Part shown: positions 1 through 64,000 of the stretch, piece after piece
Layout: each line of letters starts with the position of its first letter
How positions within the stretch are numbered: the stretch's first letter is position 1
DNA from: Pelagomonas calceolata
Taxonomy: Eukaryota
DNA: 64,000 nucleotides
Reading direction: 5' to 3'
Assembly: GCA_918797485.1 (NCBI GenBank)
Contig: CAKKNE010000004.1
Coordinates: 5,084,001-5,148,000 of the forward strand
The notes under the pieces: generated by a model
What the model saw: the letters and a program-made list of their open reading frames with translations, nothing else
Databases searched by the model: none
Told to the model about the DNA's origin: nothing
Made by a program: the position numbers and the translations under genes

Positions 1-471
1 AAGAGCACCATGCCGCGCGAGGGCCGGGTTTAGCGAGCGAGAGACCGAGCTCGATGCGGATGCGGCGGCGGGCGGGATGACCGGTTACCCGCCACCCGAC
101 GCGCCCACGCGTACGCCGGCCGTGGCGTGCAACCCGCACTTGCCCGCGGCGCAGCGCGCCCGCTGCCCCGGTCCCGCAGGCGAGTCCAGGGATCCCGCTG
201 GTCGCCCTCGACGGGCGCGTTTGGGCCCGACGGCCTGCCAAGACGGCCTGCGCTTTCGTGCGCTTGGTGGGAAGCAATCGAAGCAACAGGTACGGAGGCA
301 ACTGCGGATCTTAACTCTCGCCGCAATCGTACGACCGTCCGCGACGGGTTACTGTGGCGGCGACGGCGTGTGATGGTTTTTGGTCGGGTATGGTAGGTTT
401 GGGTATGTATAAAAGTACCTAACAACGCGCTTTTAGGGCGCAGCTTGCCAGCGCCGGCGACGGAAAACGGC

Positions 472-1722
472 ATGAATACCCAGGTCATCGATTTGACATC
501 TGAGGAGAGCTCGAGCACGCAGCGGTTGACCTCGTTCGAGGCGTCGACGGAGGCGGCCGCGGTGACGCCGGACACGAGCGGCGACGCGGCGCTGGCCGAG
601 CGCCTCGCACGCAAGGAGTCCGCGCGCGCGAAACCGAACGGCGACGCGCCGGACACGAGCGGCGACGCAGACCTCGCGGCCAAACTCGCGGGCAGCGGCC
701 CCGCGGACACGAGCGGCGACGCGGACCTCGCGGCCAAACTCTCGGGCAGCGGCCCCGCGGACACGAGCGACGACGCGGCGCTCGCCGCGCGTCTCGCGGG
801 CCAGGCGGACCGCACCGCGGGCGACGCGGCCTACGCCGCGCGGCTGGCCGCCCGCGACGCCCGCACGGAGGGCGACGCGGCGCTGGCGAGGCGCCTCGCC
901 GCCCGCGACGCCCGCACGGAGGGCGACGCGGCGCTGGCGAGGCGCCTCGCCGGCGCGGACGACGCGAAGAGACGCCGCGTCGAGCCCGCGCCCGTCGCCG
1001 CGCTCGCGTCGATCCGCCGGTTGCTCGGCGCGGATCCCGCCGACCTGGCGCGGCCCGACGAAGCCGTCCGGCTCTACCCGCAGCCGGACGGCTGGAGTTG
1101 TGGCTACCGCTGCCTGCAGACGCTCGTGTTCGCGCTGCGGCGCGCCGGCGCCGAGTACGGGACGGCCCTGGCGTCGGCGGGCCTCGCGGAGCCCGGCGGC
1201 GTCGCGTCGGTCTCCGCCGTCCAGGCGGCGGTCGAGCGCGGCTGGACCCGCGGCTTCGACCCCACGGGCGCGCAGCAGACGCGAGACAGGCTGCGCGGGC
1301 GCTTTCCGTTCGTGGGCTCGCGCGAGTGGATCGGCTGCTGCGAGGCGTGCGTCGCGCTGCGGAGCGCCGGCGTCCGCGCGGACGTCCGGGGGTTCGACGG
1401 GCGGCGCGACGGCCTGGCCGCGCGGCGCCTCGTCACGTACCTCGCAGACTACTTCAAGAACGTCGTCGGCGTCGGATCCGACGACGTCTGGGGCGCGTCG
1501 TGCCTGCCGCCGGCGCTCGTCTGCTTCGGCGGCCACAACCGCTGCGTCGTCGGCGTGTCGCGCGACCGGCTCGTGCTCCTCGACCCGAAGTGGCGCGAGC
1601 CGCGCCTCCAGTGCATGGCGCCGGCGGACCTGGCGCGCCACGCGCGCCAGTGGGAGTGCCTGGTCGTGCGGCCGGGCGTCGCCACGCGTCCGCTGCCGAC
1701 GGAGCCCGGCGATCCGGCCTGA
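472..1722 (+). CDS. ZUP1: ZUP1/ZUFSP-like deubiquitinase (peptidase C78) with N-terminal tandem MIU-like repeats
   Basis: ATG at 472. Catalytic-Cys motif DGWSCGYRCLQTL, GFDPTGAQQ...WIGCCE and His/Asp motifs GGHNRCVVGV...LLDP fit the C78 family. Seven D-A-x-L/Y-A-x-[RK]-L motifs precede the catalytic domain. Confidence 0.85.
   Translation: MNTQVIDLTSEESSSTQRLTSFEASTEAAAVTPDTSGDAALAERLARKESARAKPNGDAPDTSGDADLAAKLAGSGPADTSGDADLAAKLSGSGPADTSDDAALAARLAGQADRTAGDAAYAARLAARDARTEGDAALARRLAARDARTEGDAALARRLAGADDAKRRRVEPAPVAALASIRRLLGADPADLARPDEAVRLYPQPDGWSCGYRCLQTLVFALRRAGAEYGTALASAGLAEPGGVASVSAVQAAVERGWTRGFDPTGAQQTRDRLRGRFPFVGSREWIGCCEACVALRSAGVRADVRGFDGRRDGLAARRLVTYLADYFKNVVGVGSDDVWGASCLPPALVCFGGHNRCVVGVSRDRLVLLDPKWREPRLQCMAPADLARHARQWECLVVRPGVATRPLPTEPGDPA
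571..951 (+). repeat. Coding tandem repeats (54-bp and 51-bp periods) encoding MIU-like helices
   Basis: gacacgagcg recurs at 571, 652, 706 and 760; acggagggcgacgcggcgctggcgaggcgcctcgcc recurs at 865 and 916. Confidence 0.9.
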
Positions 1723-1858
1723 CTCGGACGTAATGTGGTTGGGTGTGTACTAAATAAGAGATCTAATGTGGGTTCCAAATCAGGGCACTGGCACTGCCAG
1801 TGGCATGAAAAATGACTAAGACACGGACTTGGAATGAAGTCAAGTCACATTAAACAGG

Positions 1859-3912
1859 CTAGGCGTACTGCATGCGCGGGTTCGGCAGCACGGAGATTGA
1901 GAGCGGGATGACCTGCCTGCAGTTGGGACACGTCGCCGATTCGCCGACGCGGTCGCCCTCCGTAGACAACCGCTGCGCGGCCGCCAGCCAGTCCGAAAGA
2001 CACCGCGCGTGGAGGGTCGTACCGCAGCACGCCATCACCTTCGTGTTTTCCAACGCCAAGAGCTCGAGGCAGCAGACGCACACGTCGTCCGGCGCGACGG
2101 TCAACACCCTCGCGGGCGACGGCCGCGTCAAGCCGCCGTCGTCGGCCTCGTCGTCGTCGTCGTCGTCGGACCCGAGCATTTCCCAGGTAGTAGGCGTCGC
2201 CTCGGGCGGCGGAGGCGGCTCCGGCGCCGCCGGTGCGCCGCGCGGGCCGCCGCGAACGACCTCCCGAGGTCGCTCCGCGTCGCACGCCTGGCAGACCGTC
2301 GTGCCGGGCGCGTTCACGAGCGTGCACCGGTCGCAGGTCCACGACGTGGGTGACGGTGGCGCGCGCGCGGGCGGCGGCGGCGCCGTCGGCGCGGGCGCGG
2401 GCGGCGGCGGCGCGGTCGCGGCGTGCTCGCTCAGGAGCGGCTGCGGCGGCCGCGCGCCGGGCAAGCGGCGGCAGCTCAGGTACCGCACCGCGCCGTCGGC
2501 GTATTCTTCCGCGCGGAGCCCGTAGAGCGCCGCGACCTCGGCGGCGCGGGTCGAGTCGGCCCGCGTCGCGCGCGCCGGCAGCGGCACCTCGCCGTCCGCC
2601 TCGCAGCACCGCGCCAGCTTCCGCTCCAACGCGCGCAACGCGCCGCCGCCCCCGGCCAAACCGTCGACGTGGGTCGCGAGCGTCCGCTGCGCCCAGAGGA
2701 CCTGTGTATGAATCAACATTTCACGGCCTTCGACTCACCGGTTGATTTTTCGCACGGCAGAGGACCAGCGCCGGCGGCCACGCGACCGTTTGCGCGGCGC
2801 GCTGTCGATCGACGCCGAACGCGTCCGCGAGGCGCCGGTTCCGCGCGAGCAGGCGGTCGTTCGTCGACGGCGCGGCCCGGGGCCGCGGCCTGTGCGGAAA
2901 TCAAAATTTTACGGCGCGTTCGTGCTGAATCATCGCGTCGTCCTCCACGCCATCGACGCGACGCCGGCTCGACGGCGTGGCGATGCCGGCTCCTCGCCGC
3001 TCGACCGAGCCAGGACGGCCGCGCCATCGCCGAGAAACGACTTAGTGCACCCGACGCACTGGTTGATTTCCACACAGGCCGCGGCGGCGCCGAAAAAAGC
3101 CCGCGCGGGGCGGCTTGGGCGCGGCGCGCCCAGAAGGCGGCGTCGTCCCGGCGCCGCGTCGCGCTCTCCAGGACCGGGTACGACTCGGCGCTGTCCGGCG
3201 GCGGCGGCCGCGGCGCCGCGCTCGGCGCCGCCTCCTGGAAGACGCCGACGTCCGCATCCTCGACCACCAGACCGCCGCCGCCCCGTTCCGCCCGCCGCGC
3301 CGCGTCCTCCGCCAAGCGCACCTGCCGCGCGCCCAGGCTCTCCGCGTCGCCCCCGAACAAGGCGGCGAGGACGCGGCGCGACTCGGCCCGCAGCCTCTCG
3401 GACTGGAGCCTCCGTTGCGCGTCGTCGTCGCGCGAGAGGTCCAACGCGCGCGCCACGGTCGCGTCCTTCGCGCGGCCGTGCTTCTCGAGGTGCGCGTCCA
3501 ACGAGGCGCACGTCTCCCGCCGCAGCGGCCGCCGCGTGAGCGGATTCGCGAAGACGTTCGAGGAGACCAGGTACGCCGCGAGCACGCGCGCGTCGAAGAG
3601 CATCTTGTGGCCGTCCTCGTCGATCTCGAAGGGCTCGACGCGCAGCCGGTTGAGCGGCTCCAACGAAATGGGGTCCGTCTCCGACGCCGCGAGCTCGCGC
3701 CACCACTGGCCTTTGCGCGTCGGCGCGGCCTCGCGCCACCACCGCGTCACCTCGGCTTTCGCTTTTTGGGCGTCGCCGCCCTTTGCGAGCGCCACCAGCG
3801 CGGCGTCGGGCACGTGCGCGGGAGCGATCCGGCGCAGCGCCGCGATCGCCGCGGGCGGCACCGTCCCGCCCCGCTTCTGCGCCCCGCGTTTTTGCGCAGT
3901 TTTTGCGGCCAT
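1859..3912 (-). CDS. Multi-domain putative E3 ligase (U-box-like, R3H-like, RanBP2/NZF zinc finger, C-terminal RING); exons 3912-3086, 2889-2766, 2701-1859
   Basis: Removing two introner introns joins the frames exactly. Motifs: DPISLEPL...NPLTRRPL, WTCDRCTLVNAPGTTVCQAC, and CVCCLE...CCGTTLHARCLSDW...CPNCR. Confidence 0.8.
2702..2757 (-). mobile_element. Introner element, short degenerate copy; GT-AG intron 2765-2702 (64 bp)
   Basis: Imperfect TIRs ctgtgtatgaatcaac / gttgatttttcgcacgg. Perfect 8-bp TSD cagaggac at 2694-2701 and 2758-2765. Removal gives WPPAL|VLWAQ. Confidence 0.85.
2890..3077 (-). mobile_element. Introner element; GC-AG intron 3085-2890 (196 bp)
   Basis: TIRs ctgtgcggaaatcaa / ttgatttccacacag. 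Perfect TSD gccgcggc at 2882-2889 and 3078-3085. Removal restores the frame. Confidence 0.93.
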
Positions 3913-4298
3913 GAAAAAATCTATGCGCTGTGGAGCAAGCACAGGGTTCACAGGTTGCCTCCGCAAAGGCGAAAGGTGCAAGCACTTGCGCTGGCAGCGG
4001 GCCGGGCGATTGGTTATCTGTAGCAGACCCCCAAAGGCTGTCAGGCGTTGACAATCAGCACAGCCGCGCGCGAAGCGGTTCGCGCGGCGTGAAACTTGTG
4101 TTATGTGTGTTTCTAGGGTAGATAGACGTCCGCCTCCCAGGTCCTGCCACAGCTAGCGCCGTAAGGCACTAGCATCACCGGCGCTTTTGCGACGCAGCCT
4201 TGGACAGCCCAAATTCTTGTCGCTGGGTTAACTTGCCAGCCCAGAACGCTTTGTCTAGCCAGCCACCGCGCGGGGGCGTATTGACGGGCCGAGCAATA

Positions 4299-7200
4299 AT
4301 GGAGGCCGTCTACCGCCAGGCGCGGGCGGTCCTCGACAAGGCCGCCGCCGCGACGAACAAGGACCAAAAGACCGCGCAGATCTCGCTCCTCGTGGAGCTC
4401 TGCGCGTACCGCGGCGACAGCGCCCTGGTGGCGGAGGTGGTCGAGGGCGTCGCGGGCTACGCGGCCGACCGCTCGGCGAAGGTGCGCAAGGCCGTCGTCG
4501 AGTTCGTGGACGCGGTCGTCGCCAGGGGGAAGTTGCAAGTCACGGACGAGTGCGCGTCGACGGCGCTCGCCACGTGCTGCGTGCTCGCCGTCGACGAGAA
4601 CGAGCCGGTCGCCGCGGCGGCGCTCCGCGGCGCCGCGAGGCTGCTGGGCGACGAGCGGTTCGCGGCCGCGACCGTCGACGACGCCAGTCGCGAGCGCTTG
4701 CGCAACGCGGTCGACCCGTCGCACCGCCGGACCGCGACGGGCAGGGACGACGCGGTCCAGTCCGACGCGCACCGGGACGCGGCGCTCGCCGCCGTCGTGG
4801 CGCTGCTCGTCCGGGACGCGGCGGCCGACGGAAAGCGGCCCTCGAAGGCGACGAAGGCCGACGCCGCGGCGCTGGCGGCCCGCGCGGAGACGGGCGACGC
4901 GGCGGCCCTCGACGCGGCGGCCGCGGCGCTCGGGCGGCAGTTCGCCAAGTGCCACCGCGAGCTCGTGGCGGCCATCCTGGCGGCCCTCGAGAAGGACTCG
5001 TCGCACAGCCGCGCGGCGTGCCGGGCCCTCCACGCCGCGGAGCTGGAGCGGACGCGGTCGTCGACGGGCGCGGCGCCGCGCGGACGTCGACCGGGGGCCG
5101 CGCGGGGGGCGTCGCGCGTCCCGGGGACGCGGCGAGACGCCCCGGCGCCCGCGCAGGCGCGATCGCCGCGGCCGCCAACAAGTTGGAAGCGGCGCTTCGA
5201 CGCGAAAAGCTCGGCGGGGCCGCCGACGACGCGCTGCGGCGCGCGCGGCAGGGCCAGCCCTTCGAGAGCGAGGAGCCCCCGGCGAAGAAGCGGCGGCGGG
5301 ACCCGCGGACGCGCCGGGAGCGCAAGCTCAGCATCGACTACGACGACGTGGGCGACGACGCCATGGAGGTCGAGGAGGAGGACCTCGAGATGCCGCCGCC
5401 CGCGGAGCCCCCCAAGGACGACCGCGCGCTGTCCGCGCAGGCGGCGGGGCGGCTCGTGGCGGGCGCGCGGGGCCCCCGGGCGGCGGCGGCCCCCGTCCCC
5501 GACGCGCACCGGGCCCGGCTGCGCGAGGGCGCGGCGGCGCGCTGCCTCGCCGCGCCGGCCGAGACCGTCGCCGGCGAGAAGCGGTTCGAGACGCGGGACG
5601 CGATCGTCGCGCGCCTCGCGCGCGGCGAGGCCTGCGACCAGCCGGAGGGCGTGGCGCGCGTCCTGCGCCGGGCCGTGGCCGACAAGAAGAGCCGGCGGGA
5701 CGGCCTGGAGCTCGGGCTGCGGGTGCTGTTCGAACTCTACGCGCGCGAGAAGCGCGGCGCGGCCCGCGACGCGTACGACCGCTGCCTGCTGGCGCTCCTC
5801 GGGGCGCTCCGGGACGGGCTGGACGCGGAGGAGCGCAAGCTCCTCGCGGAGGCGGCCCTGGGCGCCCCCCGGCTCCCGGACGCGGCGATCGCGTTCCTCG
5901 GGGACCTGTGCGAGTCGCCGGACCACGTGGCGCTCGGGCTGGGCGCGCTGCGGGACGTGGCCACGCGGCGCCCGGCGGCGCGGGACCGGTGCCTGCGGCG
6001 CGCGCTGGAGCTGACGCGGCGGCCGGACGTCGCGCCCGAGGTGCGGGAGAAGGCCGTCCGCCTGGCGACGAACCAGCTGTGGCCCAACGCGGCGCTGCGG
6101 GAGACGGTCGTGGCCTTCGCGCGCGCGCGGCTCGAGACGGCCGCGCGCGAGGGGCCCGAGGGCCGCGCCGGCGACGGCGGCGACGCGCTGGCGGCGGCGC
6201 GCCGGGAGCTCGCGCTGGTCGTCGCGCTGTGCGTCAAGGACGCGTCGCTCGTGCCGGACGTCGTGCGGGCCGCGGCGGCGACCGCCGACGCGCCCGACGA
6301 CGCGCGGCGCGCCACGACGCGCCAGGCCTGCGAGGCGGAGCTCCCCAAACTGGCGCCAGCCCTCGCCACGGTCCACGGCGCCAAGCCGACGCTCGAGCAC
6401 GCCGCCGACGCGCTCGGGGGCGACCTGTCGCCCCGGCGGCGCGACGCGACCGAGGCGCTCCTGCGGTCGCTGGTGGCCGCGCTCGCGACCGGGCGCGGCG
6501 CGCGCGCGCCCCAGCTCTGGGAGGGCGCCGTCGCCGTGCGCGCGCGGGCGCGGCGGGAGCGGGGCAGCGCCGAGGAGGACGACGGGGTGGAGTTCCTGAC
6601 GCCCGCGCTCGGCGCGGCGACGGCCGCGGAGGTCGAGGCGGCGCTGCCGTCCCTGCTGCGGCGGCTCGACGACGCGCAGCTCGGCGCGGCGTTCCGGCGC
6701 GCGGTGCAGACGCACGCCGCGCGCGCGCGGCGTCCCGACGCGCGCGCGCTTTTTTTTTGTTTTTCCCCGCCGGTCCGCGACGCGCCGCCCGGTCCGCGCG
6801 CAGGCCAAGGCGTCGAAGTCGACCACGGACCTGGGGGCCGCGGACCTCCTGGTGAAGCTGCACCGCGTCCCGGCGGGCGCCGTGCCCGTCAAGCGCCTGA
6901 ACGAGGCGCTCAACGTCTGCCTGAGCCTGCGCGACGTGTTCGGGCCGCTGGCGCTCCGGGACGCGCTGGACCGCATGACGCCGCCGCAGGGCTCGGGCGC
7001 CGAGGGGCTCGCGGGCGTGCCGAAGGCGTTCCTGCGGACGTGCATCCTGGCCGTCAAGACGCACCCGGCGCAGCTCGCCGGGCCGGTCGCGCGGCGCGTG
7101 CTCCCGCGGCTGGTCGACGTGGGCGTCTGGCGCGACGCGGACCTGTGGAAGGGCTTCCTCATGTACTGCAAGATCCTGGGCGCCGGCGCGGGCGCCGGCG

Positions 7201-7370
7201 ACGACGCGTGCTTCGCCGCGGCGCTCATGCTGCCCGCGCCGCAGCTGCAGAAGCTCCTGGCGTTCGCGCCCAAGCTGAAGCTGCCGCTGAAGCGGCACGC
7301 GGAGAAGCTCGTCAAGGCGCGCGACACGGACGGGGTGGTGGCGGGGTGCCTTAAGTTGCTCGGGCTTTGA
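4299..7370 (+). CDS. SYMPK: Symplekin-like mRNA 3'-processing scaffold; two ordinary introns (about 5086-5156, donor uncertain; 6704-6803)
   Basis: HEAT-like N-terminus (SAKVRKAVVEFVD). The C-terminal block LLVKLH...ALNVCL...FLRTCILA...LPRLV...VWRDADLWKGFLMYC...LMLPAPQL resembles Symplekin_C. Both frame changes coincide with gcgcag acceptors at 5156 and 6803. Confidence 0.8.
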
Positions 7371-7947
7371 CGTTCAGAGTGTGTAGGCTGGGCAGGCGAG
7401 GACCTGCGCGGCGGGATTGGTCCCGGGGATTCGGTCGCGTACCCGTCGGAGCGTTCCCGCGCCTAACAAGAGCGGTGCGCGCGGTATCGTTTTTGCCGCC
7501 CGTAAATCACTACTCACGCGTCACGAGTAGAGCGATCCTAGTCCGAGCGCACCTCTGGGTACCGCCGCCGACACACGCGCGGCCTACAGAACTCGAAGCC
7601 CTGCGCGGCCGTGGATAGGCGGAGACGCTTTTGGCTAGTGTCTCTCTCACGCTACATACTGCAACCCGCGACCGGGAGCGGTCCTCGATCGGTACGGCCT
7701 GATGGCAGGCGTCGGAAGGCGTCTCGCGGAGGCCGGGTTGCAAGATGGTTGATCATCGAGGAGCAGCCAGAGCACCCAGATCTTAAGCGTCGACACCACC
7801 AGCACTCTGCGCGGACAGTTTTGCTCTCCAACCAGCGCGCGCGCTGTCTTCGATACGCTTACAGAGTGAATCCCACGCCGCGCGGCGGCCTCCAGTGCCA
7901 CACAGAGCTAAGACAGAGGCTCAGACGGCGGCCTCTCAGTGCCAGAG

Positions 7948-8457
7948 ATGGACTCCCCGCTCTCGCCCGCAGCCCGCGTCGCAGCACGAGTAGTGTTCGC
8001 CGGCCTGCCGCCGGCCTGGCTCTCGACCTTTGACAGCAGCTCGTCGCTCGACGACGACGACGACGACGACGAGGCGCTCGACGGCTACGACGAGGACCCG
8101 TTCGACGCCGACCCGCGGCGGGCGCGACGGCAGTACCAGTTCTACGCGCGGCGGCGCAGCGCGCGGCTCTCCACGTACAAGGAGTGGGTCGGCGCCGTCC
8201 GGCGCGCGAGCCGCGAGCGAGCCGCCCGCGAGGCCGCCCGCGAGGCCGCGCCGCTCCAGCGCTGGCGCCTGCCACCGCCCCGACGGCTCCGGTACCGGTC
8301 GGGGCAGAACGCCTTCACGGCGTTCAGCTGCCTGGCGGTCGCGATGGGTCTCGCGGGGGCGCCGTACGACCCCTTCGAGGAACGCTACCCGGACCGCAAG
8401 CACAGAGAAGCGTCCTGGCAGAAGCTCGCCGCGCGCTACGTGTCGCCGGTCCTCTGA
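7948..8457 (+). CDS. Hypothetical protein (~169 aa, acidic tract)
   Basis: ATG-to-TGA ORF with host-like C/G third positions between less coding-like flanks; no domain recognised. Confidence 0.55.
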   Translation: MDSPLSPAARVAARVVFAGLPPAWLSTFDSSSSLDDDDDDDEALDGYDEDPFDADPRRARRQYQFYARRRSARLSTYKEWVGAVRRASRERAAREAAREAAPLQRWRLPPPRRLRYRSGQNAFTAFSCLAVAMGLAGAPYDPFEERYPDRKHREASWQKLAARYVSPVL

Positions 8458-8749
8458 AAAACTCCGTGCGCCGCGCGATGCGGCACACGCTTCTCCTCTT
8501 TCCTCACGCGCCGCGCCCCGAAAGGCGCGCCGCCGTCTCCGCCGCTGCTCGCAAACCACCATCCCTTGTCTCCTTATGTTAAGAATTTATGATACTATGG
8601 GAGCCATCTGTGCCAGCCCGAGTCACTGGCACACCGCGAACGTCACCGCGACGACGACCGAGCATCACTGGCAAGCTACGTTAGAAAGATTAGGTATATA
8701 CGAACGAGCCCTCCCCCCTCTCCGGCCGGGGAGCGGAAGCACCACACTC

Positions 8750-11700
8750 TCACTCCTGCGCGGCGACGGCCGCCGACGCCTCCTCCTCGAGCGTCGCCAT
8801 CGTCGCGAGGTCGTCGCTCGAGTCGACGCGCTCCCCGAGGATCGCGTTCTCGTCGACGTTCGCGTTGATGTCGTCGCTGAGGATGTACTTGACGCGCGTG
8901 AAGCACTTCCGCAGGAGGGGCGACAGCGCGATGAACTCGCCCCGCAGCTGCAGGCAGTTGTGCATCTTCAGCAGGACGTTGCCGACGTGCCAGAGGCGCT
9001 TCTTGAGCACGTGCCGCTCCAGCGACGAGATGGCGGACGCGGGCGGCATGCGGCGGTCCTTGGCGATCTCGAACACCGACCCGTCGAGGTCCGCGTGCGC
9101 CGGCAGGCGCAGCGCGTCCCGGTCGCCGGCGAGGGCCTCCGGCACGCCGTCGAGCCGCGCCTGCGACGCCGCGACGATCTTCTCCCACTTGGCCCAGTTC
9201 TCCTGCCGGGCGGCGTCCTTCTGGATCCACGTGCACTGCGCGAGCGGCGTCGCGCCCTCGCGGCACGGGTGGCGGTCCACGATGTGCAGGAACGCGGCGA
9301 AGAACGCGATCTGCACCGCCTCCGAGCCGGCGTCCTCGGTGGCCTTCTTGAAGTTGAAGCGGTTCTTCACGAACTCGCCCATGAAGTCGGGCAGGGCGTG
9401 GGCGAGGGCCACGCTCTCCGGCAGGTAGTCGCGCAGCTCCCACACGCAGCACAGCTTCGGCCGGACGTCGGTGTTCTGGTCCGCCTCGGCGTCGCCGACC
9501 CAGAGGTCCAGCTTCTCGAGCGCGGCGAGCGCCTGCGCCACCGTCGCGTCCGACTCCGCCGCGGTCCGCCGCGCGCCCGCCGCGTGCTCCGCGAGCGAGG
9601 CCGCGCACAGCCGCTGGAGCATGGGCCGGTCCGCCGTCGCGCACAGGGCGTTCGCCGCGCACGCGTCGGACAGCGCGAGCGGCAGGGCCATGGTCGCGAA
9701 GTGCGGCGTCTTGCCGACGATGCCCGGCACCGTGCCGACCATGAGCCGCCGGATGCGCGGCCAGGTCATGCCCAGGTAGACGAGGTTGCCCTGCGTGTCG
9801 AGGCCCCGCCGGCCCGCGCGGCCGGCCATCTGCTGCGCGAGCAGCGGCGTGAGGAGGCCGCCCTCGTCGCCGCAGAACATCACGGTCCGGAAGGGCATGT
9901 TCACGCCGTACGCGAGGCTCACGTCCGAGAACACGATGGCCAGCTTGCCCTGCTGCGCCAGGCGCTGCACGACGCGCCGGTACACGGAGAAGGCCGCGTC
10001 CTCGATGTAGATCGCGAAGCCGCGCCGCAGCGCCCGCACGAGGATGTGCGTCGGCTTGAGCTCCTCGCGGCCCTGCGTGTCGCGCTTGAGCTCGAGCAGG
10101 ATGTCGTCGATCTCCTTGGCCGAGAGCCGCGACGTCGGCGGCGCCAGCACGAACTCGGGGTGCGGCGCCGAGACGTCGACGAAGGCGTCGCCGCCGTCGT
10201 CGAAGCCGTCGCGCGCCGCCTCCTCGGCCTCCTTCTCGTTGCGCGCCGCGTTCTTCTGGCGCTGCTCGGCCTCGCGCTGCTTCTCGTCGGCCTTGGCCTG
10301 CAGCTCCGCCGAGTACTCGGGGTACCGGGCGTCCTGCGCCTCCTCGAGCTCGACGAGCAGGCTCTTGAAGAGCGCCAGGCAGCGGAACGAGTCCAGGTGG
10401 AACGCGAGCGCGGGGAACAGCAGCTTAGACCGCATCTGCGTCGCGACGTTCAGGATGGAGAACCGGCCCGTCGACGCGGCGGCGTCCGCGCCCTCGGCCG
10501 CGCGCAGGTGGTCCGGCACGAACGAGTCGAGGAAGGCCGCCAGCGCGTCGGGGTCCCGCGCCGCCTCGTCGTAGAGCCGCTGCTTGAGGGCGCCCTCGTA
10601 GGCCTTGGCGCCGTCGAGCGTGATGCGGCTCCGCGCGGACGCCGCGGCCTTGAACGCGTCGGACTTGGGGTCGTCGCGCGGCGCGCGGCCCGTCCGCTTC
10701 TCGATGGCGGCGAGCGCCTCGTCGCGCGCCGCCTCCTCCCGCTTCGCCGCCTCGCCGAAGAACGTCGCCGGCTTGAGGCCGGCCGTCCCGTCGTAGGCCT
10801 TGGCGAGGGCCTCGTACAGGCTCTTGGAGTCGGCCGGCGTCATGGCGAAGGCGAGCTTCTCGTCGCCGAGGAGCTGGGGCACCTTGAGCGCCGCGCAGGG
10901 GTGCAGCGCGGCGAGCTGGCCGCGCGGGTCGAGGACCAGGTTCTGCACGTTGATGAAGCGGCCCGCGTGCTCCACGAGCTCCACGGCGTCGCCCGGCGCC
11001 GCGTCGTCGCGCACGCACTGCCACCAGTCCCGGAGCTCGGACGCGTTGCCGATCGTCGCGGAGAGCGCCAGCGTCGGGCACGTGACGTAGCGCACGAGGC
11101 GCTGCAGCGCCGCGCCCTCGTCGCCGTCGAGCGCGTGCACCTCGTCGAAGACCGCGTAGTCGAAGTCGAAGCCGCCGTCGAGCTGGGCGTAGTCCCAGCG
11201 CGTCGACGTGCACTCCTCGCCGACCTGGCCCCGGATCTTGACGAGCGAGCTCTCCAGCGCGAGCGGCGTGCCGACGACGACGCGCGACCGGTCCTCGGAC
11301 GGCCGGTAGGCCAGCTGGTTCGTGGCCAGGGCCACGCGCGCCGACCCCTGCAGGAGCTTCTCGAACATGGCGGCGACCTGCCACACGAGGGGCTCCGTGG
11401 GCACCACGAACAGCACGCGCTCGTTCGCGACGCACGTGTACGTCGAGATGACCGTCTTGCCCGACGACGTCGGCGCGCACACGACGGCGGACTTGCCGTT
11501 GTCGATGTGCCGCAGCACCTTCTTCTGCCACGCGTCGAGGCGCCAGCCCTTGAGGAAGCGCGAGAGCGGCGGCAGCCGGTCGTGCATGCGCGCGAGCTGA
11601 AATTCCGCCAGCTCCAGCTCCTTGCGCAGCTTCTTCGCCGCGCGCACCTCCTTCCGGAACTCGTGGACCAGCGCGGCCGCGGGCGTCGCCGGCTTCGCCT

Positions 11701-13028
11701 TCTTCTTGTCGTCCTTGCCGCCCTTCTTCTTGTCCTTGTCCTTGCCCTTCTTCGCCGCCTCGCCGCCGTCGCCGGCGTCGCCGTCGCGGAGCGCCTGGTG
11801 GTACAGCGCGTTCGCCTCGACGGCCCACAGCACGTCCAGCACGGCGGGCTGGTCGTCGTTCGCGAGCTCGGCCTCGAGGACCATCAGCAGCTGCCGCAGC
11901 TTGCCGAGGGGCGTCGCGAGCTTCGTCGCCATCAGGACGCCGCCCAGCTTCTCGCGCCGCTTGTTGTTCTTGGACGCGTTCTCGAGCTTCTCGAGGTCCG
12001 CGCGCACGTCCTTCTCCTCCTGCTCGAGCTTGTTCTTGGCGATCATCTCCTCCTTCTTCGTCGGCTTCTTGGCCTTGGGGGCCTTCTTGCCCCCGCTCTT
12101 CTTCGCGGCGATGGCGTCCGCCTTGGCCTCGGCGGCCTGCTCGGCCACGCGCTCCTTCTCCTTCTCCCACATGACGCGGGGGTCGAAGGCCGTGTCCGGG
12201 GCGAGGTTGCGCAGCACGACCGGCATGCGCGACTTCGTCTCCTTCTTCGTCTCGCGCCGGTTGATCCGGGTCCAGACCGTCTCCTGCGGGTACGACTGCC
12301 AGTACACGTCGATGGTCCGCGCGGGCACGTCGGGGTTCGCCTCGCCCGGCTCCTCCGCGGCGGGCGCGGCGCCGGCCGCGGCCGGCGCCTTCTTCGCGGG
12401 GGGCGCGGGCGCCTTGCGCGCGTCGACCGAGCCGAAGCCGCCGCCGCGCACCTCGCGCGTCTTGTAGGGCTGGGCCGGCTTCGGCGGCGGCGGCGCCGCC
12501 GCCGCCGGGGACTTGCGCTTGGGCGGGGGCATCGGCGCGCCGTAGCGGGGGTCCAGGCTCTTCGCGCCGCCCTTCATGCCCTCGCCCTTCTTGGTCTTGG
12601 CGGGGGGCATCGGCGCGCCGTAGCGGGGGTCCAGGCTCTTCGCGCCGCCCCGCATGCCCTCGCCCTTCTTGGTCTTGGCGGGCGGCATCGGCGCGCCGTA
12701 GCGGGGGTCCAGGCTCTTCGCGCCGCCCTTCATGCCCTCGCCCCTCTTGGTCTTGGCGGGGGGCATCGGCGCGCCGTAGCGGGGGTCCAGGCTCTTCGCG
12801 CCGCCCCGCATCGGCGCCGGGGCGTCGCTCCTGTAGCGCGGGTCGAGCGACTTGGCGCCGCCCCGCATCGGCGCCGGGGCGTCGCTCCTGTAGCGCGGGT
12901 CGAGCGACTTGGCGCCGCCGCGCATCGGCGCGTCGCCGCCCGAATCTCCGCCGCCGCCCCGCATCGCCTGGCGGATCGCGTCGGCGCCGGCGCCGCCCCG
13001 CGAGCCGAACGCGCGCGGGCGCTCGCTC

Positions 13029-13062
<34 letters not shown>

Positions 13063-13159
13063 GACGCCACTTCGTGTCCGTGTCCGATCGCGTCGGGCCG
13101 GCGTCCGCCGCCGCCTTCATCTCACGGGTCAAGCCCGTTTCTTCGCCGTAGTCATCCAT
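8750..13159 (-). CDS. DDX60: DDX60-like Ski2-family DExH RNA helicase with repetitive N-terminal extension
   Basis: LDAWQKKVL...VVCAPTSSGKT (Q motif/Walker A), VFDEVH (II), LSAT (III), LAYGVNMPFRTV (V), QQMAGRAGRRGLD (VI); single 1469-aa frame. Confidence 0.88.
12524..12926 (-). repeat. Coding tandem repeat: six GGAKSLDPRY units (57-bp x2, then 78-bp units)
   Basis: Near-identical DNA units are directly visible, encoding MRGGAKSLDPRYRSDAPAP and M[RK]GGAKSLDPRYGAPMPPAKTK[RK]GEG. Confidence 0.95.
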
Positions 13160-13716
13160 GGCTGCGGCCGCGTCGCGCCGCCGGTCCGGATTGGAGCCCG
13201 AGAGCTCGCCGCCGAACTGGTGCGCGGACGCGGTCGTCGAGCCCAGCTGAGCTCGATGCTAAGGGAAGCTTTCGTGCCGCTTGCTCTTCGGCACGCCGAA
13301 AGCTACCCAAGAGCTGATGCGAGAAGCGCCGCTAGTCTCGCGAACGCTGCGCTCACGCCCTGGTGCCAGCACCAAAGCCTTGTGTTTAGCCTCGCCGGAG
13401 GAGTCGACTCGACTCGACAGTCTAAACGGAACGCTCTATCCGCCCCGGAGCACTCCCCGCACGGTTGTCCGCACGGGTCGGAAGGCCAGCGCGCATTTTC
13501 GCCGCACGAGGAGCCGCGGTCGCGCGCGTCGAGCGGCATCAACTGGCATTCGATCGCCCCCCCACCACCACGAGGCGAGAATACACCCGCATCCCCGCCA
13601 CTACCGTCCTAGTCCTCAGCACAAGCACACCGCGCGCCAGTTCGCCAATTCGCGCCCGGCGGCGAGATTCGCCGAGGAGGCGAGTGGCCCCGCGGGATCT
13701 CGTAAAGAACAGCGGC

Positions 13717-14235
13717 TTACGCCACAAACACGAGCGCCAGCACCGCGACCAGCAGCCCCATCGACCACAGCTGCAGCCCAAAGTCCTCTGGCCCCGCGCG
13801 CCGCCGCCACAACAACCGGCGGAACTGCAGGCCGAACAGCGAGGGAAAGGCCGCGTTCGCCGCCCGGCCGTCCACGAGCGACGGCAGGGGCGGCGGCAGC
13901 GAGGTCGAGCGCGGCGGCGTCCGCTCGGGCGAGTCCCACTGCCGCGGACTGCTCCGCGCGACGGGCGAGGGCGTCCTGGAGCGCGGCCGCGGCACGGGCG
14001 ACGGGGGCCGACCCCGCAGCTCCGACGCGTAGAGAGGGGTGACGTCGCTCTTGTTCACGCGGGCGCTGCATACCGGGCAGCGACTGTGGCCCGCGTCCAG
14101 CCATCGATACAGGCACGACCAGCAGTACAAATGCCCGCACGCCGTGACGACCGCTTCGATCGCCTCGTTCTCCATGCAGATGGCGCACGCGTAGCGCGAG
14201 GGCTGCGGGCGCTGAGGCGTCGCGGGGGCGGACAT
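13717..14235 (-). CDS. RNF5/RNF185/RMA1-like membrane-anchored C3HC4 RING E3 ligase
   Basis: ACAICME...AVVTACGHLYCWSCLYRWL...CPVC...VTPLY, then FPSLFGLQF and a hydrophobic C-terminal tail anchor. Confidence 0.9.
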   Translation of the reverse strand: MSAPATPQRPQPSRYACAICMENEAIEAVVTACGHLYCWSCLYRWLDAGHSRCPVCSARVNKSDVTPLYASELRGRPPSPVPRPRSRTPSPVARSSPRQWDSPERTPPRSTSLPPPLPSLVDGRAANAAFPSLFGLQFRRLLWRRRAGPEDFGLQLWSMGLLVAVLALVFVA

Positions 14236-14476
14236 CCTCCCGCTGTCCGTGGCTTGCGAGAACTCCAGGCTAGCCGAAGCGTCGTTGAGGTTCTTCTTCT
14301 GAGACTGATGGACCTCCTGAGCTCCGCTCGGCATTTGTACCGAGCTAGCGGCTTGAGATACTAGTCACGCCCTGCGCGCGCTGTCGGCGCAGACAGTTGT
14401 TCCCCCTTGGCTTCAGAGAACTCGAGCCAACTATTTGCGCCGGGCAGCGCTGCGTTTTTCCAGAGGAATCGCCACC

Positions 14477-15292
14477 ATGGTCAAAGTGGAGCAGCACCAG
14501 CTCTCCGCCGCCTGCCGCGTGCAGCAAGAAAATCCGAAGAAGGGCGCCTCCGCCGACCGCTACGACCGCTACAAGGCCGCGCGCACGCTCCAGCAGGTCC
14601 TCGACCTGGGCGGCAGCCGCGGCGACATCGCCAACGACATGGTGCGCGGCTACATCCAGTGCGAGGACCCGGCGACGCAGGAGGCCATCCTGATGACGGC
14701 GAACGAGTCCGAACGCAGGAGGCTGCCCGCGCACCTGCAACGGAAGCTCCCGCCGAGCGGCCAGGCGCCGCCGAAGCGGCCGCCGCCGCCGCACGTCCCT
14801 CAGCCGCGCCCGAAGAAGGTCAAGAGCGCGCCCAAGCAGCCCGGCTTCATCCTCTACACCAAGGTCGAGTCCGGCGTCCAGCACTGGGACCAGCGCTGCG
14901 TCGAGGGGCTCTCGGAGGACGCCGCGGCCCGCGTGCGCGCGGAGACGATGGCGGCGGCGAAGAAGCGGGACCTGCTCAAGATAATGTCGCAGAAGGTGTA
15001 CGCCACCGTCGACGAGGCGAACGCCGCCGCCCTGGAGACGGTGGTGGCCCTCGTCGAGCGGCTCGCGGACGAGGACGGCACGCCCGTCGCCACCGACGGC
15101 GCGCTGCACGTCGCCGAGGACTACCTCGTGCCGAACGAGAACACCATTCGGAACTCCGCGACCAAGGACGGCGACCGGGGGGAGCTGCTCTTCCGGACGC
15201 GCGTCTCCTTCGTGGCGGACGTCCGCCGGGCGGGCTTCGAGAACGTCGTCCAGACGGTCATCACGGGGAAGGCGATGTACCAGTCCGGGTAA
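14477..15292 (+). CDS. Hypothetical protein with N-terminal 'NPK...RY..YK.A.T' small domain
   Basis: gccaccATGg start context, strong codon bias, 271 aa. Confidence 0.8.
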   Translation: MVKVEQHQLSAACRVQQENPKKGASADRYDRYKAARTLQQVLDLGGSRGDIANDMVRGYIQCEDPATQEAILMTANESERRRLPAHLQRKLPPSGQAPPKRPPPPHVPQPRPKKVKSAPKQPGFILYTKVESGVQHWDQRCVEGLSEDAAARVRAETMAAAKKRDLLKIMSQKVYATVDEANAAALETVVALVERLADEDGTPVATDGALHVAEDYLVPNENTIRNSATKDGDRGELLFRTRVSFVADVRRAGFENVVQTVITGKAMYQSG

Positions 15293-15652
15293 GGAGCATG
15301 TTGTCCGACTTTGTGCATTCCTCCGGCGCTCACCCGGGCCCGGGCGAGACTTGGCCTAGTACTAGAGGTACTGATAGACTAAGGCCTTTTCCTTATTTTT
15401 AAATTTGCTTTGCTTAGAGCTAGGCCGCCTAGCCACCACGAAAATGTGCCAGTTTGAACACTCGGGGCGACGGCGTATGGGGGACGGGTGGACGGGCGTG
15501 CGGTCACGCAGGGAGGCGTCGGTCGCGGTGGCTAGGCAGTCCTGAGGTCTCGGGGGGGGGGCGGCCCGGGGCGCTTGTTGTGGTCGCTCGCGCGCGGGCG
15601 GCGTCTCGGGCCAGCACGCCGTCGGCGCGGCGATAGGAGTCACACTACACAC

Positions 15653-17466
15653 TTACGTCTTCACATCCACCGCGGCGAAGTCGTCGTCGAAGAACCTCGG
15701 CTCGTCGATAAACGGCGTGCTCGGCGTGCGCCGCTTTCGGCAGAGCCGCGCGGTCACGAGCCCTAGCAGGGCGGCCGAGCCGATCGCGACGCCCGCAAAG
15801 CCGGCCGACACGGACGCGTCGTCCGGCGCGTCGTCCTGCGCGTCGTCCGGCGCGGGTCGTGGGGGTGCTGCCGCTGAAACCATCGACGAAGGACTCGTCG
15901 GCGCTCGCGTCGCCGGGACGTGCGCCGTCGGCGCGCGCGTCGGAGCCGGCGTCGGAGCAGGCGTCGGAGCCGGCGTCGGCGCGGGCGTCGGAGCCGGCGT
16001 CGGAGCAGGCGTCGGCGAAGGATACGCGAGCCGCGGGTCCGGCTCGGGCTCCGCGGGCGCGCGCGCGATGCGGGCGAGAGCGAGCACCGCCGCCCCGACG
16101 TAGTCGTTTTTTCGCGCTTTGAGGGGCTCGAGGTCGAAGTAGTAGTCGCGGGCCTTGATGGACGAGCCGCGACTCGACGAAGCCAGGCCGCGAGCCTCGA
16201 CGTACTCGGGAAGGGCAAGGGCGGCCCGGGACAAAGGCTCCTCGAGGTGTTTGGGCAGGCCGCCCCTGTTGTAAAGCCCCGCGAGCGCCGCTATGATCAA
16301 GGAGCTGCCCGAGGTCTCGATCTGCGCGGAAATCAAATGTCGCAGCGCGTCTCCTCCCACGGCCCAATCATGGGTGGCGGTCTCGATTCCTCACCGCTCG
16401 ACGGAGCCAGCACGGCCGCGTCATCGCCGCGAAATGACTTCGTGAAGAATTATTGGGTGCACGCGACGCACTGGTTCATGTCCACACAGGTCTCGACGTA
16501 GTTCCTCTCGTCGTTGGGCGCGTCGAGGACTTGCCACCAGAGGCCGCTCTCGGGGTCTTGAAACGCGACGACCTTGTCCAGGTACTCCACGAGCGTCGCG
16601 TGCGCCTGTCGACAGGCGTCCGGCGGCGCCGCGCCGCGGGCGTCCAGGCGCAGGAGCGCCCCGAGTGCCAGTTCCAACCCGGCCGCGGCCCAGCCGCACG
16701 CCCGCGACCAGCGGGCCTCCGACGCGACTTCTTCGTCCAAATCAAATCCGTGGCTCAAGTTCCCGAACACGGCGAGGAACCCCTGGGTGACGTTCGCCAG
16801 GGTCGTCGCGATGGCCACGGCGTCGCGGGGCTCGACGTCGTGGTGTTCGACCAGGGCCGCCGCGTTCAGCACGCCCATGAACACGTCGTCCGACCAGGCG
16901 ACCCGGTGCGAGTCCCTCGCATAGTCGTCGTTCCAGCCCGCGCCGCCGCCGCTGCCTTCCGATGTCCGTACCGACGTCCGTTGCCGGTAGAAGGAGGCGC
17001 CGCCACGCGGGAGCGCCGTAACGAAGCCTCGCTCAGCGTCTCCGCCCATGGACGCGTCGGGCACGAGCTGGTAACCGAGCACGATCGAGCGCGCTCGGTC
17101 CAGGTCCACCGTGGCGTCGAACAGCGGCGGGACCAGCAGCGCCGCCGCGGCCGATAGCTTGTCGCCGAGGCTCTCCCCCACGAACGAGGCGTAGTCCTCG
17201 CCGCCGCCGCCGCCTCTCAAAAACTCGAGGACCGCGCCGTCGCCGGCGGCGTACGACGTGCCCTGCAGGCTCGCCGCGTCGGCCCCGGCCTCGCCGAGCG
17301 CCCAGACGCACAGCGCGCCCTCGTAGTTTGGCTCTTCAGAGAGGAGGTCTTCGACGGCGCGCGACGCCTGCAGCGTGGCGAGGGCTGCCCTGGCCTTCGC
17401 GAGGGTCGCGTTAGGTATTGCTGCTTGCACGCCGGCAAGCAGCCACAGGGCGGCTCGCAGCAGCAT
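15653..17466 (-). CDS. Secreted, membrane-anchored GH105/GH88-like unsaturated glycuronyl hydrolase; exons 17466-16498 and 16321-15653
   Basis: Signal peptide MLLRAALWLLAGVQA. Motifs WSDDVFMG, HGFD, WSRACGW and QDPESGLWWQVLD...NY|IETSGS span the splice. A PAPT-repeat linker and C-terminal TM helix follow. Confidence 0.8.
16322..16489 (-). mobile_element. Introner element; GT-AG intron 16497-16322 (176 bp)
   Basis: TIRs ctgcgcggaaatcaa / ttcatgtccacacag. TSD gtctcgat (16314-16321) vs gtctcgac (16490-16497). Removal joins the two ORFs in phase 0. Confidence 0.9.
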
Positions 17467-17504
17467 GACGTGGATGATGTGGCTGCCCTAAGCTGTCTTG
17501 CGTG

Positions 17505-17529
17505 CTCTCTCTCTCTCTCTCTCTCTCTC
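17505..17529. repeat. (CT)12 microsatellite upstream of the GH105 gene
   Basis: Directly visible; a shorter (CT)n lies near 17590. Confidence 0.9.
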
Positions 17530-17640
17530 ACGAAGCGCTGGGTCCATACTACCTGGGCCACTGGTCCTGGGGGTGGGCACAATAAGCTACTCTCTCTCTC
17601 CCCCGATGCATAGGAGCAGTTATTGTGAACAACCTGCAAC

Positions 17641-19060
17641 TTACACAACAACTCGCCGCCGCGGCGCCTCAGACGTCTCCGCGGCGGAGGATGCGTTCCA
17701 GCCGCGCCGCGCGCGCGGGCAGCCCACCGGCCGCGCCGTCGGCCGCCAGCCCAGGGCCTCCAGGACGAGGGTCAGTTCGTCGTACAACAGGCCGTGGAAG
17801 TGCATCGCGTCGCCGGGCAGGTTCTCCTCGCAGCGGCCGTCCGTGAGCGCGAACGCGTCGACGACGTCGACGTCGGGCAGGGCCGAGCGCAGCCGCGCGT
17901 TCAGCGCCGCCGACGCGTCCCGCCCGCGCAGCCCCGCCGCGCAGTGGCGCGCGGCGTCGACGTCGCCGAAGCGGTCGCGGAGCCACGCCGCGCAGCCCGC
18001 CGACGCGGCCACGCGGCCCCGCCGCCGCGCCTCGTCCGCGACCCGCCGGAAGTCGCGCGTGAAGGCGGCGTCGCACTGCGAGTGCGTCGTCGACGCCACG
18101 ACGGTCGCGCCCGGCGCGTCGCGCGCGTACTGCCCCGCGGCCCGCCGCAGCGCGGCCTCGTAGCCGACGAAGCCGGCGTACGACGTCCACGCCGCCGGCG
18201 CCGGGGCGAACGGCGTCGGCCACTGCAGCCACAGGCCCGCACCTACGTGGCAATCAAATTTCGGGCGCCCCACGCCATCGACGCGACGTCGTCTCCGTAG
18301 CTGCGTCTGCTCGATGGCGCGGAGGCTTCACGCCGTCGACGCGACGTCGTCCCCGCGACCGCAGCGGCTCGATGGCGTGGAGGCTCACGAAGGTCTCCGC
18401 AATAGTTCTCAGGACAGCCGAAGTCACCGCTTGATTTCCACGCAGGCCCGCGCCGAAGACGACGGCGTCGACCGGCCCGCCCAGCGCGCCCGCCGCCCGG
18501 CCGACGGCCCGGGGGTCGACGTCCGTGCTCCCGGCGTACGCGGCCGCGACGTCGGGCCTCAGCAGCAGGGACCCGGCGCAGCCACACTCGCGCGTCGCGC
18601 GAAAGGCGGCCTCCTCGGCGCAGCCGCACTCGCCGCGACGCCGCCTCGCGCGCGCCGCCGGCGCGGCGAGGCGCCCCGCGCACGTCGCCACGGGCTGCGC
18701 GCCCTGGTCGTCGCCGCGCTGCCGCACGTTCATCGCGAGGCACAGCGCGTGGAACAGGTTCCGCATCGTGCTGTCGCCGACGAAAACGACGCCAAACGGG
18801 CGGCGCCGAGCCCGCCGCGGCGGCCGCGCGGCCCGAAAGCGGCCCTCGAAGCGGCAGAGGCCCTCCCGCAGGAGCGGCATGCTCGCGAGCATCTCGTCGT
18901 TGACCAGGAAGCGCGGCTTGCGCGCGCGCGGGTTGCCCTCCCAGTGGCGGCGCAGCGCGTGTCGCGCGCGCTCCGACAACGCCGCGACGTCGGCCTCGAG
19001 GAAGAGCTCGGCCCGGCCGGCGGCGCCGAGTAGGACCGCCGCGAGAGATTGGAGGAGCAT
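17641..19060 (-). CDS. Secreted SGNH/PC-esterase-like protein; exons 19060-18454 and 18242-17641
   Basis: Signal peptide, VVFVGDSTMRNLF (GDS motif), DAVVFG-AGLW across the splice, and C-terminal DAMH (DxxH). Confidence 0.78.
18243..18445 (-). mobile_element. Introner element; GC-AG intron 18453-18243 (211 bp)
   Basis: TIRs ctacgtggcaatcaa / ttgatttccacgcag. TSD gcccgcac (18235-18242) vs gcccgcgc (18446-18453). Frame restored on removal. Confidence 0.9.
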
Positions 19061-19144
19061 GTTTGCTGTGCCTTCCGCTTAATCTGACCTTGAGGCGCAG
19101 GACTGTAGTTTGCTGTGCCTTCCGCTTAATCTGACCTTGAGGCG
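19061..19144. repeat. Perfect 37-bp direct repeat (47-bp period) abutting the esterase start codon
   Basis: gtttgctgtgccttccgcttaatctgaccttgaggcg at 19061-19097 and 19108-19144. Confidence 0.95.
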
Positions 19145-19420
19145 GTTTGGAACTCGTAGCAGTGGCAGAAATGTGTAGGATGTGAGAAAAATCAATTATA
19201 TTGAAATCAGCCAGACTGCCAGCTCCCCTCGCCGGGCGGCCGACCTCTTTTTTTGCGGCATGCGAGGGATGCCTAGTGTCTTACAGGCCGCTAGCGCACG
19301 GGGCTTTAAGCTTTAGCTTTTGGACTTGCTTTGAGCGCTGGGTTAAGCAGTGGGAGAGGGCGCAATAGCAAGCGCACGGAACGCGTGAAGTCCGAGGAGA
19401 CAAACACAAAAACCTCGGCA

Positions 19421-20665
19421 ATGCGCCGCGTCCCGGACGCCTACGAGGAGAACGTCGCGCCAGGGTCCACTCCGCGCAAGCAACAGACGCGCACGCAAAC
19501 GCCGGCCACGATCCTCCATCCGACTCAACAGCTGTCCCAGCCGCTCGCGCCGGCCACGATCCTCCATCCGACCCAGCGAGTTAATACCCCAGACACCGAA
19601 CTGGTGCCGACGCAGCTGGCGCCGACGCAGCCGGCGACGCCGCAGCGCGACCGGGCCGCGCGAGCGCTCTCGTTCGGCGCCGCGACGCCCTTCGTCGCAA
19701 AAAACTCGAGGGAGGGCTCCGCATCCACGCGCCTCTCGTCGGCGACGCCCAGCCCCACGCCGCCTGCGCCGCCGCCCGCCGCCGAGGACGACTTGGCGGC
19801 CTCGCTGAGCGACCGCCTGCGATTCGCGTCGCCCGGGGAAGACGTCACCTCGCCGGCGTCGTCAGAGGAGGAGGAGTCGGGTAGCTGGCTGCCGCGCGCG
19901 AAGCACTCGCCGGTGGTCGCGCCGGAGTCGCCGCCGTCGGCCGCCGCGGAGCCGTTGTTGACCCCGCCGTCGCCGCCGACGCCGTCGCCACGCCCGGCGC
20001 AGCGGCCACCGCGGTCGCTCGCGCGACGGCTGAGGACCCTCGAGCGTTCCGGCTCCGGCGCAGCTGTCGGAGCGCCGCCCCTCGCGAAAGGCCGGATCGC
20101 CAAGGCCGTGGCCGACCTCATCCGCCGCGACGAGGAGGACGCGGGGCCGACGCTAGTGCTCGCCGCGTCTGGACCGGCGGCGGATGAATGGATAGCGGCG
20201 CTGACGCTCGCTCTAGGGCCGCACTGCGACGTCCTCAAGCACGCGACGACTGCCGCGGCCCTCAGGCGCAACACGCCCGCTCGCCTAGCGCGGATGACAT
20301 GCGTCGTCGCCACCTATGCCCAGGCGTCGCGCGCGGACCCGCGGGAGGCGCGGACCGCGCCGGCGTCCGAGTGGCTTTCCTCGGCGCGGCCCGTCGCGCA
20401 AGCGCAGGACTCCGTGCTCCATCGCCTGACCTGGCACAGGGCGGTCTACGACGAAGCCCACTCGTTGCTCGGCACGTCAAAACGAGCTCGAGCGGCGGAG
20501 ACGCTCGACGCAAACTTTTCGTGGGCCGTCTTCGGACCCGTGACATTGGACCAGCTGTCGCGCAAGCCCGCGCAGCTCCGGGCCTTGGCCGCACTCGTCA
20601 AGTATCCTCGCGGGGCGCCCCTCGCGCGGCTCCTCCTCGAGAGGACGGTTCGCCTCGACGACTGA
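19421..20665 (+). CDS. Protein with disordered N-terminus and degenerate, truncated SNF2 (RAD5/16-type) N-lobe
   Basis: GPTLVLA...EW, VVATY, SVLHRLTWHRAVYDEAH, RARAAETLDANFSWAVFGP. No Walker A and no helicase C lobe are visible. Confidence 0.65.
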   Translation: MRRVPDAYEENVAPGSTPRKQQTRTQTPATILHPTQQLSQPLAPATILHPTQRVNTPDTELVPTQLAPTQPATPQRDRAARALSFGAATPFVAKNSREGSASTRLSSATPSPTPPAPPPAAEDDLAASLSDRLRFASPGEDVTSPASSEEEESGSWLPRAKHSPVVAPESPPSAAAEPLLTPPSPPTPSPRPAQRPPRSLARRLRTLERSGSGAAVGAPPLAKGRIAKAVADLIRRDEEDAGPTLVLAASGPAADEWIAALTLALGPHCDVLKHATTAAALRRNTPARLARMTCVVATYAQASRADPREARTAPASEWLSSARPVAQAQDSVLHRLTWHRAVYDEAHSLLGTSKRARAAETLDANFSWAVFGPVTLDQLSRKPAQLRALAALVKYPRGAPLARLLLERTVRLDD

Positions 20666-20713
20666 TTCTAAGTCTGCGGCGTGTGTGTTCAATCCGGTCA
20701 TCCGCCGCTCTGA

Positions 20714-20859
20714 TACGGTGCTAGGACTAGTGCCCTGGGCTGGGGGGAGACACCATGCGTCGCCGATTCCGCGTCTTTCGTGTCAGTCGATGTTACGGTG
20801 CTAGGACTAGTGGGCGGAGCCCCTGGGGGGGAGACACCGCGCGTCGCCGCGTCTTTCGT
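20714..20859. repeat. Degenerate intergenic direct repeat (80-bp period)
   Basis: tacggtgctaggactagtg...ggggggagacacc...gcgtcgccg...cgcgtctttcgt begins at 20714 and at 20794. Confidence 0.85.
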
Positions 20860-21057
20860 AACAGGCCCGCGCTAGTAGGTCTTTGATGTAGCCCCACTTT
20901 TTTTTTTGGCTTTTGGCTAATTTCCTCCTAGCTCTTGCTCAGCTTGAACATAGCGCTGAGCTGCTGCGCCTGCGTTTTCCCTGTGTTTTCTCGTCGCGCT
21001 TGTTTGCAAAGCAGAAGAATTCGTCTGCCTGCTTTCACGCGGCCACACATACTCTAC

Positions 21058-21852
21058 ATGGACAAGCCGCTTAGCGCGCCGCGAGGCCCGGACGACGGCG
21101 GCAAAAAGCAGAAGCGGCCGCGCGAGGCGTCATCCGGCCGGGAGGGCGCCGATAAGCGCGGGCGTCGGGACGGCCGGCGGGACGGCGGCCGCCGCGGCGG
21201 GGGCCGCGGCGGCGGGGGTGGGGGGCGCGGCGACGGCCCGCGGCACCGCGGCGGCCGCGGCGGGCGCATCGGCGGCACCGGGCCGCGGCGCGCGCCCGAC
21301 CGCGACACGGTGCGGTTCAGCTACAAGTGGGCGGTCACGCCCGAGAAGCAGCGCGTGCCGACCGGTGCGGAATCAACCAGTGACAGAGGCGCAGTCGCGT
21401 CGCTGCGAGCTCACGGGATGGGACCAGTTCGACCTGACCCGATCAAGAAACGCGGTGCCGGACGACCCGACCATCGTCGACGGCCAAGCCTACGGCTACC
21501 ACGTTTGATTTCCGCGCAGGTGCTGACGGTGCGGGCGTTCGGCGCGGAGCTCATGAAAATCGGCAGCGGCGGCAGCCTCGAGATCTCGTCGGGCGGCTTC
21601 AGGACGTGGAGGACGTTCCAGGCGCTCAACATGGTGCTGGCGCCGGTGGGCCTCGAGCTCGAGGCGGACCCCGAGGGCCGCGGCGCGGGCTACCGCGGCG
21701 GCAAGTGGTCGCTGACGTCGAAGAACGGCTGGACGCTGCCCTTCGAGGACGACATGAAGCTGAGCGCGTTCCCGACGCGCGACTGGAAGCGCATCCTGCC
21801 CCAGCTCGAGAGCCTGCCGGAGGACGTCGAGTTCGTCGTGGCGAAGGACTAG
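21058..21852 (+). CDS. Hypothetical RGG-rich protein with small C-terminal domain; exons 21058-21354 and 21520-21852
   Basis: ATG at 21058, RG/RGG tract, and biased codons on both sides of a 165-bp introner. Confidence 0.75.
   Translation: MDKPLSAPRGPDDGGKKQKRPREASSGREGADKRGRRDGRRDGGRRGGGRGGGGGGRGDGPRHRGGRGGRIGGTGPRRAPDRDTVRFSYKWAVTPEKQRVPTGAESTSDRGAVASLRAHGMGPVRPDPIKKRGAGRPDHRRRPSLRLPRLISAQVLTVRAFGAELMKIGSGGSLEISSGGFRTWRTFQALNMVLAPVGLELEADPEGRGAGYRGGKWSLTSKNGWTLPFEDDMKLSAFPTRDWKRILPQLESLPEDVEFVVAKD
21363..21519 (+). mobile_element. Introner element, diverged; GT-AG intron 21355-21519 (165 bp, in frame, no stop)
   Basis: Ends cggtgcggaatcaaccag / tttgatttccgcgcag. TSD gtgccgac (21355-21362) vs gtgctgac (21520-21527). 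Confidence 0.85.
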
Positions 21853-22273
21853 CGTGCCGGGTTTTATATTAGGTGCCCAGAGTTGTGCGGCTTCCGTTTT
21901 GCTAATGTCTTACAGTCACTAGCACACTCTTCTGCTACAAGGGGTTCTTAGATGTATACTCCAAGTATATTTAGTGCGCTTAGTGGTGAACCGCAAAGGT
22001 CGCCGCGGCGAGCGACTGAGACGCCGCACCGCTTGTTGGCCGCGCCCTTGGTAGTATATGACTTTCGGCCCATTTTACACCAAAACGGACGCTCACGGTG
22101 GCTCACCCGGGGGGGTTCCGCCCACTAGTCCTGGCACCGCAACAACACTATAAGGTAATGCTTCACTGGGACGGGCCAGGACGACGACTCAGACCCGGGG
22201 AGGGCCCACGAGCTTGTACTAGGAGGACACGACCCCGTATTACGATACGGGTGGGGGGGGGAGGGGCGGGGAC

Positions 22274-23884
22274 TCAGAGCCAGCGGGCGACGCACACCGG
22301 CGACTCGACGAAGCGCGGCGCCGGCGCCGGCTCGGGGAAGACGTCCATGAGGAAATCGACGTGGCGCTTGCGCACGGCGCCGTCGCGCGGGACGGGCAGG
22401 TCGAACTCGGTCGGCTCGAGCGGCACGGGCGACGCCGGCGCGAGCGTGCGCGAGCCCGGCAGGCAGGCGGGCTCGAGCGCCGGGCAGGGCGGCAGCGGCG
22501 CGGCCGGCGGCGCGTACGCGGCCAGGACCTCGAGCGGCGACGCCTTGCGCTTGATGAGGGAGGCCGGCCGCGGCGGCGGCCGCGCCGCGGCGGGCCGGCA
22601 CGCGGGCGACGCCGAGAAGGGCGACGCGGGCGACACGGGCGTGAGCGAGCGCAGGGACTCGTCGTCGTCGTCGTCGTCGACGGCGAAGGCGGCGCCGTCC
22701 TTGTAGGCGAACTCGGCGAAGGGGCTCGGCGGCCGCGACGCGCCGTCGGTCATGTCCGCGAGCGTCCGCGGCGTGAGGAGTGCGGAGAGCAGCGCCGCCG
22801 CGGCCTCGGCCGACTGGTCGGCCGGCGGCGGCGCCGGGGCCTGGGTGGCGCGGGGCGGTTTCGCGGGCGGCCGTCCCGGCCGCGACGGGCGACGACGCGG
22901 TCGGCGCCGTTCGACGCGAAGGCGCCGCGCGGACGCCGCGGCGCGCCCGGGCGCTGCGGAGCGAGGCGCGGCGCGTCGTCACGCTCGAGCCGCCCCAGGA
23001 CGGCGCGCGGCCGACGGCGCGGCCGCGGGCGGGCGCGGCCGCGCGGCGCGGCGCCGCGGGCCGCGCCGCGCGGCGCTTCGCCGGCGCCGACTTCTTGGCG
23101 CGCGCGGCCTTGCGCTTCTGGGAGTACCTGCGCGCGCGGGGGGGGCGTCGTTTCCTGGTCCGGGCGGCGTTTTGCCGCATCCGTAATCCCGTCCCCGCCC
23201 CGAGATATTCGGCGGCCCGCGATTCGACGACGACGGGCCGTCGAGGTCCCTCGGAGAGGACCAGCGACGCCGCGACCCCGGAGGACTCTGAAACCGTCGT
23301 TGCGGTCGGAATCGACGGACGCGCCCGCGCCCGCGCCCCGCCCGGAACGGGGCTTCCGAAACCCGGCGTTCCCACCAAAAAAGCTCGAATGTCCACGCGC
23401 CGGCACCGCGCCAGTAGTTTTTGACCGCGTTGTCGGTTCTGCCCGGTAGCCTGCGCAAAGGGGGCGCGGAGGTGCGAAAACCGGGGACCGGCCGCGCGGA
23501 GCCGAGGGGCGGGATGAACCTCGAAACGGCGTCGTTTTTCGAAGGGCGCGTGGCTCGCCGTGGACGCGGCGATAACTACCGCTTGGCGATGGTCGCCCAC
23601 TTGTTTCCGACCTCGGCCTGGCTCTCGCGGATGATCCGTTCCTCGGCCTCGGTCCAGGGGCGCGTCGTGATCTTGGGGTCGAGGCTGGCGACCCAGCGCG
23701 CGCGGCACTGCTTGCTGGTCTTGGGGCGCCCCGGGAAGGCGTCGCTCACGTCGCGCGCGACGTCGGTCCACGCCCGCTTGCCGTGACTCGCCACGGCGGC
23801 GCGCACCGCGTCGTCCTCGGCCTCGGTCCAGGATCGCGCGTCGAGGAGGGGCGGCGACGTTCGGCCGGTGCGAGTCGTCGCCAT
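22274..23884 (-). CDS. R2R3-MYB transcription factor; exons 23884-23580, 23450-23412, 23127-22983, 22840-22274
   Basis: WTEAED...KQCRARW...LDP...WTEAEE...GNKWATIAKR|LPGRTDNAVKNYW|YSQKRK assembles in frame via GT-AG and GC-AG introns. The third intron is inferred from phase only. Confidence 0.85.
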
Positions 23885-24240
23885 GTGTTTTGAATTCAAC
23901 GGGAACTTTTTGCGAGGCGCGCGCTGCAAAATGAGAGAGGGCCGGCAGAGAACTTTGACTGAGGGTTTGAGCGCTGGTCGCGCCCTTGCGCGGGCGAAGA
24001 GAAGTAGTTGAGAGGCGAGCTTGTAGCGGCCGCCGAATCGAGAGAGAGAGCCGGGGCGTAAAAAGAGCAGATATGCAAATCTGGGCAAAAAAAACCCGGA
24101 ACCACCGCTCCAAACTGCCTCGAGAGGTCTCGCCTCGTGGGCGCTTATTAAAACGGGGGAAAGGGATTGTCTCCCCATAAAACGCCGCCCGAGTCTAGCG
24201 AAAACCGTGACAACAACAACTTAAAACGAACACAACTCAA

Positions 24241-25594
24241 CTATGCCGGCAGCAGCGGCGACGTCGGCGACGCGGGCGCCCGCAGGTCTGGCCGCTTCGG
24301 CCGCCCCTCCCGCGCCTGGGGCGCCGCCGGCGCGGGCGCCGCTTCCGTGGGCTCGTCGCGCAGGCGCCGCCGCTCGCGCGCGACGCTGGCCCGCCGCGTG
24401 ACCTCGGTGTAGGACACGACGCCGACCATCGCCACGAAAAGACCCAGCAGGTTCTTCGCGTTCGTCTCGAGGCCGAAGACCACGACCGAGAAGCCGATCG
24501 TGGCGATCGTCTTGACGTGGCCCAGCACCTGGTACGTTAGCGGGCTCGTGCGGCCGAGCACGTAGTAGTTCGACACGTTCGCGGCGAGCGCGAGCCCGCA
24601 GGACCTGTGTGGAAATCAAATTTCGGGCGCCCCACGCACGTGCTTTCCGTAGCTGCGTCTGCGCGATGGCGTGGCGATTCCACGCCATCGACGCGACATT
24701 GTCCCCGTGGCCACGTCGGCTCGATGGCGTGGAGGCTCACGAAGTCCACGCAATATTTCTCAGGATAACATAACTCACTGGTTGATTTCCACACAGCGCA
24801 GGACCAGAGGACGTCGCCCCGGAGGTCGGCGGTCCAGTCGAGCGCCGCCAGATGGGCGACGTCGTCGCACAGGGGGGACGCGGCGAGCATCGCCAGGGCG
24901 ATCAGGGGCGACGTGTGGTAGAGCAGCTGGTTCGAGTCGACGCGGAGCCGCCGCTGCGACCTGTGCGCAAACCAACCAGCGAGTCGGGCGCACTCCGCGC
25001 CGCCACAAATTTGATTGGCGCGCTGGTTGCCGACGAGGCGGTGGCGCGCTGCGCGAGCACCGTCGCGACGACCGCGACGGCGCCGTAGAGCGTGCCGAGC
25101 GGCGTCACGGTGTGGTCGTGGACCTCGGCGACGTAGAGCCCGCCCACGAGGGGCACGAGCGTCGCCAGCGTCGCGCCGTCCGGGAACCGGTCGCCCGCCA
25201 GGTACTGCGTCGCCAACGTGCAGGGGATGCAGGCCAGCTTGGTCATCTGGAAGAAGCCCACCGAGTTCTGCTTGAGGTTCAGGTTCATGAAGGCCATGGC
25301 CAGAAGGCTGGCGCCGGCGACGCGGACCACCGTCCGCCGTTCGCAGGCCTTGTACGCGAAGACGCCGCACCGCAGCATGACCCGCATGCCCGCGGCGGTG
25401 AAGGCCATCTGGCAGCTCGTGAGAAAGATAATGTGGTCGAACCGGTGCTGCGCCACGAGCCATTTGTTGACCAGCACCACGGCGCAGCTCGACAGCAGGT
25501 TCGCGAAGACCGCGAGCATGAGCGGCACGCGCAGCGCCGTGCCGAAGACGCCCGTGCGCTTGCGGTTTTCGTCGAGCCAGGCGCGCGGACGCAT
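24241..25594 (-). CDS. TPT/SLC35E3-like nucleotide-sugar transporter; exons 25594-25035, 24960-24805, 24604-24241
   Basis: NLLSSCAVVLVNKWL, MNLNLKQNSVGFFQMTKL, SNQLLYHTSP and GRTSPLTYQVLGHVKT. Three frames are joined by removing two introners. Confidence 0.9.
24605..24796 (-). mobile_element. Introner element with perfect TIRs and TSD; GT-AG intron 24804-24605 (200 bp)
   Basis: Perfect 15-bp TIR ctgtgtggaaatcaa / ttgatttccacacag. Perfect TSD cgcaggac at 24597-24604 and 24797-24804. Confidence 0.95.
24961..25025 (-). mobile_element. Decayed introner element in reversed orientation; GT-AG intron 25034-24961 (74 bp)
   Basis: Ends ctgtgcgcaaaccaaccag / aaatttgattggcgcgctg. TSD decayed (gctgcgac vs gttgccgac). 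Removal gives AQRATASSQRRLRVDSNQLLY in frame. Confidence 0.7.
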
Positions 25595-25620
25595 CGTTTG
25601 AGGCGCGCGCAAGACGACGG

Positions 25621-25693
25621 CTCTCCTTCGCAGCGGCGCCGCGCCGCCGGGTGCTTTTCGACGCCTCTCCTTCGCAGCGGCGCCGCGCCGCCG
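25621..25693. repeat. 29-bp direct repeat (44-bp period) just upstream of the transporter start
   Basis: ctctccttcgcagcggcgccgcgccgccg at 25621 and 25665, each followed shortly by gtgctttt. Confidence 0.9.
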
Positions 25694-26158
25694 ACAAGTG
25701 CTTTTACAGTACGCCCTTGCTTTCAGCAGCAGGGGTCCTGCCTAGCGAGGATTCTCGCTAATTTCGAGCACATTCAAGTAGGGGACAGAGCAGGCTGCAA
25801 GGCTAGGCCTTGTCCGTACTAACATGCGGTCTTAGCTATGCATCGTGCCTGCTAAAAAAATAAATTTTGCTCTAAATCGGCTAATTCCGGGTTTTTCCGG
25901 GTTTTCTAACATGAAACCAGTCATTTTTCCATTGCTACGGCCCGCGCAAGGGGTGCCCCGAGAGTGCTCACTCGTCCACCTGGCGATTTTTGGGGAGCCC
26001 GCCACGGGAGCCAACACGATGATTTGAGCACGCTACGTGGCCTCGTCACATATAGACGGAAGACTGTCAAACGTGGTGTATCGCCCAGGGCCTCACGTGC
26101 GCAACGCGGAAACAAGAGCTCGCGACCGCTCTATCAAGTTGGCTGACTAAGACACAGC

Positions 26159-27632
26159 ATGTCGACGAAGAAGACGCCGGCGCTGCGCAGCGCCTGGGCT
26201 CTGATGCTCGTCGTGCCGCTCGCCGCCCTCGTGCCGCCGGGCCGGCCGCCGCGCACGACGAAGCTCGACGCCGCGACGCTCGCGCGCCGCCGCGAGCGGC
26301 GCGAGGCGCTCAAACCGCTGCTGACGTGGCCCGAGGAGCAGCGCCTCGGCCGCGAGTGCCGGCGGCTCGCGGCCCTCGAGGACGTCCGCGCCCGGGAGGG
26401 CGCGCGGCTGCGGCGCGCGCCCACGCGCGGGGAGTGGGCCGCGGCCGCCAACTACTCGAGCGAGGCCGCGCTGCGGGCGGACCGCGCGCGCATGCGCGCG
26501 TGCCGCGACGAGCTCATCGCGCGGAACCTGCGCCTGGTGCTCAGCGTCGCGGGCCGGTACAAGCCGCAGCCCGGCCTCGAGTTCGACGACCTCGTCGCCG
26601 AGGGGAACTTCGGGCTGGCCAAGGCGGCGGCGCGCTTCGACCCCGGGCGGGGCTTCCGCTTCTCGACGTACGCGGTCTGGTGGATCCGGCAGGCGATCTC
26701 GCACGCCGTCGGCCACGACGCGCGCGCGATCCGCCTGCCGGCGCACGTGCACGACAAGCTGCGGCCTGCGTGGAAATCAACCAGTGCGTCGGGTGCACCC
26801 GACAATTCTTCACTACGTCGTTCCTCGGCGACGACGCGGCCGTCCTGAACGCGCCGTAAAATTTTGATTTCCACACAGGCTGCGGCGCATGCGGCGCCTG
26901 CGCGAGGAGTACCGCGAGGCCCACGGGCGCGACCCCGACGACCGGCACGTCGCGGCCGCGCTGGGCATTGATCACACAAAGGTCCGCGCGCTCGGGCGCG
27001 CGGCGCGCGAGGTGGCGTCGCTCGACGCGAGCGCCCTGCTGCGGGGCGGCCCGCGCAAGGGCTCGGGCGCGGCGGAGCGCTTCGCGCCGCGCGCGGCGGA
27101 CCTGCTCGCCGACGAGACGCAGGCGCCCGAGCGGCACGCGGACGCGGCGCTCGCGCGCGACGCGCTGGCCCAGGTGCTCGCCGAGGGCCTCGGGGCCCGC
27201 GAGCGCGACGTCGTCGCGGCGCGCTTCGGGCTGGACGGGCGGCCGCCCAGGAACCTGGCGCAGATCGGCGCGGCCTACGGCCTGACGCGCGAGCGCATCC
27301 GGCAGATCGAGCGCGCCGCGCTCTACAAGCTGCGCATGCCGCACCGCGCGCGCAAGCTGGCGCCGCACGCCGACCTGCCCGCGGCGCCGCGGCGCCGCGC
27401 GCCCGCGGCGCCGGGGCCGCCGGCCGCGGTCGCGCGCTGCGCCTGCCGCGACGTAGCCGTCGGCGACCGCCTCGTCGCGGCCGACGACGCGGGCCGCGCA
27501 TGCGTCGTCCGCCAAATCAAGAAGGGCGGCTGGCTCGTCGTGAGCTGGGAGGACGAGCCGGGGCGAGCGTTCGCGCGGCCGTCGGCGTTCCGCCTGCCCG
27601 ACCGCAAGGCCGCGCCCGGCGGGGAGTCGTAA
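26159..27632 (+). CDS. Nucleus-encoded sigma-70 family factor, probably plastid-targeted; exons 26159-26757 and 26879-27632
   Basis: Region 2 (NLRLVLSVA...DLVAEGNFGL...RFDPGRGFRFSTYAVWWIRQAI), RAIRLPAH, and region 4 (GLTRERIRQIERAALYKLR). Hydrophobic N-terminal leader. Confidence 0.92.
26766..26878 (+). mobile_element. Introner element, internally deleted; GC-AG intron 26758-26878 (121 bp)
   Basis: TIRs ctgcgtggaaatcaa / ttgatttccacacag. Perfect TSD gctgcggc at 26758-26765 and 26879-26886. Removal gives HVHDKLRRMRR. Confidence 0.95.
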
Positions 27633-27885
27633 GAAGTCTGTTGCATGCTTACTCGAGAAACTCGTCGCCGCGTTCCTCGCCTTGTAGTTTACCGTGGCGG
27701 CCGCCGGCGCTGCTGCCCGGGATCACTAGAAGACTAATATAAAGTGCGCACGGCACGCTTACCCGGAAGGGGGGAGCGCGCGCGCGCGGGGCAAGGTCAC
27801 GCCGATGGGGGGAAGGTGACGGCGGCGCCGCGCCCGGGACCGATTCCGGGGGCGGCGGCCGGGCCACCGGGAAGGGAGGCGGCGT

Positions 27886-30800
27886 CTACCCCGCCGGGGC
27901 GACGGCCGAGAGCTGCGCGCCGGTGCACGTCGTGCCCTCGTTCTCGCAGAACGCGGACGTGCCGACCGAGTTGCGCGCGGCCACGCGGACGTAGTAGCGC
28001 CGGTCCGGCGTGAGGCCGCTCACCGTCACGCTCGTGCTCGAGGTCGTCACGGTGTGCGTGTCGGTGCCGTCGAACAGGGGCGACTCGGACGCGGTAATCT
28101 CGTATTCAAGCAAGGCTGCGCCGCCCGTCGACTCGGGCAGCGCCCCGCCGAGCGCCACCGGGCACTCCGACGGGTTGGCGGCGAAAGCTGCACATGGGAT
28201 GCCGTGGTGAGGGACGCGCGGGTAGAGCCACGCGACGTCGACCTCGCCCTCGCCGCCGGGGGCCGCGCTCAGCGAGCGCGGCGCCCCGGGTATGACAAGC
28301 GAGGGCGCGGCCGACAGCGTCGCCGACGCGGCCCCGTAGCCGGCCGCGTTGATCGCCGAGACCTTGACGTAGTACGTCGTGGACGGGCTCAGCTCGTCGA
28401 TGGTGTACGAGAGCGCCACGGTTGCGTCGACGTCGACCGTGCCCTTGTGCGGCGAGGCGCTGAGGCTGTTGAAGCTCGAGCTCGTGTCCCACTCGACGCG
28501 GTACGCCGTGATGCTGTCGCCGCCGTCGTCCTCGGGGTAGCCGTAGCCCAGGGTGAGCATGCTGTCGCTCGTGACGCCCAGCACGACGTTGGACGGCGCG
28601 CCGGACTCCTCGTAGGGCGCCGCCGACGACGGCGCCGACCCCTGCGGCGTGCCGCAGCCCTGGCCGTTGCAGGCGGACACGCGCACGTAGTACCGCTGCC
28701 CCTTGTCGAGGCCGGAGACGGTCTTGTAGAACGGCGAGCCGCCGTCCAGGTAGGTGACCGCGACGCTCTTGACCTCGCCGAGGAAGCTCGCCGAGGTCGC
28801 GTACTCGACCTTGTACGACGTGATCTCGTCGCCGCCGTCCCACGTGGGGGAGCTGAACTGCGTCCGCAGCTGCGACGCCGAGACGGTCGAGAGCACGACG
28901 CTCGTGGGGGGCCCGGGCGTCGTCATCGGCTTGCTCGGGGCGCCGGCCGCCTGCGGGAGCGAGTACCCGACGCTGTTGACGGCGGTCACGCGCGCGTAGT
29001 ACTGCTGGCCGTTCACGAGGCCCGAGCCGTCCGACGGGACGACCAGGGTCGTGCCCGTGCACGACGCGTACGTGTCGCCCGACTGCACGAGCGTCGCGGT
29101 GAGCCGGGGCGCGTACCGGCCGCCGGAGCTGCCGACCGTGCCGTTCGCGTCGCGCAGGGAGTTGTCGTTGATCGACACGACGAAGTCGTTCGCCGCGCTC
29201 TCGGGCGCGGCGTCCAGGAAGGTGACGTACCACTCGTAGCCGCCCGCGTCGTCGGGGCCGTACCGGGCCACGTCGACGCCGAGGTCGAGCAGCTCGTCCA
29301 GCGCCTCGAGCTTCGCCTCGACCGAGCCGGACGCGCCGAGCCGCCCGCCCGGCGCGCAGTAGGCCCCGTCGGTCTCGCAGAAGATCTCCGACGTCGTCTC
29401 CGTGCCGCGGCCGCCGTGCACGCGCGTCAGCGCCGCGTTGCCCTTCGTCGTGCCGATGAAGGGGACGTCGTTGCCGGTGTCCCGGTCGGTGAGGTTGAAC
29501 CAGGCGCTCTCGGCGTCGATGGCCCCGCCCTGCATCCACTGCGTGGGGAACTTGGCCCGGTACACCTGGCCGCCCCACTTCTGCTCCGCGAAGGTCACGA
29601 GGTCGCCGTCGAAGAGGATGCCGGCGAGCGAGCCCGACGCCGTCACGCGGGCCGAGTTGTTCGCGACGCTGAACGTCCGGCATTCCAGCGACCCGGCCGT
29701 GCAGAGCCGCTCCGACGCGTAGATCTCGTCGCTCGACAGCGCGACGGCGTCGTAGGGGATCGGGTCCGTCGTGTAGGCCACGGCCGCCTTGGACACCTGG
29801 AGCTGGAACGTGCCGCCGACGATGGGCGACGTCGCGCCGACGCCCTCCGACGCGACCTTCCACACCGTCGGCTTGTTGGCCGTCGGGCAGTAGAAGTCCT
29901 CCCGGATCGGGTCGTCGAACGTGTCCGTGGGGTCCAGCTCGACGCGGTAGTGCGTGACGGTCGCGCCGCCGTCCGACTCGGGCTCGCCGAAGCTGATGGT
30001 CAGCGAGTCGGCGTCGCCCGGGTTGACGCCGACGGACACGTCGGTCGGCGGGTCGGCGATCTGCTGCGGGACCTCCGTGGGGGCGGCGGTCCGCGCGGGG
30101 CCCGCGCCGAACGCGTTGACGGCCGCGACGCGCACCGAGTACGCGACGCCCGGCTCGAGGTCCGTGATCGTGTACGCCAGCGCGTCGGCGTCGACGAGGG
30201 CGGAGCCGTAGCGCGCGGGCGCCTCGCCGACGACCGAGTCGTCGGCCTTGAGGCCCGTCACGTCGTCGACGGCGTTCTCCGCGCCCGTGATCGACGAGTC
30301 CGCCGCGCCGCCCAGCGCCGGGTGGTAGAGGTACTGCGCGTCCTTGAAGAGCGTCGGCTGGTCGCCGACGTGCGTCGCGAACGTGATGCTGTACTCGACG
30401 CCGCGCTCGCCCGCGCTCGGCGCGTACGGCCGCTCGGAGACCGCGACCTGCTTCACCGTCGGGAGCAGCTCCAGCGCCTCCGCGAGCTCCGCGGCCGTCG
30501 CCCGCGCGCTGACGTAGGGCGAGTAGGCCGAGCCGTCGAAGCCGAGCCGGAAGAAGCCGCGCACGGGCTGCGTCTCGTTCGTCGAGGCGTCGACGTCGCC
30601 GTAGATGCGCAGGACCTGGACCTCGGCGCGGCCGCCGGACCGCGCGCCCGGGCGCACCTCGGAGACCTCGACCTCGAGGTCGTCGCCGATGCTCGCCTCG
30701 GGGATGTTGATGGGCACGAGGTCGCCCTCGTTCAGGCCGCCCGGCGCGCAGTCCGCGAAGGTCACGGTCCAGGCGTAGCCGTGGTAGTTGTTCGTGCTCG

Positions 30801-33800
30801 CCCGCGTCACGCGCACGTCGCCCGCGACGTACTCGTGGTCGAAGGGCGCGTCCGTGGCGTGGCCGAGGTTGACGAGCGCCGACCGGAGGCGCGACGCGGC
30901 GGCGTTGTAGTTCAGCTTTGCGGTCGTGACGCCGTGGGTCGTCGCCGACCGCCCGTTGGAGAACTGCACGACGAAGCCGCTCTCGGAGTCGGGCGTCGTG
31001 CCCGCCGCCCACGTCGCGCGGATCTGCTGCTCCTCGCAGACCGTCTCGGCCGTGAACCACTCGACGAGGTAGCCCGTGATCGGGCTGCCGTTGTCGCCCG
31101 CGAGGCTCGAGTTCGTCGCGTTGCCCGGGGCGAGCCACGAGACGTCGAGCTCGGTGATCGGCGCGCCGCTCCGCGTCAGCGCCGTCGACACCGCGAGGGC
31201 GTCGCAGGCGTCCGGCGCGGCGGCCGGCGCCGTCGGGTCCGCCGCCACGCCCCACGGCGACGGGCCCACCTCGTTCACCGCGGCGACGCGCGCGTAGTAG
31301 ACCACGCCGCTCTCGAGGCCCGTCAGGTACGTCACGGCGGGGCCGCCCTCGTGGAGCACGTTCTCCGCCGCCGCCGCCGCGGTGACGTTCACGCGCCGCA
31401 GGTTCGTGCCGAAGCTGAGCGACGTGTCGTACTCGACCAGGAAGTGCGTCAGGTTCGAGCCGCCGTCGCTCACGGGGAGGGCGAACCGGAGCTGGAGCTT
31501 GTCCCGGCCGGCCAGCGCCAGCCGCGCCCCGGTGGGCGCCAGGGGCACCTGGTCCGCCGTCACGCCGGAGATGGTCTCGGACCACCGCACGGTGTCGACC
31601 TCGGCGAGCGGGTCGTAGAGCTCGTTCCGCGCCGCGATGCGGAAGTAGTACGTCGTGTTCACCACGAGGCGCGCGACCACCGAGTCGTAGGGCGGCGTCC
31701 CCGCGATGGGCGCGCCCTGGATCAGGCAGCTGCCGAACTCGGCCGTGTCGCAGTGCGCCGCGTCGCCCTCGGCGGCGTCGAACGTGTCGGCCGTGTCCCA
31801 GTGCAGCGTGTACCCCACGATGGTGCCGGAGGCGGTGGGCGGCGGCGACCAGAAGACGCGGATCTCCGACCCCGAGAGGACCTCGAGGGAGAAGCTCCCG
31901 ACGGCGTCCGGCACGCGCTGCGGCGTCGCCTCGGCGACGTCCGACCAGGGCCCGGGGCCCAGCGGGTTCACCGCGCGGCCGCGGACGTACACGGTGCCGA
32001 AGGAGGGGAAGCCCGTCGCGTAGAGGCACGCGGCGCAGCCCGCCGGCCGCACGCCGACCGACGCGTCGACCGGCACGAGCGCGTGCTCGGGGCTCGAGAT
32101 CGGGCGCGGCGCCCCGTTGCCGAGGAACCGCACCTCGTACTCGTAGCCGCCGGCCCAGCCGCGCACGGCGAGCTCGTCGCCGCTCGCGCCCTGGTACGAC
32201 GTGTCCACCGCCGACGAGTGGGCCTCGGCGAGGTGGAGCGCCGTCGGCGCGCCGGCGGCGTCGTAGCTGTCCGCCACCGAGTACCAGGCGCCGCCGACCG
32301 TGATCAGGTCGGACGCCTGCGGCGCGTCCTCCGCCGTCAGCCCGGGGCAGGTCAGCACGGGGTGGCCCGTCTCGCCCCGGCACGTCGCGAGCGCGTCGAC
32401 GCGCGCCGCGTACGTGCGCTCGACCGCCAGCGCGCCGACGCCCGGCAGGGCCTCGAGCGCGTGGCGCACGGCCCGCGCCGTCGCGTCGGCGCCGAGCAGC
32501 GGCGTCGTGGCGCCGCCGTAGCCGAGGCGGAAGTGGCCCGCGACGGCCGGCGTCTCGAAGCCGCGCGCCTCGAAGGCGCCCGACGCGATGCGGACCATCT
32601 GCCGCGTGTAGTCGGCCGGCATGTCGTACTCCGTCACGTCGGCCTCGAAGGAGGCCGTCGACGACGTCTGCAGCTCGACCTTGTCGACGGAGGCGCCGCA
32701 CGCGCCGCGCGTCACCTGGCTCTCCGAGCACTCGCGCGGCACGTCGTACGAGATCGAGATGGCGTCGCCGCGCGCCTCCGAGCCCTTGAGGACCTCGGCG
32801 ACGTGGATCGCCGCGCCGGCGCCCGTGAGCCGCGCCCCGACCGGCCGCAGCTCGGGCACGTCGCCGCGCGCGGTCGTGAACGTGATCAGGAAGGACTTGC
32901 CGCCCTCGGAGGACGCGTCGTCGCGGTCCGAGACCTCCACCGACCCCACGGCCCCGATGGCCTCGAGCGCCGCCGCGACGTCGGCGGCCGCCGCGTCGTG
33001 CGGGAGCGTCGTCGTCGAGTAGCCGTCGACGGTCTCGAGCGAGTACTCGCCGCCGAGGACGTTGCCGTCCCGGACCGTCGTCACGGCGACGGCCGCGCCG
33101 GACCCGGTCAGCGAGCTCACGACCTCGAGCGGCGGCACGTCGCCGGCGCGGTCGAGGAACGTCACGGTCCACGCGTAGCCGTCCTGCGCGTCCGGGCCCG
33201 ACCGCGTCACGGCGACGGACCCGGCGTCCGTCAGGGAGAGCGCCGCCGCGAACTGCGCCGCGGAGGCGTCGGACGCGATGGGCTGCGACGCCGCGACGGT
33301 CATCGCGCCGGCGATCGAGTTGCCGTCGATGACCGTCGACACGGCGCACGACGCCGCCGACGCGACGAAGGCCGCGTCGCCGCGGCAGGCCAGCGTGGGC
33401 AGGTCGCCGGGCGGGTCCCGGTACGTCAGCGTCCACGTGAGGCCCTTGCCCGTGTCCGTGATCTCGACGGCGACCTGCACGTCGCCGATCACCGGCAGCT
33501 TCTCGAACTCGCGCTTGAGCTGCCGCACCGTGACCGGCGAGTCGTCCGCCGCCCGGAGGTCGAAGCCGCCCCGGTCCGGGTTCGTCACGTTCAGGAAGGC
33601 GTCGACGCCGTCGCGCCACCCGAACGGCGTCAGCACGCCGTAGACCTCGGTCGCGAAGAGGTCGGTGCACGCGGTGTCGCCCGTCACGGCGCCCACCTCG
33701 ACGTACGACGCGTTCAGGCCGTACCGGTCCGGCGGCTCGGCGCGCAGGCCGTAGCCGTCGAAGTAGACGTCGAACGCGTAGCCGTAGTGGCTCGCGGCCG

Positions 33801-36800
33801 ACGCGTCGCCCCGCCGCACGACGCGCACCGAGTCGAACATGCGCATGGAGATCAGGGCCTCCTGCACGTCCTCCGCGGAGGCGTCCCAGGCCAGGCACGT
33901 CGAGTTCCGCGCGAAGCGGCCGCCCGTGTTCGGGCCGCCGCGGTCGACGGTGACGCGGAAGGCGCCCTCGACGATCTTGGCCGTGGCGCCGACCACGATC
34001 GTCGCCTTGGCCGTGTGGGTGCCGAGGCCGCGCACGCCGTAGCGGTCCGGCGCCGGCGCGACCGTCACGTTCGCGCCCGCGGCCTTGCCGGCGTAGCCGT
34101 AGACCTCGGCGGCGCAGAGGTGCGCGCGCGGCGGGGGGATCTTCCCCTGGAAGCCGTCGTAGGAGATGGTCCAGGAGTAGCCGTAGTTCGACGACGCGGC
34201 GCCCGTGCCGCTCCGCGCGACCGCGACGTCGTCGGCCGACGCCGCGAAGCCCGTCGCGACGATGGCGGCCGCGACGTCCTCGGCCGGCGCGTTCCAGGGG
34301 ATGCAGGCCGTCGTGAAGTTGTCGTAGATCATGGGCCCCTTGTCGTTGTTGGCGCGCGGCAGCGTGAGGTTCAGGGCCCACGCGCCGCGCGTGACCGTCG
34401 CGAGGGCCTCGAAGGCCACGACGTCCGCGTCCGGGAAGTAGACCGAGAAGTTCCCGGCCACGACCTGGCCGTAGGCCGCCTCGATGGTCACCTCCTGCGT
34501 CTCGAAGATCTCGTCGGCCGTCGCCGTGAAGACCTGGACCTCGTCGACGTGCGTCGCCGCGAGCGTGAGCGCCTGGACCTCGTCGGTGTGCTCCGCCGTC
34601 GCCAGCGCCAGGCCGACCAGCTTCGGCGGCGGCGCGGCCGGCGCGCCGACGGCGGCCGGCGCGCTGAAGTTGCCGTAGCCCAGCGCGTTGCGCGCGGCGA
34701 CGCGCACCGAGTACGGCACGCCCGTCTTGAGGCCGCCCAGGGTGATGCCCGTCGCGGCGGAGCCCTGGACCACGTCGTCCACGACCGTCGCGCGCACGCC
34801 GTCCGCGAGCTGCGTCGCGTCGACGCTCATGGGCGGCTGGTCGCCGAGCGCCTCGTCGAACGCGACCGACACGTAGAAGCCGCTGACCTTGTAGACGCCC
34901 AGCTCGGTGCCGTTGGCGCCGCGGTAGGCCCCGGGCCGGAACGCGTCGTCCGGCCGGCCCAGCGGGAGCTGGGCCGGGAGGAACGCGTCCGTGCGGTGGC
35001 CGGCGCCCGCGCGCACGACGGCCGTGCTCACGGTCTCGGCGCCGTCGCCGGCGCGGTCCATGGCGAAGTTGCGCGACCACGGCGACGCGCAGTCGCTCAT
35101 GTTCACCTCGACGCGCGGCGCGTCCATGACGCCCACGAGGCCGTCGAAGTAGATCGAGTAGACGAAGCCGTTGGGCGCCTCGATGGCGTCCGTCGACCGC
35201 GTCACCGTCGTGGCGCCGGCCACGCCGAGGTGGTGCTCGATGAGGTAGTTGAGCTCGAGCTCGACGTCGGCGTCGCGCGCGTTCCACGCGAGGCACGCCG
35301 ACGTGTTGCCGTAGGGCAGCTCGCGCTGCGCGCGGGCGCCCAGCCCCGCGGCGCCGATCGAGACGCGGTAGGCCGGCGTCCCGCCCTTGGCCCAGCCGCC
35401 GCCGTCCGCGTCCTTGACCGTGATGGTCTGGACCGCGACCTCGGGCTCGCGCACCGCGAAGTACTGCGGCACGAGGAAGCCGTCCGCGTGGCCCTCGCCC
35501 TCGAGCAGGACCTTGGAGCCCAGCGTCAGCTCCAGCGGGTCGGCGCCGCCCCGCGCCTTCATGGACCCGGCCACGGACGCGCCGGGCTTGAGCGTGTCGC
35601 CGCACGCGTAGAGCTGGACGACCCACGTGTCGCCGACGGCGTGGCCGACGCCGCTGCGGAAGCGGAAGTAGACGCCGTCCTCGTCGAAGACCCCGGGGTT
35701 CGAGGGATGCTCCGAGCGCTCGATGGGCACCCAGGCCGTCCGGGCCAGCTGCGCCGCGTACGTCTTCCGGCCCTCGCCCTCGACCATGCGGCTGAAGACG
35801 TAGGTGTCGTTCTTCAGCAGCGTGCCGTTCACGTCGTAGACCGCCGGGGCCGTGATCTCCAGCAGGTAGGTCGCCACCGCCGGCACGCGGCTCGAGTCGT
35901 AGACCTCGAACTCGGCGTCGTCGAGGCCCGCGGCGTTGCCCCGGGCGTTGTAGTAGACCGTCTTCTCCTGCAGGGTCATGCCGTTGTGCACGGCGAAGAC
36001 CGCGGGCAGGTCGCCGGACATGAGGTCGCCCACGTAGTCCAGCTCGTAGGTGTAGCCCCAGGCCGTGCTCCCGTCGCCGAAGCCGCTGCGCGCCACGGTG
36101 ATCTGCGGGTGCGCCACCGTGAGGTTGCGGTAGGTCATGTTCAGCGCGTCCTGGATGCGCTCCTCGAGCACCTCCGCCGGGACGCCCCACTCGAAGCAGG
36201 AGCCGCCGTAGTAGTTCTGCTGCGCGCCGACCGTGTTCGCCGTGACGTGCGTGAGGTGGTTGAGGAAGAGCGAGAAGTAGCGGCCCGTCGCGGGCTTGTC
36301 CGTCTCGGCCTCGGCCGCCAGCGTGAGCAGCTGCACGGACCGCGAGCCGCCCTCGCGCGTCGTGGTGACGCGCGCGTCGCGCGCGCGGCCGCCGACGTGG
36401 GCCCACGAGGCCGCGCACTGGCCCGACGCCTCGTCGACGATCTCCAGCTGGTCCGCGTTCGCGAGGTGCGGGCCGACGAAGGCCACCTCGTAGGCGTAGA
36501 CGTCGCGGCCCCGCGTGACGGTCTTGACGGCGAACGCCGGCGCGCCGGCCAGCGACTTCCAGAGCTTCTTCCCGGCGCCGCAGCCGTCGGACGGCCGGAT
36601 GACGCCGCCGGTCGCGTCGCAGTCCACGGCCCGCTCCAGCTCGAGCTGGGCGGCCGTGCCGTGCGTCGCCGTCGCCGCGACCGTGTAGAGGCGGAACGCG
36701 TCGACCGACCCGCCGATGCGGACGCGGTCGCCGGGCGCGAGGAACTTCGCGACGTCCGCGGAGAGCTCGACCGTCGTCGAGTTGTGCACCGTCGTGGCCG

Positions 36801-39800
36801 TCGCCGCCAGGAGCTGCTCCGGGCCCGCCGCGTCCTGGCAGCCCGCCTCGGAGCCGACGGCCACGACCTCGATCTGCGGCGCGTTCGCGCCGAGGACGCT
36901 GGACGTGGCGCCGCCGTAGCCCGAGGCCGCGCGCGTGTTGTCCGGGCCGCGGAAGGTGAAGACGTAGGCGTAGCCGTGGCCGTACCGCCCCTCGCCGTCG
37001 CCCTCGCGCGCCACGGCGACGTGGCCCGCGTCGTTGGCCACGCCGTCGTTGTTGAAGTCGAAGGCCAGCGCGTCGAACGCCGCCTCGACGGCCGCCGCCG
37101 ACGCGCCGTAGGCGATGCACGCCGTCTCCCGGAACTCGCCCTCGTGCGTGACGCGGAGCTTGAAGAGGCCCTCGGTGTTGGCGTCCGCGTAGTAGACGTC
37201 GTCGGCGACGACCTGGACCTCCGTCCGGCCCAGCGTCGCGACGCCCAGCCCCGACTTGCGCACGGACACCGCGTGCTCGACCTTGAAGAGCTCGACGTCG
37301 TCGACCGAGAAGTGGACCTTGGCGGAGATGTCCTCGGTCAGGCGGAGGGCCAGGCCCTGGTACAGGACCTCGGCGACGGTGAAGACGCCGTCCGTGCCGT
37401 TCACCCGGACGCGGTCCCCGGGGAAGACCTTGCCGTCGAAGCGCGGCCGCCGGTCGACGTGGTCGTCGAACTCGTCGCGGCGCCAGAAGCGCGACGCGTT
37501 CGAGGCGAAGAGGAGCGTGCCCGCGTAGTGGTTGGGCGGGTCGTCGGCGTCCCGGTTGATGGGCCGCAGGTCCACCGTGACGTCGAGCTTGTGGTCCGTC
37601 AGCGACGGCAGCGCGTTCAGCGCGGCCTCGACCGCGGCGCCGTCGGCGCCCCAGTCGAGGCAGGGCGTCGTGAAGCGGCCGTACCTCAGGCGGAAGTACG
37701 CGCCGGACAGCGCGCCCCCGTCCAGGGCCAGCGCGATCTCCTGCCGCTCGGTCACGCCGCCCTGGACGACCGTCTGGACGCCGATGTCGAGGCCCGTGAA
37801 GTTCGACCCGGGCTGCTGCCTGTTGCCCCAGTCCTTGTGGCCCTGCTTGAAGCCCACGGGCCAGAGGCGGTTGCACGTCGACGAGATGAGCTCGAGCTGC
37901 GGCACGTCGCCGACGCCGACGCCCGAGTAGCCCGTCCCGAAGTAGATCGAGTAGAGGAACGCGTCGCCGTGCGCGCCGCGGCCCGACCGCGACACCTCGA
38001 CGCCGCCGCTCAGCGCGTCGAAGCCGTTCAGCGCCGCCGCGACGTCCGCCGCCGACGCGCCGAACTTGAGGCAGTCCGTCGTCTGCGCCGAGCCCGAGTA
38101 CATCATGCGCAGCCGGAAGAGGTCCAGCGACGCGTTGACGTGGTCCGGCGTCACGTCCGCGGCCACGTAGAGGCGCTGCACCTCGGCGCCGGAGCGGATC
38201 ACCTCGTGCGTCTCGCCGCCGACGCGGACGAACGCGCCCGTGGGCGCCGTCCGCACCAGCGACGCCTGGGGCGTGCCCACGACCGGCGAGTCCTCCTTGT
38301 AGGCCAGCAGGCTGCCCAGCCGCGTGGCGCCGTCGGCGGCCGCGCCCCGCGCCGCGAAGCCGCCCCGGTCGCCGCCGAGCCGGAAGACCTCGCCCGGGTT
38401 GAGCGCGTCCGCCAGCACCGTCTCCAGCGTCCCGCCCGCGCCGAAGGTCCCGTCGTACCGCAGCGACGCCGTCGCGCCGTCCCGGTCGACGGTCGCCCAG
38501 ACGCCCTCGACGCGCTGCAGCGCGACGTCCGACCGCGCGACGCGCAGCTCGCCGACGGTGTCCATCTGCTCGAGCACGTACTCCATCTCGTCGTGCGCCT
38601 CCTGCCACTCCATGGGCTCGGACCACGCGCCGCGGACGCCGAGCGCGAACGCGCCCGCGAAGGGCGTCGAGCCGGACCGCAGCACCGTGTTCACGACCTG
38701 GGGCACGTTGCCCTGGAGGCCGTGGCCGTCGACCGTGATCGAGTCCAGGTTGCCCGCGCCCGGCGGGAACGTGAAGCCGCGGTACGCGCCCGGGTTCTTG
38801 GTGAACTTGACGCGCCACTCGAGGCCGCCGCGCTCGCCCTCGGGGGCGACGGCGACGGCGCCCCAGCCGCCCGACGCGGCCGAGGGGTAGGACAGCCGCT
38901 CCACGGCGACGCCGCCCACGGTCAGCATCTCCTCGAGCTTGCGCTCGAACCGCTTGGCGGACTCGTTGTACGCGACGCTGCGCGCGCCGAACGGCGCCTC
39001 GAAGTCGATCTCGAAGGCGCCGGACATGCCCTCGCTGCCCTTGGTCGTCTCCCAGACCGTCGGCACGTACACGACGCCGTTCGTGGCCGGGTCCTGCGTC
39101 ACGTTCAGGTCCACGACGTCGCCCGACCCGGGCGGCACCTGCTCGTGGTTGTAGACGAAGGTCACGCGCCACTCGACGACGCCGTGCCGGCCGTAGACCT
39201 CGCGCGAGACGTTCACGACGCGGCGGCCCAGCGACGTCGTCTCGAGCCACTGCTTGACGGAGCCGGCGCCCTCGCCCGGCGCGTTCCACTGGAGCTGGCT
39301 CGCGCCGAGGGGGTCGTCGCCCAGGGCCGAGAGGGACCCCTTCGGGTCGTCGCCGCCGACGTGGAAGCGCGTCAGGTTGCCGCGCGTCACGACGCCGTCG
39401 ACGCACCCCGAGAAGGTGCAGTTGTTCGGGTTCGTGCGGCCGTCGACCTCCGTCCGCGCCGTCACGTTCTGCAGGTCCGTCTCGAAGGGGTTGCAGCCGC
39501 CCTTCTGGTAGTGCCGGAACCGGTCGGCGTTCGCGCCGGAGCCCTTGGCCGTGTAGTTGAACTGCAGGCCGTCCGCGGACTCGGGCGGCGCGACGTCGCC
39601 CGCGCCCCGGAACGACACGCGGTACTGCCAGGCGTTGGGCGCCTCCGTCTCCGAGAAGTGGCGCGACACCGACACGTTCGCCAGCGCCCGCCGCACGAAG
39701 GCGCGCGCGGACGCCTTGCCGATCCGGGCGAGCGCGTGCCGCACCTGGGCGTCCGTCGCGTCGTAGGGCAGGCAGTCCTCGAAGAACTCGCCCGCGAAGC

Positions 39801-42800
39801 CGATGCGGTAGGACGCGCGCGCGAAGTCGTCGCGGTCCGTCCAGGCCTTGGCGGCGTGGTAGCTCGACGCGTTCGAGCCCCAGCCGGCGTACTCGGGGTC
39901 CCGCACCGCGAAGGACTGCACCTCGTCGCGGCCGGGCGGCGCGGTCCACTTGTCGGCCACGTCCAGGAGCGTGACCTTCTGGCAGTCGTAGGCCGCGCCG
40001 CCGCTCCCGGCGCTGCAGTCGCCCGCGAGCTCCGACGCGTCGAAGCCGCCGAACTTGGGCACGTCGCCGGGGCTGTTGCACCGGTCCTCGACGGTGTCGC
40101 GCTGCTCGCAGTCGCCGAAGCGGCCCTCGCCGCTCGCGCCCGCGTCGCGCAGGAAGGTCACGGTCCACGTGTGGCCGCCGTTGTTGGCGCCCTCGTTGAC
40201 GGGCGACCGCGTCACGAGCACGTCGCCGACGTTGGGCATCTTCTCGAGGATCTCCTCGACGCTCGTGCCGTCGCCGCCGCTCTCGAGGACGCCGGCCTGC
40301 GCGTTGTGCCGGATCGGGTCCGACGTGTAGCTGCCGCGCATGTTGATGATGTCGTGGCCCGTCGTGTCCAGCGTGACGCGGAAGGACCCGCCGAGGGGCT
40401 CCGTGCCCTTGACGTACTCGGCGACGCTGCACGCGTCGGCCGGGAGCGCGCCCGACGACGAGTACATGCCGCTGTCGACGCAGGAGATCGGGGGCATGTC
40501 GCCGCAGTTCTTGCCCCACTCCTTGCTGACGCCCGTCGCCCACGTGTCCGTCCACGTCGTGGCCTCGCCGACCCAGTTGCCCGCCATGGAGCCGTCGTCG
40601 GCGTGGACCACGGTCGGGTCGCGCCACGACGCCGAGTCGAAGGTGATGGACCAGACGTAGCCGCCCACCTGCGTGCCGCCGCTCAGGTCGGGCCCCGTCG
40701 TCATCGGGCCCGAGCGCGACACCTTGACCTTGGACGGGCTGATGGACGAGAGCATGTTGAGCTGGTTCTCGACGTCCTGGGCCGAGGCGTCCGTCGCCAG
40801 CATGCCCGTCGTGTAGCCGCCGAAGCGGAGCTGGAACGAGCCGTAGAGCTGCGCGCCCTCGAGGTCCGTGACCGCCGTCGCCGCGGCGCCCGGGCCCTGG
40901 AGGAGCGTGGACGTCGCCGTCAGGAGCGGCACGTCGCCGCCGACCTCCGCCGACCGGTACGTGATCGAGTAGGAGTAGCCCGCGGCGCGGTTCGGCGACC
41001 CCGACCGCGCGACGTCGACGACGTCGCGCCCGGCGAACAGCTCGGCCTCGAAGAGCTCCTTGAACTCGGCGGCCGTCAGCGCCGTGTAGTGCGACGTGTT
41101 GATCACCGGCAGGTTGTTCTGCGCCGAGCAGAGGTCGCCGAGGCACAGGCCGTACGTGCCGCCGACCTGGCCGCCGTCGCGCGCCTCGCCCGTCGAGTCC
41201 TGCGCGAAGGTGAACGAGTCCGAGACGCCCTGGAACGTGTCCGCCGCGCCCGAGTTCTCGTCCTCGACCTCGACGACCACGGCGCTCTTCCCGACGTCCG
41301 GGTGCGGCGGCGCGAGCGGGTTGAGGCCGAGGCCGGACGTGCCGTAGGTGACAGTCGTGTTCGCCTCGACGCCCATCTGCGGCACGTTGCCGACGGCGCT
41401 CAGGAACGTGACCGTCCAGGCGTAGCCGCCGGCCCAGCGCGTCTCCGTCGACGGGACGTAGGGCGTCCGCGCGACGTCGACGAGCCCGAAGGCCTTGGAG
41501 GCGCCGTCGTCGGCCTGCACCCGCTCGAGGATCTTCTCGAGCCGCGCGGCCTCCTCGTTCCAGCGAATGGCCGTCGTGTTGTAGAGCTTGGGCTTCTTCA
41601 CGCGCTCGTTCGGGAACCGCGTCGAGAGCGCGAAGTCGCCGTCGGCCAGCGAGCCGTCCTGCAGCGTCGTGACGTTGCAGATCAGGGCCGACGCCGGCTG
41701 GCCCGCCGACGACGACGACATGAACGCCGTGTCGCAGCGCATGGGCTTCAGGTCGCCGGGCTGGCCGAGGAACGTGACCTCGACCTCGAGGCCGACGTGC
41801 GTCTTGTTCATCCACACCGCCCCGGGGTCGGAGACCGCGAGGAGGTTCGCGGCCGACTCGATCGTCGGCACCGCGCGCAGCGACGACGAGAACGTCGCCG
41901 CCGACGAGTCCACGGGGATCACCGACGTCTCGCGGACGCGGTCGACGGAGCACGCCTGCGACACGCCGGAGGCCAGCGTGGGGTCGCTGTAGAACGTGCC
42001 GACCTCCGCGTCCGTGGCGTCGGCCGTGGACCCGGTCCACGGCGCGGACAGGCTGACGTTCGCGTAGGGGTAGGCCAGCTCGTCGCGGTCGAAGATCGCG
42101 TCGATCTGCACGTAGGCGTCCGTCGCGCCGCCGACGCGGATCCAGTCCCCGACGTAGATGTCGTCCCGCAGGCCCCAAAGCTTCGCCGAGTCGGACCCCG
42201 CGACGAGGTTCACGACGTCGAGCTTCTGCGTCCGGGCCTCGCACTCGTACGAGAGCTTGATGGAGCCGTCGGGCTGCGCGCCCTCCTGCACCGTGAACGC
42301 GTCCTGCTTGTCGAGGTACAGGGCCCCGATGTCCTCGGGGCAGCTCGGCGAGCACGACGCGTCGCAGCACGTCGCGAGGGTGCCGACGATGCCGGCGCCC
42401 AACGGATATGCGCCAGTGGTCGCGCCCGTGCCGTCGTTGGCCTCGTAGCCGCCGGTCACGTGGACGGTGGTCGGCTCCTTCGAGCTGACGACCAGGGCGG
42501 GCACGTTGCCGCGCAGGTGGCCGCCCGTGAACTCGACGCGGTACTCGACCTTGTAGACGCCGCCAATATCGTTTTGGCCGCCGACGAACTCCTTCGTGAG
42601 CGTCACGTTGAAGCCGCGGTAGCCCTCGTCGCCCGTGGCGCCGGGCGTCTGCGGCCCCTGGGCGTCCTCGATGAACTTCACGCCGTTGATCGTCATGCCG
42701 TTCAGGTGCTCCTCCATCTTGTCCTGGCCGATGAGCGCCCCCGAATCGAATAAATTAAATTCCTTGGCGACGCAGTCGTTGGCCGGGTCCGCGTCGCAGG

Positions 42801-45800
42801 ACAGCGTGCCGAGCGACGGCATGTCCTCGTCGACACCGCGCTGGCAGAAGTTGACGCCCTCGGCGCTGCCGCAGTCCGCGATGTCGAACTTGACGCTGAT
42901 TTTTTCCAGCGCCGGCACGTTGGCGAGCTGCGCCTCGAGCGCGGCCTTGGTCGCGGCCACGGTGCCCTGGTTCGTGTTGCAGTCGAGGAGGTAGAACCCA
43001 AAGGTCTGGACCTCGTCGACGCGCTTCACGGCGTAGGTGATGCGCTGCTTCTCGGGGACGGACGCGACCGTCGACCGGACGATCTGGACCTCGTCCTGGA
43101 ACGTGGCGGCCAGCGTCAGCGTCTGGACCTCGTCGACGTCGTTCGCCGTCGTCGTCACCGTCTGGACCTCCGGCGTCACCTCGTCGGCGGACGTCGTGAT
43201 GGTCTGGATCTCGTCGATGCCGTCGATGTTCGTGCGCACGGTCTGGACCTCGTTCTGCACCCAGACGCTGCCGCGCACGGACTGGACCTCGGAGTGCACG
43301 TCCGCGTCCAGCCCGACGAGCTGGTACTCGGACACGACCGGCGCCAGCGCGACGTCGGGCGTGCCGAAGGCCTCGTCGGCGTCGAACTCGACGCGGAACG
43401 CGTCGATCGTCGCGCCGCCGTCCTTGGGCGGCACGGACCAGGCCGCGTAGATCGACTCGGCGTCGACCGCCGGCGCGATCGCCTCGCTCGGCGGCGTGCC
43501 CGGCACGCCGTCGAGCGTCGTCGCGTACGCGGGCTCCGTGGCCGCCGCCGGCGACGCGCCCTCCGCGTTGAAGGCCGTGACGCGCACGTAGTACGTCTTG
43601 CCGCGCTCGAGCACGCGGCTCTCGACGCCCGTCAGCGGGTCCCGCCCGCCGATGAGGTAGGCCGTCGCCGAGGCCGGCACCATGACGCGCTCGGCCGGCG
43701 ACGAGAAGTCGTCGCGCACGTCCCACTCGACGGCGTACTCGGCGATCGCCGCGCCGCCGTCGCCGCCGTACTCGCAGCCCGGCGTCGCCGACGGCGCGCC
43801 CCACTCGACCTGGAGGCCCACGCCCGACGTGACGTCCAGCGTCGGCGCCCGGGGCGGCCCCGGCGTCCGCACCGTGCCGACGGCGCTGCTCGGGCTCGTC
43901 GCGGCGAACGGCGAGTAGTCGTAGCCGTTGTAGGCCGCCACGCGCACGAAGCGGGGCACCGACGCGGACACGGCCGCGATCTCGATGTCGTAGCACTCGG
44001 TCTCCGCGCCCGGCGTCGCCGCGACGCTCGCCTCGTAGCCCGACGTCTTGATGTTGCGGAAGTCCTCCGACACGTCCCACTGCACGAGGTAGCGGACGAC
44101 GGCCTGGCCGCCGTCGCTCGCCGGCGGCGCCCAGGCGACGCGCAGCGCCGTCGGCTCGAGGGCGTACAGCTCCGCGGTCCGCGGGACCGAGGGCGCCTCG
44201 ACGGGCGCGATCGCGCCCGTGACGATGGGCCCCTCCTGGCCGAGCATGCCCGCCTCGGCGATGGACTCGCCGTACCACGCCTCCGACCCGTCGCCCGAGC
44301 CGTCGATGCCCGGGCCCGTGTAGGCGCCGCGGCCCTCGTCGGTGATCGCCGCGACGCGCACGAAGTAGCCCGTGCCCGAGTCCAGGCCGGCGATGGTGTG
44401 CTTGATGGCGGCGCCCGCGACGACCTCGCTGCCGTAGTCGGCCGGCGTCGTGCCCTGCTCGAACGTCGCCACGCGCGCGGCGGCGTCGGGGCCCGTGAGC
44501 ATGTCGTCCAGCGGGTAGATGGGCGGCACGTCGCCGCGCGGGTGCCAGAACTTGACCTCGTAGTTGTAGCCGTTGTTGTTGACCGTGCGGACGACGTCCA
44601 CGTTCGAGATGGTCGTGAGGCCCTCGAGCGCGGCCTCGACCTCGGCGGCCGTGGCCTCGCACGAGAGCGGCGCCGTGGTGTGGCCCTCGAAGCCCAGGCG
44701 GAAGGTGCCCCGCAGCGGCGCCTGGCCCGGCCGCACGCGCTGCGCGCGCAGCGTCGGCGCCGTGCCCGCCCAGAGGTCCGACTCCCGCGCGTCGAGGAGC
44801 GGCCGCGGCCCGACGAAGCCCACGAACTCGATCGTCCACTCGTAGCCGTGGTCCCAGCGGTAGAGCTGCGCGCCGCCCGTGTCCTCGGAGATGTCCGAGC
44901 CCCGGAAGTTGAGCACGCTGGCGGCGTCGTCCGCCGTGCTCTCGCACTCGGCGCCGTCGACGTCGGGGTCCGTCTCGCTGTGCACGCGCAGCTCGATCTT
45001 CGTGGTGGTGCCCATCTTGAACTCGCCGACGCGGAGGACCTCGCCCGCCAGCATGATGACGCTCCGGCCCTCGTCCTCCAGCGCGGCGGCGAGCGCGTTC
45101 CCGTTGCCCTCGTTCAGCTTGATCGTGCACCCGCCGTGCCCGATGTAGCCCTTGTAGCCCCGCAGGGCCCGCATGGACAGGCGTCGCGTGACGCGCACCT
45201 CGCCCGACGACCCGAGCCGCTCCAGCGCCTCCTTCACGGAGCCGGCGCCCTCGGCGGGCGCGTCGACGGGGATCGGGTCCGTCGTCTCGCCGCCGATGGA
45301 CAGCGTGAAGTGGCCGTTGAGGCCCAGCTCGTCCGCGCCCGTCGTCACCGTCTGGACCTCCGTCACGCCGTCGCTCGCGGAGAGCGTGACGACCTGCGTC
45401 TCGGGCGTGCCCGGCTCCGAGTACCACTCGACCTCGTAGCCCTGGATCTTGGCGCCGCCGTCGTCCGACGGCGGGGACCAGCGCGCGATCAGCGACGTGC
45501 CGGAGCCGACGGCGACGCTGACCTTGTTCGGCGCCGAGGCCTGCGTCTTCGGGACGGCCGCGACCTCGGCCGAGACGGGCCCGTAGCCCGCCCGGTTGTA
45601 GGCCGTGACGCGCGCGTGGTACTCCCGGCCCGCCGTCAGGCCCGAGAACGCGTACGCGAAGGCGTCGCTGCCCGCGACGCGCTCCGTGACGTGGACCTCG
45701 GCCGTCGTCTCGCCGAAGTTCGTCGTGCCGACCATGAGGTTGGCGTCGGCGGCGCCCTGCGTCAGCGTGTGCCGCTGGTGCGTGAACGTGACCGTCCACG

Positions 45801-48800
45801 CGCGCGTGTTCAGGTTCGTGTCGAGGTCCTCCATGCGGACGTTCGTCGCGAAGATGGTGTCGAGGGCCTCGAGCCGCGCCTTCACCTCGGCGGCCGTCGC
45901 GCCCACGGCGATGGGCCCCGTCTCCTGGCCCTCGAAGTTGAGCGTGAAGGAGCCCGTGACGGGCGAGAGCGACGCGAGGTAGACGGTCTGGACCTCGTAC
46001 GAGAAGCCGCCCGGCAGCACGTCGCAGTCGCCGTCCTGCAGCGTGGCGACCTCGATGCGGGCGTCGTCGCCCACGAGGTACGTGTCGTCGGCCGTCAGCG
46101 GGCCGACGTCGCCGTAGACGCCGACGAAGACGACGCGCCACGTGTAGCCGCGCGCCGCGCGCGAGCGCGTGACGCGCACGGGCGGCACGCCGACGTCCCA
46201 GACGCCCGTCAGCTTGGACACGGCGTCGGCCACGTCCTCCGCCGCGACGTCGTACTTCAGGGCCTTGGTCGTGCGGCCGCCCCAGCTCAGCGTGAAGGTG
46301 CCGCGCCGCTCGGCCTCGGGCGCGCGGAAGTGCGTCGTCACCGTCTGGACCTCGTGCACGAAGGCGACCTCGTCGACGACGTACGCCGGCGACGCCGCGT
46401 CGAAGGCGCTGCTGTCGTCGAGCTCGACGCGGTAGGCCGTGACCGTCGCGCCGCCGTCGAGGTGGGGCGGGCGCCAGGCCAGCGACAGGCTCGTCCCGGA
46501 GTAGTGCTCGCCCAGCACGACCGCCGTCGGCCGCGACGGCACGCTCAGGCCGGGCGTCACCGTCCGCTCCTCGGACGGCGGGCCGAAGCCGAGCGCGTTC
46601 CGCGCGCTGACGCGGAAGCGGTACTCGTGGTCCGGCGAGAAGGCCAGGTACTGGGGCGGGTGCCGGCCGGGCGCCACGCCGTTCCGCACCGTGTCGACGT
46701 GGATCGACGTCCGGTTCGACGAGCTCGCCCAGGCCGAGACCCAGTCCGCGTGCACGAACTGCGCGTCGACCTCGAGGGCCGTCGCGCCGGCGTGGCGGCC
46801 GCCCCAGAAGGTCAGCGTGTACACGTAGCCGAACTCGGACGCGGCGTCGCCGCGGCCCGTCCGCTTGACGTCGACGCGGTCGACCTCGTTCAGCTTCTCG
46901 AGCGCGGCGCGCACGTCGTCCTCGGACGCGCCCCAGGCGATGGGCTCGGTCACGGTCGCCGCGGCCTCGCCGTCCGCCAGGTACCGGTCCGAGTGCGCCA
47001 GGCTCAGCGTGAAGTTGCCGCGGACGCCCTGCCGGTTCGCGGCGCACTCCGCGGACGCGCAGCGCAGCGCGACCGTCTGGACCTCGGCCGGCGCGCCCAG
47101 GATCTCGTCCCGCGGCGCCGCGCCGAAGGGCAGGCGGTAGCGCAGCTGCGCGCCCGTGCCGCGCCAGTTCTTCTGCGCCGTGGCCCGCACCGTGTTGATG
47201 GCGTCGAGCTTGCGCGCGCCGCCCGGGTCGGCGGCCAGCGGCGACGCGAAGTCCTTGAAGACCATGCAGTACTCGTAGCCGTTCGCCCAGCCGAAGGCCG
47301 TCGCGCCCTCGGCGCCGACGTCGAACGCGCCCCGGAGGAGGAGGGACGCTGCGTCGACGCGCCGGGCCACGTAGCGCTGGCGGCCGATCCAGACGTCGTC
47401 GCCGTCGGCCAGCGCGCCGCGGAGGTCCGCCGTCGTCGCGGCCGTCACGAGGTACGGGAAGACGTTCACGGTCGGCGTCCCCGCGTCGACGTCGACGTGG
47501 AGCTTGCGGTCGAGCAGCAGGCAGTCGGCGCCGCAGCCGAAGGCGTCGACGTCCTCCACGGCGTACGTCTGGCCGTCGACGACGATGCGCGTGCCGTTCA
47601 CCGCCGAGCCCGGCCCGTCCGCGGCGTCCGACGCGTTGAGCAGGTCGTGGCCGCCGGGGTGGAGGTAGACCACGCGCGAGTAGTCGAGGCCGCCGCTCAC
47701 CCGGGCCGCCGTCGGCGACGCCTGCCACACGGTCGTCGCGGGCGCGAAGCTCACGCGGCCCGGCAGCGCGGCGCGCGAGCGCGTCGTCGACCCGATGAAG
47801 GCCTGGTAGAGGCCCTGCACGTCCTTCGCCGGCGCCTCGCCCGCGTTCAGGTCGTACTGGTGCACGCGGTGGAGCTGGACGTCGCCGCGGAACAGGTCCG
47901 ACGGCGCGAAGGGCGTCGAGAGCCCGAAGACCGTGACGCCGCCCGCCGCCGCGACGTTGAGGCGGTCGAGGCCCAGCGTCAGGTTGCCCCGCACGAAGCG
48001 GTGCAGGTCCTTGATGCGCGGGTAGTAGGTCACGTCCGTGATGAGGCGCGTGGGCCCCGCGTCGTTGTCCCACGCGTCCGTGGCGTTCGACAGCCGCAGG
48101 GGGTCGCCGGCCGCGACGGCCGTCGACGCGTCCCCGAAGGCCACGGCGTAGGCCGCCGTGCCGTTCGGCAGGTAGACCGGGAGCGAGAGCGCGCCGTCGG
48201 CCGCGCCGAGCATCGCCGCGCGCGCGACGACGTCGAGCGCGTGCAGCTCGGCGAGGACCTTGCCGTGCGTCGCGTCCCAGCGGATGTCGCCCGTCTCCTG
48301 GCCGCCCACCGACAGCCGGAACGTGCCGGCCATGTCGCGCGCGTCGGCCATCGTCGACACGTTCACGACCGGGTAGACGTTCGCCGTCGCGTCGCCGCCC
48401 GTGAGCTTGGACGCGCCCGCCGCGAGCTGGTCGACGCGGCCGGCGGCCGGCGGGAAGGTCACGGCGAAGGCGACGCCGTAGGGCGCGTCGGCGTGGTCGT
48501 GCTTCGTCACCTCGACGCCCGGCACGAGCTCGCTCAGCAGCGCCTCGAGGTCGCGCGCGTGGCCGGCGACGGGGAAGCCCCGGATGACCTCGCCCGCGAA
48601 GTAGAGGTCGAGGGCGCCGCCGAGCGCCGTCGTCGCCTCGGCGACGACGACCTGCACGTCGCCGTTGCCGCCGGCGCACGTCTCGTGCGAGCCGATGGGC
48701 ACGATCGTCGCCGTGACGTTCGACTTCGTCAGCGTCGCGTCGCCCGTCTGCTTGACGCTGAACTCGGCGCAGCCGCCCATGCCCAGGCCCGTGGCCGCGT

Positions 48801-51800
48801 ACGACGTGCCGAAGGACTCGGCGGGGACGCGCAGCTGGGGCCACGCGCCGTCGACGTAGCTGCCCCGGAAGAGGATGGAGTACTCGAAGGGGAAGCCCGT
48901 CCGGTTCTGCGCCTCCGTGGCGCGCACCTGGACGGAGCCGGCCGGCACGAAGGGCAGCGCCTCGAGCGCGGCCTTGAGCTCGACCGCCGAGGCCTTGTAC
49001 GAGATGCACGCCGTCTCGTGGCCGCCCAGCTCCAGTTTGTAGCCCCCGGCGTCGACCCAGGCGTCCGCGTAGCCCTGCTGGGGGTCCACGGCCGCCAGGG
49101 TCAGGATCTGGATCGCGTCCCACGAGTCCAGCAGGCCGGCGTAGTGGCTGCCGCAGCGCCCGCGCGGGACGTCCGGCCCGCCGTCGGCGCGCCAGCTCCC
49201 GTCGCGGTTGCCGTCGGCGTCGGTGTAGACGACGAGGCTGCCGTAGTTCGCCGGGTACGAGACGCCGACGGCCGTGTTGTTGCGCACGGCGCCGGTGATG
49301 TTGCAGTCGAGCGGGTGGTCGATCGACTGGAGCTCGCCCACGTTGACCGCCACGCCGTCGATGTCGCCCACGTCCTGCAGCAGCTTGACGGTGTAGGTCG
49401 CGACGTTCTTCGTCGCCGACCGCGTCACGCGCGTCGCGCCGACGTTCGGCAGGGCCCCGAGCGCCTCCTGCACGACGTGCGCCGGCGCGAGCGGGCCCAT
49501 GGGGTGCGTCGTGAACGACCCCACCGAGACGGACCACCGCCCCTGCAGGTCGGCGAGGCCCCAGGGCCCGGCCTCGACCTCGAGCGTCCACGTCTCCGAG
49601 GACCTGGTGAAGCTCGACGCCGTCGTCCACTCGACGAGGTAGGCCTCCACGGGCAGGCCCCGGGCGTCGGCCTCGCCGTAGGACACGCGGACGCGCGAGT
49701 CGGACGCCGGCGCGAGCGCCAGGTCGGGCACGGGGCCCGGGATGCTCGCCGCCGCGAACGAGAACGGCACGACGCCGGCGCCCTGGCCCTGGGCGGCCGC
49801 CTCCACGCCCTTGGCCCCCCGCAGGGGCTCGTTCGTCCACTGGCCCGCGCCCTCCGAGTTCACGGCGCGGATGCGCGCCGAGTACGCCTTGCCCTCCTCG
49901 AGGCCCGTCGCGAGCGCGGCGTACGCCGGGTCCGCGCCCTCGGCGACCGTCTCCACCGCCAGCCGGACGCCGGTGCCCGTCAGGGCCGGCACGGCGATGA
50001 GCGGCGGCACGTTGCCGAGCTGCGACGCGAACTCTACCGTCCAGACGGCGCCGTAGGTCGCGCCGTTCTCGACGTTCGGCAGCGTCGTCTTCGTCGTCTT
50101 CACGCGGCCGACGCTGGCCAGGTTCTCGAGCTGCGTCGCGAGGTCCTCCGCCGTGGCGTCGAACTCGACGACGACCGGCGTCCACGCCCGGAAGACGGTG
50201 CCGGCGACGGCCGCCGTGTCCTCGAACGTCAGCGTGAAGGTGCCGTCGATGTCGTCCTTGGCCGCGGTGAGCGAGATGGACTGCACCTCCGCCGTCCCGC
50301 CCGACGCCGTCGCCGCGTACGTCGGGTTCTCGAACGACGGCGACAGGCCGCGGCGCTCGACGCGGGCCTCGGCGTACGTGTAGTTCCGGAGGTAGTTTGT
50401 TTTCTCCGTCGCCTCGGTGGGGTCCTGCACCGCGCTGACCAGCGTGGGCCAGTCCTTTTCCGCGCCGCCGCGCGCGGGGCCGTCGACCGTCGCCACGACG
50501 CAGCCCGAGTGGCCGAAGCGCTCGCCGTAGAGCGGGTAGTAGAAGCTCGACAGCGAGTCGGCGGGCGCGATGGCGCGCCGCGCCGTGTTCCAGGCCGGGT
50601 ACTTGGCCGCGACCTTGCGGTTCCACGCGCCGATGCGGTCGTTGTGCAGGGTCCTGTTGCCGTGGTAGGCGAGCATCCAGCCCGTGCCGTTGAAGCGGAG
50701 CGAGAAGGGCGTGCCGATCTGCTCGAAGACGCTGCGGCCGTTCTCGAGCAGGCCCGTCTCGACGTAGGCGCCGTTGTACAGCTCGACGTCGCACCCGCCC
50801 AGCGTCACGTAGTTGGCCGACTGCGCCGAGGCCGTGAGGCAGGGCGCGTCGGGGCACCGCGACGCCCCGTCGAGGCTCGTGAAGGTCACGGACCAGGTGT
50901 AGCCGTTCGTCGGGTTCGGGCCCCAGCGGCTCACCTCGACGGAGCCGAGGCCCGGGAGCGACTCGAGCGCGGCCTTCATCTCGCGCGCCGAGGCGTCGTG
51001 CGGCACGAGGACGTGCTGCCGGCGGTACGCCGAGGCGTTGCGGCCCCGCCGCTGCACGCCGGCGAGGCCCGTCGAGCCGTAGAGCGCCTCCTCGGTGCCG
51101 GGGAACCGGACGTTGCCGCCCCGCCCGTAGACGAGCGACGTCTCCCGGTCGCGCACGCGCCCGGACCACGACGACGCGTTCGACGTGAAGCCCGAGCCGA
51201 GCCGCGTCTGCTCGACGTACACGACGCACGCGGCGCAGCCGGCGAGGTGGTAGTCCTCGATGTCGAACGACTCGCCCGGGCCCGTCCGCCCCTGGCCCTT
51301 GTAGGCGTTGGCGGACGGGTAGGGGCGGCCCGGCGCGACGCGGTGGACCTCGTCGCCCAGCCGCACGAGGTCGCCCGGGTTGAGCAGCCCCGTGAGGTTG
51401 TACTCGACCGGCACCGTCACGCGCGTGCTCCCGGCCCGCACGGACGCCGTCACGATCTTCTGGGGCGCCGGGTCCCAGAGGGCCAGGTCCGGCGCGCCCG
51501 TGAAGTCCCAGGCGACCTCGAACTTGCCGCTGATGGGGCCGCGGTACTCGAGCCCGCCCTTGCGGTAGACGCGCGCGCCCGTCCGGATGGTCGCGACCTC
51601 GGGCACGGCGCCGGGCTGGAAGGCCGGCCGCGCGCTCGTCGCCGACGTCGCCACGGCGACCTGGGCCGGGTCGTAGGGCGCCGCGCAGGCGCCCGCGGGG
51701 CGCACGTACAGCGCGTCGACGTGGCTGTTGGACGTGTAGGCGCCGTCGTAGGTCACGGCGTAGCTCACGACGCCCGTCGCCGGGTCCTTGCTCTTCGCCA

Positions 51801-54800
51801 CGGACACGCCGTCCACGTAGGGCAGCTCCTCGAGGCGCAGCTCGAGCGTCGCCGCCGGCGCGTCGACGGCGACGCACGCGGTCGTGGCGTTGCCGCTCTC
51901 GAGCCGGTAGGACCCGGAGCCGAGCGAGGCCTCGGGGCCCAGCACCGGCGTCAGCGTCACGGTCTGCACCGCGGGCTGCCGGCCGCTGAGCTGGACCTCG
52001 TAGAGCGTGACCGCGGCGCCGTTGTTGCCCTCGGGGTACGCGAGCGCGGGCGGCCGGAAGTCGACGCGCACGGAGTGCGCCGCGAGGGCCGCGCACGCCT
52101 CGGAGTCGGCGCAGGCGCCCTCCGTGACGCCCGTGCCCAGCGCGGCGCGCTCGACGACGTCGGGCACGTCCGCGCAGAGCGCCGACGCGACGTTCGACGA
52201 CCACGGGCCCACGAGGTACTCGTCGTCGCCGCGCGCCTCGAAGGCGACGACGTGGCTGCGGCGCCAGTCGCCGGACCAGGCCGGCTTCGTCCGCGCCGCG
52301 ACGCGGAAGTAGTACTGGACGCCGGGCTTGAGGTCCGCGACCTCGTGCGCGAAGTGCGCGCCGACGGCCTTCGAGCCGAAGACGGGGAGCGACGGCAGCG
52401 ACGCGTTCACGGCGCGCCCCGCGTAGTCCTCCGTCAGCTCGAGGCAGGTCCCCTCGCTCGGGCAGTTCACGCGCTCGCCCGCGGCCGACTTGAAGAACGC
52501 GTCGCCGTTGACGGCCTTGACCTGGTAGTGCGCCCCGTCGACGTTGATGAAGTCGCCCGCTTCGAGGTCCGCCGCCGCGCCCACGGGCAGGACGAGCCGC
52601 GAGCGCTGCGCCGCGTCCGTCGACTCGGGCGACGCGTACACGACGTCGCCGAGCGTCCTATCCACAGACGCCGCCGAGACCTCGACGCGCCCGAGGGGCC
52701 CGACGTCGTAGCACTTGAAGAGCGAGTTCAGGTAGCCCAGCATCGTGCCCGGCCGGTAGCCCTCGACGCACTGCGAGGCGAACGACGGCGACGTGTCGTA
52801 CTCGAGCACGAAGGAGTCGATCGGCGCGCCGCCCGAGCTCAGCGGCTCGTCCCACCCGACGAGGACCTCGTGGTCGCCCGTGTGCGTCGCCGTGACCGAC
52901 CGCACGGCCATGGGCGCCGTCACCGCCGGCTGGAGCGGCGCGAGGCCCGTCGCGGCGCGGGCCTCGCCCGCGCCCGCGGACGTGTACGAGCTGACGCGCA
53001 CGTGCCACGAGCTGCCGTCCGAGATCGCGTCCGTCAGGAGCGCCTGGTAGGTCATGCGGCCCACGCGCTCCTGCGCGACGCCCTTGACGACCTCGTCGGC
53101 CCAGTGGTTCGTCGAGACGTAGATGGGCGGCACGTCGCCGCGCGCGCTCCCGAACTCGACGGTCACGTTCTGGCCCGAGCAGGGCAGCCACGTCACGTTC
53201 GCGCCGTCGAAGCGCGCCGTCCGCGGGCACTCGTCGCACGTGAGCGTCACGTCGCCCGCGACGGCCTCGATGGCCTCCTCGAGCGACACCTGCGCGTAGA
53301 CCTCCTCGCCGTCCTTCCCGAGGAGCCGCGTCCGGTCCGACTCGCCGACGGGGCCGCGGTGCAGCGCCAGGCCCGTGCCCTCGCCGACGTCCCGGAACGC
53401 GAACGTGTCCGGGAACGTCAGCTTGCTGGGCTTGCGCAGGTACAGCGTCTGGGTGTAGTCGCCGCGCACCTGGAGCGAGAAGCTGTCCGAGTTCTGCGAC
53501 CCGCCGGCCCGCCCGCCGTTGGCGTCGCAGATGAAGGTCTGCACCTCCTGCCGCGACCCCGTCAGCGTCGCGACCGCGGACACGTTGCCCGCGGCGCGCT
53601 GGCAGTCCGTGCCGAGCGGGTCGTTGCCCAGCCCCTCCTTGGTCGCGCAGCTCAGGAGGTTCACGCCGTCCACGGAGAGCTTGTGGCCCGCGACGGCCTG
53701 GTAGGGGCTCGCGTACCGCGTGTGCTGGTCGCCCGGGTACTGCACGGCGTCGAAGGTCACGAGCCACGTGTAGCCCTGCGGGTCGACGCAGTCCGTGGCC
53801 GCGTCCGGCGCCGGCGAGCAGCGCATCGTCCGCGTGACCGTGACGTCGTCGACCGTGCAGAGCGCCTCGAGCGCCGCCTCGACGGCGGCGGCCGACGCGT
53901 CGTACGGCAGCGCCTGCGTGTCCTGGCCGTCGAAGCTGAGGGCGAAGAAGCCGCCCAGGTAGCGCTCGCCCGTCGTCTCGGCGACCGTGACCGACTGCAC
54001 GTCCGCCACGCCGCGGCGGTCCGACGCGAACACGCGCACCGAGCCCGCGGCGTGGCCCTGCGCGCCCGAGTCGAAGGTCGGCGCCGGGTCGTACTCGACC
54101 TCGAACGACGTGACGGGCGCGCCGCCGTCGTTCTCCGGGCCGACCCACTCCACGAGCAGCTCCGTCGGCGAGACGACCTCGGCGCGCACGAGCGCCGGCG
54201 GGTCCGGCTTCTGGGTCTGCGGCGTCAGGCCGACCGGCGACGTCGTGCGGTAGGCGCCGACGCCGAAGTCGTTCCGGGCCGCCACGCGGACGTAGGTCGG
54301 GCCGCCGCCCGAGGGCGCCGGCACGAGCTTCTCGGCCACGGGCGTCACCGTCACTGTCGGTTGGATCGCCGCCTCGAGCCCGTCCTCGTTCGCGCCCAGG
54401 CCCAGCAGCGGCGAGAACATGAAGCGCGTGTCGTCGCGCGACTCGAGCTCGGCCGTGAACGTCACGTACCAGGCGTAGCCGTTGCTGCCCGTCTCGACGA
54501 CGCGCTCGACGTCGACGGTGCACACCTGCTGGAGCGCCTCCAGCGCGTACTTGACGTCGTCGGCCTCGGCGTCCCACGGCAGCGGCGCCGTCGTCTGCGC
54601 GCGCCACACGGGCACCGTCGACGTCTGGAGCGTCTGGACGGACCCCGTCGCGTTCGTGCCGAAGACGTACGAGGCGTCCTCGGCCTCGGCGTCGTGGCAG
54701 CCGTCCCGCCCCAGCGACACGACGGCGAGCTCGGGCACGTCGCCCCGCACGAGGTCGCCGACGAAGGTGACGAGGTAGCGGACGCCCCAGTAGTCGTCGC

Positions 54801-57800
54801 CGTACTCCTTCTTCATCTCCATGCGCGTGACCTCGACGTCGTCGATGCCCACGAGCGTCTCGAGCTCGGCCTCGACGGCCGTCGCGTCGTCGTCCCAGAC
54901 CATGCAGCCGGGCTCGCCGCCCGCCTCGGTCGCCGCCGTCGTCTCGTCGCCGAACTTGAGGCGGAAGCCCGAGGCCGAGACGGACCCCGCGGTGAGGTTG
55001 CAGTGCTCCGGGAAGCCGGCGCCGAGGGCCGGCTGCATGGCGTCGCAGTAGATGCGGACCTCCTGCACCTCGTAGGCGGCGTGCCGCAGCGCCTGGGCCG
55101 TGAGGCCGGCCTCGAGCATGGCGTCGTCGGCTTGCGCCAGCGGGACCGTCGTGTCGGAGAACTCCTTGGCGGGGTCCGTCGACACGCGGAAGGTCTCGCC
55201 CGTGCGCGGGTGGCCGACGCGGATGTAGTCGCCGCGCTTCAGGCCGTAGGCGCGCCAGTCGATCGAGGCGTCGCCGCCGCGGTTGCCGCGGCGCGGCGCG
55301 AGGGCCGCGTCGCCGATGGCCGGTCCCACGGCGCCCGAGAGCGACGTGTCGAGCTTGTAGAGCGGCGCCTGGCGGAGGTCGTCGCCGCGCGGCCCGCCGT
55401 CGTAGTACGCGGGCGTCCACGGGTCGTCGGCCCGGCACAGCGGCAGGGTCTTCGGGCCGTAGGCCGCGTAGTAGTACGTGTCGACGGTGCTGTCGGTCTT
55501 GAGGGCCTCCGTCGGGTAGGACAGGGACTGCTTGCCGCCGCCGGTCACGTTGTGCTCCACCAGGTCCGACTCGACGCAGACGCTGAAGGCCTGGCCGCCC
55601 ACGCGCAGGTAGTCCCCGCGCGCGAAGTACTTGGACAGGTCGAGGCGCTCGTCGAGGCCCGGCGCCGGCCGCGACCGCGTGACGACGGACCCGCCGTGGT
55701 CCACGTTCACGAGCGTCCGGTTCGGCGCGTCCCGCCCGCGGCCCCACCACTTGGTCTCGGCCTCGTCGAAGAGGACCCACGAGCCCTCGAAGTCGCCCAC
55801 CGACAGCGAGAACTGGGCGCCCGCCGTGAACGGCCGCGTGTGCGCGTCCGTCTCGATGCGCTGGACCGTGTAGTCCACGGCGTACTCCTGCACGAGCGTC
55901 GAGCCGTTCGGGAACGCCGCCGACTGCGACGACTCGACGACGTACGCCGTCACGGCGTCGCCGTTCGCGTCGGCGTCCTGGGCGTACTGCACGCGGAGCA
56001 GGTCCTGCGTGTGCCGCGACAGCTTGACGAGCGTCCGGAGCTCGGACGGCTCCTCGGCGGGGACGCCCGCCGCGACGCGGCTGGCGGCGCCGGCGCCCTG
56101 GTCCGTGAGGGCCGTCACGCGGAAGCCGTACTCGGCGCCGGTCGTCAGCGAGAGCATCGTGACCTCGGTCGCGTCGCCCGCGACCGTGACGTTCGTGTGG
56201 TTGTGCGGCACGACGCCCTTGTACTGCTCGACCACCTGCAGGTAGGGGGCCGAGACGCCCCGGTTGTCGTCCATCGCAGAGCTCAGGCGCAGCCCGAAGG
56301 CGTTGGCCACGAGCGGCGGCAGGTCGCCGACGTCCGTCAGGAACGTGACGGCCCAGACGTAGCCGTTGACGCGGCCGGCGTTCGGCGCCGGGTCCGTCGC
56401 CGCCGCCCCATGGAGGCCGTTGGCGGGGCTGGCGTTGGCCGGGTCGGCCGACGAGTCGTCGTCGAAGACGCGCGAGACGCGCACGTCGCCGAGGCTCGCG
56501 AGCGCGTCGAGCGCGCCCTCGACGTCGGCCGCGGACGCGTCCCAGGCCAGCGGGATCGTCGTGTCGCGGTGGTAGAGCGTCGCGCCGATCGCCGTCGCCC
56601 CGGTGTAGACCTGGTCCACGTAGAGGTGCGTGCTGTTGAAGACGCGGTTCTCCGCGACCGTCAGCGTCTGGCACGCGTCCGCCGCGGCGCAAACTTTAAT
56701 TTCGTCGCGGCGCCCGAGGTGCGGCGTCAGGTCGACGGACGTGCGCAGGTACTGCCGGCCCTGCGTCGCCGCGACCGTGCCCGGGAGCGGCTCGTCCACG
56801 TCGCCGAACGCGAGCGTGAACGTGCCGCCCGTCGCGTTGGTCCAGCGGTTGGGGACGTCGACGCTCGTGTAGGTCATGACCTTCTGGACCTCGGCGTGGC
56901 CGTAGAGCGAGCCCAGCGCGCTCGGCACGGCCTGCTTCGTCATGCGCTCGACGACGTAGCCTGATACGCTGCCGCCCGGCACGGTCGCCGGCTGCCACGC
57001 GACGCGCACGGAGTGCGCCGACGCGGGCGTCGCCGTCACGGCGCCCGGCGCCGCCGCGAGGCCGCGCACGAGCAGCGACGACGGGAGCGTGTCGACGAAC
57101 GAGCCCATGCCCTTGGCGGCGTTCTCGCAGGCCACGCGCACGTGGTAGTGCTGGCCCTCCGTCAGGCCCTCGATGCGGTAGCGCGCGCCGACGACGCGCA
57201 GCTCGCCCGCGAACTGGTGGTTGCCGTTGGCGGCCGAGCCGTAGGACGCCGCGCGCGCGTGGCCCGGCTCGACGAAGATCTGGGAGGACGCGCCGTTGAT
57301 CGCCGTGGCGTAGAGGTCGCCCGACCGGACCGTGAAGAGGTACGCGATGTCGTCGTCCGGGAAGGTGACGTAGAACTTGGCGCCCGCCTCGAGCGCGCGC
57401 CCGTCGTCGTTCTTGCCCGTGAACGTGAAGACGCCGTCGTCCGCGTCGAACTGCGTGACGCAGTCCGCGCAGCGCCAGTCCGCCGCCGCGACGACCGCGC
57501 GGCCCAGCGGCTCGCCGCCGGGGCCGCCGGCGAAGTCCGGCCGCGTGTCCCACTGCACCTCGAAGTTGACGACGGCGTCGCCGCCGTCGAAGACCGGCGC
57601 GCCGACCTCCACGAGGATGGCCGTGGGCGACGCGAGGTACGCGTTGGGCGCCTCGACGAAGCCGCCCGGCGCCAGCGCGCCGGGCAGGCCCGGCGCCTGG
57701 CGCGGCACCCGGACGACCGGCGGCCGCGTGAGGCGCCGCTGGCCGTAGCCGAGGCGGTTCCCCGCCGCGACGCGCACGTGGTACTCGACGCCCGGCAGCA

Positions 57801-60800
57801 GCGGCGGGTGCGAGCCGCGCGCCGGCCCGCCGATGGCGTAGGCGAAGTCCATGCCGTCGCCCTCGCCGACGGGCACCTCGACGAAGCGGTAGTCGCCGTC
57901 CCGGGGCAGGTGGGCGGCCTCCGACGCGTTCCGGTGGATGGTCACGTTGAAGTGCACGAAGTTTGCCTGACCCTTGGTGCCGCGGCCGCCGAGCTCGACG
58001 ACCGTGGACGCGTCCGTGTGGTACGTGAGCCCCTCGTCGAAGGGCTCGAGCATCGACATGTTCCCGATCACGTCCACGAACGTGATGTCGTAGTTGACCG
58101 ACGACGGGTCCCCGATGTCGGGGATGCTGACGTCGACCTCGCCCACGTTCGGCATGTTCTCGAGGATCGTCTTGACGTCGTAGGCCGTCGCGTTGCCCAC
58201 GAAGATGCGGGCCGACGTCGCGAAGGTCTTCACGACGGCGCGCTTGTCGTTCGTCGTGTTGAGCGAGAGGCGGATCGTGCCGTCGAGGCTGCCCGCGTTC
58301 TCGCCCGGCTTGCGGACGCGCACGCGCTGCACCACCGGGGCGTAGGCCGACCAGGGGATCTTGGAGTACTCCACGAGGTAGGACGTGACGCGGTCGCCGC
58401 CGTCGCCGTAGAGGTCGACGGAGTCGTTCCGCGGCGGCGCCCAGCGCACGAGGAGCTGCGAGCCCACGTCCTGCACCGTGTGGTCGTTGCCGTCCAGCGC
58501 CTCCAGGGACGGCGCGATCGGCGGGTCGGCCGACGTCATGGGCGTCGCCTCGAACGTCTCCGTCACGTCCGAGTAGCCGAGCGAGTTGTGCGCCGAGAGG
58601 CGCACGTAGACGCGCTGGCCGCGGCAGTCCGCCCCGTTGGCGCAGGTCAAATTCCACCACTGCTCCAGGTTCGACGAGTGCGGGTAGGGCGCGCCCTTGA
58701 CCGCCTCCTGCGACCCGTCGATCGTGTCGACGGACGTGCGGTTGTTGGCCACGACGACCGTCTGGTAGTCCTTGGTGAAGCGGTCGTCCATGGCCCACTC
58801 GACGCGATATTTGTCCACCGGCGCGCCGCGGCGCCCGCCGTTCTCCCACGAGACCATGAGCGACGCGGCCGTGAACGACTCGGGGCCCTCGAGCCCGTCC
58901 GTCACCGAGAGCGGTCCGCCGAAGCGGACGCGGCCCAGCCGCGCCGACGTCGACCGGCCCGCATTCTGCGCCAGCGACACCAGCGGCGGCTTCGGCACCG
59001 CGCGCGCGCGGATGATGTAGCTGTACGGCGGCGCGCGGCCGTCGTACGCGTCGATCTGCCGCAGCGGGTCGGCCAGGAGGAACACCTTCGCATCGTCCGC
59101 GATTGTAGCGGCGTCCGTTCCGTCGGCGCCACGCTCTACAGTCAGATCGTTAGTAGCAACGCCAGTCACTTTCAGAACCTCGTTGCCGATCAGGATGTAA
59201 GAGGGATTAGTAATACCATGCGAAGGATCTACCTCAATAGTGGTATCAGTAGCAATGTAAGTTGCACCGGGGTTGTTGATAGCTGTCTCGACCCCGGCCT
59301 TGACGTACTCGAGCGCCGGCGAGTGGTCGCCGGCGTTTTTGCCCTCGGAGCACTCGACGACGCCCTCGTAGGGGCACGTCGCCACGGCGCGGCGGCGCCC
59401 CTCGTAGGTGTCCTTGATGTCGTGCTGCACGTACCAGGACGGGATGCCCCTGGGGCCGCCGGCGCGCTCGTACGTGTACCACGCGGGCGGCGCCGCGCCC
59501 TGGCGGTTGATCGCGCGCACGCCGACGGCGTAGTAGTTGCCCGCCGTCAGGTTCGTGATGCGGAACTCGCGCGCGTCGGGCCCGACGAGCCGCGACCACG
59601 AGCCGCTGTACGGGAAGTCGTGGTCGGTGCTGTCGCCGAGCGGCGCCGAGCCGCGCTGGAACTCGGCGTTCGTCTTGTTCCACTCGACGGACCAGCCCGT
59701 GAGCGCCGCGCCGTGCGCGTCCTCCACGTCGCCCCAGGTCACGCGCAGCGACGTGGGCGAGTCGCGCTCCGCGAAGACGCGCGCCCACTCCGTGAGGCCG
59801 GGCGGCGCCGCGGCCGCGATGGCGCCCCGCTGGTCCTGGTAGTCCTGGGAGCTCTCGACCGGCGCCGCGGCGCCGACGCCCACGTCGTTCACCGCGCTCA
59901 GGCGCAGGAAGTAGGGCGTGCCCGGCGTCAGGGCCTCGGACGAGTGGTCGCGCGTCACCGAGTGGAAGACGTTCGTCGTGCGCACGTTCTCCAGGAGGCC
60001 CAGGGCCTTGGACTTGGTGAAGTTCGAGCAGACCCACGGCAGGCCGTGGTCCGCCGCCGTCAGGCGCGACACGATCTCCAGCTTGGAGACGGGCCAGCGC
60101 GAGAAGGCGCCGCCCGTGAACGTGACGCGGTAGCGGTAGCCGCTGCCGACCGTCGTGTTCGAGTCGCGGGACACCTCGACCGTCTCCTCGAAGGGCAGGT
60201 CGTCCATCTGCTGGCGGATGTGGTCCCGGACGTCGGCCGCCGTCGCGTTCTGCCGCAGGCACGTCGTCGGCGGCGCCACGACGTAGGCGTCGACGACCAT
60301 CTTGCCCGTGTGCGCGTCGACGTGCGCGCCCTGGCCCAGCGTGAAGGCCGTGTGCAGCGTCACGTTGCCGCCGCGGTCCGAGAGCGCGTCCTCCTGGAAG
60401 CCCGACGTCTGGTTGATGCCGTAGAGCTTGCCGTCGACGCCGCCGATGCGCACGAAGGAGCCCTTCGTCAGGACGTCGCCGCCGTAGGCGTAGTTGTCGC
60501 CCAGGTCCGAGACGTTGACGAACTCGGCGCGCGACGTCCCGGGGTTGACGACGAGCCGCGTCCGCGGCGACGAGGGCCCGGCGTAGAGCAGCTTGTAGGA
60601 GCCCCCCGTGAGCGGCTCCGAGCCCTCGGAGTAGACGCGCACGGACTGCACCTCGGCGCCGAGCTCGAAGGAGCACGGAACGCCGGCGCCGACGTAGCCC
60701 GAGACGCCGTCGGCGCCGTAGCCCTCGCACTCGAGGGCGACGTCGTCGCCCTGGAGCGCGCGCCAGTCGTACGAGTGCGTCGCGTCGTCGGGGAAGCTCG

Positions 60801-63800
60801 ACGACTCGGACCACTCGATGCGGTAGTTGCCCGCCTTGGCGGGCTCGTTGCCGCCGTGCGTCGTTTGCGCGAAGCCGTTCAGGTCGACGCGCGGCTGGTT
60901 GAAGACGACGCGCAGGCGGTCGGGGTACTCGCCGGGCGAGACGGACGCCGAGGCGTTCACCGGCGGGCCCAGGAGCTGGTCGGCCGGCTGCGCGCTCGCG
61001 GGCGTCGAGACCCGGGCGTCGCCGTAGCCCTTGGCGTTCCAGGCCGACACGCGCACCCAGTAGCTCCGGCCCGGCGTGAGGCCCCGGATCTGGAACTGGT
61101 GGTCTGAGAGGACCGTCAGGCCCCGCGCCGCGCTGGCGTTCACGGCGACCTGGCCGGCCGTCGTCGACGGCACGCTCGCGAAGCCCGCGCCGAGGTCGCT
61201 GATCGTGCTGAACTCGGGGTTCGAGTCCCACTCGACGAGGTACTTCTCGACCTTGTGGCCGCCCGACAGCACCGGCGGCGCCCAGGCCACGCCGAGGTTC
61301 GTCCGCGACACCGAGAACAGCTTGACGCGCGTCGGCGCCGAGGGCTCCCGGTACGCGGGCTTGATGGCGTAGCCGTCGGCGGCCGGCGCCGCGGCCAGCG
61401 TCACGTTGATCCCGTCGAACTTGGCGTCCGACTTCTGGCCGTAGCGGGCCTGGTAGTTCGAGATCTCGAGCGCCGCGTCGCGGTCGCCGCCGAACTCGAC
61501 CTCGTAGCCGAACTTCGTGTCGACGAGGTCGTAGACGTCGCCCATGTTCGCCGTCGACGCGTAGTCCGACGAGTCCCAGCGCCGCACGAGGACGGCGCCG
61601 CACTCGAGCTCCGTGAGGTCCATGATCGCGGCCGCGACGTCCGACGCCGTGGCGCCGGCCGCGATGGCCGCCGTCGACTCGGAGTTGCCGCGCGCGGACA
61701 CGTGCAGCATGAAGTCCGTGGAGCCCTTGCCGACGTCGATGCGGTAGACGGGCGCGTCGGCGCGCGACGCCGCCATGCGCGGCTCCGAGTAGCCCGCCGC
61801 GTTGTGCGCGAGCACGCGCACGTAGTAGGCCGTGCCCGTCGTCAGGGCCTCGAGCACGTGGGCGTAGCGGCCCTGGTCGTGCTCGAGGTCCTCGACCGGC
61901 ACGCGCGCGAAGCCGGTCGAGTCGTCGAAGCTCTCGTCGAGGTCGTACTGCACGAGGTAGTGCGTCACCGGGGCGCCGCCGTCGTCGTCGGGGGCGGCCC
62001 AGGACACGGCCAGGGACGTGGGCCCGGCGACGCTCACCTTGGGCGCGACGGGCGGCGTCGGCGCGACGTCGGCGGGCGCCGCCGTCAGCGCCGCGACGGC
62101 CGGCTCCGACCACGCGTCGGCGGCGTGCGTGTACGCCGCCACGCGCGCGTAGTGGGGCCGCCCCGCGGCGAGCCGCCCGTCGCCCACCGACACCCAGCGC
62201 GGGAGCCCGCCCTTCTGGGCCTCGGTGACGTTCGCGAACGGCGACGTGCCCTTGAGGTGGCCGTGCGCGCCGACGGCCTCGTTGAACTGCGTGCCGCCGC
62301 CGCCCGTGTCCACGAGGAGCGACGGCACGTCGCCCAGCGCCGCGTCGAACGTCACGCGCCAGACGCGCGCCGCGTGCTGCACCGGCTCCGTCGTGCGGTG
62401 CTCGACGTCCCGCACCGAGACCATGACGGGGCCCAGCGTCTTCAGGTCGTCGAGGGCCGTCGCCATCTCCTGCGCCGAGGCGTCGGCGTAGATCTTGTTC
62501 GACGTCTGGCCGCCGTACGACAGCCGGAAGTAGCCGTTGACGTCGGCGGCCTTGGCGCCGACCGCGACCTCCTGCACCTCGGGCCGCATCGCCACGTCCA
62601 CGGACCCGAGCGGGCGGCGGTAGATGCCCAGCGTGCCCTCGTCGAAGGCCGGCGCCAGGCCCCGCGTCACCTCCTCGACCTCGGCGGCGACGGCCGCGCC
62701 GCCGGCGTCCCGCAGCGCGTCGACGGAGACCGCGAGGGCGGGCACGTCGCCGACGTTCGTCCGGAAGACGACGTCGTAGGACGCGGCGCCCTTGGTCACG
62801 TCGACCTCGCCGATCGTCGGCAGCGCCTCGAGCGCCGTCTTCAGCCGCTCGCCGGACGCGCCCGCCGGGATCGGCGGCGTCGTGGCGCCCTGGAAGGCGA
62901 GCGCGAAGGCGCCGACGATGTCCGTTGCCTTGAACTTGACGCGCTGGACCTCGTGCACGGCCTCGCTCGAGTCCCACTCGACGCGGTACGCCGTGACGCG
63001 CGCGCCGCCGTCGTCGACGGGCGGCGTCCACGTGACGTTCAGCGACCCCTCGCCGAGCGGCTTGATGGCGACCGTGCGCGGCGGCGACGGCGCCGCCGCC
63101 GGCGTCAGCGACGCGGGCGTCGCGTGCGCCGGGAGGCCGTAGACGCTGCGCACGCCGTTGTACATGGCCACGGACACGGCATAGGGCTCGCCGGCCTCCA
63201 GGTCGTCCAGCATGAAGACGTACTGGCCGTCGGCGTCCCGCTCGAGGTCGCTCAGCCGCACCTCGGCCTCGCCCTTGAGCGGCGAGTCCATGGCCGGCAC
63301 GCGGCCCGCCACGACGACGCTCACGGCCACGCCCGTCGTGGCCTGCTTGTTCGGCGAGGCGTAGAGGCGCGTCGAGTCCGCCTGCAGCGGCGGCACCGTG
63401 CCCAGCCGCTCGAGGAACACGATCGTGTACTCCTTGCCGTCGGTCGCCTGCGCCGCGCCGACGAACAGCTCGCCCGTGCCGATGGCCTCGAGCGCGGCCT
63501 TGACCTCGGCCGCGGACGCGCCGGCCTCGAGGTAGGGCGTCGCCACGAGGCCGTCGGGCGAGTCGTACTTGAGCGCGAACGAGCCGCGGAGCGACGCGTT
63601 CTTCGCGTACGCGAGGACGGTCTGCACGCAGAAGCCGTCGTAGCGGTGCACGAGCGTGTCCGCCGTGAGGGACGCGTCCGTGCCCGTCATCGTCGTCGCC
63701 GCGGCCGACCCGTCGAGCGTCGCCGCGGCGAGCTCCTCGACGAGCTTGTAGTTCGAGGCCAGCGACCGGTTCATGGCGCTCACGCGGAGCGAGGGCAGGT

Positions 63801-64000
63801 CGCCGAGCCAGTCGTCCGCGCCCGCCGCCGCCTCGAAGGTCACGTACCACGCGTGGCCGTAGCCCACCTCCTCGCGCGTCACCGTGACGTCGCCCACGGG
63901 CGCCAGCGCCTCGAGGGCCTCCTCGACGACGTCGGCCGCCGCGTCGTGGGGCAGCGGCCCCGTCGCGTGGTTCTCGAAGGCGAGCTTGAAGCTGCCCTGC
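27886..64000 (-). CDS. Giant (>12,000 aa, 5'-partial) protein of FN3 domains and phage-tail-like 'EVQ' repeats; probably extracellular
   Basis: Stop-free frame from the window edge to TAG at 27886; the ORF track's start at 63897 is an internal GTG. Many FN3 signatures (W..P..DGG..V..Y.VEWD; L..G..Y.VRV.A.N..G.G). Dozens of EVQ...G.F.L.F.G..T..I..DA.A..V..ALE.L..V.V.R...W.VTF...GDVP.L units and many N-x-S/T sequons. Confidence 0.93.
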   Translation of the reverse strand, partial: QGSFKLAFENHATGPLPHDAAADVVEEALEALAPVGDVTVTREEVGYGHAWYVTFEAAAGADDWLGDLPSLRVSAMNRSLASNYKLVEELAAATLDGSAAATTMTGTDASLTADTLVHRYDGFCVQTVLAYAKNASLRGSFALKYDSPDGLVATPYLEAGASAAEVKAALEAIGTGELFVGAAQATDGKEYTIVFLERLGTVPPLQADSTRLYASPNKQATTGVAVSVVVAGRVPAMDSPLKGEAEVRLSDLERDADGQYVFMLDDLEAGEPYAVSVAMYNGVRSVYGLPAHATPASLTPAAAPSPPRTVAIKPLGEGSLNVTWTPPVDDGGARVTAYRVEWDSSEAVHEVQRVKFKATDIVGAFALAFQGATTPPIPAGASGERLKTALEALPTIGEVDVTKGAASYDVVFRTNVGDVPALAVSVDALRDAGGAAVAAEVEEVTRGLAPAFDEGTLGIYRRPLGSVDVAMRPEVQEVAVGAKAADVNGYFRLSYGGQTSNKIYADASAQEMATALDDLKTLGPVMVSVRDVEHRTTEPVQHAARVWRVTFDAALGDVPSLLVDTGGGGTQFNEAVGAHGHLKGTSPFANVTEAQKGGLPRWVSVGDGRLAAGRPHYARVAAYTHAADAWSEPAVAALTAAPADVAPTPPVAPKVSVAGPTSLAVSWAAPDDDGGAPVTHYLVQYDLDESFDDSTGFARVPVEDLEHDQGRYAHVLEALTTGTAYYVRVLAHNAAGYSEPRMAASRADAPVYRIDVGKGSTDFMLHVSARGNSESTAAIAAGATASDVAAAIMDLTELECGAVLVRRWDSSDYASTANMGDVYDLVDTKFGYEVEFGGDRDAALEISNYQARYGQKSDAKFDGINVTLAAAPAADGYAIKPAYREPSAPTRVKLFSVSRTNLGVAWAPPVLSGGHKVEKYLVEWDSNPEFSTISDLGAGFASVPSTTAGQVAVNASAARGLTVLSDHQFQIRGLTPGRSYWVRVSAWNAKGYGDARVSTPASAQPADQLLGPPVNASASVSPGEYPDRLRVVFNQPRVDLNGFAQTTHGGNEPAKAGNYRIEWSESSSFPDDATHSYDWRALQGDDVALECEGYGADGVSGYVGAGVPCSFELGAEVQSVRVYSEGSEPLTGGSYKLLYAGPSSPRTRLVVNPGTSRAEFVNVSDLGDNYAYGGDVLTKGSFVRIGGVDGKLYGINQTSGFQEDALSDRGGNVTLHTAFTLGQGAHVDAHTGKMVVDAYVVAPPTTCLRQNATAADVRDHIRQQMDDLPFEETVEVSRDSNTTVGSGYRYRVTFTGGAFSRWPVSKLEIVSRLTAADHGLPWVCSNFTKSKALGLLENVRTTNVFHSVTRDHSSEALTPGTPYFLRLSAVNDVGVGAAAPVESSQDYQDQRGAIAAAAPPGLTEWARVFAERDSPTSLRVTWGDVEDAHGAALTGWSVEWNKTNAEFQRGSAPLGDSTDHDFPYSGSWSRLVGPDAREFRITNLTAGNYYAVGVRAINRQGAAPPAWYTYERAGGPRGIPSWYVQHDIKDTYEGRRRAVATCPYEGVVECSEGKNAGDHSPALEYVKAGVETAINNPGATYIATDTTIEVDPSHGITNPSYILIGNEVLKVTGVATNDLTVERGADGTDAATIADDAKVFLLADPLRQIDAYDGRAPPYSYIIRARAVPKPPLVSLAQNAGRSTSARLGRVRFGGPLSVTDGLEGPESFTAASLMVSWENGGRRGAPVDKYRVEWAMDDRFTKDYQTVVVANNRTSVDTIDGSQEAVKGAPYPHSSNLEQWWNLTCANGADCRGQRVYVRLSAHNSLGYSDVTETFEATPMTSADPPIAPSLEALDGNDHTVQDVGSQLLVRWAPPRNDSVDLYGDGGDRVTSYLVEYSKIPWSAYAPVVQRVRVRKPGENAGSLDGTIRLSLNTTNDKRAVVKTFATSARIFVGNATAYDVKTILENMPNVGEVDVSIPDIGDPSSVNYDITFVDVIGNMSMLEPFDEGLTYHTDASTVVELGGRGTKGQANFVHFNVTIHRNASEAAHLPRDGDYRFVEVPVGEGDGMDFAYAIGGPARGSHPPLLPGVEYHVRVAAGNRLGYGQRRLTRPPVVRVPRQAPGLPGALAPGGFVEAPNAYLASPTAILVEVGAPVFDGGDAVVNFEVQWDTRPDFAGGPGGEPLGRAVVAAADWRCADCVTQFDADDGVFTFTGKNDDGRALEAGAKFYVTFPDDDIAYLFTVRSGDLYATAINGASSQIFVEPGHARAASYGSAANGNHQFAGELRVVGARYRIEGLTEGQHYHVRVACENAAKGMGSFVDTLPSSLLVRGLAAAPGAVTATPASAHSVRVAWQPATVPGGSVSGYVVERMTKQAVPSALGSLYGHAEVQKVMTYTSVDVPNRWTNATGGTFTLAFGDVDEPLPGTVAATQGRQYLRTSVDLTPHLGRRDEIKVCAAADACQTLTVAENRVFNSTHLYVDQVYTGATAIGATLYHRDTTIPLAWDASAADVEGALDALASLGDVRVSRVFDDDSSADPANASPANGLHGAAATDPAPNAGRVNGYVWAVTFLTDVGDLPPLVANAFGLRLSSAMDDNRGVSAPYLQVVEQYKGVVPHNHTNVTVAGDATEVTMLSLTTGAEYGFRVTALTDQGAGAASRVAAGVPAEEPSELRTLVKLSRHTQDLLRVQYAQDADANGDAVTAYVVESSQSAAFPNGSTLVQEYAVDYTVQRIETDAHTRPFTAGAQFSLSVGDFEGSWVLFDEAETKWWGRGRDAPNRTLVNVDHGGSVVTRSRPAPGLDERLDLSKYFARGDYLRVGGQAFSVCVESDLVEHNVTGGGKQSLSYPTEALKTDSTVDTYYYAAYGPKTLPLCRADDPWTPAYYDGGPRGDDLRQAPLYKLDTSLSGAVGPAIGDAALAPRRGNRGGDASIDWRAYGLKRGDYIRVGHPRTGETFRVSTDPAKEFSDTTVPLAQADDAMLEAGLTAQALRHAAYEVQEVRIYCDAMQPALGAGFPEHCNLTAGSVSASGFRLKFGDETTAATEAGGEPGCMVWDDDATAVEAELETLVGIDDVEVTRMEMKKEYGDDYWGVRYLVTFVGDLVRGDVPELAVVSLGRDGCHDAEAEDASYVFGTNATGSVQTLQTSTVPVWRAQTTAPLPWDAEADDVKYALEALQQVCTVDVERVVETGSNGYAWYVTFTAELESRDDTRFMFSPLLGLGANEDGLEAAIQPTVTVTPVAEKLVPAPSGGGPTYVRVAARNDFGVGAYRTTSPVGLTPQTQKPDPPALVRAEVVSPTELLVEWVGPENDGGAPVTSFEVEYDPAPTFDSGAQGHAAGSVRVFASDRRGVADVQSVTVAETTGERYLGGFFALSFDGQDTQALPYDASAAAVEAALEALCTVDDVTVTRTMRCSPAPDAATDCVDPQGYTWLVTFDAVQYPGDQHTRYASPYQAVAGHKLSVDGVNLLSCATKEGLGNDPLGTDCQRAAGNVSAVATLTGSRQEVQTFICDANGGRAGGSQNSDSFSLQVRGDYTQTLYLRKPSKLTFPDTFAFRDVGEGTGLALHRGPVGESDRTRLLGKDGEEVYAQVSLEEAIEAVAGDVTLTCDECPRTARFDGANVTWLPCSGQNVTVEFGSARGDVPPIYVSTNHWADEVVKGVAQERVGRMTYQALLTDAISDGSSWHVRVSSYTSAGAGEARAATGLAPLQPAVTAPMAVRSVTATHTGDHEVLVGWDEPLSSGGAPIDSFVLEYDTSPSFASQCVEGYRPGTMLGYLNSLFKCYDVGPLGRVEVSAASVDRTLGDVVYASPESTDAAQRSRLVLPVGAAADLEAGDFINVDGAHYQVKAVNGDAFFKSAAGERVNCPSEGTCLELTEDYAGRAVNASLPSLPVFGSKAVGAHFAHEVADLKPGVQYYFRVAARTKPAWSGDWRRSHVVAFEARGDDEYLVGPWSSNVASALCADVPDVVERAALGTGVTEGACADSEACAALAAHSVRVDFRPPALAYPEGNNGAAVTLYEVQLSGRQPAVQTVTLTPVLGPEASLGSGSYRLESGNATTACVAVDAPAATLELRLEELPYVDGVSVAKSKDPATGVVSYAVTYDGAYTSNSHVDALYVRPAGACAAPYDPAQVAVATSATSARPAFQPGAVPEVATIRTGARVYRKGGLEYRGPISGKFEVAWDFTGAPDLALWDPAPQKIVTASVRAGSTRVTVPVEYNLTGLLNPGDLVRLGDEVHRVAPGRPYPSANAYKGQGRTGPGESFDIEDYHLAGCAACVVYVEQTRLGSGFTSNASSWSGRVRDRETSLVYGRGGNVRFPGTEEALYGSTGLAGVQRRGRNASAYRRQHVLVPHDASAREMKAALESLPGLGSVEVSRWGPNPTNGYTWSVTFTSLDGASRCPDAPCLTASAQSANYVTLGGCDVELYNGAYVETGLLENGRSVFEQIGTPFSLRFNGTGWMLAYHGNRTLHNDRIGAWNRKVAAKYPAWNTARRAIAPADSLSSFYYPLYGERFGHSGCVVATVDGPARGGAEKDWPTLVSAVQDPTEATEKTNYLRNYTYAEARVERRGLSPSFENPTYAATASGGTAEVQSISLTAAKDDIDGTFTLTFEDTAAVAGTVFRAWTPVVVEFDATAEDLATQLENLASVGRVKTTKTTLPNVENGATYGAVWTVEFASQLGNVPPLIAVPALTGTGVRLAVETVAEGADPAYAALATGLEEGKAYSARIRAVNSEGAGQWTNEPLRGAKGVEAAAQGQGAGVVPFSFAAASIPGPVPDLALAPASDSRVRVSYGEADARGLPVEAYLVEWTTASSFTRSSETWTLEVEAGPWGLADLQGRWSVSVGSFTTHPMGPLAPAHVVQEALGALPNVGATRVTRSATKNVATYTVKLLQDVGDIDGVAVNVGELQSIDHPLDCNITGAVRNNTAVGVSYPANYGSLVVYTDADGNRDGSWRADGGPDVPRGRCGSHYAGLLDSWDAIQILTLAAVDPQQGYADAWVDAGGYKLELGGHETACISYKASAVELKAALEALPFVPAGSVQVRATEAQNRTGFPFEYSILFRGSYVDGAWPQLRVPAESFGTSYAATGLGMGGCAEFSVKQTGDATLTKSNVTATIVPIGSHETCAGGNGDVQVVVAEATTALGGALDLYFAGEVIRGFPVAGHARDLEALLSELVPGVEVTKHDHADAPYGVAFAVTFPPAAGRVDQLAAGASKLTGGDATANVYPVVNVSTMADARDMAGTFRLSVGGQETGDIRWDATHGKVLAELHALDVVARAAMLGAADGALSLPVYLPNGTAAYAVAFGDASTAVAAGDPLRLSNATDAWDNDAGPTRLITDVTYYPRIKDLHRFVRGNLTLGLDRLNVAAAGGVTVFGLSTPFAPSDLFRGDVQLHRVHQYDLNAGEAPAKDVQGLYQAFIGSTTRSRAALPGRVSFAPATTVWQASPTAARVSGGLDYSRVVYLHPGGHDLLNASDAADGPGSAVNGTRIVVDGQTYAVEDVDAFGCGADCLLLDRKLHVDVDAGTPTVNVFPYLVTAATTADLRGALADGDDVWIGRQRYVARRVDAASLLLRGAFDVGAEGATAFGWANGYEYCMVFKDFASPLAADPGGARKLDAINTVRATAQKNWRGTGAQLRYRLPFGAAPRDEILGAPAEVQTVALRCASAECAANRQGVRGNFTLSLAHSDRYLADGEAAATVTEPIAWGASEDDVRAALEKLNEVDRVDVKRTGRGDAASEFGYVYTLTFWGGRHAGATALEVDAQFVHADWVSAWASSSNRTSIHVDTVRNGVAPGRHPPQYLAFSPDHEYRFRVSARNALGFGPPSEERTVTPGLSVPSRPTAVVLGEHYSGTSLSLAWRPPHLDGGATVTAYRVELDDSSAFDAASPAYVVDEVAFVHEVQTVTTHFRAPEAERRGTFTLSWGGRTTKALKYDVAAEDVADAVSKLTGVWDVGVPPVRVTRSRAARGYTWRVVFVGVYGDVGPLTADDTYLVGDDARIEVATLQDGDCDVLPGGFSYEVQTVYLASLSPVTGSFTLNFEGQETGPIAVGATAAEVKARLEALDTIFATNVRMEDLDTNLNTRAWTVTFTHQRHTLTQGAADANLMVGTTNFGETTAEVHVTERVAGSDAFAYAFSGLTAGREYHARVTAYNRAGYGPVSAEVAAVPKTQASAPNKVSVAVGSGTSLIARWSPPSDDGGAKIQGYEVEWYSEPGTPETQVVTLSASDGVTEVQTVTTGADELGLNGHFTLSIGGETTDPIPVDAPAEGAGSVKEALERLGSSGEVRVTRRLSMRALRGYKGYIGHGGCTIKLNEGNGNALAAALEDEGRSVIMLAGEVLRVGEFKMGTTTKIELRVHSETDPDVDGAECESTADDAASVLNFRGSDISEDTGGAQLYRWDHGYEWTIEFVGFVGPRPLLDARESDLWAGTAPTLRAQRVRPGQAPLRGTFRLGFEGHTTAPLSCEATAAEVEAALEGLTTISNVDVVRTVNNNGYNYEVKFWHPRGDVPPIYPLDDMLTGPDAAARVATFEQGTTPADYGSEVVAGAAIKHTIAGLDSGTGYFVRVAAITDEGRGAYTGPGIDGSGDGSEAWYGESIAEAGMLGQEGPIVTGAIAPVEAPSVPRTAELYALEPTALRVAWAPPASDGGQAVVRYLVQWDVSEDFRNIKTSGYEASVAATPGAETECYDIEIAAVSASVPRFVRVAAYNGYDYSPFAATSPSSAVGTVRTPGPPRAPTLDVTSGVGLQVEWGAPSATPGCEYGGDGGAAIAEYAVEWDVRDDFSSPAERVMVPASATAYLIGGRDPLTGVESRVLERGKTYYVRVTAFNAEGASPAAATEPAYATTLDGVPGTPPSEAIAPAVDAESIYAAWSVPPKDGGATIDAFRVEFDADEAFGTPDVALAPVVSEYQLVGLDADVHSEVQSVRGSVWVQNEVQTVRTNIDGIDEIQTITTSADEVTPEVQTVTTTANDVDEVQTLTLAATFQDEVQIVRSTVASVPEKQRITYAVKRVDEVQTFGFYLLDCNTNQGTVAATKAALEAQLANVPALEKISVKFDIADCGSAEGVNFCQRGVDEDMPSLGTLSCDADPANDCVAKEFNLFDSGALIGQDKMEEHLNGMTINGVKFIEDAQGPQTPGATGDEGYRGFNVTLTKEFVGGQNDIGGVYKVEYRVEFTGGHLRGNVPALVVSSKEPTTVHVTGGYEANDGTGATTGAYPLGAGIVGTLATCCDASCSPSCPEDIGALYLDKQDAFTVQEGAQPDGSIKLSYECEARTQKLDVVNLVAGSDSAKLWGLRDDIYVGDWIRVGGATDAYVQIDAIFDRDELAYPYANVSLSAPWTGSTADATDAEVGTFYSDPTLASGVSQACSVDRVRETSVIPVDSSAATFSSSLRAVPTIESAANLLAVSDPGAVWMNKTHVGLEVEVTFLGQPGDLKPMRCDTAFMSSSSAGQPASALICNVTTLQDGSLADGDFALSTRFPNERVKKPKLYNTTAIRWNEEAARLEKILERVQADDGASKAFGLVDVARTPYVPSTETRWAGGYAWTVTFLSAVGNVPQMGVEANTTVTYGTSGLGLNPLAPPHPDVGKSAVVVEVEDENSGAADTFQGVSDSFTFAQDSTGEARDGGQVGGTYGLCLGDLCSAQNNLPVINTSHYTALTAAEFKELFEAELFAGRDVVDVARSGSPNRAAGYSYSITYRSAEVGGDVPLLTATSTLLQGPGAAATAVTDLEGAQLYGSFQLRFGGYTTGMLATDASAQDVENQLNMLSSISPSKVKVSRSGPMTTGPDLSGGTQVGGYVWSITFDSASWRDPTVVHADDGSMAGNWVGEATTWTDTWATGVSKEWGKNCGDMPPISCVDSGMYSSSGALPADACSVAEYVKGTEPLGGSFRVTLDTTGHDIINMRGSYTSDPIRHNAQAGVLESGGDGTSVEEILEKMPNVGDVLVTRSPVNEGANNGGHTWTVTFLRDAGASGEGRFGDCEQRDTVEDRCNSPGDVPKFGGFDASELAGDCSAGSGGAAYDCQKVTLLDVADKWTAPPGRDEVQSFAVRDPEYAGWGSNASSYHAAKAWTDRDDFARASYRIGFAGEFFEDCLPYDATDAQVRHALARIGKASARAFVRRALANVSVSRHFSETEAPNAWQYRVSFRGAGDVAPPESADGLQFNYTAKGSGANADRFRHYQKGGCNPFETDLQNVTARTEVDGRTNPNNCTFSGCVDGVVTRGNLTRFHVGGDDPKGSLSALGDDPLGASQLQWNAPGEGAGSVKQWLETTSLGRRVVNVSREVYGRHGVVEWRVTFVYNHEQVPPGSGDVVDLNVTQDPATNGVVYVPTVWETTKGSEGMSGAFEIDFEAPFGARSVAYNESAKRFERKLEEMLTVGGVAVERLSYPSAASGGWGAVAVAPEGERGGLEWRVKFTKNPGAYRGFTFPPGAGNLDSITVDGHGLQGNVPQVVNTVLRSGSTPFAGAFALGVRGAWSEPMEWQEAHDEMEYVLEQMDTVGELRVARSDVALQRVEGVWATVDRDGATASLRYDGTFGAGGTLETVLADALNPGEVFRLGGDRGGFAARGAAADGATRLGSLLAYKEDSPVVGTPQASLVRTAPTGAFVRVGGETHEVIRSGAEVQRLYVAADVTPDHVNASLDLFRLRMMYSGSAQTTDCLKFGASAADVAAALNGFDALSGGVEVSRSGRGAHGDAFLYSIYFGTGYSGVGVGDVPQLELISSTCNRLWPVGFKQGHKDWGNRQQPGSNFTGLDIGVQTVVQGGVTERQEIALALDGGALSGAYFRLRYGRFTTPCLDWGADGAAVEAALNALPSLTDHKLDVTVDLRPINRDADDPPNHYAGTLLFASNASRFWRRDEFDDHVDRRPRFDGKVFPGDRVRVNGTDGVFTVAEVLYQGLALRLTEDISAKVHFSVDDVELFKVEHAVSVRKSGLGVATLGRTEVQVVADDVYYADANTEGLFKLRVTHEGEFRETACIAYGASAAAVEAAFDALAFDFNNDGVANDAGHVAVAREGDGEGRYGHGYAYVFTFRGPDNTRAASGYGGATSSVLGANAPQIEVVAVGSEAGCQDAAGPEQLLAATATTVHNSTTVELSADVAKFLAPGDRVRIGGSVDAFRLYTVAATATHGTAAQLELERAVDCDATGGVIRPSDGCGAGKKLWKSLAGAPAFAVKTVTRGRDVYAYEVAFVGPHLANADQLEIVDEASGQCAASWAHVGGRARDARVTTTREGGSRSVQLLTLAAEAETDKPATGRYFSLFLNHLTHVTANTVGAQQNYYGGSCFEWGVPAEVLEERIQDALNMTYRNLTVAHPQITVARSGFGDGSTAWGYTYELDYVGDLMSGDLPAVFAVHNGMTLQEKTVYYNARGNAAGLDDAEFEVYDSSRVPAVATYLLEITAPAVYDVNGTLLKNDTYVFSRMVEGEGRKTYAAQLARTAWVPIERSEHPSNPGVFDEDGVYFRFRSGVGHAVGDTWVVQLYACGDTLKPGASVAGSMKARGGADPLELTLGSKVLLEGEGHADGFLVPQYFAVREPEVAVQTITVKDADGGGWAKGGTPAYRVSIGAAGLGARAQRELPYGNTSACLAWNARDADVELELNYLIEHHLGVAGATTVTRSTDAIEAPNGFVYSIYFDGLVGVMDAPRVEVNMSDCASPWSRNFAMDRAGDGAETVSTAVVRAGAGHRTDAFLPAQLPLGRPDDAFRPGAYRGANGTELGVYKVSGFYVSVAFDEALGDQPPMSVDATQLADGVRATVVDDVVQGSAATGITLGGLKTGVPYSVRVAARNALGYGNFSAPAAVGAPAAPPPKLVGLALATAEHTDEVQALTLAATHVDEVQVFTATADEIFETQEVTIEAAYGQVVAGNFSVYFPDADVVAFEALATVTRGAWALNLTLPRANNDKGPMIYDNFTTACIPWNAPAEDVAAAIVATGFAASADDVAVARSGTGAASSNYGYSWTISYDGFQGKIPPPRAHLCAAEVYGYAGKAAGANVTVAPAPDRYGVRGLGTHTAKATIVVGATAKIVEGAFRVTVDRGGPNTGGRFARNSTCLAWDASAEDVQEALISMRMFDSVRVVRRGDASAASHYGYAFDVYFDGYGLRAEPPDRYGLNASYVEVGAVTGDTACTDLFATEVYGVLTPFGWRDGVDAFLNVTNPDRGGFDLRAADDSPVTVRQLKREFEKLPVIGDVQVAVEITDTGKGLTWTLTYRDPPGDLPTLACRGDAAFVASAASCAVSTVIDGNSIAGAMTVAASQPIASDASAAQFAAALSLTDAGSVAVTRSGPDAQDGYAWTVTFLDRAGDVPPLEVVSSLTGSGAAVAVTTVRDGNVLGGEYSLETVDGYSTTTLPHDAAAADVAAALEAIGAVGSVEVSDRDDASSEGGKSFLITFTTARGDVPELRPVGARLTGAGAAIHVAEVLKGSEARGDAISISYDVPRECSESQVTRGACGASVDKVELQTSSTASFEADVTEYDMPADYTRQMVRIASGAFEARGFETPAVAGHFRLGYGGATTPLLGADATARAVRHALEALPGVGALAVERTYAARVDALATCRGETGHPVLTCPGLTAEDAPQASDLITVGGAWYSVADSYDAAGAPTALHLAEAHSSAVDTSYQGASGDELAVRGWAGGYEYEVRFLGNGAPRPISSPEHALVPVDASVGVRPAGCAACLYATGFPSFGTVYVRGRAVNPLGPGPWSDVAEATPQRVPDAVGSFSLEVLSGSEIRVFWSPPPTASGTIVGYTLHWDTADTFDAAEGDAAHCDTAEFGSCLIQGAPIAGTPPYDSVVARLVVNTTYYFRIAARNELYDPLAEVDTVRWSETISGVTADQVPLAPTGARLALAGRDKLQLRFALPVSDGGSNLTHFLVEYDTSLSFGTNLRRVNVTAAAAAENVLHEGGPAVTYLTGLESGVVYYARVAAVNEVGPSPWGVAADPTAPAAAPDACDALAVSTALTRSGAPITELDVSWLAPGNATNSSLAGDNGSPITGYLVEWFTAETVCEEQQIRATWAAGTTPDSESGFVVQFSNGRSATTHGVTTAKLNYNAAASRLRSALVNLGHATDAPFDHEYVAGDVRVTRASTNNYHGYAWTVTFADCAPGGLNEGDLVPINIPEASIGDDLEVEVSEVRPGARSGGRAEVQVLRIYGDVDASTNETQPVRGFFRLGFDGSAYSPYVSARATAAELAEALELLPTVKQVAVSERPYAPSAGERGVEYSITFATHVGDQPTLFKDAQYLYHPALGGAADSSITGAENAVDDVTGLKADDSVVGEAPARYGSALVDADALAYTITDLEPGVAYSVRVAAVNAFGAGPARTAAPTEVPQQIADPPTDVSVGVNPGDADSLTISFGEPESDGGATVTHYRVELDPTDTFDDPIREDFYCPTANKPTVWKVASEGVGATSPIVGGTFQLQVSKAAVAYTTDPIPYDAVALSSDEIYASERLCTAGSLECRTFSVANNSARVTASGSLAGILFDGDLVTFAEQKWGGQVYRAKFPTQWMQGGAIDAESAWFNLTDRDTGNDVPFIGTTKGNAALTRVHGGRGTETTSEIFCETDGAYCAPGGRLGASGSVEAKLEALDELLDLGVDVARYGPDDAGGYEWYVTFLDAAPESAANDFVVSINDNSLRDANGTVGSSGGRYAPRLTATLVQSGDTYASCTGTTLVVPSDGSGLVNGQQYYARVTAVNSVGYSLPQAAGAPSKPMTTPGPPTSVVLSTVSASQLRTQFSSPTWDGGDEITSYKVEYATSASFLGEVKSVAVTYLDGGSPFYKTVSGLDKGQRYYVRVSACNGQGCGTPQGSAPSSAAPYEESGAPSNVVLGVTSDSMLTLGYGYPEDDGGDSITAYRVEWDTSSSFNSLSASPHKGTVDVDATVALSYTIDELSPSTTYYVKVSAINAAGYGAASATLSAAPSLVIPGAPRSLSAAPGGEGEVDVAWLYPRVPHHGIPCAAFAANPSECPVALGGALPESTGGAALLEYEITASESPLFDGTDTHTVTTSSTSVTVSGLTPDRRYYVRVAARNSVGTSAFCENEGTTCTGAQLSAVAPAG

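Follow-up and report, generated by a model that had tools for sequence, protein, structure and literature searches.

The question raised by this locus, a 64,000-nucleotide stretch of Pelagomonas calceolata DNA (here called the window), is how six unrelated genes can carry short repeats with inverted ends and still specify full-length proteins. Eight such elements, 56 to 203 bp long and bounded by 15-bp terminal inverted repeats (TIRs), had been proposed in a preliminary description, and all eight were borne out in the window (Table 1). The TIR consensus, with up to 3 mismatches allowed, occurred 13 times in the window, whereas in 60 simulated windows it averaged 0.17 occurrences and never exceeded 1, and automatic pairing of TIRs with an 8-bp duplication recovered five elements in the window and 0 in the simulated windows. 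E1, E5, and E7 each have one decayed end, and their boundaries were taken by reading the sequence. The 8-bp duplications described earlier are perfect in E1, E2, E6, and E8 but match at only 7 of 8 positions in E3, E4, and E5 (that of E4 is 8/8 in wild runs), and the intron-side copy of E7, an element that lies in the orientation opposite to that of other family copies, is a decayed 9-mer. As proposed, the upstream duplication supplies five GT and three GC donors; the acceptor is the predicted CAG in seven elements but TAG in E4. When the E6 intron is folded as RNA, its two TIRs pair (z = -4.4); they do so because the repeats are inverted, and the fold hence carries no evidential weight.

Table 1. 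Host genes and the elements they contain, with positions in the window
Feature	Description	Positions	Strand	Details
Gene A	RanBP zinc-finger and RING protein	1859..3912	-	399 aa; 597 aa without E1 and E2
E1	56-bp element, 2702-2757	2694..2765	-	perfect 8-bp duplication; predicted intron 2702-2765 (64 nt, GT..CAG)
E2	188-bp element, 2890-3077	2882..3085	-	perfect duplication; predicted intron 2890-3085 (196 nt, GC..CAG)
Gene B	glycoside hydrolase family 88 (GH88)	15653..17466	-	338 aa; 545 aa without E3
E3	168-bp element, 16322-16489	16314..16497	-	duplication 7/8; predicted intron 16322-16497 (176 nt, GT..CAG)
Gene C	without Pfam family	17641..19060	-	268 aa; 402 aa without E4
E4	full-length 203-bp element, 18243-18445	18235..18453	-	duplication 7/8; predicted intron 18243-18453 (211 nt, GC..TAG)
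Gene D	without Pfam family	21058..21852	+	264 aa unspliced; 209 aa without E5
E5	157-bp element, 21363-21519	21355..21527	+	duplication 7/8; predicted intron 21355-21519 (165 nt, GT..CAG)
Gene F	TPT/SLC35-type transporter	24241..25594	-	230 aa; 359 aa without E6 and E7
E6	192-bp element, 24605-24796	24597..24804	-	perfect TIRs and duplication; predicted intron 24605-24804 (200 nt, GT..CAG)
E7	decayed 65-bp element, 24961-25025, reverse orientation	24953..25034	-	intron 24961-25034 (74 nt, GT..CAG)
Gene G	sigma-70 factor	26159..27632	+	229 aa; 450 aa without E8
E8	113-bp element, 26766-26878	26758..26886	+	perfect duplication; predicted intron 26758-26878 (121 nt, GC..CAG)

Removal of an element together with one duplication restores the frame exactly and, as originally claimed, gives full-length proteins in all six genes. 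Homologs continue with no gap across every junction but that of E6, seven in all: algal and bacterial sigma-70 homologs align gap-free at the E8 junction, in P0305 GH88 runs through the E3 site, and the E4 junction is bridged by four distant homologs. Retention breaks the frame for seven of the eight elements. The assertion that these copies account for most of the broken open reading frames (ORFs) needs qualification, since E5, which is in frame and has no stop, breaks none, and two Symplekin frame switches have no recognizable TIR. For gene D, the NCBI model (P0159) uses an internal GT donor at 21394 and keeps 13 extra residues, and the product obtained by removing E5 is P0003, letter for letter. 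Introners with GC donors can mislead gene models, gene D being the example given.

The family was also analyzed in metagenomes, in which at least 113 paired copies were found in at least 121 loci. Among the loci listed, exact duplications were found at length 8 in 48 of the 113 copies, compared with 0 to 2 at other lengths from 4 to 12. After exclusion of 29 of the 113 copies with 3 or more duplication mismatches, every remaining copy (84/84, at a chance of 0.32 each) had GT or GC as the first two bases of the duplication on one strand. A first, stricter test of the coding strand could use 14 of these 84 copies, all 14 of which fitted; when it was repeated with longer flanks, the donor lay on the predicted coding strand with the frame of one duplication in 36/36 copies with a positive coding score and in 74/79 overall, with 5/79 misfitting in strand or frame; the codon model was derived from the window, at 72% GC, and is poorly suited to loci of lower GC. 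The 82 oriented copies from the loci listed have 69 GT and 13 GC donors and 80 CAG and 2 TAG acceptors, and they are oriented 40:42. Their terminal AG is intact at all 82 acceptor ends, and 7 mismatches fall in the same two positions at the donor ends. No target preference was seen at duplication positions 3 to 8 in these loci; a palindromic preference of the transposase was considered and is unsupported (AC closes the duplication in 8 of the 82 copies, where 4.5 would be expected; p = 0.08). The sample contains at least three 203-bp subfamilies, and its modal length is 203 bp. Depth in element bins exceeded that in unique bins by factors of tens to over 100, indicating that the family has a very high copy number.

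The proposal that the donor comes from the upstream duplication and the AG from the TIR, with the element and one duplication removed, is supported by the ORFs, the homologs, the family statistics, and one RNA joint. That joint is E7, the sole one of the eight junctions among the RNA joints listed; it was found in 4 polyA reads with 2 start places, precisely as predicted, and exactness is thus seen in RNA for E7 only. The reads carry the alleles of the window at the covered variant positions listed nearby. Element sequence was present in polyA reads at several hundred-fold depth on both strands, and so some element-bearing RNA exists genome-wide.

We conclude with high confidence that the eight elements are noncoding, TIR-bounded DNA transposons (introners), likely removed by the spliceosome by means of the GT or GC of the duplication and the AG of the TIR; this is the best explanation as a whole, including the inferred steps of transposition, selection, and gap repair. 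It is scarcely credible that they are ordinary miniature elements (MITEs) that break these genes and stay unspliced. Although an RNA joint is displayed at one site only, the E7 reads contradict such a reading, as do the invariant donor rule (84/84) and the bias in coding strand and frame, and E4 is filled in every one of the 14 listed ORFs from the same species that extend to its site, the gene being intact on both sides. Splicing that occurs but is inexact or incomplete, so that some elements are retained or internal donors add residues, is unlikely. It would fit E5, which is in frame without a stop and from which the NCBI model retains 13 residues through the GT at 21394, as well as wild E1 alleles of 66 nt, which are in frame, and the richness of polyA reads in element sequence. 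However, E5 alleles in the wild are often frameshifted or shortened, from which it follows that the insert is free of coding constraint; moreover, P0003 and P0004 equal the exact product, and frame is lost on retention in 7/8 elements.

Polymorphism of empty sites, suggested in the preliminary description as a check, was observed: for each of E1, E2, E3, and E7 there are wild DNA haplotypes that lack it, and 4/8 sites therefore occur both filled and empty. Empty alleles of E1 and E2 were seen in ORFs on contigs of 5 to 20 kb, some of which have E1 and lack E2, and E2 is absent in 37 of 38 homologs. The empty E3 allele appeared as a 176-nt skip in DNA runs X8 and X12, and that of E7 was seen in DNA runs and as a clean empty site in contig L037.

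At the E6 site, the occupant itself was found to vary. Behind the same duplication, a reversed E2-type element is present in L037 and in 6 proteins from 13 contigs; its alignment to E2 has 173 matches in 186 bases and scores 280, versus 61 for E6. In P0261, from a single contig, the site holds an inverted and shortened E6 that matches E6 read backwards. These observations come from one DNA contig and translated ORFs of metagenome assemblies, whose contigs are not independent samples, and from the 15 listed members of a 34-member protein cluster. We infer in-place replacement by gap repair as the explanation. Tentatively, we suggest that introner sites in P. calceolata may quite possibly be slots with turnover of their occupants, in which excision is followed by refilling from another copy, flipping, shortening, or precise erasure via the shared TIRs or the 8-bp duplication.

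Independent parallel insertion at a hot spot is a rather improbable source of the E6 occupants. Hot spots and parallel gains have been proposed for Micromonas, Daphnia, and fungi, according to the available portions of two reports (PMC4540971 and PMC4457414), but no empty E6 allele was found among the 7 listed junction-reaching proteins or in L037. By our estimate, which sets about 1000 copies against about 5 million GT/GC sites, a given site would be reused by chance with a probability of about 2 in 10,000, and the absence of target preference at duplication positions 3 to 8 and the P0261 occupant, which matches E6 itself read in reverse, also argue against parallel gain. Very unlikely, too, is the idea that the alternative occupants are assembly chimeras across a high-copy repeat. 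The family does have a very high copy number, and the evidence comes entirely from assemblies; against this, the element ends share only 15 bp, which is below the usual assembly word length, both L037 junctions are flipped concordantly, and the allele is found on 13 contigs (JGI and ENA) of up to 18.9 kb, with deletion variants of its own. In the literature covered, which lies mostly outside subscription papers and Huff 2016, we found nothing direct on introner replacement or inversion and no printed account of turnover at single sites.

The absence of a transposase from the window, noted previously, held in Pfam scans of window pieces (less than a full six-frame screen), which returned no such family. 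The 121 metagenome loci listed contain no autonomous copy and no long copy, and no family match was found in viral contigs. Seven copies without a second TIR within 320 bp and two long pairings were examined as autonomous candidates and proved to be decayed short copies. The elements have the 8-bp target duplication and short TIR of the hAT superfamily; 8-bp duplications are also found in other superfamilies. A search for hAT transposase (PF05699) gave no row among the gene-table rows listed. A Transib/RAG-like (AanRAGL) origin was rejected, since these elements have an 8-bp duplication and a symmetric 15-bp TIR, whereas the available text of PMC9435367 gives a 5-bp duplication and asymmetric bipartite TIRs. 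In the mechanism that we propose, the elements would be moved by a transposase encoded elsewhere in the genome, probably of hAT type. An AG would be available at both TIR ends, so that either orientation would work, and selection would retain only insertions whose coding-strand duplication starts with GT or GC. Gap repair after excision may sometimes draw on another copy of the family, by way of the TIRs that the copies share, or may be aborted part-way. Such repair would produce replaced, inverted, and internally deleted alleles at one site, with the splice sites unmoved. A possible analogy is targeted transposition of the P element, in which, in the portion of PMC3887531 available, one TIR element precisely replaces another in place and end homology supports gap repair; that is a Drosophila laboratory result and does not concern an intron.

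That the class of element is already known was correct, with the refinement that the host is P. calceolata, in which such introners have already been catalogued; the finding itself is therefore known. The introners of Aureococcus anophagefferens were reportedly described by Huff in 2016. They have an 8-bp duplication. Family 1 of A. anophagefferens is listed under the class "co-opt 5-prime, carry 3-prime" in the portion of PMC12130899 available, as the window elements would be, but its GC donors (10/316) are far rarer than here; A. anophagefferens is a different host, whose closest sigma factor match is 59% identical. In the same source (Gozashti 2025, supplementary file 8), P. calceolata family 2 is a 202-bp TIR DNA transposon of that class, with GT and GC donors at 281:42 and a hAT label from a RepBase hit. 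Our elements come from the same species and resemble this family in modal length (203 versus 202 bp), donors (69:13 versus 281:42), and mechanism, the match being one of these features and not of sequence; the duplication length and within-species alleles given here are absent from its table row. Guerin 2022 (PMC9481584, Supplementary Note 3) gives 956 putative introner elements in P. calceolata, with GT and GC donors, an AG acceptor, and a conserved TIR. The intron length peak near 210 bp reported there is close to the 203 + 8 = 211 found here, and the duplication and polymorphism that we describe are absent from the text of that Supplementary Note. In Micromonas, introners show presence-absence polymorphisms in ocean samples and possible hot spots (available text of PMC3879977 and PMC4540971). 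The within-species filled and empty sites are similar to ours; as far as those texts go, the Micromonas elements are sense-only, with nested or merged copies, and replacement in the opposite orientation behind the same duplication is, in this comparison, seen here only.

As the splice mechanism and the family are already in print, the finding as first written adds little. The population layer, in which 4/8 sites vary between filled and empty and one varies in the element that it holds, carries greater weight. For P. calceolata, which lives in the ocean, there are cultures, a reference genome, and deep metagenomes. Three questions thereby become testable within one species: what new introns cost in fitness, by which routes introns are lost, and how "parallel" intron gains originate. 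If sites do turn over as slots, one machine would drive intron gain, swapping, and loss in a living population, and its by-products would be "parallel gain" at a single position and introns that look young although their positions are old.

The eight short TIR elements (introners, E1 to E8) are real, and the preliminary description interpreted them correctly; as a finding, they are already known for Pelagomonas calceolata. In the available parts of the published work, 956 putative introners with TIRs and both GT and GC donors are reported for this species (Guerin 2022, PMC9481584), and 11 families are distinguished, one of which (340 copies, 202 bp, labelled hAT) has the same mechanism as E1 to E8 (Gozashti 2025, PMC12130899). 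The general introner mechanism is likewise described in the accessible portion of Gozashti 2022 (PMC9860276).

With up to 3 mismatches allowed, the TIR consensus occurs at 13 places in the window; 60 simulated windows averaged 0.17. Automatic pairing with an 8-bp target site duplication recovered five elements, compared with none in simulated windows, and a further three, in which one end has decayed, were recognized by reading the sequence. On the gene strand, the upstream duplication starts with a GT donor in E1, E3, E5, E6, and E7 and a GC donor in E2, E4, and E8, which bears out the five GT and three GC donors described previously. The terminal CAG acceptor claimed for every element is present in seven of the eight; the acceptor of E4 is TAG. 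Two subfamilies can be recognized, one comprising E2, E3, and E8 and the other E4 and E6; E1, E5, and E7 are decayed. The window has 72% GC and no N; the genome mean is lower, at 63.6% (Guerin 2022, PMC9481584, in the part available).

Deletion of each element with one duplication gave open reading frames of 597 (gene A, RanBP zinc-finger/RING, E1 and E2), 545 (B, GH88, E3), 402 (C, E4), 209 (D, E5), 359 (F, TPT/SLC35-type transporter, E6 and E7), and 450 (G, sigma-70, E8) amino acids. The claim that such removal restores the genes is upheld by six full-length frames and by gap-free homologs at seven of the eight junctions. The predicted gene D product is identical to P0003 at every residue, and that of gene G differs from P0010 by five substitutions and no indels. 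Sigma-70 proteins of algae and bacteria span the E8 junction without gaps, four distant homologs span that of E4, and the E3 site in P0305 lies within a continuous GH88 domain. E7 is spanned by conspecific proteins only, and no spanning protein was found for E6 among the homologs retrieved. Gene A homologs lacked E2 in 37 of 38 cases and E1 in 30 of 38, in a search biased toward long open reading frames and therefore favoring empty alleles.

Gene D matches a named P. calceolata protein in both exons, and the Peptidase C78, GH88, and sigma-70 genes follow the order of the published gene table. The closest A. anophagefferens sigma factor match is 59% identical. The published sigma-70 model syntenic with 26159-27632 contains regions 2 and 3 only, and the predicted product additionally carries region 4; a mis-call at the GC donor is possible. 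Other features of the window are collected in the table below. The Symplekin frame switches have no recognizable TIR and would be introns, either ordinary or fully decayed. The small repeat, present as two tandem copies and an inverted partial copy, occurs in 4 of the 121 metagenome loci listed. No introner was found in the 36 kb of the fibronectin-rich frame.

Additional features of the window
Feature	Position	Strand	Remark
Small high-copy repeat, ~72 bp, TG..CA ends	20711-20862 and 22096-22144		Flanks gene D
Uninterrupted ORF, >12,000 aa	27886-64000	minus	Many fibronectin type III domains
Two frame switches, Symplekin gene	~5040-5156 and 6700-6803		CAG ends
Short tandem duplications	25614-25692 (77 bases) and 15936-16009 (72 bases)		Missing from wild contigs
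Myb-domain gene	22274-23884		Frame changes; middle part ambiguous

RNA junctions, the check proposed originally, gave an exact result at E7, the one of six predicted junctions in the aligned stretch to appear among the joints listed (1025 further joints fall outside the listing, and E1 and E2 lie beyond the stretch). In the polyA run X21, a minus-strand GT..AG joint from 24956 to 25031 (four reads, two start places) skips 74 bases and matches the predicted intron exactly. Wherever its reads cover the variant positions listed around the host genes, X21 agrees with the window, so the joint probably reflects splicing rather than an empty allele. Against a clean splicing reading stand the several hundred-fold coverage of element sequence on both strands of X21, the in-frame state of E5, and the NCBI model of gene D (P0159), which uses an internal GT donor at 21394 and keeps 13 element-derived residues.

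The proposed search for empty sites revealed both filled and empty states. Runs X8 and X12, presumed to be DNA, contain reads that omit 176 bases at E3 and 74 bases at E7. Eight gene B proteins among the matches listed are empty at E3 and carry Val where the window exon copy encodes Ile, and are therefore not transcripts of the window allele. E1 is present and E2 absent in 11 gene A proteins, some from 5- to 9-kb contigs. Among the matches listed, E7 is filled in 15 proteins and empty in 7, and E4 is filled in all 14 conspecific proteins. E5 has 165-nt, 78-nt, and frameshifted alleles. At this site, P0006 (one 859-bp contig) is element free and has Pro, the intron-side duplication copy, where homologs have Leu; this would fit a DNA-level deletion between the duplications.

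A 21-letter end pattern retrieved at least 123 stretches from metagenome contigs, stored as 121 loci. Among those listed, 48 of 113 paired copies had an exact 8-bp duplication, against 0 to 2 at every other length from 4 to 12. Retaining copies with ≤2 duplication mismatches left 84 (29 discarded). Each of these has a duplication that begins with GT or GC on one strand or both (probability by chance, 0.32 per copy). Of 79 copies with enough flank, all 36 with a positive coding score have a coding-strand donor and a one-duplication frame; 38 of the remaining 43 fit this strand and frame and 5 do not. The 82 oriented copies comprise 69 GT and 13 GC donors, 80 CAG and 2 TAG acceptors, and orientations of 40:42. 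Their duplications are unconstrained at positions 3 to 8 and show no clear palindromic target preference. This overall pattern fits selection for insertions that can be spliced better than it fits a special target. Across the 121 loci listed, a length of 203 bp is the most frequent (16 copies); copies with a clear duplication reach 262 bp at most, and no autonomous element turned up. Five loci hold a separate 203-bp subfamily, ~50% similar to the main one without gaps; given their GC content (72 to 75% in L010, L012, L014, and L113; 68% in L096), it possibly comes from a sister species.

At E6, the occupant itself differs between alleles. Metagenome locus L037 is identical to the gene F exons across 164, 232, and 359 bases, cleanly lacks E7, and, where the window has E6, carries a 199-bp E2-subfamily element in reverse orientation, preceded by the same duplication. 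Among the 15 listed members of the 34-member protein cluster, six, spread over 13 contigs of at most 18.9 kb that are not independent samples, continue into this occupant; P0261, from a single contig, runs into an E6 that is inverted and shortened. Gene F of L037 is also interrupted by an intron of 172 nt with GT..CAG ends (1018-1189; window ~25262) that is missing from the window. Lacking both TIR and duplication but sharing an internal motif with the elements, this intron may derive from an old copy that has decayed or be an intron precisely lost.

We infer that the resident element would have been excised and the gap repaired from another copy via the shared TIRs, on the model of P-element replacement (PMC3887531, available part). 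Two rivals bear on this reading. Parallel insertions at one site would also place different elements behind one duplication, and parallel intron gains are known in fungi (PMC4457414, in part); assembly chimeras would instead make the occupants artifacts joined to gene F, an account to be set beside the recurrence of the L037 occupant across contigs. Introner polymorphisms are already known in Micromonas (PMC3879977 and PMC4540971, both in part). We found no report of in-place introner replacement in the literature searched, and Huff 2016 or its supplements may cover polymorphism or replacement. Beyond the known class of elements, it is the within-species turnover of introners, chiefly at E6, that is worth pursuing.

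Follow-up and report, generated by a model that had tools for sequence, protein, structure and literature searches.

The window analysed here is a stretch of 64,000 nucleotides of Pelagomonas calceolata, read on the forward strand (contig CAKKNE010000004.1, positions 5,084,001 to 5,148,000). Its G+C content is 72%, against the mean of 63% given in a passage of the published Pelagomonas genome paper (PMC9481584). The window contains, on the minus strand, the 3′ part of a giant gene coding for FN3 and EVQ domains, with the following features (aa, residues counted from the window edge):

63,999-27,886, minus: giant FN3/EVQ gene, 3′ part, 12,037 codons followed by TAG, with no stop within
59028..59343, minus: whole lineage-specific insert of about 105 residues (about aa 1553-1658), cassette plus host-coded linkers, limits approximate
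59089..59289, minus: cassette, very probably hypervariable (aa 1571-1637, about 66 codons), with alien codon use and a predicted barrel
59163..59199, minus: conserved cassette core, 37 bases, found at the DNA level in three or more further transcripts from one cultured sample
44290..45543, minus: nested unit, one FN3 domain split around two EVQ domains and a barrel (aa 6153-6570, AF2 model)
34639..43497, minus: one FN3 domain split by an insert of about 2,950 residues with 15 EVQ cores (pairing of N- and C-halves)
42997..43329, minus: nine EVQ first strands stacked at intervals of about 13 residues, opening the 2,950-residue insert
34486..34581, minus: second EVQ stack, three strands
36616..36801, minus: third module, one copy among about 11, a barrel-like insert that is old and follows the codon use of the host
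27886..28914, minus: three C-terminal FN3 domains and the stop, without membrane anchor

The giant frame runs open into the edge of the window, and its 5′ end lies beyond it. With the position-specific base composition of the frame, about 197 stops would occur by chance; only the terminal one is seen. The third-position G/C content (GC3) is 99.2%, and the longest open frames of the opposite strand (+, 27,820-63,999; 4,977 and 4,736 codons) are best read as shadows of this near-100% GC3 codon bias. Over its in-window part, the protein weighs 1.26 MDa. PolyA reads from one cultured sample (runs X21 and X24, of which about 6% and about 12% of the reads were used) were placed over 45,001-64,000. 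They fall, at low depth, in 30 of the 30 bins of that region, with mates mostly oriented as for a minus-strand RNA and with no joint among those listed. Most placed reads are partial fits (350 of 5,058 in X21 are 99% alike), and some 200 cross-mapping reads have ends that fit the last FN3 domains, which is in keeping with 3′ bias. The raw depth, 3-6 for the giant, drops to zero directly downstream of the cassette. The giant gene is transcribed, with reads covering the tested 45-64 kb part. A sequence-only reading of the same DNA had described an open frame of more than 36 kb and 12,000 codons; the stop-free length, the GC3, the transcripts and the colinear orthologues (see below) all bear it out, and we regard it as virtually certain that the giant is a real gene. 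The lack of a C-terminal transmembrane or GPI signal, claimed in the same reading, agrees with a best 19-residue Kyte-Doolittle mean of 1.56 overall and of 0.36 in the last 80 residues.

Other genes of the window were recognized by eye: a single-exon ORF of about 1,470 residues, Ski2-type helicase-like, with N-terminal tandem repeats (8,750-13,258, minus), a nucleotide-sugar-transporter-like gene (24,240-25,570, minus) and a sigma-70-like gene (26,150-27,740, plus). An exact-sequence look-up of the helicase-like ORF in a protein collection gave no match. The neighbouring genes contain repeat introns with shared inverted-end motifs (at 3,063; 18,431; 24,605-24,790; and 26,770-26,875), which we take to be, in all likelihood, pelagophyte introner elements. 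None of these four repeat-intron motifs is present in the giant ORF.

The sequence-only reading had noted diverged repeats and a recurring third module. In the frame we count 25 FN3 N-halves, 26 FN3 C-halves and 46-48 EVQ cores; the third module has about 11 further copies, and both peptides quoted for it are found in frame. Of the 25 N-halves, 11 find their C-half at a distance of more than 200 residues and 12 at no more than 200 (one mis-paired); two are unpaired. The inserts within the FN3 domains hold the EVQ cores, and some enclose the third, barrel-like module. In the AF2 model of the nested unit (418 residues, 20-row alignment, pLDDT 72, pTM 0.48), the two ends superpose as a single FN3 domain (Z 12.5, rmsd 2.0 over 93 residues, model range 1-418), and split FN3 halves are predicted to refold as one domain. 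In the 2,950-residue insert, nine of the 15 EVQ cores, downstream of the nine-strand stack, have no first strand of their own. The stack would form an arm in which the chain goes out as single strands and comes back completing each domain. With an FN3 domain length of about 3.5 nm, the backbone of about 27 FN3 domains would measure roughly 95 nm and carry stiff EVQ arms, the longest of about nine domains. The cassette was also compared with the third module; that the two are the same module is not supported (probability 2.5%).

Outside the cassette, 14 A/T-ending codons cluster at 42,400-43,000 (aa 7,000-7,200), in the innermost domain of the nine-strand stack; the longest arm is predicted to have its tip there, and a second site of variation may lie at this point. 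Another 11 occur at 28,100-28,300 (aa 11,900-11,970), within the last FN3 domain, in the loop that bears cysteines.

The giant adds a member to a stramenopile family that is known (the oomycete "Titin") but has scarcely been described. Colinear orthologues include P0002, P0003, P0004 and P0006. In the homologue search, five of the 15 matches are colinear relatives; the other 10 are animal twitchin-type FN3 proteins. Colinearity extends over thousands of residues, at 40-62% identity with proteins of the pelagophyte Aureococcus anophagefferens and at about 28-37% with proteins of Pythium, Phytophthora and two further proteins. The survey of homologues that had been suggested with the sequence-only reading has, in this way, relatives to offer in both oomycetes and a pelagophyte. 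The oomycete and Aureococcus "Titin"/PA14 FN3 giants (KUF76226.1, KAJ0394096.1, KAH8055104.1) have the same FN3 and EVQ content as the Pelagomonas giant, although their database names give FN3, PA14 and filamin only; unlike it, those aligned are without the cassette. Residue 1 of the window part aligns with residue 2,910 of P0003 and residue 4,775 of P0002. Judged from the orthologues, about 2,900-3,700 more codons likely lie upstream, for a whole protein of at least 15,000 residues, and PA14 and filamin domains are likely to be found there as well, as is the signal peptide, which falls beyond the window edge. Scans of metagenomes, viral contigs and flanks yielded nothing on the 5′ end or on further alleles. 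Because it is colinear with oomycete genes, the FN3/EVQ scaffold is, on sequence grounds, old in stramenopiles. Animal titin and twitchin have FN3 repeats in common with the giant (PF00041 in six of six pieces), but they carry I-set Ig domains and a kinase near the C-terminus, and neither is present in the 12,037 residues of the giant, C-terminus included. No description of the cassette or of the family architecture was found in the literature searched, which most subscription papers lie outside.

The EVQ profile matches virion proteins of phage Bxb1: the tail-tip protein gp23 (E 2e-34), the capsid (E 2.5e-6) and the tail tube (0.22). The resemblance to actinobacteriophage tail proteins, which the sequence-only reading had given, is recovered here, and the families matched by the repeats extend beyond the eukaryotic ones. 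Bxb1 is found by the profile only, and a single EVQ copy gives no match among phage records. With the structure model, Bxb1 CTE-like domains are the top Foldseek matches. The profile also matches an RRM protein (0.0018), probably by chance or at the fold level, and, weakly, the Ochromonas protein OCM6 (0.051). No Pfam family was found for EVQ or for the cassette.

The lineage-specific insert sits in the linker between two FN3 domains. It is absent from the five orthologues aligned (P0003, P0004, P0005, P0006, P0098); in a sixth, P0154, the gene model skips the region. In the cassette, 34 of 66 codons end in A or T, versus 68 of 11,971 elsewhere in the giant (p = 4e-55), and 27 of these 34 end in T. 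In the model of the cassette, 65 residues exceed pLDDT 90, and the predicted fold is a six-stranded beta-barrel of the kind that phage tails carry. Compared with 48,161 chains, it has its six best structural matches in virion proteins of phages, namely capsid, baseplate, tail and tailspike (Z 8.3-11.2), with F1-ATPase and EF-Tu-type barrels among the weaker ones. Viral models matching at E ≤0.001 number 78, and the top three Atlas clusters are viral. By sequence, 13 of the 13 matching phage records are cyanophages, at 41-56% identity; there is no match at the DNA level among 50,697 phage records. Against PDB sequences, the cassette gives a single hit, at E 1.7. The module is widespread (173 representatives, many phage-, bacterial- or protist-surface-like). 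The presence of the barrel in bacterial-looking proteins and in proteins of other protists as well tempers the case for a phage donor; we incline towards a phage origin of the barrel. In P0030, P0031, P0033, P0038 and P0073, surface proteins that are probably from protists, 6-11 barrels of the cassette's family occur in tandem.

Two simple accounts of the cassette were set aside. An intron is unlikely, given that the cassette is represented among the RNA reads and that none of the RNA joints leaps over it, although no contig of the RNA extends across a border by 31 bases. A local misassembly is also unlikely: a culture DNA contig over 58,344-60,793 is identical to the window, although the window may itself derive from that run.

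In three wild runs from separate studies (X14, X15, X18), the flanks assemble as single contigs, with depths of about 34, 34 and 24-73, that stop at the borders of the cassette (59,085-59,092 and 59,278-59,282). The interior is present in the same runs as pieces of depth 3-16 with unlike ends, which carry as many as 24 changes and include a 3-base gap that keeps the frame. In X15, the deep upstream contig extends 142 bases into another version of the cassette. Over the flanks of X14, the variation amounts to 53 changes in 18,386 bases (0.29%). Compared with the window, allele P0022 has 151/153 and 321/324 identities outside and 47/64 inside the cassette, P0177 150/153 and 89/89 outside and 38/65 inside, and P0017 323/324 outside and 40/46 inside. 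The complete cassettes of P0022 and P0177 are 73% and 58% identical to that of the window, between flanks that are about 99% identical; the partial alleles P0017, P0020 and P0024 have flanks 98-100% identical, and P0028 has two modules ahead of a window-like right flank. The frameshifted P0018 and P0021, which leaves the locus early at an odd point, are excluded from the identity counts. The alleles P0017 and P0022 are on contigs of 303 kb and 14 kb; those of P0028 (502 bp) and P0177 (2,151 bp) are short metagenome contigs that could be chimeric. We hold with high confidence that the cassette is truly hypervariable. The wild contigs also contain small bubbles at 58,700-58,970, just past the downstream border of the cassette, which might mean that the flank is touched by conversion tracts or linked variation.

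The alleles look mosaic. The left part of the cassette groups the window with P0017 (8/12) and P0022 with P0177 (10/13), whereas the loop groups the window with P0022 (5/6) and P0177 with P0171 (8/8). Left, loop and right parts that group differently form the pattern that recombination leaves; a formal test would need more than the five alleles compared here as proteins. In the culture, the DNA contig and the RNA reads contain the window's allele only, and for that reason there is no sign of fast switching within the clone, at an RNA depth of 3-6 and with contigs that drop rare variants.

The module is not confined to the giant. At least three other culture transcripts, with about 3,740, 270 and 180 reads (the first to be compared with the 3-6 of the giant), carry the 37-base core between unlike ends, and this core is a candidate recombination anchor. 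Pelagophyte-type proteins, recognized as such by shared motifs and translated repeat introns rather than by their labels, bear the module singly or in tandem, with borders like those of the cassette. P0027 is a second FN3/EVQ giant, with the module in tandem. P0171 is an OCM5-type tubular mastigoneme protein (E 4e-12), and the mastigoneme-type, module-bearing P0055 matches all six listed chains of 9UFE (best E 1.5e-9). Allele P0177 and P0171 have in common an exact stretch of 12 residues across the variable loop, of which the central 9-residue motif is found in these two only, among the proteins compared; P0171, P0093 and P0137 may come from other pelagophyte species. Paralogous modules are 65-67% identical to the tail-sheath module of cyanophage S-SZBM1. 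In a tree on 72 columns, too short to settle the origin, the giant-gene alleles fall outside a 17-member pelagophyte clade. An exchange of pieces of the cassette among these copies seems rather probable. In P0029, P0043, P0045, P0048 and P0078, other pelagophyte-type genes, translations of repeat introns interrupt barrel modules; introners have therefore inserted into those copies.

N-glycosylation sequons take up 102 of the 356 Asn residues of the giant, a doubling (p 2e-13), and cysteine spacings of ≤25 residues number 47 against 30 expected (maximum 45 in 1,000 shuffles). Sequons are enriched also in P0002 and depleted in P0003, P0004 and P0006; in P0004, 3 of 331 Asn are in sequons (about 19% expected), the opposite of the excess in the giant. 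Excess and depletion may both be signs of ER passage. We infer from the composition of the chain that the giant passes through the ER and bears N-glycans and disulfides, and an extracellular location is, in our view, quite probable. Whereas animal titin and twitchin are cytosolic, the sequons and clustered cysteines of the giant hint at secretion. The sequence-only reading had proposed a cell-surface fibre or scaffold assembled partly from prokaryotic or viral modules. The location and the link between EVQ and Bxb1 are supported; an assembly of the scaffold from prokaryotic or viral parts is less well supported, as the FN3/EVQ scaffold is colinear with oomycete genes and old in stramenopiles, and the EVQ domain may have been transferred in either direction. 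The split and nested FN3 domains, the known stramenopile family and the variable cassette with its close phage relatives go beyond that reading.

Within the extracellular space, the tubular hairs of the anterior flagellum are a location that we find slightly better than evenly probable. A passage of a brown-algal preprint, citing the Colpomenia flagellar proteome, treats a conserved "flagellar titin" thought to join mastigonemes to the axoneme (bioRxiv 10.1101/2024.02.19.579948); from the name and range of that titin, the giant is probably the same protein. Passages of PMC3471859 and 10.64898/2026.09.11.750887 treat mastigoneme proteins rather than the giant's family. A direct likeness of EVQ to mastigoneme proteins, in whose central alpha/beta domain a relation might be sought, is weak, with the OCM6 match above and, for P0171, E 3e-4 in a one-sequence search and a profile probability of 1.3%.

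Our preferred explanation, to which we give somewhat more than an even chance, is that of a secreted giant scaffold with nested side branches, in which a phage-like barrel is varied by recombination with alleles and with copies in hair proteins. The giant would enter the ER, be glycosylated and end up exposed alongside the tubular hairs, as a fibre with branches. A phage-type barrel would have been inserted into the giant and the hair proteins in the pelagophyte lineage, and crossover or gene conversion at the conserved core and the borders would shuffle segments between alleles and between loci. Many versions of the cassette would persist under selection from a binder of the surface, most plausibly a virus.

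The giant could instead be a general surface or theca fibre, or an adhesin, with no flagellar role; the cassette would vary, and its modules would be held in common, simply as in surface genes. The vegetative cells of Aureococcus are non-motile, and Aureococcus retains an orthologue; the PA14, filamin and FN3 content of the orthologues likewise suits an adhesin. Against this stand the cassette module and border motifs of mastigoneme-type proteins, the restriction of the named orthologues, in a small sample, to stramenopile lineages with hairy flagellate stages, and the "flagellar titin" of the preprint passage (10.1101/2024.02.19.579948). We consider a non-flagellar fibre unlikely, though it is the first alternative to keep in mind.

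More doubtful still is a cassette without benefit, a mobile in-frame insert that the host tolerates, that has moved from one surface gene to another and that ectopic gene conversion scrambles. Such an insert would be lineage-specific, would keep unadapted codons and would recur between similar borders, at times as tandem copies (P0027, P0028), in several host genes that are unrelated to one another, as is the case here. However, the complete alleles retain the frame and the barrel core while the loops vary, the host genes seen are all of the surface type, and a search for transposon-like ends at the cassette (terminal repeats, target duplications) gave none that is convincing.

That the variability is an artefact, with paralogue repeats breaking and mis-joining de Bruijn contigs in metagenomes, we judge very improbable. 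The 37-base core is indeed common to paralogous transcripts, some allele contigs are short, and P0021 departs from the locus oddly. But shared repeats raise the depth, whereas the window-like depth falls from about 34 to 3-7; the divergent alleles on the 303-kb (P0017) and 14-kb (P0022) contigs have intact flanks; the culture, which contains paralogues too, assembles straight through the cassette; and a chimeric join would need a common stretch in both loci anyway. An excess of T-ending codons, as in the cassette, is characteristic of the targets of diversity-generating retroelements (DGR), but a DGR variable region is largely refuted: where adenine-only substitution would be expected, the alleles show gaps that keep the frame, tandem copies, substitutions affecting all four bases and a segmental mosaic.

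The preferred explanation, that of a scaffold with a recombining barrel, bears on largely open questions, namely which receptors the viruses of eukaryotic phytoplankton use and how hosts vary them. A hypervariable cassette of 200 bases in an otherwise 99.7% constant gene is a candidate site of virus-host conflict, and it can be typed with one amplicon across existing ocean samples. The cassette also suggests that a structural domain passed recently from phage to alga and entered flagellar-hair proteins. Independently of the cassette, FN3 domains that close over inserts as long as 2,950 residues, with an out-and-back arm nine deep, would be a route to branched megadalton fibres.

The comparison with known systems is instructive at several levels. 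The Bxb1 units are described, in a passage of PMC13252515, as CTE-like domains, three of them in gp23. In both EVQ profile and fold, those of gp23 (9D93), capsid (9D9W) and tail tube agree with the domains of the giant. In gp23 (PDB 9d93_Ma, 270-609), three EVQ first halves are followed by the second halves, and nesting is present in the phage too. The giant, on the other hand, is a eukaryotic protein that has its 46-48 EVQ copies within loops of FN3 domains, and in its long stack the nesting follows the first strand alone. The barrel inserts of cyanomyophage tail-sheath, tail-fibre and baseplate proteins have the same predicted fold as the cassette, with identities that reach 67% to the paralogous algal modules; they belong to virion genes, whereas the cassette is in an algal nuclear gene.

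With the tubular mastigoneme proteins OCM1-6 (PDB 9UFE), the giant shares the cassette module, carried by pelagophyte OCM-type proteins. OCM proteins have cysteine-rich EGF-type modules, also seen in the cassette-bearing P0055 and P0045, whereas the in-window part of the giant has no EGF family match, and the giant is more than 15 times longer. The brown-algal "flagellar titin", as far as the preprint passage describes it, is likewise a conserved titin-like stramenopile protein tied to mastigonemes; it would link the hairs to the axoneme, whereas the studied part of the giant looks extracellular.

The variation itself has parallels further away. In the boldest reading, which we rate as less likely than not, a common ocean picoalga would have captured a barrel that decorates phage virions and placed it in several hair proteins, among them a megadalton scaffold with nested domains. 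By shuffling barrel segments among these genes it would maintain, across the population, a repertoire of surface variants, in a process resembling antigenic variation and driven by viruses or other binders. Segmental gene conversion varies the surface proteins VSG of trypanosomes, vlsE of Borrelia and pilin of Neisseria, and exon shuffling varies ROCO-LRR proteins in Ectocarpus. As in the cassette, variable segments lie there between conserved anchors, and the alleles are mosaic. In contrast to VSG, vlsE and pilin, the host here is a free-living picoalga, the variable part is one small domain in a constant giant, and the partners seen are expressed genes.

What the first reader, a model, noticed from the sequence alone, without database searches (positions are those of the whole stretch)
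32770..34630. Smaller nested sets obey the same counting rule
Seen: three consecutive strands (DEVQAL, DEVQVF, FETQEV; ~34590-34490) are followed by three matching bodies (GNFSVY...GDLPTL, which itself contains inserts; AGAMTV...GDVPPL; GGEYSL...GDVPEL) before the FN3-like sequence resumes. A 2-strand/2-body set lies at ~45410-44450 (PETQVV, TEVQTV; NGHFTL, RGTFRL). These are independent internal support for the nested grammar.
Basis: partly seen in the sequence, partly recalled or inferred. Interest (0 to 1): 0.7.

Follow-up and report, generated by a model that had tools for sequence, protein, structure and literature searches.

The report
Russian-doll arms of giant algal protein
In a giant protein of a stramenopile alga, runs of two or three short strands are followed by the same number of strand-less domain bodies, and these are predicted to pair first-with-last, so the chain likely runs out and back to build stiff side arms from a domain shared with phage tails.

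Summary
Confirmed. Both sets lie in one transcribed minus-strand ORF of at least 12,037 aa: a likely secreted FN3 glycoprotein conserved across stramenopiles and labelled 'titin-like' in databases. The repeated unit is one N-terminal EVQ strand plus a body, homologous to the CTE-like domain of mycobacteriophage Bxb1 (E 2e-29).

AlphaFold2 models of the 3-set (pLDDT 89.5) and the 2-set (80.5) pair strands and bodies last-in-first-out, and the split FN3 around the 2-set re-closes. The 3-set holds two further whole domains inside its first body; their strands are degenerate here but canonical in most homologues.

Independent checks agree. An unrelated architecture (P0008) balances 28/28 and 15/15. 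An orthologue with 13 instead of 9 strands has 13 bodies, the four extras innermost. Covariation tests were weak or inconclusive.

Recursive nesting itself is known: cyanobacterial RpoC2 (six levels), flagellin/FliD, and Bxb1 gp23, which nests this same domain three deep at another loop. Ten literature searches found no description of the split after the first strand, or of depths of 9-14 in a eukaryotic protein family. Function is inferred: rigid extracellular side arms.

The parts
27886..63999 (-). Giant ORF, at least 12,037 aa, open at its 5' end; FN3 backbone with inserted CTE-like alpha/beta domains
   Evidence: transcribed, polyA at about 27740, no intron joints listed in 27000-46500
31924..34638 (-). 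FN3 domain that hosts the 3-set in its A-B loop (first strand 34594-34632, next strand 32740-32766) and a further insert in its C-C' loop
   Evidence: read from the sequence and homologues; Pfam does not see this split FN3; FliD rows span model 26..648
34555..34584 (-). 3-set strand S1 (DEVQAL), predicted to complete the last body E
   Evidence: model range 35..639 on Bxb1 gp23 388..525, Z 14.8, 103 residues, rmsd 1.8
34516..34545 (-). 3-set strand S2 (DEVQVF), predicted to complete body D
   Evidence: ranges about 42-50..540-549
34474..34506 (-). 3-set strand S3 (FETQEV), predicted to complete body C
   Evidence: 64..456; 62..456; one row each, Z 4.6 and 5.0
34435..34455 (-). First hairpin strand of body C (GNFSVYF)
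   Evidence: conserved as G.F..RFP in homologues
34054..34431 (-). Insert A: whole domain with its own, here degenerate, strand
   Evidence: Gln in 58 of 62 rows; model 87..216 on Bxb1 capsid 307..396, Z 10.1
33574..34017 (-). Insert B: whole domain with its own, here degenerate, strand
   Evidence: Gln in 47 of 62 rows; model 229..373
33322..33570 (-). Rest of body C (helix, WTLTY, GDLPTL, closing strand)
33064..33315 (-). Strand-less body D (AGAMTV...GDVPPL...)
32782..33057 (-). Strand-less body E (GGEYSL...GDVPEL...)
44314..45546 (-). FN3 domain split in its C-C' loop by the 2-set
   Evidence: model range 1..421 on LAR FN3, 94 residues, Z 14.4, rmsd 2.1
45376..45405 (-). 2-set strand S1 (PETQVV), inferred to complete body 2
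   Evidence: strand at high confidence in the model; pairing by elimination
45334..45363 (-). 2-set strand S2 (TEVQTV), predicted to complete body 1
   Evidence: model 61..277 on gp23 327..566, 102 residues, Z 14.3, rmsd 1.7
44728..45318 (-). 2-set body 1, with a small beta-rich insert at 44854-45180
44452..44712 (-). 2-set body 2 (RGTFRL...GDVPPI...)
34762..43332 (-). Large set used as a check: 9 strands (42997-43332) and 9 strand-less bodies
   Evidence: hand parse; orthologue mapping

Best explanation
Each set is a predicted Russian-doll stack of one phage-tail-like (Bxb1 CTE-type) alpha/beta domain, inserted into a loop of an FN3 domain, in which the chain likely runs outward as one long strand, giving 13 residues to each domain, and folds the bodies on the way back, so that the first strand completes the last body. 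Shown: the motifs, equal counts, 13-residue period, conservation, homology to the Bxb1 domain, transcription. Predicted: the pairing order S1-E, S2-D, S3-C and, in the 2-set, S2-body 1. Inferred: the domain's two ends lie together and the loop after strand 1 lies at the far end, so each insertion there lengthens a two-stranded rod by about 4.3 nm (13 residues at about 3.3 A), giving arms of about 9, 13 and 39 nm for the 2-, 3- and 9-sets. The 3-set arm would be capped by two more domains. The likely role is as stiff, glycosylated spacer arms on a secreted FN3 backbone, a branched 'bottle-brush' protein of the cell or flagellar surface.
For: (1) AlphaFold2 3-set: pLDDT 89.5, pTM 0.75, S1-S3 are strands at 93-98. 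Of the 50 rows of the wide fold search, 41 fall into five nested classes (18 S1+E, 18 S2+D, 1 S3+C, 3 A, 1 B), 7 reach into the FN3 strands, and the 2 that cross classes have rmsd 7.4 and 12.8 (my count). (2) 2-set: FN3 halves rejoin and S2 pairs with body 1. (3) Same domain in solved Bxb1 gp23, profile E 2.1e-29: three N-halves then three C-halves, with solved ranges 388..525 inside 327..566. (4) P0008, another architecture: 15 strands/15 bodies, and 29/28 with one false hit inside a helix at 530, running depth never negative. (5) Orthologue P0021 has 13 strands and 13 strand-less bodies by hand. Window bodies 2-9 best match its bodies 6-13 and the first five strands stay in register: extras are innermost, as nesting predicts. 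(6) In 131 simple units the two top strand couplings are to the closing strand in antiparallel register (z 4.4, 3.6). (7) Secreted: 102 sequons against 49+-6 shuffled, no membrane-like stretch, homologues begin with hydrophobic leaders; P0026 is named 'secreted protein'.
Against: No coordinates or contact lists were available; pairing is read from first and last aligned residues. S3-C rests on one row per search at Z 4.6-5.0, and 2-set S1-body 2 on elimination. Covariation within 3-set orthologues is inconclusive (32 rows; 62 rows, Neff 38). A model trained on 234 simple units favours nesting only weakly (p about 0.03 over 91 non-independent runs; p 0.49 in P0008 alone). Automatic counting over FN3-bounded blocks matched exactly in only 11 of the 35 blocks with any nesting (23 within one; 7.5 expected by permutation), which I put down to missed degenerate motifs. 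No experimental structure or localisation exists; rigidity, arm length and function are inferred. The window lacks the N-terminus, so a signal peptide is not shown for this copy.
Confidence: 0.86

Rival explanations
1. Counts match but pairing is in order (first strand with first body) or swapped between molecules, so that the strands act as donor strands linking separate chains into a polymer.
For: Folded as two chains, the S1-S3 segment gave weak support for binding body E: score 0.45, best of 3 controls 0.01, runs agree in at least 86% of contacts, partner pLDDT at least 48. The mark was reached by 51 of 78 solved complexes and 2 of 108 mismatches, but at 0.60 or under by only 5 of those 78 and by all 4 mismatches that passed; no contacts were given and likeness to solved Bxb1 domains may explain it. 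So a body may accept a strand from another chain.
Against: Both single-chain models are nested. In-order pairing would put S1 on a body 26 extended residues away while S1 and body E are both tied to adjacent FN3 strands (inference). In P0021 the new bodies come first while the first strands are the conserved ones.
Confidence: 0.08
2. The strand runs are a separate repeat (for example a 13-residue solenoid or low-complexity spacer) and the bodies are complete domains; equal counts are inherited coincidence.
For: Automatic counts are imperfect; the orthologue sets are not independent samples.
Against: Solved relatives need the strand: matches of 90-103 residues include it. Balance also holds in unrelated architectures (P0008; P0026 6/6 in its first insert) and follows the 9-to-13 change.
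Confidence: 0.04
3. Role variant: the nested architecture is right and the protein is specifically a component of stramenopile flagellar hairs (lateral or terminal filaments) rather than a general surface coat.
For: Named homologues come from oomycetes, centric diatoms, Aureococcus, Heterosigma, a brown alga and Phaeothamnion, groups with flagellate stages (recalled). No pennate diatom or Peronospora name appeared in these lists.
Against: Most hits are unnamed and the searches are length-limited, so absence is untested. The Ochromonas protein OCM6 hit is not significant (E 0.76) and 9UFE is not among the fold-search rows shown.
Confidence: 0.2

Closest known systems
Mycobacteriophage Bxb1 gp23 (tail tip cage/Dit, PDB 9D93) and the CTE domain of its capsid (9D9W/9D9X)
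   Same: Homologous domain by sequence (E 2.1e-29) and fold (Z 14.8, rmsd 1.8); three copies nested one inside another. [quoted passage not shown]
   Different: gp23 is split after the helix and the following strand; these sets are split after the first strand, which gives runs of 13-residue strands. Host is a eukaryotic FN3 chain, sets branch, and depth reaches 9 here and 13-14 in homologues.
Cyanobacterial RNA polymerase RpoC2 Si3 region
   Same: Recursive insertion of one domain family, with branching; six levels, the deepest case described in a survey of 2.7 million ECOD domains (PMC13114784, passages seen).
   Different: Unrelated fold and intracellular. The small sets are shallower (FN3 plus 2-4 levels); the large set in the same ORF and P0008 would be deeper than six.
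Flagellin and FliD outer domains; contractile phage sheath inserted domains
   Same: 'Out-and-back' chain path (PMC6248924, passages seen); weak fold likeness of the unit (FliD/FliC Z 5-6, sheaths Z 6-7.5).
   Different: No significant sequence match to flagellar families in Pfam or NCBIfam; Z under 8 may be only a common arrangement.
Oomycete 'titin isoform N2B'-labelled proteins (Albugo CCA13958.1, Phytophthora PITG_01932)
   Same: Orthologues with the same 2-, 9- and 3-sets.
   Different: The label rests on FN3 only; no Ig or kinase domain was found in the window ORF, and the inserted domain has no Pfam model.

Membership tests
Bxb1 CTE-like domain | Sequence homology to CTE-like domains | tested here: met
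   profile of 8 window domains: gp23 E 2.1e-29, capsid E 0.0019; PHROG tail and sheath families E 4e-05 and 9e-05
Bxb1 CTE-like domain | Same alpha/beta fold including the N-terminal strand | tested here: met
   Z 14.8, 103 residues, rmsd 1.8; Z 10.9, 90 residues, rmsd 2.4, on a predicted model
Bxb1 CTE-like domain | Assembly into the oligomers seen on the virion | not tested
Nested (recursive) domain insertion, A1-B1-C-B2-A2 | Host domain halves rejoin around the insert | tested here: met
   2-set FN3, model range 1..421, Z 14.4; for the 3-set host only strands A-C were in the model
Nested (recursive) domain insertion, A1-B1-C-B2-A2 | Inserted domain is itself host, in last-in-first-out order | tested here: met
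   ranges 35..639, 49..541, 64..456, 87..216, 229..373; predicted, not solved
Nested (recursive) domain insertion, A1-B1-C-B2-A2 | Model-free residue covariation between strand and distant body | tested here: inconclusive
FN3 | Pfam fn3 match and fold | tested here: met
Titin | Ig I-set repeats and kinase domain | tested here: not met
   none in the 12,037 aa scanned; the N-terminus lies outside the window
Titin | Intracellular sarcomeric protein | not testable with these tools
   sequon excess and hydrophobic leaders in homologues point to secretion
Flagellin/FliD outer domain | Significant sequence or fold match | tested here: inconclusive
   Z 4-6.4 only; no Pfam or NCBIfam hit
Tubular mastigoneme (Ocm) proteins | Homology to Ocm proteins | tested here: inconclusive
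   OCM6 E 0.76
Tubular mastigoneme (Ocm) proteins | Location on flagellar hairs | not testable with these tools
   needs proteomics or immunolabelling

The most novel reading that the evidence does not exclude
Stramenopiles build giant tree-shaped extracellular proteins from a phage-tail domain by a bracket-like grammar. Runs of donor strands open domains that later bodies close in reverse order, at four different loops, with branching and depths of 9-14, beyond the six levels reported as the deepest case so far. The 2- and 3-sets are the foldable proof, and arm length is set by the number of strands, a sequence-encoded ruler for a surface or flagellar-hair structure.
Probability: 0.6. Interest if true: 0.8.

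Novelty: new variant of a known kind. Interest (0 to 1): 0.64.

Why it matters
The small sets are short enough to fold, and they fix the reading rule for the whole family. With it, 6,000-12,000-residue proteins of algae, diatoms and oomycete plant and animal pathogens, now labelled 'titin-like', can be read as branched trees rather than strings of beads. It would give a natural case of strand-body pairing across up to about 2,800 residues, deeper than the six levels reported in a 2026 survey, which makes folding order and rod mechanics testable. It also links a mycobacteriophage tail and capsid domain to a conserved eukaryotic surface protein and offers a length-tunable scaffold.

Tried and rejected
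Artefact or shadow ORF: rejected (GC3 0.99; 61 full-length 3-set homologues; stranded polyA reads). Intron changing the count: no intron joint listed in two polyA runs; the oligo-dT contig is gap-free over the 3-set. 'Five bodies break the rule': rejected by homologue strands. Apparent counter-examples in the large set (7 of 34 new giant homologues scored 7 or 8 strands, 27 scored 9): alignment shows degenerate first strands in register in six, and a damaged ninth strand in P0207. Orthologue covariation: no clear signal. A post hoc scan gave the nested order the top single offset (S1-E z 5.7, S2-D 6.4, but S3-C -0.4); I do not count it as evidence. Automatic block counting: too noisy. Pfam and NCBIfam: no model for the unit. 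Single-domain phmmer against PDB and tblastn against phages: nothing. OCM6 link: not significant, and 9UFE is absent from the fold rows shown. No genome is held for this window and the Atlas gave no result. Earlier findings: none. Ten paper searches showed no description of this architecture. PITG_01932 appears only as too long for DeepLoc (10.1101/2025.09.30.679036, one passage). The primary Bxb1 paper and any paper on 9UFE were not seen; no supplements were read.
Full report
Setting. The finding lies in one minus-strand frame, 27886 to beyond 63999, of 12,037 residues without a stop. Pfam sees only FN3-type domains. GC at third codon positions is 0.99. Two polyA runs of one sample cover all 30 bins of 27000-46500 with first mates on +, that is a minus-strand transcript. 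An oligo-dT contig runs gap-free from a polyA end at 27740 to 37811, and no intron joints are listed. Named homologues are from Aureococcus, Heterosigma, Choristocarpus, Phaeothamnion, Thalassiosira, Discostella and many oomycetes, so the source is most likely a pelagophyte-like stramenopile (inference). The ORF has 102 N-glycosylation sequons against 49+-6 in shuffles and no strongly hydrophobic stretch; several homologues start with hydrophobic leaders.

Observation. A strand profile trained on two other architectures gives the five strands 14-20 bits and finds 8 triples at 13-14 spacing, against none in 300 shuffles. Across all fetched proteins strand spacing peaks at 13 (298 cases) and 14 (94). 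The 3-set sits between the first and second strands of an FN3; the 2-set sits after strand C of another. The 3-set reads S1 S2 S3, first hairpin strand of body C, whole domain A, whole domain B, rest of C, D, E. A and B have lost the EVQ look in the window but keep the Gln in 58 and 47 of 62 aligned rows; S1-S3 keep it in 61, 61 and 62. So three free strands face three strand-less bodies. The 2-set keeps two strands and two bodies in the oomycete orthologues shown (output partly cut).

The domain. A profile of 8 simple copies hits Bxb1 gp23 (9D93, E 2.1e-29) and the Bxb1 capsid (E 0.0019), and weakly PHROG tail families; Pfam and NCBIfam have nothing significant. In 131 simple units the two strongest strand couplings are with the closing strand at a constant antiparallel sum, which puts the two ends of the domain together.

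Order of pairing. AlphaFold2 on aa 9770-10460 with a 57-row alignment gave pLDDT 89.5 and pTM 0.75, all five models 86.7-89.5. Coordinates are not returned, so I read pairing from structural alignments to compact solved domains. Model 35..639 fits gp23 388..525 (103 residues, rmsd 1.8, Z 14.8) and 35..637 fits the capsid domain (90 residues, Z 10.9): S1 with E. Other rows give 49..541 (S2 with D), 64..456 (S3 with C), 85..213 (A) and 229..373 (B). In the wide search 41 of 50 rows fall in these five classes, 7 reach the FN3 strands, and 2 cross classes at rmsd 7.4 and 12.8. For the 2-set (19 rows, pLDDT 80.5, pTM 0.58) the FN3 halves rejoin (1..421, Z 14.4) and S2 with body 1 fits gp23 327..566 (102 residues, rmsd 1.7, Z 14.3). 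S1 with body 2 is by elimination. The runs used no templates and the Bxb1 entries date from 2024, after AlphaFold2's training cut-off (recalled).

Checks that do not use the models. P0008 (7,591 aa, unnamed, different hosts) has one insert with 29 detected strands, one of them a false hit in a helix, and 28 bodies, reaching depth 14, and a second with 15 and 15; depth never goes negative. P0026 balances 6/6 in its first insert and 17/16 overall, one body being missed by the detector. Fragments and divergent proteins did not all balance automatically: of the eight others run whole, none ended at zero (end depths -4 to +4). In the large set, the window has 9 strands and 9 bodies, and P0021 has 13 and 13 by hand. 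Window bodies 2-9 best match P0021 bodies 6-13, and the first five strands keep register, so extras are late strands and early bodies; a global alignment placed one of the four extra strands at position 6. Among 34 further giant homologues 27 score 9 strands; the 7 lower scores are degenerate or damaged strands.

Results against or neutral. Covariation in 3-set orthologues is noise-limited. A pair model trained on 234 simple units scores nested -85, in-order -110, random -110+-13 (p about 0.03; runs not independent; nothing in P0008 alone). Automatic counts in 101 FN3-bounded blocks match in 77, but 66 are 0/0; of the other 35 only 11 match exactly. A two-chain fold of S1-S3 with body E gave weak support only (0.45 against 0.01; such low passes are more often wrong than right unless likely beforehand; no contacts; possible likeness to solved domains) and cannot say which strand binds.

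How it likely works. Inserting a new copy in the loop after strand 1 leaves the old strand upstream and the old body downstream. Repeated, this writes n strands then n bodies. Each 13-residue step spans one domain, so the outgoing chain is one long strand and the bodies stack along it on the return, innermost first. Because each insert begins and ends at one FN3 loop, it would project sideways from the FN3 chain as an arm of about 4.3 nm per level (inferred). The most likely role is a stiff, glycosylated spacer on an extracellular scaffold; a flagellar-hair role is possible (about 0.2) and untested.

What is known. gp23 has three N-halves followed by three C-halves, and its solved ranges nest, so this domain is already seen nested, split at a later loop. 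PMC13252515 (passages) mentions the three CTE-like domains; the primary paper was not held, so I cannot say whether it describes the nesting. PMC13114784 (passages) describes six levels in cyanobacterial RpoC2 as its deepest example. PMC6248924 (passages) describes flagellin's out-and-back path. PMC7217449 (one passage and section 36) and PMC12582341 (passages) added nothing on function; a find in PMC13419713 returned no passage. Ten searches showed no account of this family's architecture; the library lacks most subscription journals and no supplements were read.

Verdict. Observation confirmed and interpretation supported. The small sets are a new variant of recursive domain insertion, modest in depth themselves, but they establish the rule for a conserved eukaryotic family whose larger sets would exceed the reported depth. 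Interest 0.64.

Noticed in passing
window 32044-32610 (-): The FN3 that hosts the 3-set has a second CTE-like insert in its C-C' loop, with a small beta-rich domain inside, so one FN3 carries two arms.
   Followed up: no
window 34762-43332 (-): Nine-strand set; its outermost body is itself split by about 1,200 residues holding further whole domains and a split beta-rich domain.
   Followed up: partly
window about 54350-55870 (-), aa 2711-3215: Nesting at another loop: strand and hairpin, then inserts including a whole domain (aa 2977-3125), then the helix and rest of the outer domain.
   Followed up: no
window 45670-46356 (-) and about 30265-31040 (-): Two whole domains side by side in one FN3 loop (siblings, not nested).
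   Followed up: no
P0008 234-4350 and 5358-7150: Unnamed 7,591-aa protein with balanced, branched sets (depth 14), one inside an NHL-repeat region; likely the cleanest model for the grammar.
   Followed up: partly
P0010: Token string shows strand-hairpin, strand-hairpin runs and runs of closing strands, suggesting nesting at two further loops.
   Followed up: no
P0026 family (Thraustotheca 'secreted protein'; P0044, P0089): A second stramenopile family with 4+2 and 4-strand sets in FN3 loops.
   Followed up: partly
L001:10928-12985 (Bxb1 gp23): Three N-halves then three C-halves of the same domain; solved ranges nest.
   Followed up: yes
window 8750-13159 (-), 16450-17466 (-), 445-1722 (+), 26889-27632 (+): Neighbours with Pfam hits: DEAD-box helicase, glycosyl hydrolase 88, peptidase C78, sigma-70 regions 3-4 (likely a plastid sigma factor); no link to the finding seen.
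   Followed up: no

What the first reader, a model, noticed from the sequence alone, without database searches (positions are those of the whole stretch)
34660..43500. Russian-doll domain nesting: 9 orphan strands, then 9 strand-less bodies, inside one split FN3 domain
Seen: right after the first half of an FN3 domain (AAWSVPPKDGGATIDAFRVEFD, ~43450-43380) come nine E-[VIYK]-Q strands at ~13-aa spacing (43330-43000) with no domain bodies. Downstream I count nine repeat bodies lacking their own EVQ strand, most starting directly at G-x-F-x-L (e.g. DGSIKL, DGDFAL, GGTYGL, YGSFQL, GGSFRV, SGAFEI, AGAFAL). The second half of the FN3 (GLKTGVPYSVRVAARNALGYG) appears only at ~34740-34670, about 2,900 aa later. 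Inference: each domain is inserted in the loop after strand 1 of the previous one, so the chain runs out as single strands and returns completing each domain. That would form a hairpin rod branching off the FN3 backbone rather than beads on a string. I know of no description of this for these proteins.
Basis: partly seen in the sequence, partly recalled or inferred. Interest (0 to 1): 0.92.

Follow-up and report, generated by a model that had tools for sequence, protein, structure and literature searches.

The report
Giant protein with nine-deep nested domains
A giant, likely secreted protein of algae and water moulds is predicted to build side arms by tucking copies of one small domain inside each other nine deep, so the chain runs out as single strands and comes back completing each domain, far deeper than the two-level nesting modelled for the human kidney-disease protein fibrocystin.

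Summary
Confirmed. One stop-free, transcribed ORF (at least 12,037 aa) has nine 13-aa-spaced EVQ strands after half an FN3 domain, then nine strand-less bodies, then the other FN3 half 2,900 aa later. AlphaFold2 titration: with six bodies only the last six strands fold; with three bodies only the last three. Strand 5 + body 5 and strand 8 + body 2 each superpose on one Bxb1 phage CTE domain (Z 11), i.e. mirror order. Counts read by eye match in relatives: 9/9, 10/10, 13/13 in orthologs; 28/28 and 15/15, 14/14, 5/5, 12/12 in paralogs with other host folds; 8/8 in a Chloroflexi protein. The principle is in print at small depth: fibrocystin models nest FCD2 after strand 1 of FCD1, and Bxb1 gp23 reads as three nested copies. 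New are the depth (9-14), the branched bookkeeping and the spread across stramenopiles. The outer three pairs, the rod shape and the function are untested. The scan noted the same layout before in an oomycete-like genome (e1-7182720).

The parts
27886..63999 (-). Stop-free ORF, at least 12,037 aa, 5' end outside the window; FN3 backbone with many inserted CTE/FCD-type domains
   Evidence: transcribed over 27000-46000 without supported splice joints
43339..43500 (-). First half of the host FN3 domain (aa 6834-6887)
   Evidence: model residues 1-57 superpose on FN3 domains, Z 4.6-4.8
42984..43329 (-). Nine orphan first strands S1-S9 at 13-aa period (aa 6891-7005)
   Evidence: S4-S9 or S7-S9 fold depending on the number of bodies supplied
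42277..42972 (-). Body 1, innermost (tip of the arm), cysteine-rich decorations; partner S9 (predicted)
   Evidence: weak superposition spanning model 159..408 (row 36)
41653..42273 (-). Body 2, partner S8; carries an inserted six-stranded beta-barrel at about 41992-42243
   Evidence: Bxb1 capsid CTE aligns to model 149..616, Z 11.0, rmsd 2.6; barrel model 420-503 matches Dit and F1 N-terminal barrels, Z 5-6.7
41251..41649 (-). Body 3, partner S7 (predicted)
   Evidence: weak superposition spanning 135..753 (row 14)
40861..41166 (-). Body 4, partner S6 (predicted)
40405..40854 (-). Body 5, partner S5
   Evidence: Bxb1 capsid CTE aligns to model 108..1032, Z 11.0, rmsd 2.4, 91 residues
39955..40395 (-). 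Body 6, partner S4 (predicted)
39439..39924 (-). Complete domain with its own strand, a side branch between bodies 6 and 7 (absent from several orthologs)
39040..39393 (-). Body 7, partner S3 (inferred, not modelled)
38665..39027 (-). Body 8, partner S2 (inferred, not modelled)
38524..38661 (-). Body 9, N-terminal half; partner S1 (inferred, not modelled)
34885..38523 (-). Second branch inserted in the beta4-beta5 loop of body 9: barrels and five further domains with their own strands
   Evidence: read by eye with HMM hits and tokens
34756..34884 (-). Body 9, C-terminal half
   Evidence: HMM positions 72-101 at aa 9706-9736; conserved in orthologs
34630..34752 (-). Second half of the host FN3 domain
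   Evidence: Pfam fn3 42-81, E 1.3e-8
32782..34581 (-). Three-strand nest in the next FN3 domain (after its first strand), with three strand-less bodies and two inner domains
   Evidence: read by eye, not modelled
44440..45402 (-). Two-strand, two-body nest inside another split FN3
   Evidence: pattern conserved in orthologs

Best explanation
The stretch is a side arm of a giant, likely secreted FN3-backbone protein, predicted to be built from nine copies of a small phage-CTE/fibrocystin-type domain, each inserted in the loop after the first strand of the one before. The chain leaves the FN3 domain, lays down nine first strands, turns at the tip, and returns through nine bodies in reverse order, each body capturing its strand (S9-B1 ... 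S1-B9), and then finishes the FN3. Shown: the sequence layout, matched counts and transcription. Predicted by modelling: pairing of S4-S9 with B6-B1. Inferred: the outer three pairs; a stacked arm of roughly 9 x 4 nm (13 residues at about 3.3 A each) whose two chain ends sit at its base, so that tension along the backbone would bypass it; and a role as a stiff spacer in a branched extracellular coat or scaffold that displays tip and barrel domains, perhaps for glycan binding.
For: AlphaFold2 with six bodies: S1-S3 coil, pLDDT mostly under 50; S4-S9 beta, 80-95. With three bodies: S1-S6 coil, 51-63; S7-S9 beta, 92-96. One solved CTE domain superposes on S5+B5 (Z 11.0) and on S8+B2 (Z 11.0, best of 48,161 chains). 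Counts by eye: orthologs 9/9 (P0094, P0057), 10/10 (P0080), 13/13 (P0042), the extra strands last and the extra bodies first; paralog P0023 28/28 inside a split NHL propeller and 15/15, stack never negative, depth up to 14; P0153 14/14, 5/5, 12/12, each inside a split IPT domain; P0146 6/6 and 4/4, P0105 5/5 and 4/4; Chloroflexi P0229 8/8 with bodies 70-85% identical. Script: 378 of 423 FN3 blocks with inserts have strand and C-half counts within one. Each of the nine strand positions is most like itself across 45 orthologs. Precedent at depth two in fibrocystin models. Signal-peptide-like N-termini and no C-terminal membrane helix in full-length orthologs, read by eye.
Against: All pairing evidence is prediction; only two pairings are read directly from strong superpositions, and S8+B2 alone fits both mirror order and in-order pairing among the three folded strands. 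pTM is 0.58 and 0.71, so the relative placement of domains is not secure and no coordinates were available to measure a rod. The automatic count in the window is 15 strands against 12 C-halves; 45 of 423 blocks differ by two or more, and three orthologs (P0167, P0176, P0177) give 9 against 5-6 before an early FN3-half hit that I did not resolve. The count correlation (r 0.95) is partly trivial, as both counts rise with insert length, and the blocks are not independent. Strand and body similarities do not co-vary in P0023 (r 0.01 and -0.07) and only weakly in P0229 (r 0.48, p 0.10). No evidence on location or ligand.
Confidence: 0.88

Rival explanations
1. The strands complete the bodies, but in trans or in another order: donor-strand exchange between copies of the protein would polymerise them, as in chaperone-usher pili (recalled).
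For: The strands are alike and exposed in a row; single-chain models cannot show swaps (searches are monomers).
Against: Counts close exactly where an unrelated host fold resumes (FN3, NHL, IPT), which an intermolecular swap does not need; extra units are added at the centre; the 13-residue period matches one domain height (inference).
Confidence: 0.07
2. The bodies fold without a first strand and the EVQ run is a separate element (its own solenoid or a flexible linker).
For: Bodies are about 85% of the domain; folding without the strand was not tested experimentally.
Against: Unpartnered strands are coil in both models and the number that folds tracks the number of bodies; matched counts from 4 to 28 in relatives would be unexplained.
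Confidence: 0.03
3. Assembly or annotation artefact (collapsed repeats, or splicing that rejoins strands and bodies in the mRNA).
For: No whole genome was held for checking; read depth at the 5' part is low.
Against: Same layout in 45 orthologs; RNA reads and a 14.6-kb RNA contig are collinear without supported joints.
Confidence: 0.01

Closest known systems
Fibrocystin (PKHD1) FCD1/FCD2 nested insertion in IPT3 (AlphaFold 3 models; bioRxiv 10.64898/2026.10.19.758525, passages read; PMC13755561, passages read)
   Same: Six-stranded sandwich with a helix after strand 3; FCD2 inserted between strands 1 and 2 of FCD1; one unit given as residues 487-497 plus 786-885, i.e. a lone 11-residue strand and a distant body; host is an Ig-like domain; solved relatives only on mycobacteriophages. 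Paralog P0153 nests inside IPT domains near their end, as fibrocystin does.
   Different: Depth two, one arm, PA14 and MAM included, membrane-anchored. Here depth 9 (14 in P0023), many arms per chain, FN3 host, side branches, probably soluble. The preprint says FCD occurs only in fibrocystin homologs and a few bacterial and phage proteins; stramenopiles carry dozens of copies per chain. No direct sequence comparison with fibrocystin was made.
Mycobacteriophage Bxb1 CTE domains (capsid gp14, tail tube gp19; PDB 9D9X, 9D9W, 9D94) and tail tip cage gp23 (9D93)
   Same: Best sequence hit in the PDB (E 6e-5), best Foldseek hit, Z 10-13.7 superpositions. The gp23 sequence reads as three copies nested inside each other; PMC13252515 calls them three additional CTE-like domains (passages).
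   Different: In gp23 the nesting site is the beta4-beta5 loop, depth three, with no run of orphan strands. The Bxb1 paper itself was not held, so whether it describes the nesting is unknown to me.
Phage tail sheath proteins and flagellin/FliD, out-and-back nested domain chains (the 'Russian doll' description is recalled, from no call)
   Same: Chain goes out and returns; weak fold matches of strand+body units to sheath and FliD domains, Z 4.7-6.1.
   Different: Different domains nested three or four deep, not a repeated self-insertion with one strand out and a body back; the Z values are in the range of common arrangements.
Oomycete, diatom and brown-algal proteins annotated 'titin', 'twitchin' or 'FN3 domain-containing'
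   Same: They are the orthologs and paralogs of this ORF.
   Different: The names rest on FN3 hits only; Pfam has no model for the nested domain.

Membership tests
CTE/FCD domain | Six-strand sandwich with one helix after strand 3 | tested here: met
   Secondary structure of the models against the description
CTE/FCD domain | Superposes on solved mycobacteriophage CTE domains over the whole domain | tested here: met
   Z 11.0, rmsd 2.4-2.6, 91 of about 92 residues; next unrelated rows Z 6.7 or less
CTE/FCD domain | Sequence similarity to CTE domains | tested here: met
   phmmer E 6e-5 to gp23; phrog_10909 206-256 hit by both a window domain (E 0.0012) and gp23; weak
CTE/FCD domain | Direct similarity to fibrocystin FCD1/2 | not tested
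   No fibrocystin sequence or model was returned by any search; the link is indirect, through topology and shared phage matches
Fibrocystin/PKHD1 family | IPT chain, PA14, G8, PbH1, SEA, membrane helix | tested here: not met
   Pfam finds only FN3-type families in the 12,037 aa held; orthologs list FN3 only; the 5' end is outside the window
Fibronectin type III | Both halves of the fold present in order | tested here: met
   First half superposes on FN3 1-56; second half Pfam 42-81
Fibronectin type III | The two halves fold together across the 2,900-aa insert | not testable with these tools
Titin/twitchin (database label) | Ig I-set repeats and a kinase domain in an intracellular chain | tested here: not met
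   None; orthologs begin with signal-peptide-like stretches (by eye)

The most novel reading that the evidence does not exclude
A general protein architecture: one domain that inserts into itself at two loops lets a single chain encode a branched tree with balanced 'brackets' (arms 9-14 domains deep, sub-branches, any host fold), kept since the stramenopile ancestor and re-expanded recently in a bacterium by matched duplication of strands and bodies that lie far apart in the gene.
Probability: 0.75. Interest if true: 0.87.

Novelty: new variant of a known kind. Interest (0 to 1): 0.78.

Why it matters
Repeat proteins are read as beads on a string. Here contacts span up to 2,900 residues (4,100 in a paralog) in strict last-in-first-out order, so the outer domains cannot finish folding until the whole arm is made: a natural test bed for co-translational folding, for how paired duplications keep counts matched, and for structure predictors. 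It re-annotates a conserved giant gene of oomycetes, diatoms and brown algae now labelled 'titin', gives a many-copy model for the nested module of fibrocystin, and offers a design rule for single-chain branched scaffolds.

Tried and rejected
Pfam gave no model for the repeat; tblastn against phages found nothing; the ESM Atlas gave only unnamed eukaryote clusters. A complex prediction of strands 1-3 with bodies 7-9 could not be run, so there is no verdict on the outer pairs. A strand-body co-similarity test was uninformative. A first strand-specificity matrix kept only 5 of 34 rows and was replaced. The order test (5 of 70 blocks against 54.5 shuffled) shows that strands come before closures, but tandem domains pass it too. 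A link to flagellar hairs was considered: the P. infestans ortholog PITG_01932 and the words fibronectin, titin, fibrocystin are absent from the 3 supplements of PMC3471859 and from the main text of the zoospore vesicle preprint 10.64898/2026.09.11.750887 (its supplements are closed); PMC2108286 was held as abstract only; no support. Literature searches for deep nesting returned no papers or none on these proteins among those listed; most subscription papers, including the Bxb1 Cell paper, are not held. Finding e1-3628704 is unrelated.
Full report
Observation. The region lies in one minus-strand frame without a stop from the window edge to 27886 (12,037 aa). Pfam sees only FN3-type families. 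After the first half of an FN3 domain come nine E-x-Q strands at a 13-aa period (43329-43014), then nine bodies lacking such a strand, six further domains with their own strand, and the second FN3 half at about 34750-34630. By eye, with the HMM hits, there are 15 strands and 15 C-terminal halves between the FN3 halves; the script found 15 and 12. Poly(A) reads from two runs of one sample cover all 30 bins of 27000-46000 on the expected strand with no supported splice joint, and a 14,578-nt metatranscriptome contig runs collinear over 28139-42716.

The repeat unit. Ten uninterrupted copies elsewhere in the ORF read strand 1 (EVQ), strand 2 (G-x-F-x-L), strand 3, helix, strands 4 and 5, a short conserved motif and a last strand. 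One copy hits Bxb1 tail tip cage gp23 in the PDB (E 6e-5, the only hit). The AlphaFold2 models superpose on the C-terminal extension (CTE) domains of the Bxb1 capsid and tail tube and on a phage Patience protein at Z 8.8-13.7, above all other rows (6.7 or less).

Pairing tests. Construct 1 held all nine strands and bodies 1-6 (1,187 aa, 69 sequences; mean pLDDT 80, pTM 0.58): strands 1-3 are coil with pLDDT mostly under 50, strands 4-9 are beta at 80-95. Construct 2 held all nine strands and bodies 1-3 (767 aa, 56 sequences; pLDDT 81, pTM 0.71): strands 1-6 are coil (51-63), strands 7-9 beta (92-96). So the number of folded strands follows the number of bodies, counted back from the last strand, and the run has no fold of its own in these models. 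A single 91-residue CTE domain aligns to model residues 108..1032 in construct 1 (strand 5 with body 5; in-order pairing of the six folded strands would give body 2) and to 149..616 in construct 2 (strand 8 with body 2). Weak rows span 135..753 and 159..408, as expected for S7-B3 and S9-B1. The outer pairs were not modelled.

Relatives. 478 proteins matched at E up to 0.001 and the best 150 were held; 59 and 38 more came from two further searches. Named orthologs and paralogs come from Phytophthora, Pythium, Aphanomyces, Saprolegnia, Thalassiosira, Cyclotella, Odontella, Ectocarpus, Aureococcus and Cantina. Of 49 long strand runs directly after an FN3 first half, 45 have nine tokens, and each position is most like the same position in other species (mean BLOSUM 1.76 against 0.30). 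I counted eight relatives by eye. P0094 and P0057 give 9/9, P0080 10/10 and P0042 13/13; in the last two the extra strands are at the end of the run and the extra bodies at the start of the body series, i.e. added at the tip. Paralog P0023 has 28 strands and 28 bodies between two parts of an NHL propeller and 15/15 in a second block; the stack never goes negative and reaches depth 14. P0153 (Aphanomyces stellatus) has 14/14, 5/5 and 12/12, each block closing where an IPT domain resumes. P0146 gives 6/6 and 4/4, P0105 5/5 and 4/4. A ninth, P0229, labelled as from a Chloroflexi bacterium, has 8/8, with seven bodies 70-85% identical and the outermost strand and outermost body both divergent. By script, over 100 proteins longer than 1,000 aa, 226 of 423 FN3 blocks with inserts balance exactly and 378 within one; 45 do not, and blocks of orthologs are not independent. 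Strand and body similarities do not co-vary detectably.

Mechanism. Shown: layout, counts, transcription. Predicted: mirror pairing of the inner six. Inferred: pairing of the outer three; an arm of about 4 nm per domain, near 40 nm in all, with both chain ends at its base, so that backbone tension would bypass it; side branches from a second insertion site (beta4-beta5 loop) and small barrels decorating it. Full-length orthologs start with signal-peptide-like stretches and end without a membrane helix (by eye), so an extracellular coat or scaffold is likely. Glycan binding is only a suggestion taken from the fibrocystin preprint. How matched expansion arises is open: a tandem duplication of a whole domain gives side-by-side copies, so each new layer needs insertion of a copy into the first loop or two matched duplications.

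Comparison with what is known. A bioRxiv preprint (10.64898/2026.10.19.758525, passages read) models fibrocystin with two 'FCD' domains of the same topology, FCD2 inserted between strands 1 and 2 of FCD1, inside PA14 inside IPT3, and says solved examples exist only on mycobacteriophages. PMC13755561 (passages) gives the same units as residues 487-497 plus 786-885 and 498-546 plus 723-785. The Bxb1 gp23 sequence reads as three copies nested at the beta4-beta5 loop; PMC13252515 (passages) calls them three additional CTE-like domains; the Bxb1 paper itself was not held. So self-nesting of this fold is known at depth two to three. I found no paper on runs of orphan strands, depth 9-14 or these stramenopile proteins, within the library's limits.

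Verdict.

Noticed in passing
P0229 (MBI3979136.1, labelled Chloroflexi bacterium), aa 785-1580: Eight orphan strands and eight bodies, recently duplicated (70-85% identical), inserted in a multicopper-oxidase-like protein: the simplest construct for a structure, and evidence that the nest can expand quickly outside stramenopiles.
   Followed up: partly
P0023 aa 233-4360: An NHL beta-propeller split by a 4,100-aa insert with 28 strands and 28 bodies; the deepest nest seen (14).
   Followed up: partly
P0153 (Aphanomyces stellatus Aste57867_9322): IPT/TIG backbone with three balanced nests inside IPT domains, the host type used by fibrocystin.
   Followed up: partly
L001:12928-14985 (Bxb1 gp23): Three CTE copies read as nested at the beta4-beta5 loop; checkable in PDB 9D93.
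   Followed up: partly
window 41992-42243 and many other places in the ORF: A six-stranded barrel resembling phage Dit and F1 N-terminal barrels is inserted in many bodies, sometimes one barrel inside another (about 38520-38190).
   Followed up: partly
P0057 aa 2810-2945; P0094 aa 1800-2050 and 2520-2640: A different small alpha/beta domain is inserted at the tip or in loops of the arm in some orthologs.
   Followed up: no
window 27820-42753 and 42754-56964, + strand: Very long antisense open frames (4,977 and 4,736 aa) mirror the gene; expected from 73% GC and codon bias, and RNA reads are almost all from the minus strand.
   Followed up: partly
window 8750-13258, - strand: 1,502-aa ORF that looks like a Ski2/DDX60-type helicase with a short tandem repeat near its start (label by eye).
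   Followed up: no
window 397-1722, + strand: ORF with an alanine-rich repeat followed by what looks like a ZUP1/C78-type peptidase (label recalled, not tested).
   Followed up: no

What the first reader, a model, noticed from the sequence alone, without database searches (positions are those of the whole stretch)
59095..59290. In-frame low-GC island encoding a phage-like module inside the giant gene
Seen: 59141-59280 is 64/140 G+C (46%) with many A/T-ending codons, inside flanks of roughly 70% GC. It stays in frame and encodes AINNPGATYIATDTTIEVDPSHGITNPSYILIGNEVLKVTGVATNDLTVERGADGTDAATIADDAKV. From memory, the pattern I.I.NE...VT.V..N.LTV.RG..GT.AA......V is typical of phage virion and bacterial structural proteins. 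Inference: a recent, unameliorated domain-sized horizontal insertion, suggesting the protein still captures foreign modules.
Basis: partly seen in the sequence, partly recalled or inferred. Interest (0 to 1): 0.82.

Follow-up and report, generated by a model that had tools for sequence, protein, structure and literature searches.

The report
Hypervariable phage-like cassette in algal protein
A giant, likely secreted protein of a common ocean alga carries a small phage-like domain whose sequence differs widely among wild cells while its flanks stay almost identical, and which is likely reshuffled with copies in other genes, possibly to stay ahead of viruses or grazers.

Summary
The low-GC island is real: 34 of 66 codons end in A/T against 68 of 11,971 in the rest of a 12,037-aa fibronectin-III ORF. 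It encodes a predicted six-stranded beta-barrel of a family found in phage virion proteins. It is not a recent phage insertion. No phage DNA matches, and the best phage proteins are 47-52% identical. Its nearest relatives are modules in at least two other genes of what is likely the same alga (a pelagophyte, likely Pelagomonas calceolata). These are also low in GC3 (0.40-0.60) inside near-1.0 hosts. The real finding is hypervariability. In 5 of 5 wild ocean runs laid, contigs break at the island's edges; flanks differ by about 0.4% (three runs), and several divergent alleles co-occur, with in-frame length changes. Protein alleles are 50-84% identical in the module and about 97-100% in the flanks. 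Changes cluster in loops, and one allele is a mosaic with another gene's module. No splicing, chimera or empty site was seen. Best reading: an old display domain diversified and shuffled between alleles and loci, whose low GC3 likely marks local escape from GC-biased gene conversion. Function is untested.

The parts
27886..63999 (-). Giant ORF, at least 12,037 aa (start lies beyond the window), many FN3 domains, GC3 0.99; likely secreted
   Evidence: 102 NxS/T sequons; no hydrophobic segment over the threshold in the part held; 48% identical over 1,301 aa to an Aureococcus protein
59074..59310 (-). Inserted beta-barrel module, including its host-like terminal strands
   Evidence: AlphaFold2 model of 59307-59068: pLDDT 94.9, six strands; matches to phage capsid and baseplate-hub domains
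59086..59286 (-). Low-GC3 hypervariable core; wild contigs break at 59085-59088 and 59282-59285
   Evidence: codons; break points and alleles; protein alleles
59164..59199 (-). Most conserved motif of the module, shared with copies in other genes; likely crossover anchor
   Evidence: culture and wild contigs of other genes match mainly over or around this stretch; mosaic alleles switch affinity across it
59287..59310 (-). N-terminal strand (EYVK motif), also found before the module arrays of two other genes; all codons G/C-ending
59074..59088 (-). C-terminal strand (KVFLL-type motif) shared by the algal copies; G/C-ending codons
59479..59766 (-). FN3 domain upstream of the module; nearly invariant in wild runs
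   Evidence: Pfam fn3, residues 246-341 of P0001; 0-3 differences in 816-817 bases of 59284/5-60100 in X14, X15, X18

Best explanation
The island encodes a predicted beta-barrel domain in a giant, likely secreted algal protein; it is hypervariable among wild alleles between near-identical flanks, is likely diversified under pressure from viruses, grazers or partners, is likely reshuffled by recombination between alleles and with copies in other genes, and likely owes its low GC3 to local escape from GC-biased gene conversion rather than to recent import. Shown: the codon island; many co-occurring alleles with in-frame length changes; loop-biased variation; paralogous low-GC3 modules in other genes; mosaic alleles at protein level. 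Inferred: (1) the domain entered the lineage long ago, probably from the phage/bacterial family, since its end strands are at host GC3 and the algal copies group together; (2) segments are exchanged through the conserved central motif; (3) alleles too divergent to pair escape the GC-favouring repair that holds the flanks at GC3 0.99, so third positions relax towards the roughly 50% GC of this genus's non-recombining centromeres; (4) the selective agent binds the exposed loops. Steps 3 and 4 are untested.
For: Wild runs X14, X15, X18, X16, X19 (5 of 5 laid, of 7 listed) break at the island's edges. Flanks differ at 21 of 4,781 aligned bases in X14, X15 and X18, against 16 differences in 160 bases plus a replaced segment in one allele (X15 record 13) and 16 plus 3 gaps in 148 in another (X18 record 18). 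Four length differences that can be worked out from the tables are +3, +3, +6 and +6 bases (my arithmetic). Protein alleles: P0005 41/66 in the module with 98/100 in the left flank; P0160 49/66 with 99/100 on both sides; P0013 41/49 with 100/100 on the right; P0003 two tandem modules, 32/64. Changes fall in loops 59/135 against strands 26/109, p 0.001. Mosaics: P0003's second module has its N-half 25/32 identical to another gene's module and its C-half nearest this locus's alleles (21/30); P0160's halves are nearest different alleles. Genes B and C share a near-identical module (P0006 84-159 and P0008 557-628). Paralogous modules have GC3 0.40-0.60; L001 has 89 straight G/C-ending codons just before its array, and L009 one A/T-ending codon in about 800 after its array. 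GC3 rises with amino-acid conservation across six copies, also within amino acids (odds ratio 2.8, p 2e-6). Tree: 25 of 26 algal rows in one clade, SH-aLRT 95. Centromeric 52% GC is attributed to suppressed gBGC in P. calceolata (PMC9481584, passages and supplement passages).
Against: The clearest inter-locus mosaic (P0003) is one 502-bp metagenome contig and could be a misassembly through the shared motif; no DNA conversion tract between loci was mapped. Two alleles of gene B (L001, L002) show no module-versus-flank contrast: modules 2/234, 10/222 and 8/177 against host exons 8/359 and 20/356; only a spacer (12/48) stands out. Within the window's own module, the link between variability and A/T-ending codons is not significant (27/45 against 7/21, p 0.064), and the six copies in the GC3 test are not independent. 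The tree is the quick search (75 columns, no bootstrap, careful run unfinished); two non-algal-looking rows (P0042, P0075) sit inside the clade and one algal row outside. Secretion, surface display and any ligand are unshown, and the protein's N-terminus lies outside the window. No genome was held, so recombination rate and donor sites could not be examined.
Confidence: 0.6

Rival explanations
1. A silent archive of module cassettes, for instance in low-GC centromeric regions, is copied into expressed genes by programmed gene conversion, as in antigenic variation; the low GC3 is that of the archive.
For: Sharp, repeatable allele boundaries; mosaics; modules shared between genes. The genus has low-GC regions of about 52% (PMC9481584).
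Against: Culture DNA (X7, X12) has only 2 other contigs, with 3 module stretches, at 80% likeness or more. One of them is the source of about 4,090 poly-A reads and so is expressed, not silent. 13 culture runs of 5 studies (2013-2024) hold 0.96-1.00 of the window's sampled words (3 flagged as possible source, kind guessed for most, possibly one lineage). Poly-A reads of X21 show no second allele, though only at depth 3-5.
Confidence: 0.12
2. A targeted, AT-biased hypermutation process acts on these modules and produces both the diversity and the low GC3, with purifying selection keeping the fold.
For: Codon-sharp GC3 switch at the same motif in different genes; lowest GC3 in the most variable columns.
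Against: Allele differences run in all directions, with no adenine- or cytosine-specific pattern (tables). The same alleles recur in separate wild samples (X15 record 13 and X19 record 13 share their listed differences), which fits old standing variation. Cultures appear unchanged.
Confidence: 0.12
3. One reading: a recent, unameliorated horizontal insertion from a phage or bacterium, or repeated fresh imports from such a pool.
For: The family is common in phage virion and bacterial proteins. The Aureococcus gene model lacks the 156 residues around the module. One non-algal-looking protein (P0032) scores slightly above the best paralogue against the window's module.
Against: No DNA match in phage records; protein identity 47-52% to phages and 39-50% to the viral and prokaryotic loci found; viral GC3 0.08-0.09; algal copies cluster; end strands at host GC3; no empty-site joint in 5 wild runs; no IMG/VR relative of the gene-B array.
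Confidence: 0.08
4. The island is a 207-base spliced intron (introner-sized, GT...AG at 59292-59086) or an assembly chimera.
For: In-frame GT and AG ends 207 bases apart; introns of this genus peak near 210 bases (PMC9481584). Raw-read depth at the 3' junction is under 1 in X21.
Against: No joint skipping it in 5 RNA runs (X21, X15, X18, X16, X19), while joints for replaced alleles were reported; X21 reads continue across the 5' junction at depth about 5. No terminal inverted repeat or target duplication over 6 bases. Length changes are in frame and the fold is confident. X7 and X12 span it in one contig at flat depth (possible source runs), and wild contigs repeat parts of it with 0 differences.
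Confidence: 0.03

Closest known systems
Small six-stranded beta-barrel of phage virion proteins (Vibrio phage VP1 major-capsid insertion, PDB 9in6; Pseudomonas phage JBD30 baseplate hub, PDB 8rk3; cyanophage sheath and tail proteins)
   Same: Sequence profile (E 9e-6 and 2e-5) and fold (TM 0.79 to 9in6; 32 viral models at E up to 0.001). In JBD30 a small six-stranded barrel extends from a fibronectin-like domain (PMC11445458, passages); that this is the matched stretch is my inference.
   Different: Here it sits in a eukaryotic giant FN3 protein, groups with algal copies and is hypervariable among alleles. No Pfam family covers it.
Plasmodium falciparum DBLMSP/DBLMSP2 (PMC10919680, abstract and outline seen)
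   Same: Deeply diverged alleles confined to one domain, with sequence shared between paralogues, attributed there to non-allelic gene conversion.
   Different: There two lineages and two genes of a parasite surface antigen; here many alleles, copy-number change, at least three host genes, a free-living alga, a phage-type domain and a sharp GC3 footprint. That paper argues against recombination suppression as the source of its genealogy, whereas I invoke it here only for base composition.
[quoted passage not shown]
   Same: Stramenopile alga; repeat units diversified and shuffled in candidate recognition proteins.
   Different: There each repeat is an exon of an LRR or TPR domain in signalling proteins; here the unit is an unspliced in-frame beta-barrel in likely extracellular proteins.
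Mamiellales outlier chromosomes (10.1101/2025.04.21.649811, search listing only)
   Same: Low GC coupled with hypervariability in a marine picoalga.
   Different: There whole chromosomes; here about 200 bases inside a gene whose GC3 is 0.99.
Cassette antigenic variation (trypanosome VSG, Borrelia vlsE; recalled, no call)
   Same: Variable segment between conserved flanks; mosaic alleles.
   Different: No silent archive and no switching in culture were seen.

Membership tests
Recent horizontal insertion from phage/bacterium | Close DNA or protein match to a donor | tested here: not met
Recent horizontal insertion from phage/bacterium | Donor-like composition across the whole insert and unique to it | tested here: not met
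   End strands at host GC3; paralogues 0.40-0.60; viral copies 0.08-0.09
Recent horizontal insertion from phage/bacterium | Empty-site allele or orthologue | tested here: inconclusive
   No empty-site joint in 5 wild runs; the Aureococcus gene model skips 156 residues here, but its DNA could not be read
Recent horizontal insertion from phage/bacterium | Nests among donors rather than host copies in a tree | tested here: not met
   Quick tree, clade of 28 rows with 25 of 26 algal rows, SH-aLRT 95; weak, no clade test run
Phage virion small beta-barrel family | Sequence motif | tested here: met
Phage virion small beta-barrel family | Six-stranded barrel fold | tested here: met
   (predicted model)
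Introner element / spliceosomal intron | GT/GC...AG ends, about 210 bases | tested here: met
Introner element / spliceosomal intron | Terminal inverted repeats, target duplication, near-identical copies | tested here: not met
   only 3 partial copies in culture DNA
Introner element / spliceosomal intron | Removed from mRNA | tested here: not met
   No skipping joint in 5 RNA runs; raw-read depth is low
DBLMSP-type paralogue gene conversion | Deep allelic divergence confined to one domain | tested here: met
DBLMSP-type paralogue gene conversion | Sequence shared between paralogues at the variable domain | tested here: inconclusive
   P0003 mosaic and a module shared by genes B and C, protein level only; misassembly not excluded
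DBLMSP-type paralogue gene conversion | Cell-surface location and a selecting ligand | not testable with these tools
   Only FN3 and EGF-like context and sequons
Programmed antigenic variation (VSG/vlsE type) | Silent donor archive | tested here: inconclusive
Programmed antigenic variation (VSG/vlsE type) | Switching within clonal cultures | tested here: inconclusive
   Culture runs hold the same allele; depth too low for rare switches
Diversity-generating retroelement | Adenine-specific substitutions | tested here: not met
   Differences at all four bases in the tables
Diversity-generating retroelement | Template repeat and reverse transcriptase | not tested
   No second copy in the window; genome not held
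Ectocarpus-type exon shuffling | Each repeat is its own exon | tested here: not met
   No splice joints at the module; tandem modules are contiguous in L001, L002, L009

The most novel reading that the evidence does not exclude
One of the ocean's most abundant picoalgae runs a genome-wide diversification system built on a domesticated phage virion domain. The barrel is displayed on several giant extracellular proteins, its loops are varied and swapped between genes as cassettes, and the variable cassettes are marked to the codon by a drop in GC3 from 0.99 to about 0.5. A GC3 scan of the genome would then list the alga's virus- or grazer-facing hypervariable sites.
Probability: 0.35. Interest if true: 0.88.

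Novelty: new variant of a known kind. Interest (0 to 1): 0.72.

Why it matters
How hugely abundant, genetically uniform open-ocean picoeukaryotes keep surface diversity against viruses and grazers is an open question. This gives a 200-base locus where many alleles coexist in single seawater samples between flanks that differ by about 0.4%, directly measurable by amplicons across time and space. It is also a caution: a sharp in-frame low-GC island with phage-like hits, the usual sign of recent gene transfer, here marks an old, hypervariable, multi-copy host domain. If the gBGC reading holds, the footprint shows at codon resolution where recombination-linked repair stops.

Tried and rejected
No genome was held for the window, so genome-wide counts were impossible. 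Pfam has no family for the module, and the single sequence found nothing significant in PDB sequences; only the profile did. There is no second copy in the 12,037-aa protein or the window. The first JGI metagenome scan with the flanks found no relative among 357 pattern matches. Of the 15 loci from the second scan, only L001, L002 and L009 carried modules; the other 12 had no module hit and matched through the introner-like tail of the query, and were dropped. The IMG/VR scan with the gene-B array found none; the scan with the multi-sequence alignment could not be run. The ESM Atlas and VIA-align did not complete, so those comparisons are missing. The careful tree did not finish and no clade test was run. 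CpG deamination and adenine-specific mutagenesis were considered by eye on the codons and the tables; neither explains the pattern. P0156 and P0157 (frameshifted) and P0159 (breaks off before the module) were left out of allele counts; P0004 and P0158 cover only the module's start. Three look-ups of earlier scan findings returned nothing. Literature searches found no description of this module or its variation; the library lacks most subscription papers.

Full report
Observation. The island lies in frame in a minus-strand ORF, 27886-63999, of at least 12,037 codons with many FN3 domains and GC3 0.99. Codons 1572-1637 (59286-59089) end in A/T 34 times of 66, against 68 of 11,971 elsewhere (p 2.6e-58); no other 66-codon stretch exceeds 10. 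There is no second copy in the protein or window.

Organism. No genome was held. The nearest named relative of the giant protein is an Aureococcus anophagefferens protein, 48% identical over 1,301 aa. The contigs of one culture DNA run total 31.4 million letters, close to the 31-32 Mb of Pelagomonas calceolata (PMC9481584, passages), and the stretch is found in marine metatranscriptomes. I therefore infer a pelagophyte, likely P. calceolata.

What the module is. AlphaFold2 on a 48-row alignment gives a confident six-stranded model (pLDDT 94.9). Foldseek's best solved match is the major capsid of Vibrio phage VP1 (TM 0.79, E 6e-4), then the JBD30 baseplate (E 0.04); 32 viral models match at E up to 0.001. 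A profile finds the same two structures and a minor tail protein by sequence. In JBD30 a small six-stranded barrel extends from a fibronectin-like domain of the hub (PMC11445458, passages); that this is the matched stretch is inferred. The family is wide: 233 of 1.84 billion representatives at E up to 0.001. By sequence these include phage capsid and tail proteins and bacterial giants, and by name cryptophyte proteins with 7-11 copies.

Not an intron or chimera. An in-frame GT...AG pair 207 bases apart exists, and introns of this genus peak near 210 bases. But no terminal repeats over 6 bases flank it, and none of 5 RNA runs laid shows a skipping joint. Culture poly-A reads cross the 5' junction at depth about 5; the 3' junction is barely covered. 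Culture DNA runs X7 and X12 span it in one contig at flat depth (both may be the source). Wild contigs repeat 124-, 142- and 136-base pieces of it without a difference (X15, X18, X19).

The site is hypervariable. Culture runs hold 0.96-1.00 of the sampled words of 58300-60100, and the 7 wild runs 0.81-0.86. In 5 of 5 wild runs laid, flank contigs stop at 59085-59088 and 59282-59285, the island's edges. Flanks differ from the window at 21 of 4,781 aligned bases in X14, X15 and X18. Inside, each run holds several alleles: X15 record 13 has 16 differences in 160 bases plus a replaced segment, and X18 record 18 has 16 plus 3 gaps in 148. One allele recurs in X15 and X19; read by hand from its 13 listed differences, 6 of 10 altered codons change the residue. 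The four length differences that can be worked out are +3, +3, +6 and +6 bases (my arithmetic; the two +6 values assume the short matched piece reaches the record's end). No joint corresponds to an empty site. Predicted proteins agree: P0005 41/66 in the module with a 98/100 left flank; P0160 49/66 with 99/100 on both sides; P0013 41/49 with 100/100 on the right; P0003 two tandem modules before the same right flank. P0004 and P0158 diverge within a few residues of the module's start. Three frameshifted or broken records (P0156, P0157, P0159) were not counted. Across the four fuller alleles, changes fall in loops (59/135) more than strands (26/109), p 0.001.

The module is a family in the alga. 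Culture DNA holds two further contigs with three module stretches. One is the source of about 4,090 poly-A reads in X21, against a depth of about 5 for the giant gene. Metagenome records give gene B, an array after an EYVK motif followed by EGF-like domains (L001, L002, P0006, P0007, P0166, and the 18-member P0136 cluster, 15 listed); grouping these into one gene is my inference from overlaps. They also give a second giant FN3-type gene or genes (P0008, L009). These records are assigned to the same alga only by resemblance, shared introner-like repeats and one matching culture contig. The last module of gene B also has strongly different alleles. In DNA, every algal copy has GC3 0.40-0.60 in hosts near 1.0, with a switch within a few codons. 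In a quick tree of 160 rows (all 26 distinct algal-type instances plus the best instance of each other protein, out of 547 instances), 25 of 26 algal rows form one clade at SH-aLRT 95, together with P0044 (gene B by sequence) and two non-algal-looking rows. Support is weak: 75 columns, no bootstrap.

Against recent import. Blastn on 50,697 phage records gives only 26-27-base chance hits. Tblastn gives 10 cyanophage records at 47-52% over 57-71% of the query. Scans of IMG/VR and prokaryote genomes gave 2 loci each at 39-50%, and the viral copies have GC3 0.08-0.09. The strands at both ends of the insert, shared with the other genes, already have host GC3. The Aureococcus gene model lacks 156 residues here, so the insertion may postdate that split, or the model may skip it. 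The pangenome preprint on pelagophyte gene transfer has no passage on GC3, hypervariability or fibronectin (10.1101/2024.10.30.620910, term search; supplements not seen).

Mechanism. Mosaics point to segmental exchange through the conserved central motif. P0003's second module is 25/32 identical in its N-half to a gene-B module and nearest this locus in its C-half; P0160's halves are nearest different alleles; genes B and C share a near-identical module. P0003 is a single 502-bp contig, so misassembly is not excluded. Across six algal DNA copies, GC3 is 129/196 in conserved and 82/213 in variable columns, and the link holds within amino acids (odds ratio 2.8, p 2e-6). The copies are not independent, and within the window's module alone the trend is not significant (p 0.064). 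This is what would follow if divergent alleles cannot pair and so escape GC-biased gene conversion, the process the genome paper invokes for the 52% GC centromeres (supplement passages). Two gene-B alleles (L001, L002) do not show a module-versus-flank contrast, so hypervariability is not seen in every pair. The selecting agent is unknown. FN3 and EGF-like context, 102 sequons and loop-biased change suggest an exposed binding surface, but the N-terminus is outside the window and location is untested. Cultures of 5 studies over 2013-2024 keep the same allele (possibly one lineage), which argues against fast programmed switching.

Comparison and novelty. It works like the Plasmodium DBLMSP pair, with domain-restricted deep alleles shared between paralogues (PMC10919680, abstract). 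It is not an Ectocarpus-type exon-shuffling system (PMC3341825, abstract), an introner or, on its substitution pattern, a diversity-generating retroelement. Six literature searches found no description of this module or its variation in pelagophytes; subscription papers are largely missing, and the genome paper's tables of low-GC genes were not inspected. Verdict: a real and unusual feature, a new variant of hypervariable-domain systems; best explanation 0.6, interest 0.72.

Noticed in passing
window 2889-3088, 16370-16489, 26766-26879; L001 1659-1858: About 200-base repeats in the window match elements in L001 and L003-L008 at 78-91%; likely introner elements. One sits inside the fourth module of the gene-B array in L001.
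   Followed up: partly
window 59163-59198 (match only); X7 record 22, X12 record 3: A different gene with a paralogous module is expressed several hundred times more than the giant gene in culture poly-A reads (about 4,090 reads). Wild runs X15 and X19 show what looks like a different allele of it. The gene was not identified.
   Followed up: partly
window about 42920-42650 and 28320-28090: Two minor clusters of A/T-ending codons in the giant ORF (up to 10 in 66 codons); they may be smaller variable spots.
   Followed up: no
P0065, P0150, PDB 9in6: The same barrel appears inserted in phage major capsid proteins, one of them an apparent protease-capsid fusion.
   Followed up: no
P0011, P0019, P0025: Cryptophytes (Rhodomonas salina, Guillardia theta) have proteins with 7-11 copies of the module; whether these are hypervariable or low in GC3 was not checked.
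   Followed up: no
window 16450-17487 (-): Glycosyl hydrolase family 88 match (E 2e-11); the other 13 window ORFs scanned had no Pfam hit at 1e-4.
   Followed up: no
window 27886-63999 (-): The giant gene runs at least 36 kb without a stop or evident intron at GC3 0.99, and is present in long RNA-library contigs of wild runs.
   Followed up: partly
L001/L002 spacer between modules B and C: 12 differences in 48 bases between two alleles whose neighbouring modules differ by only 1-5%.
   Followed up: no
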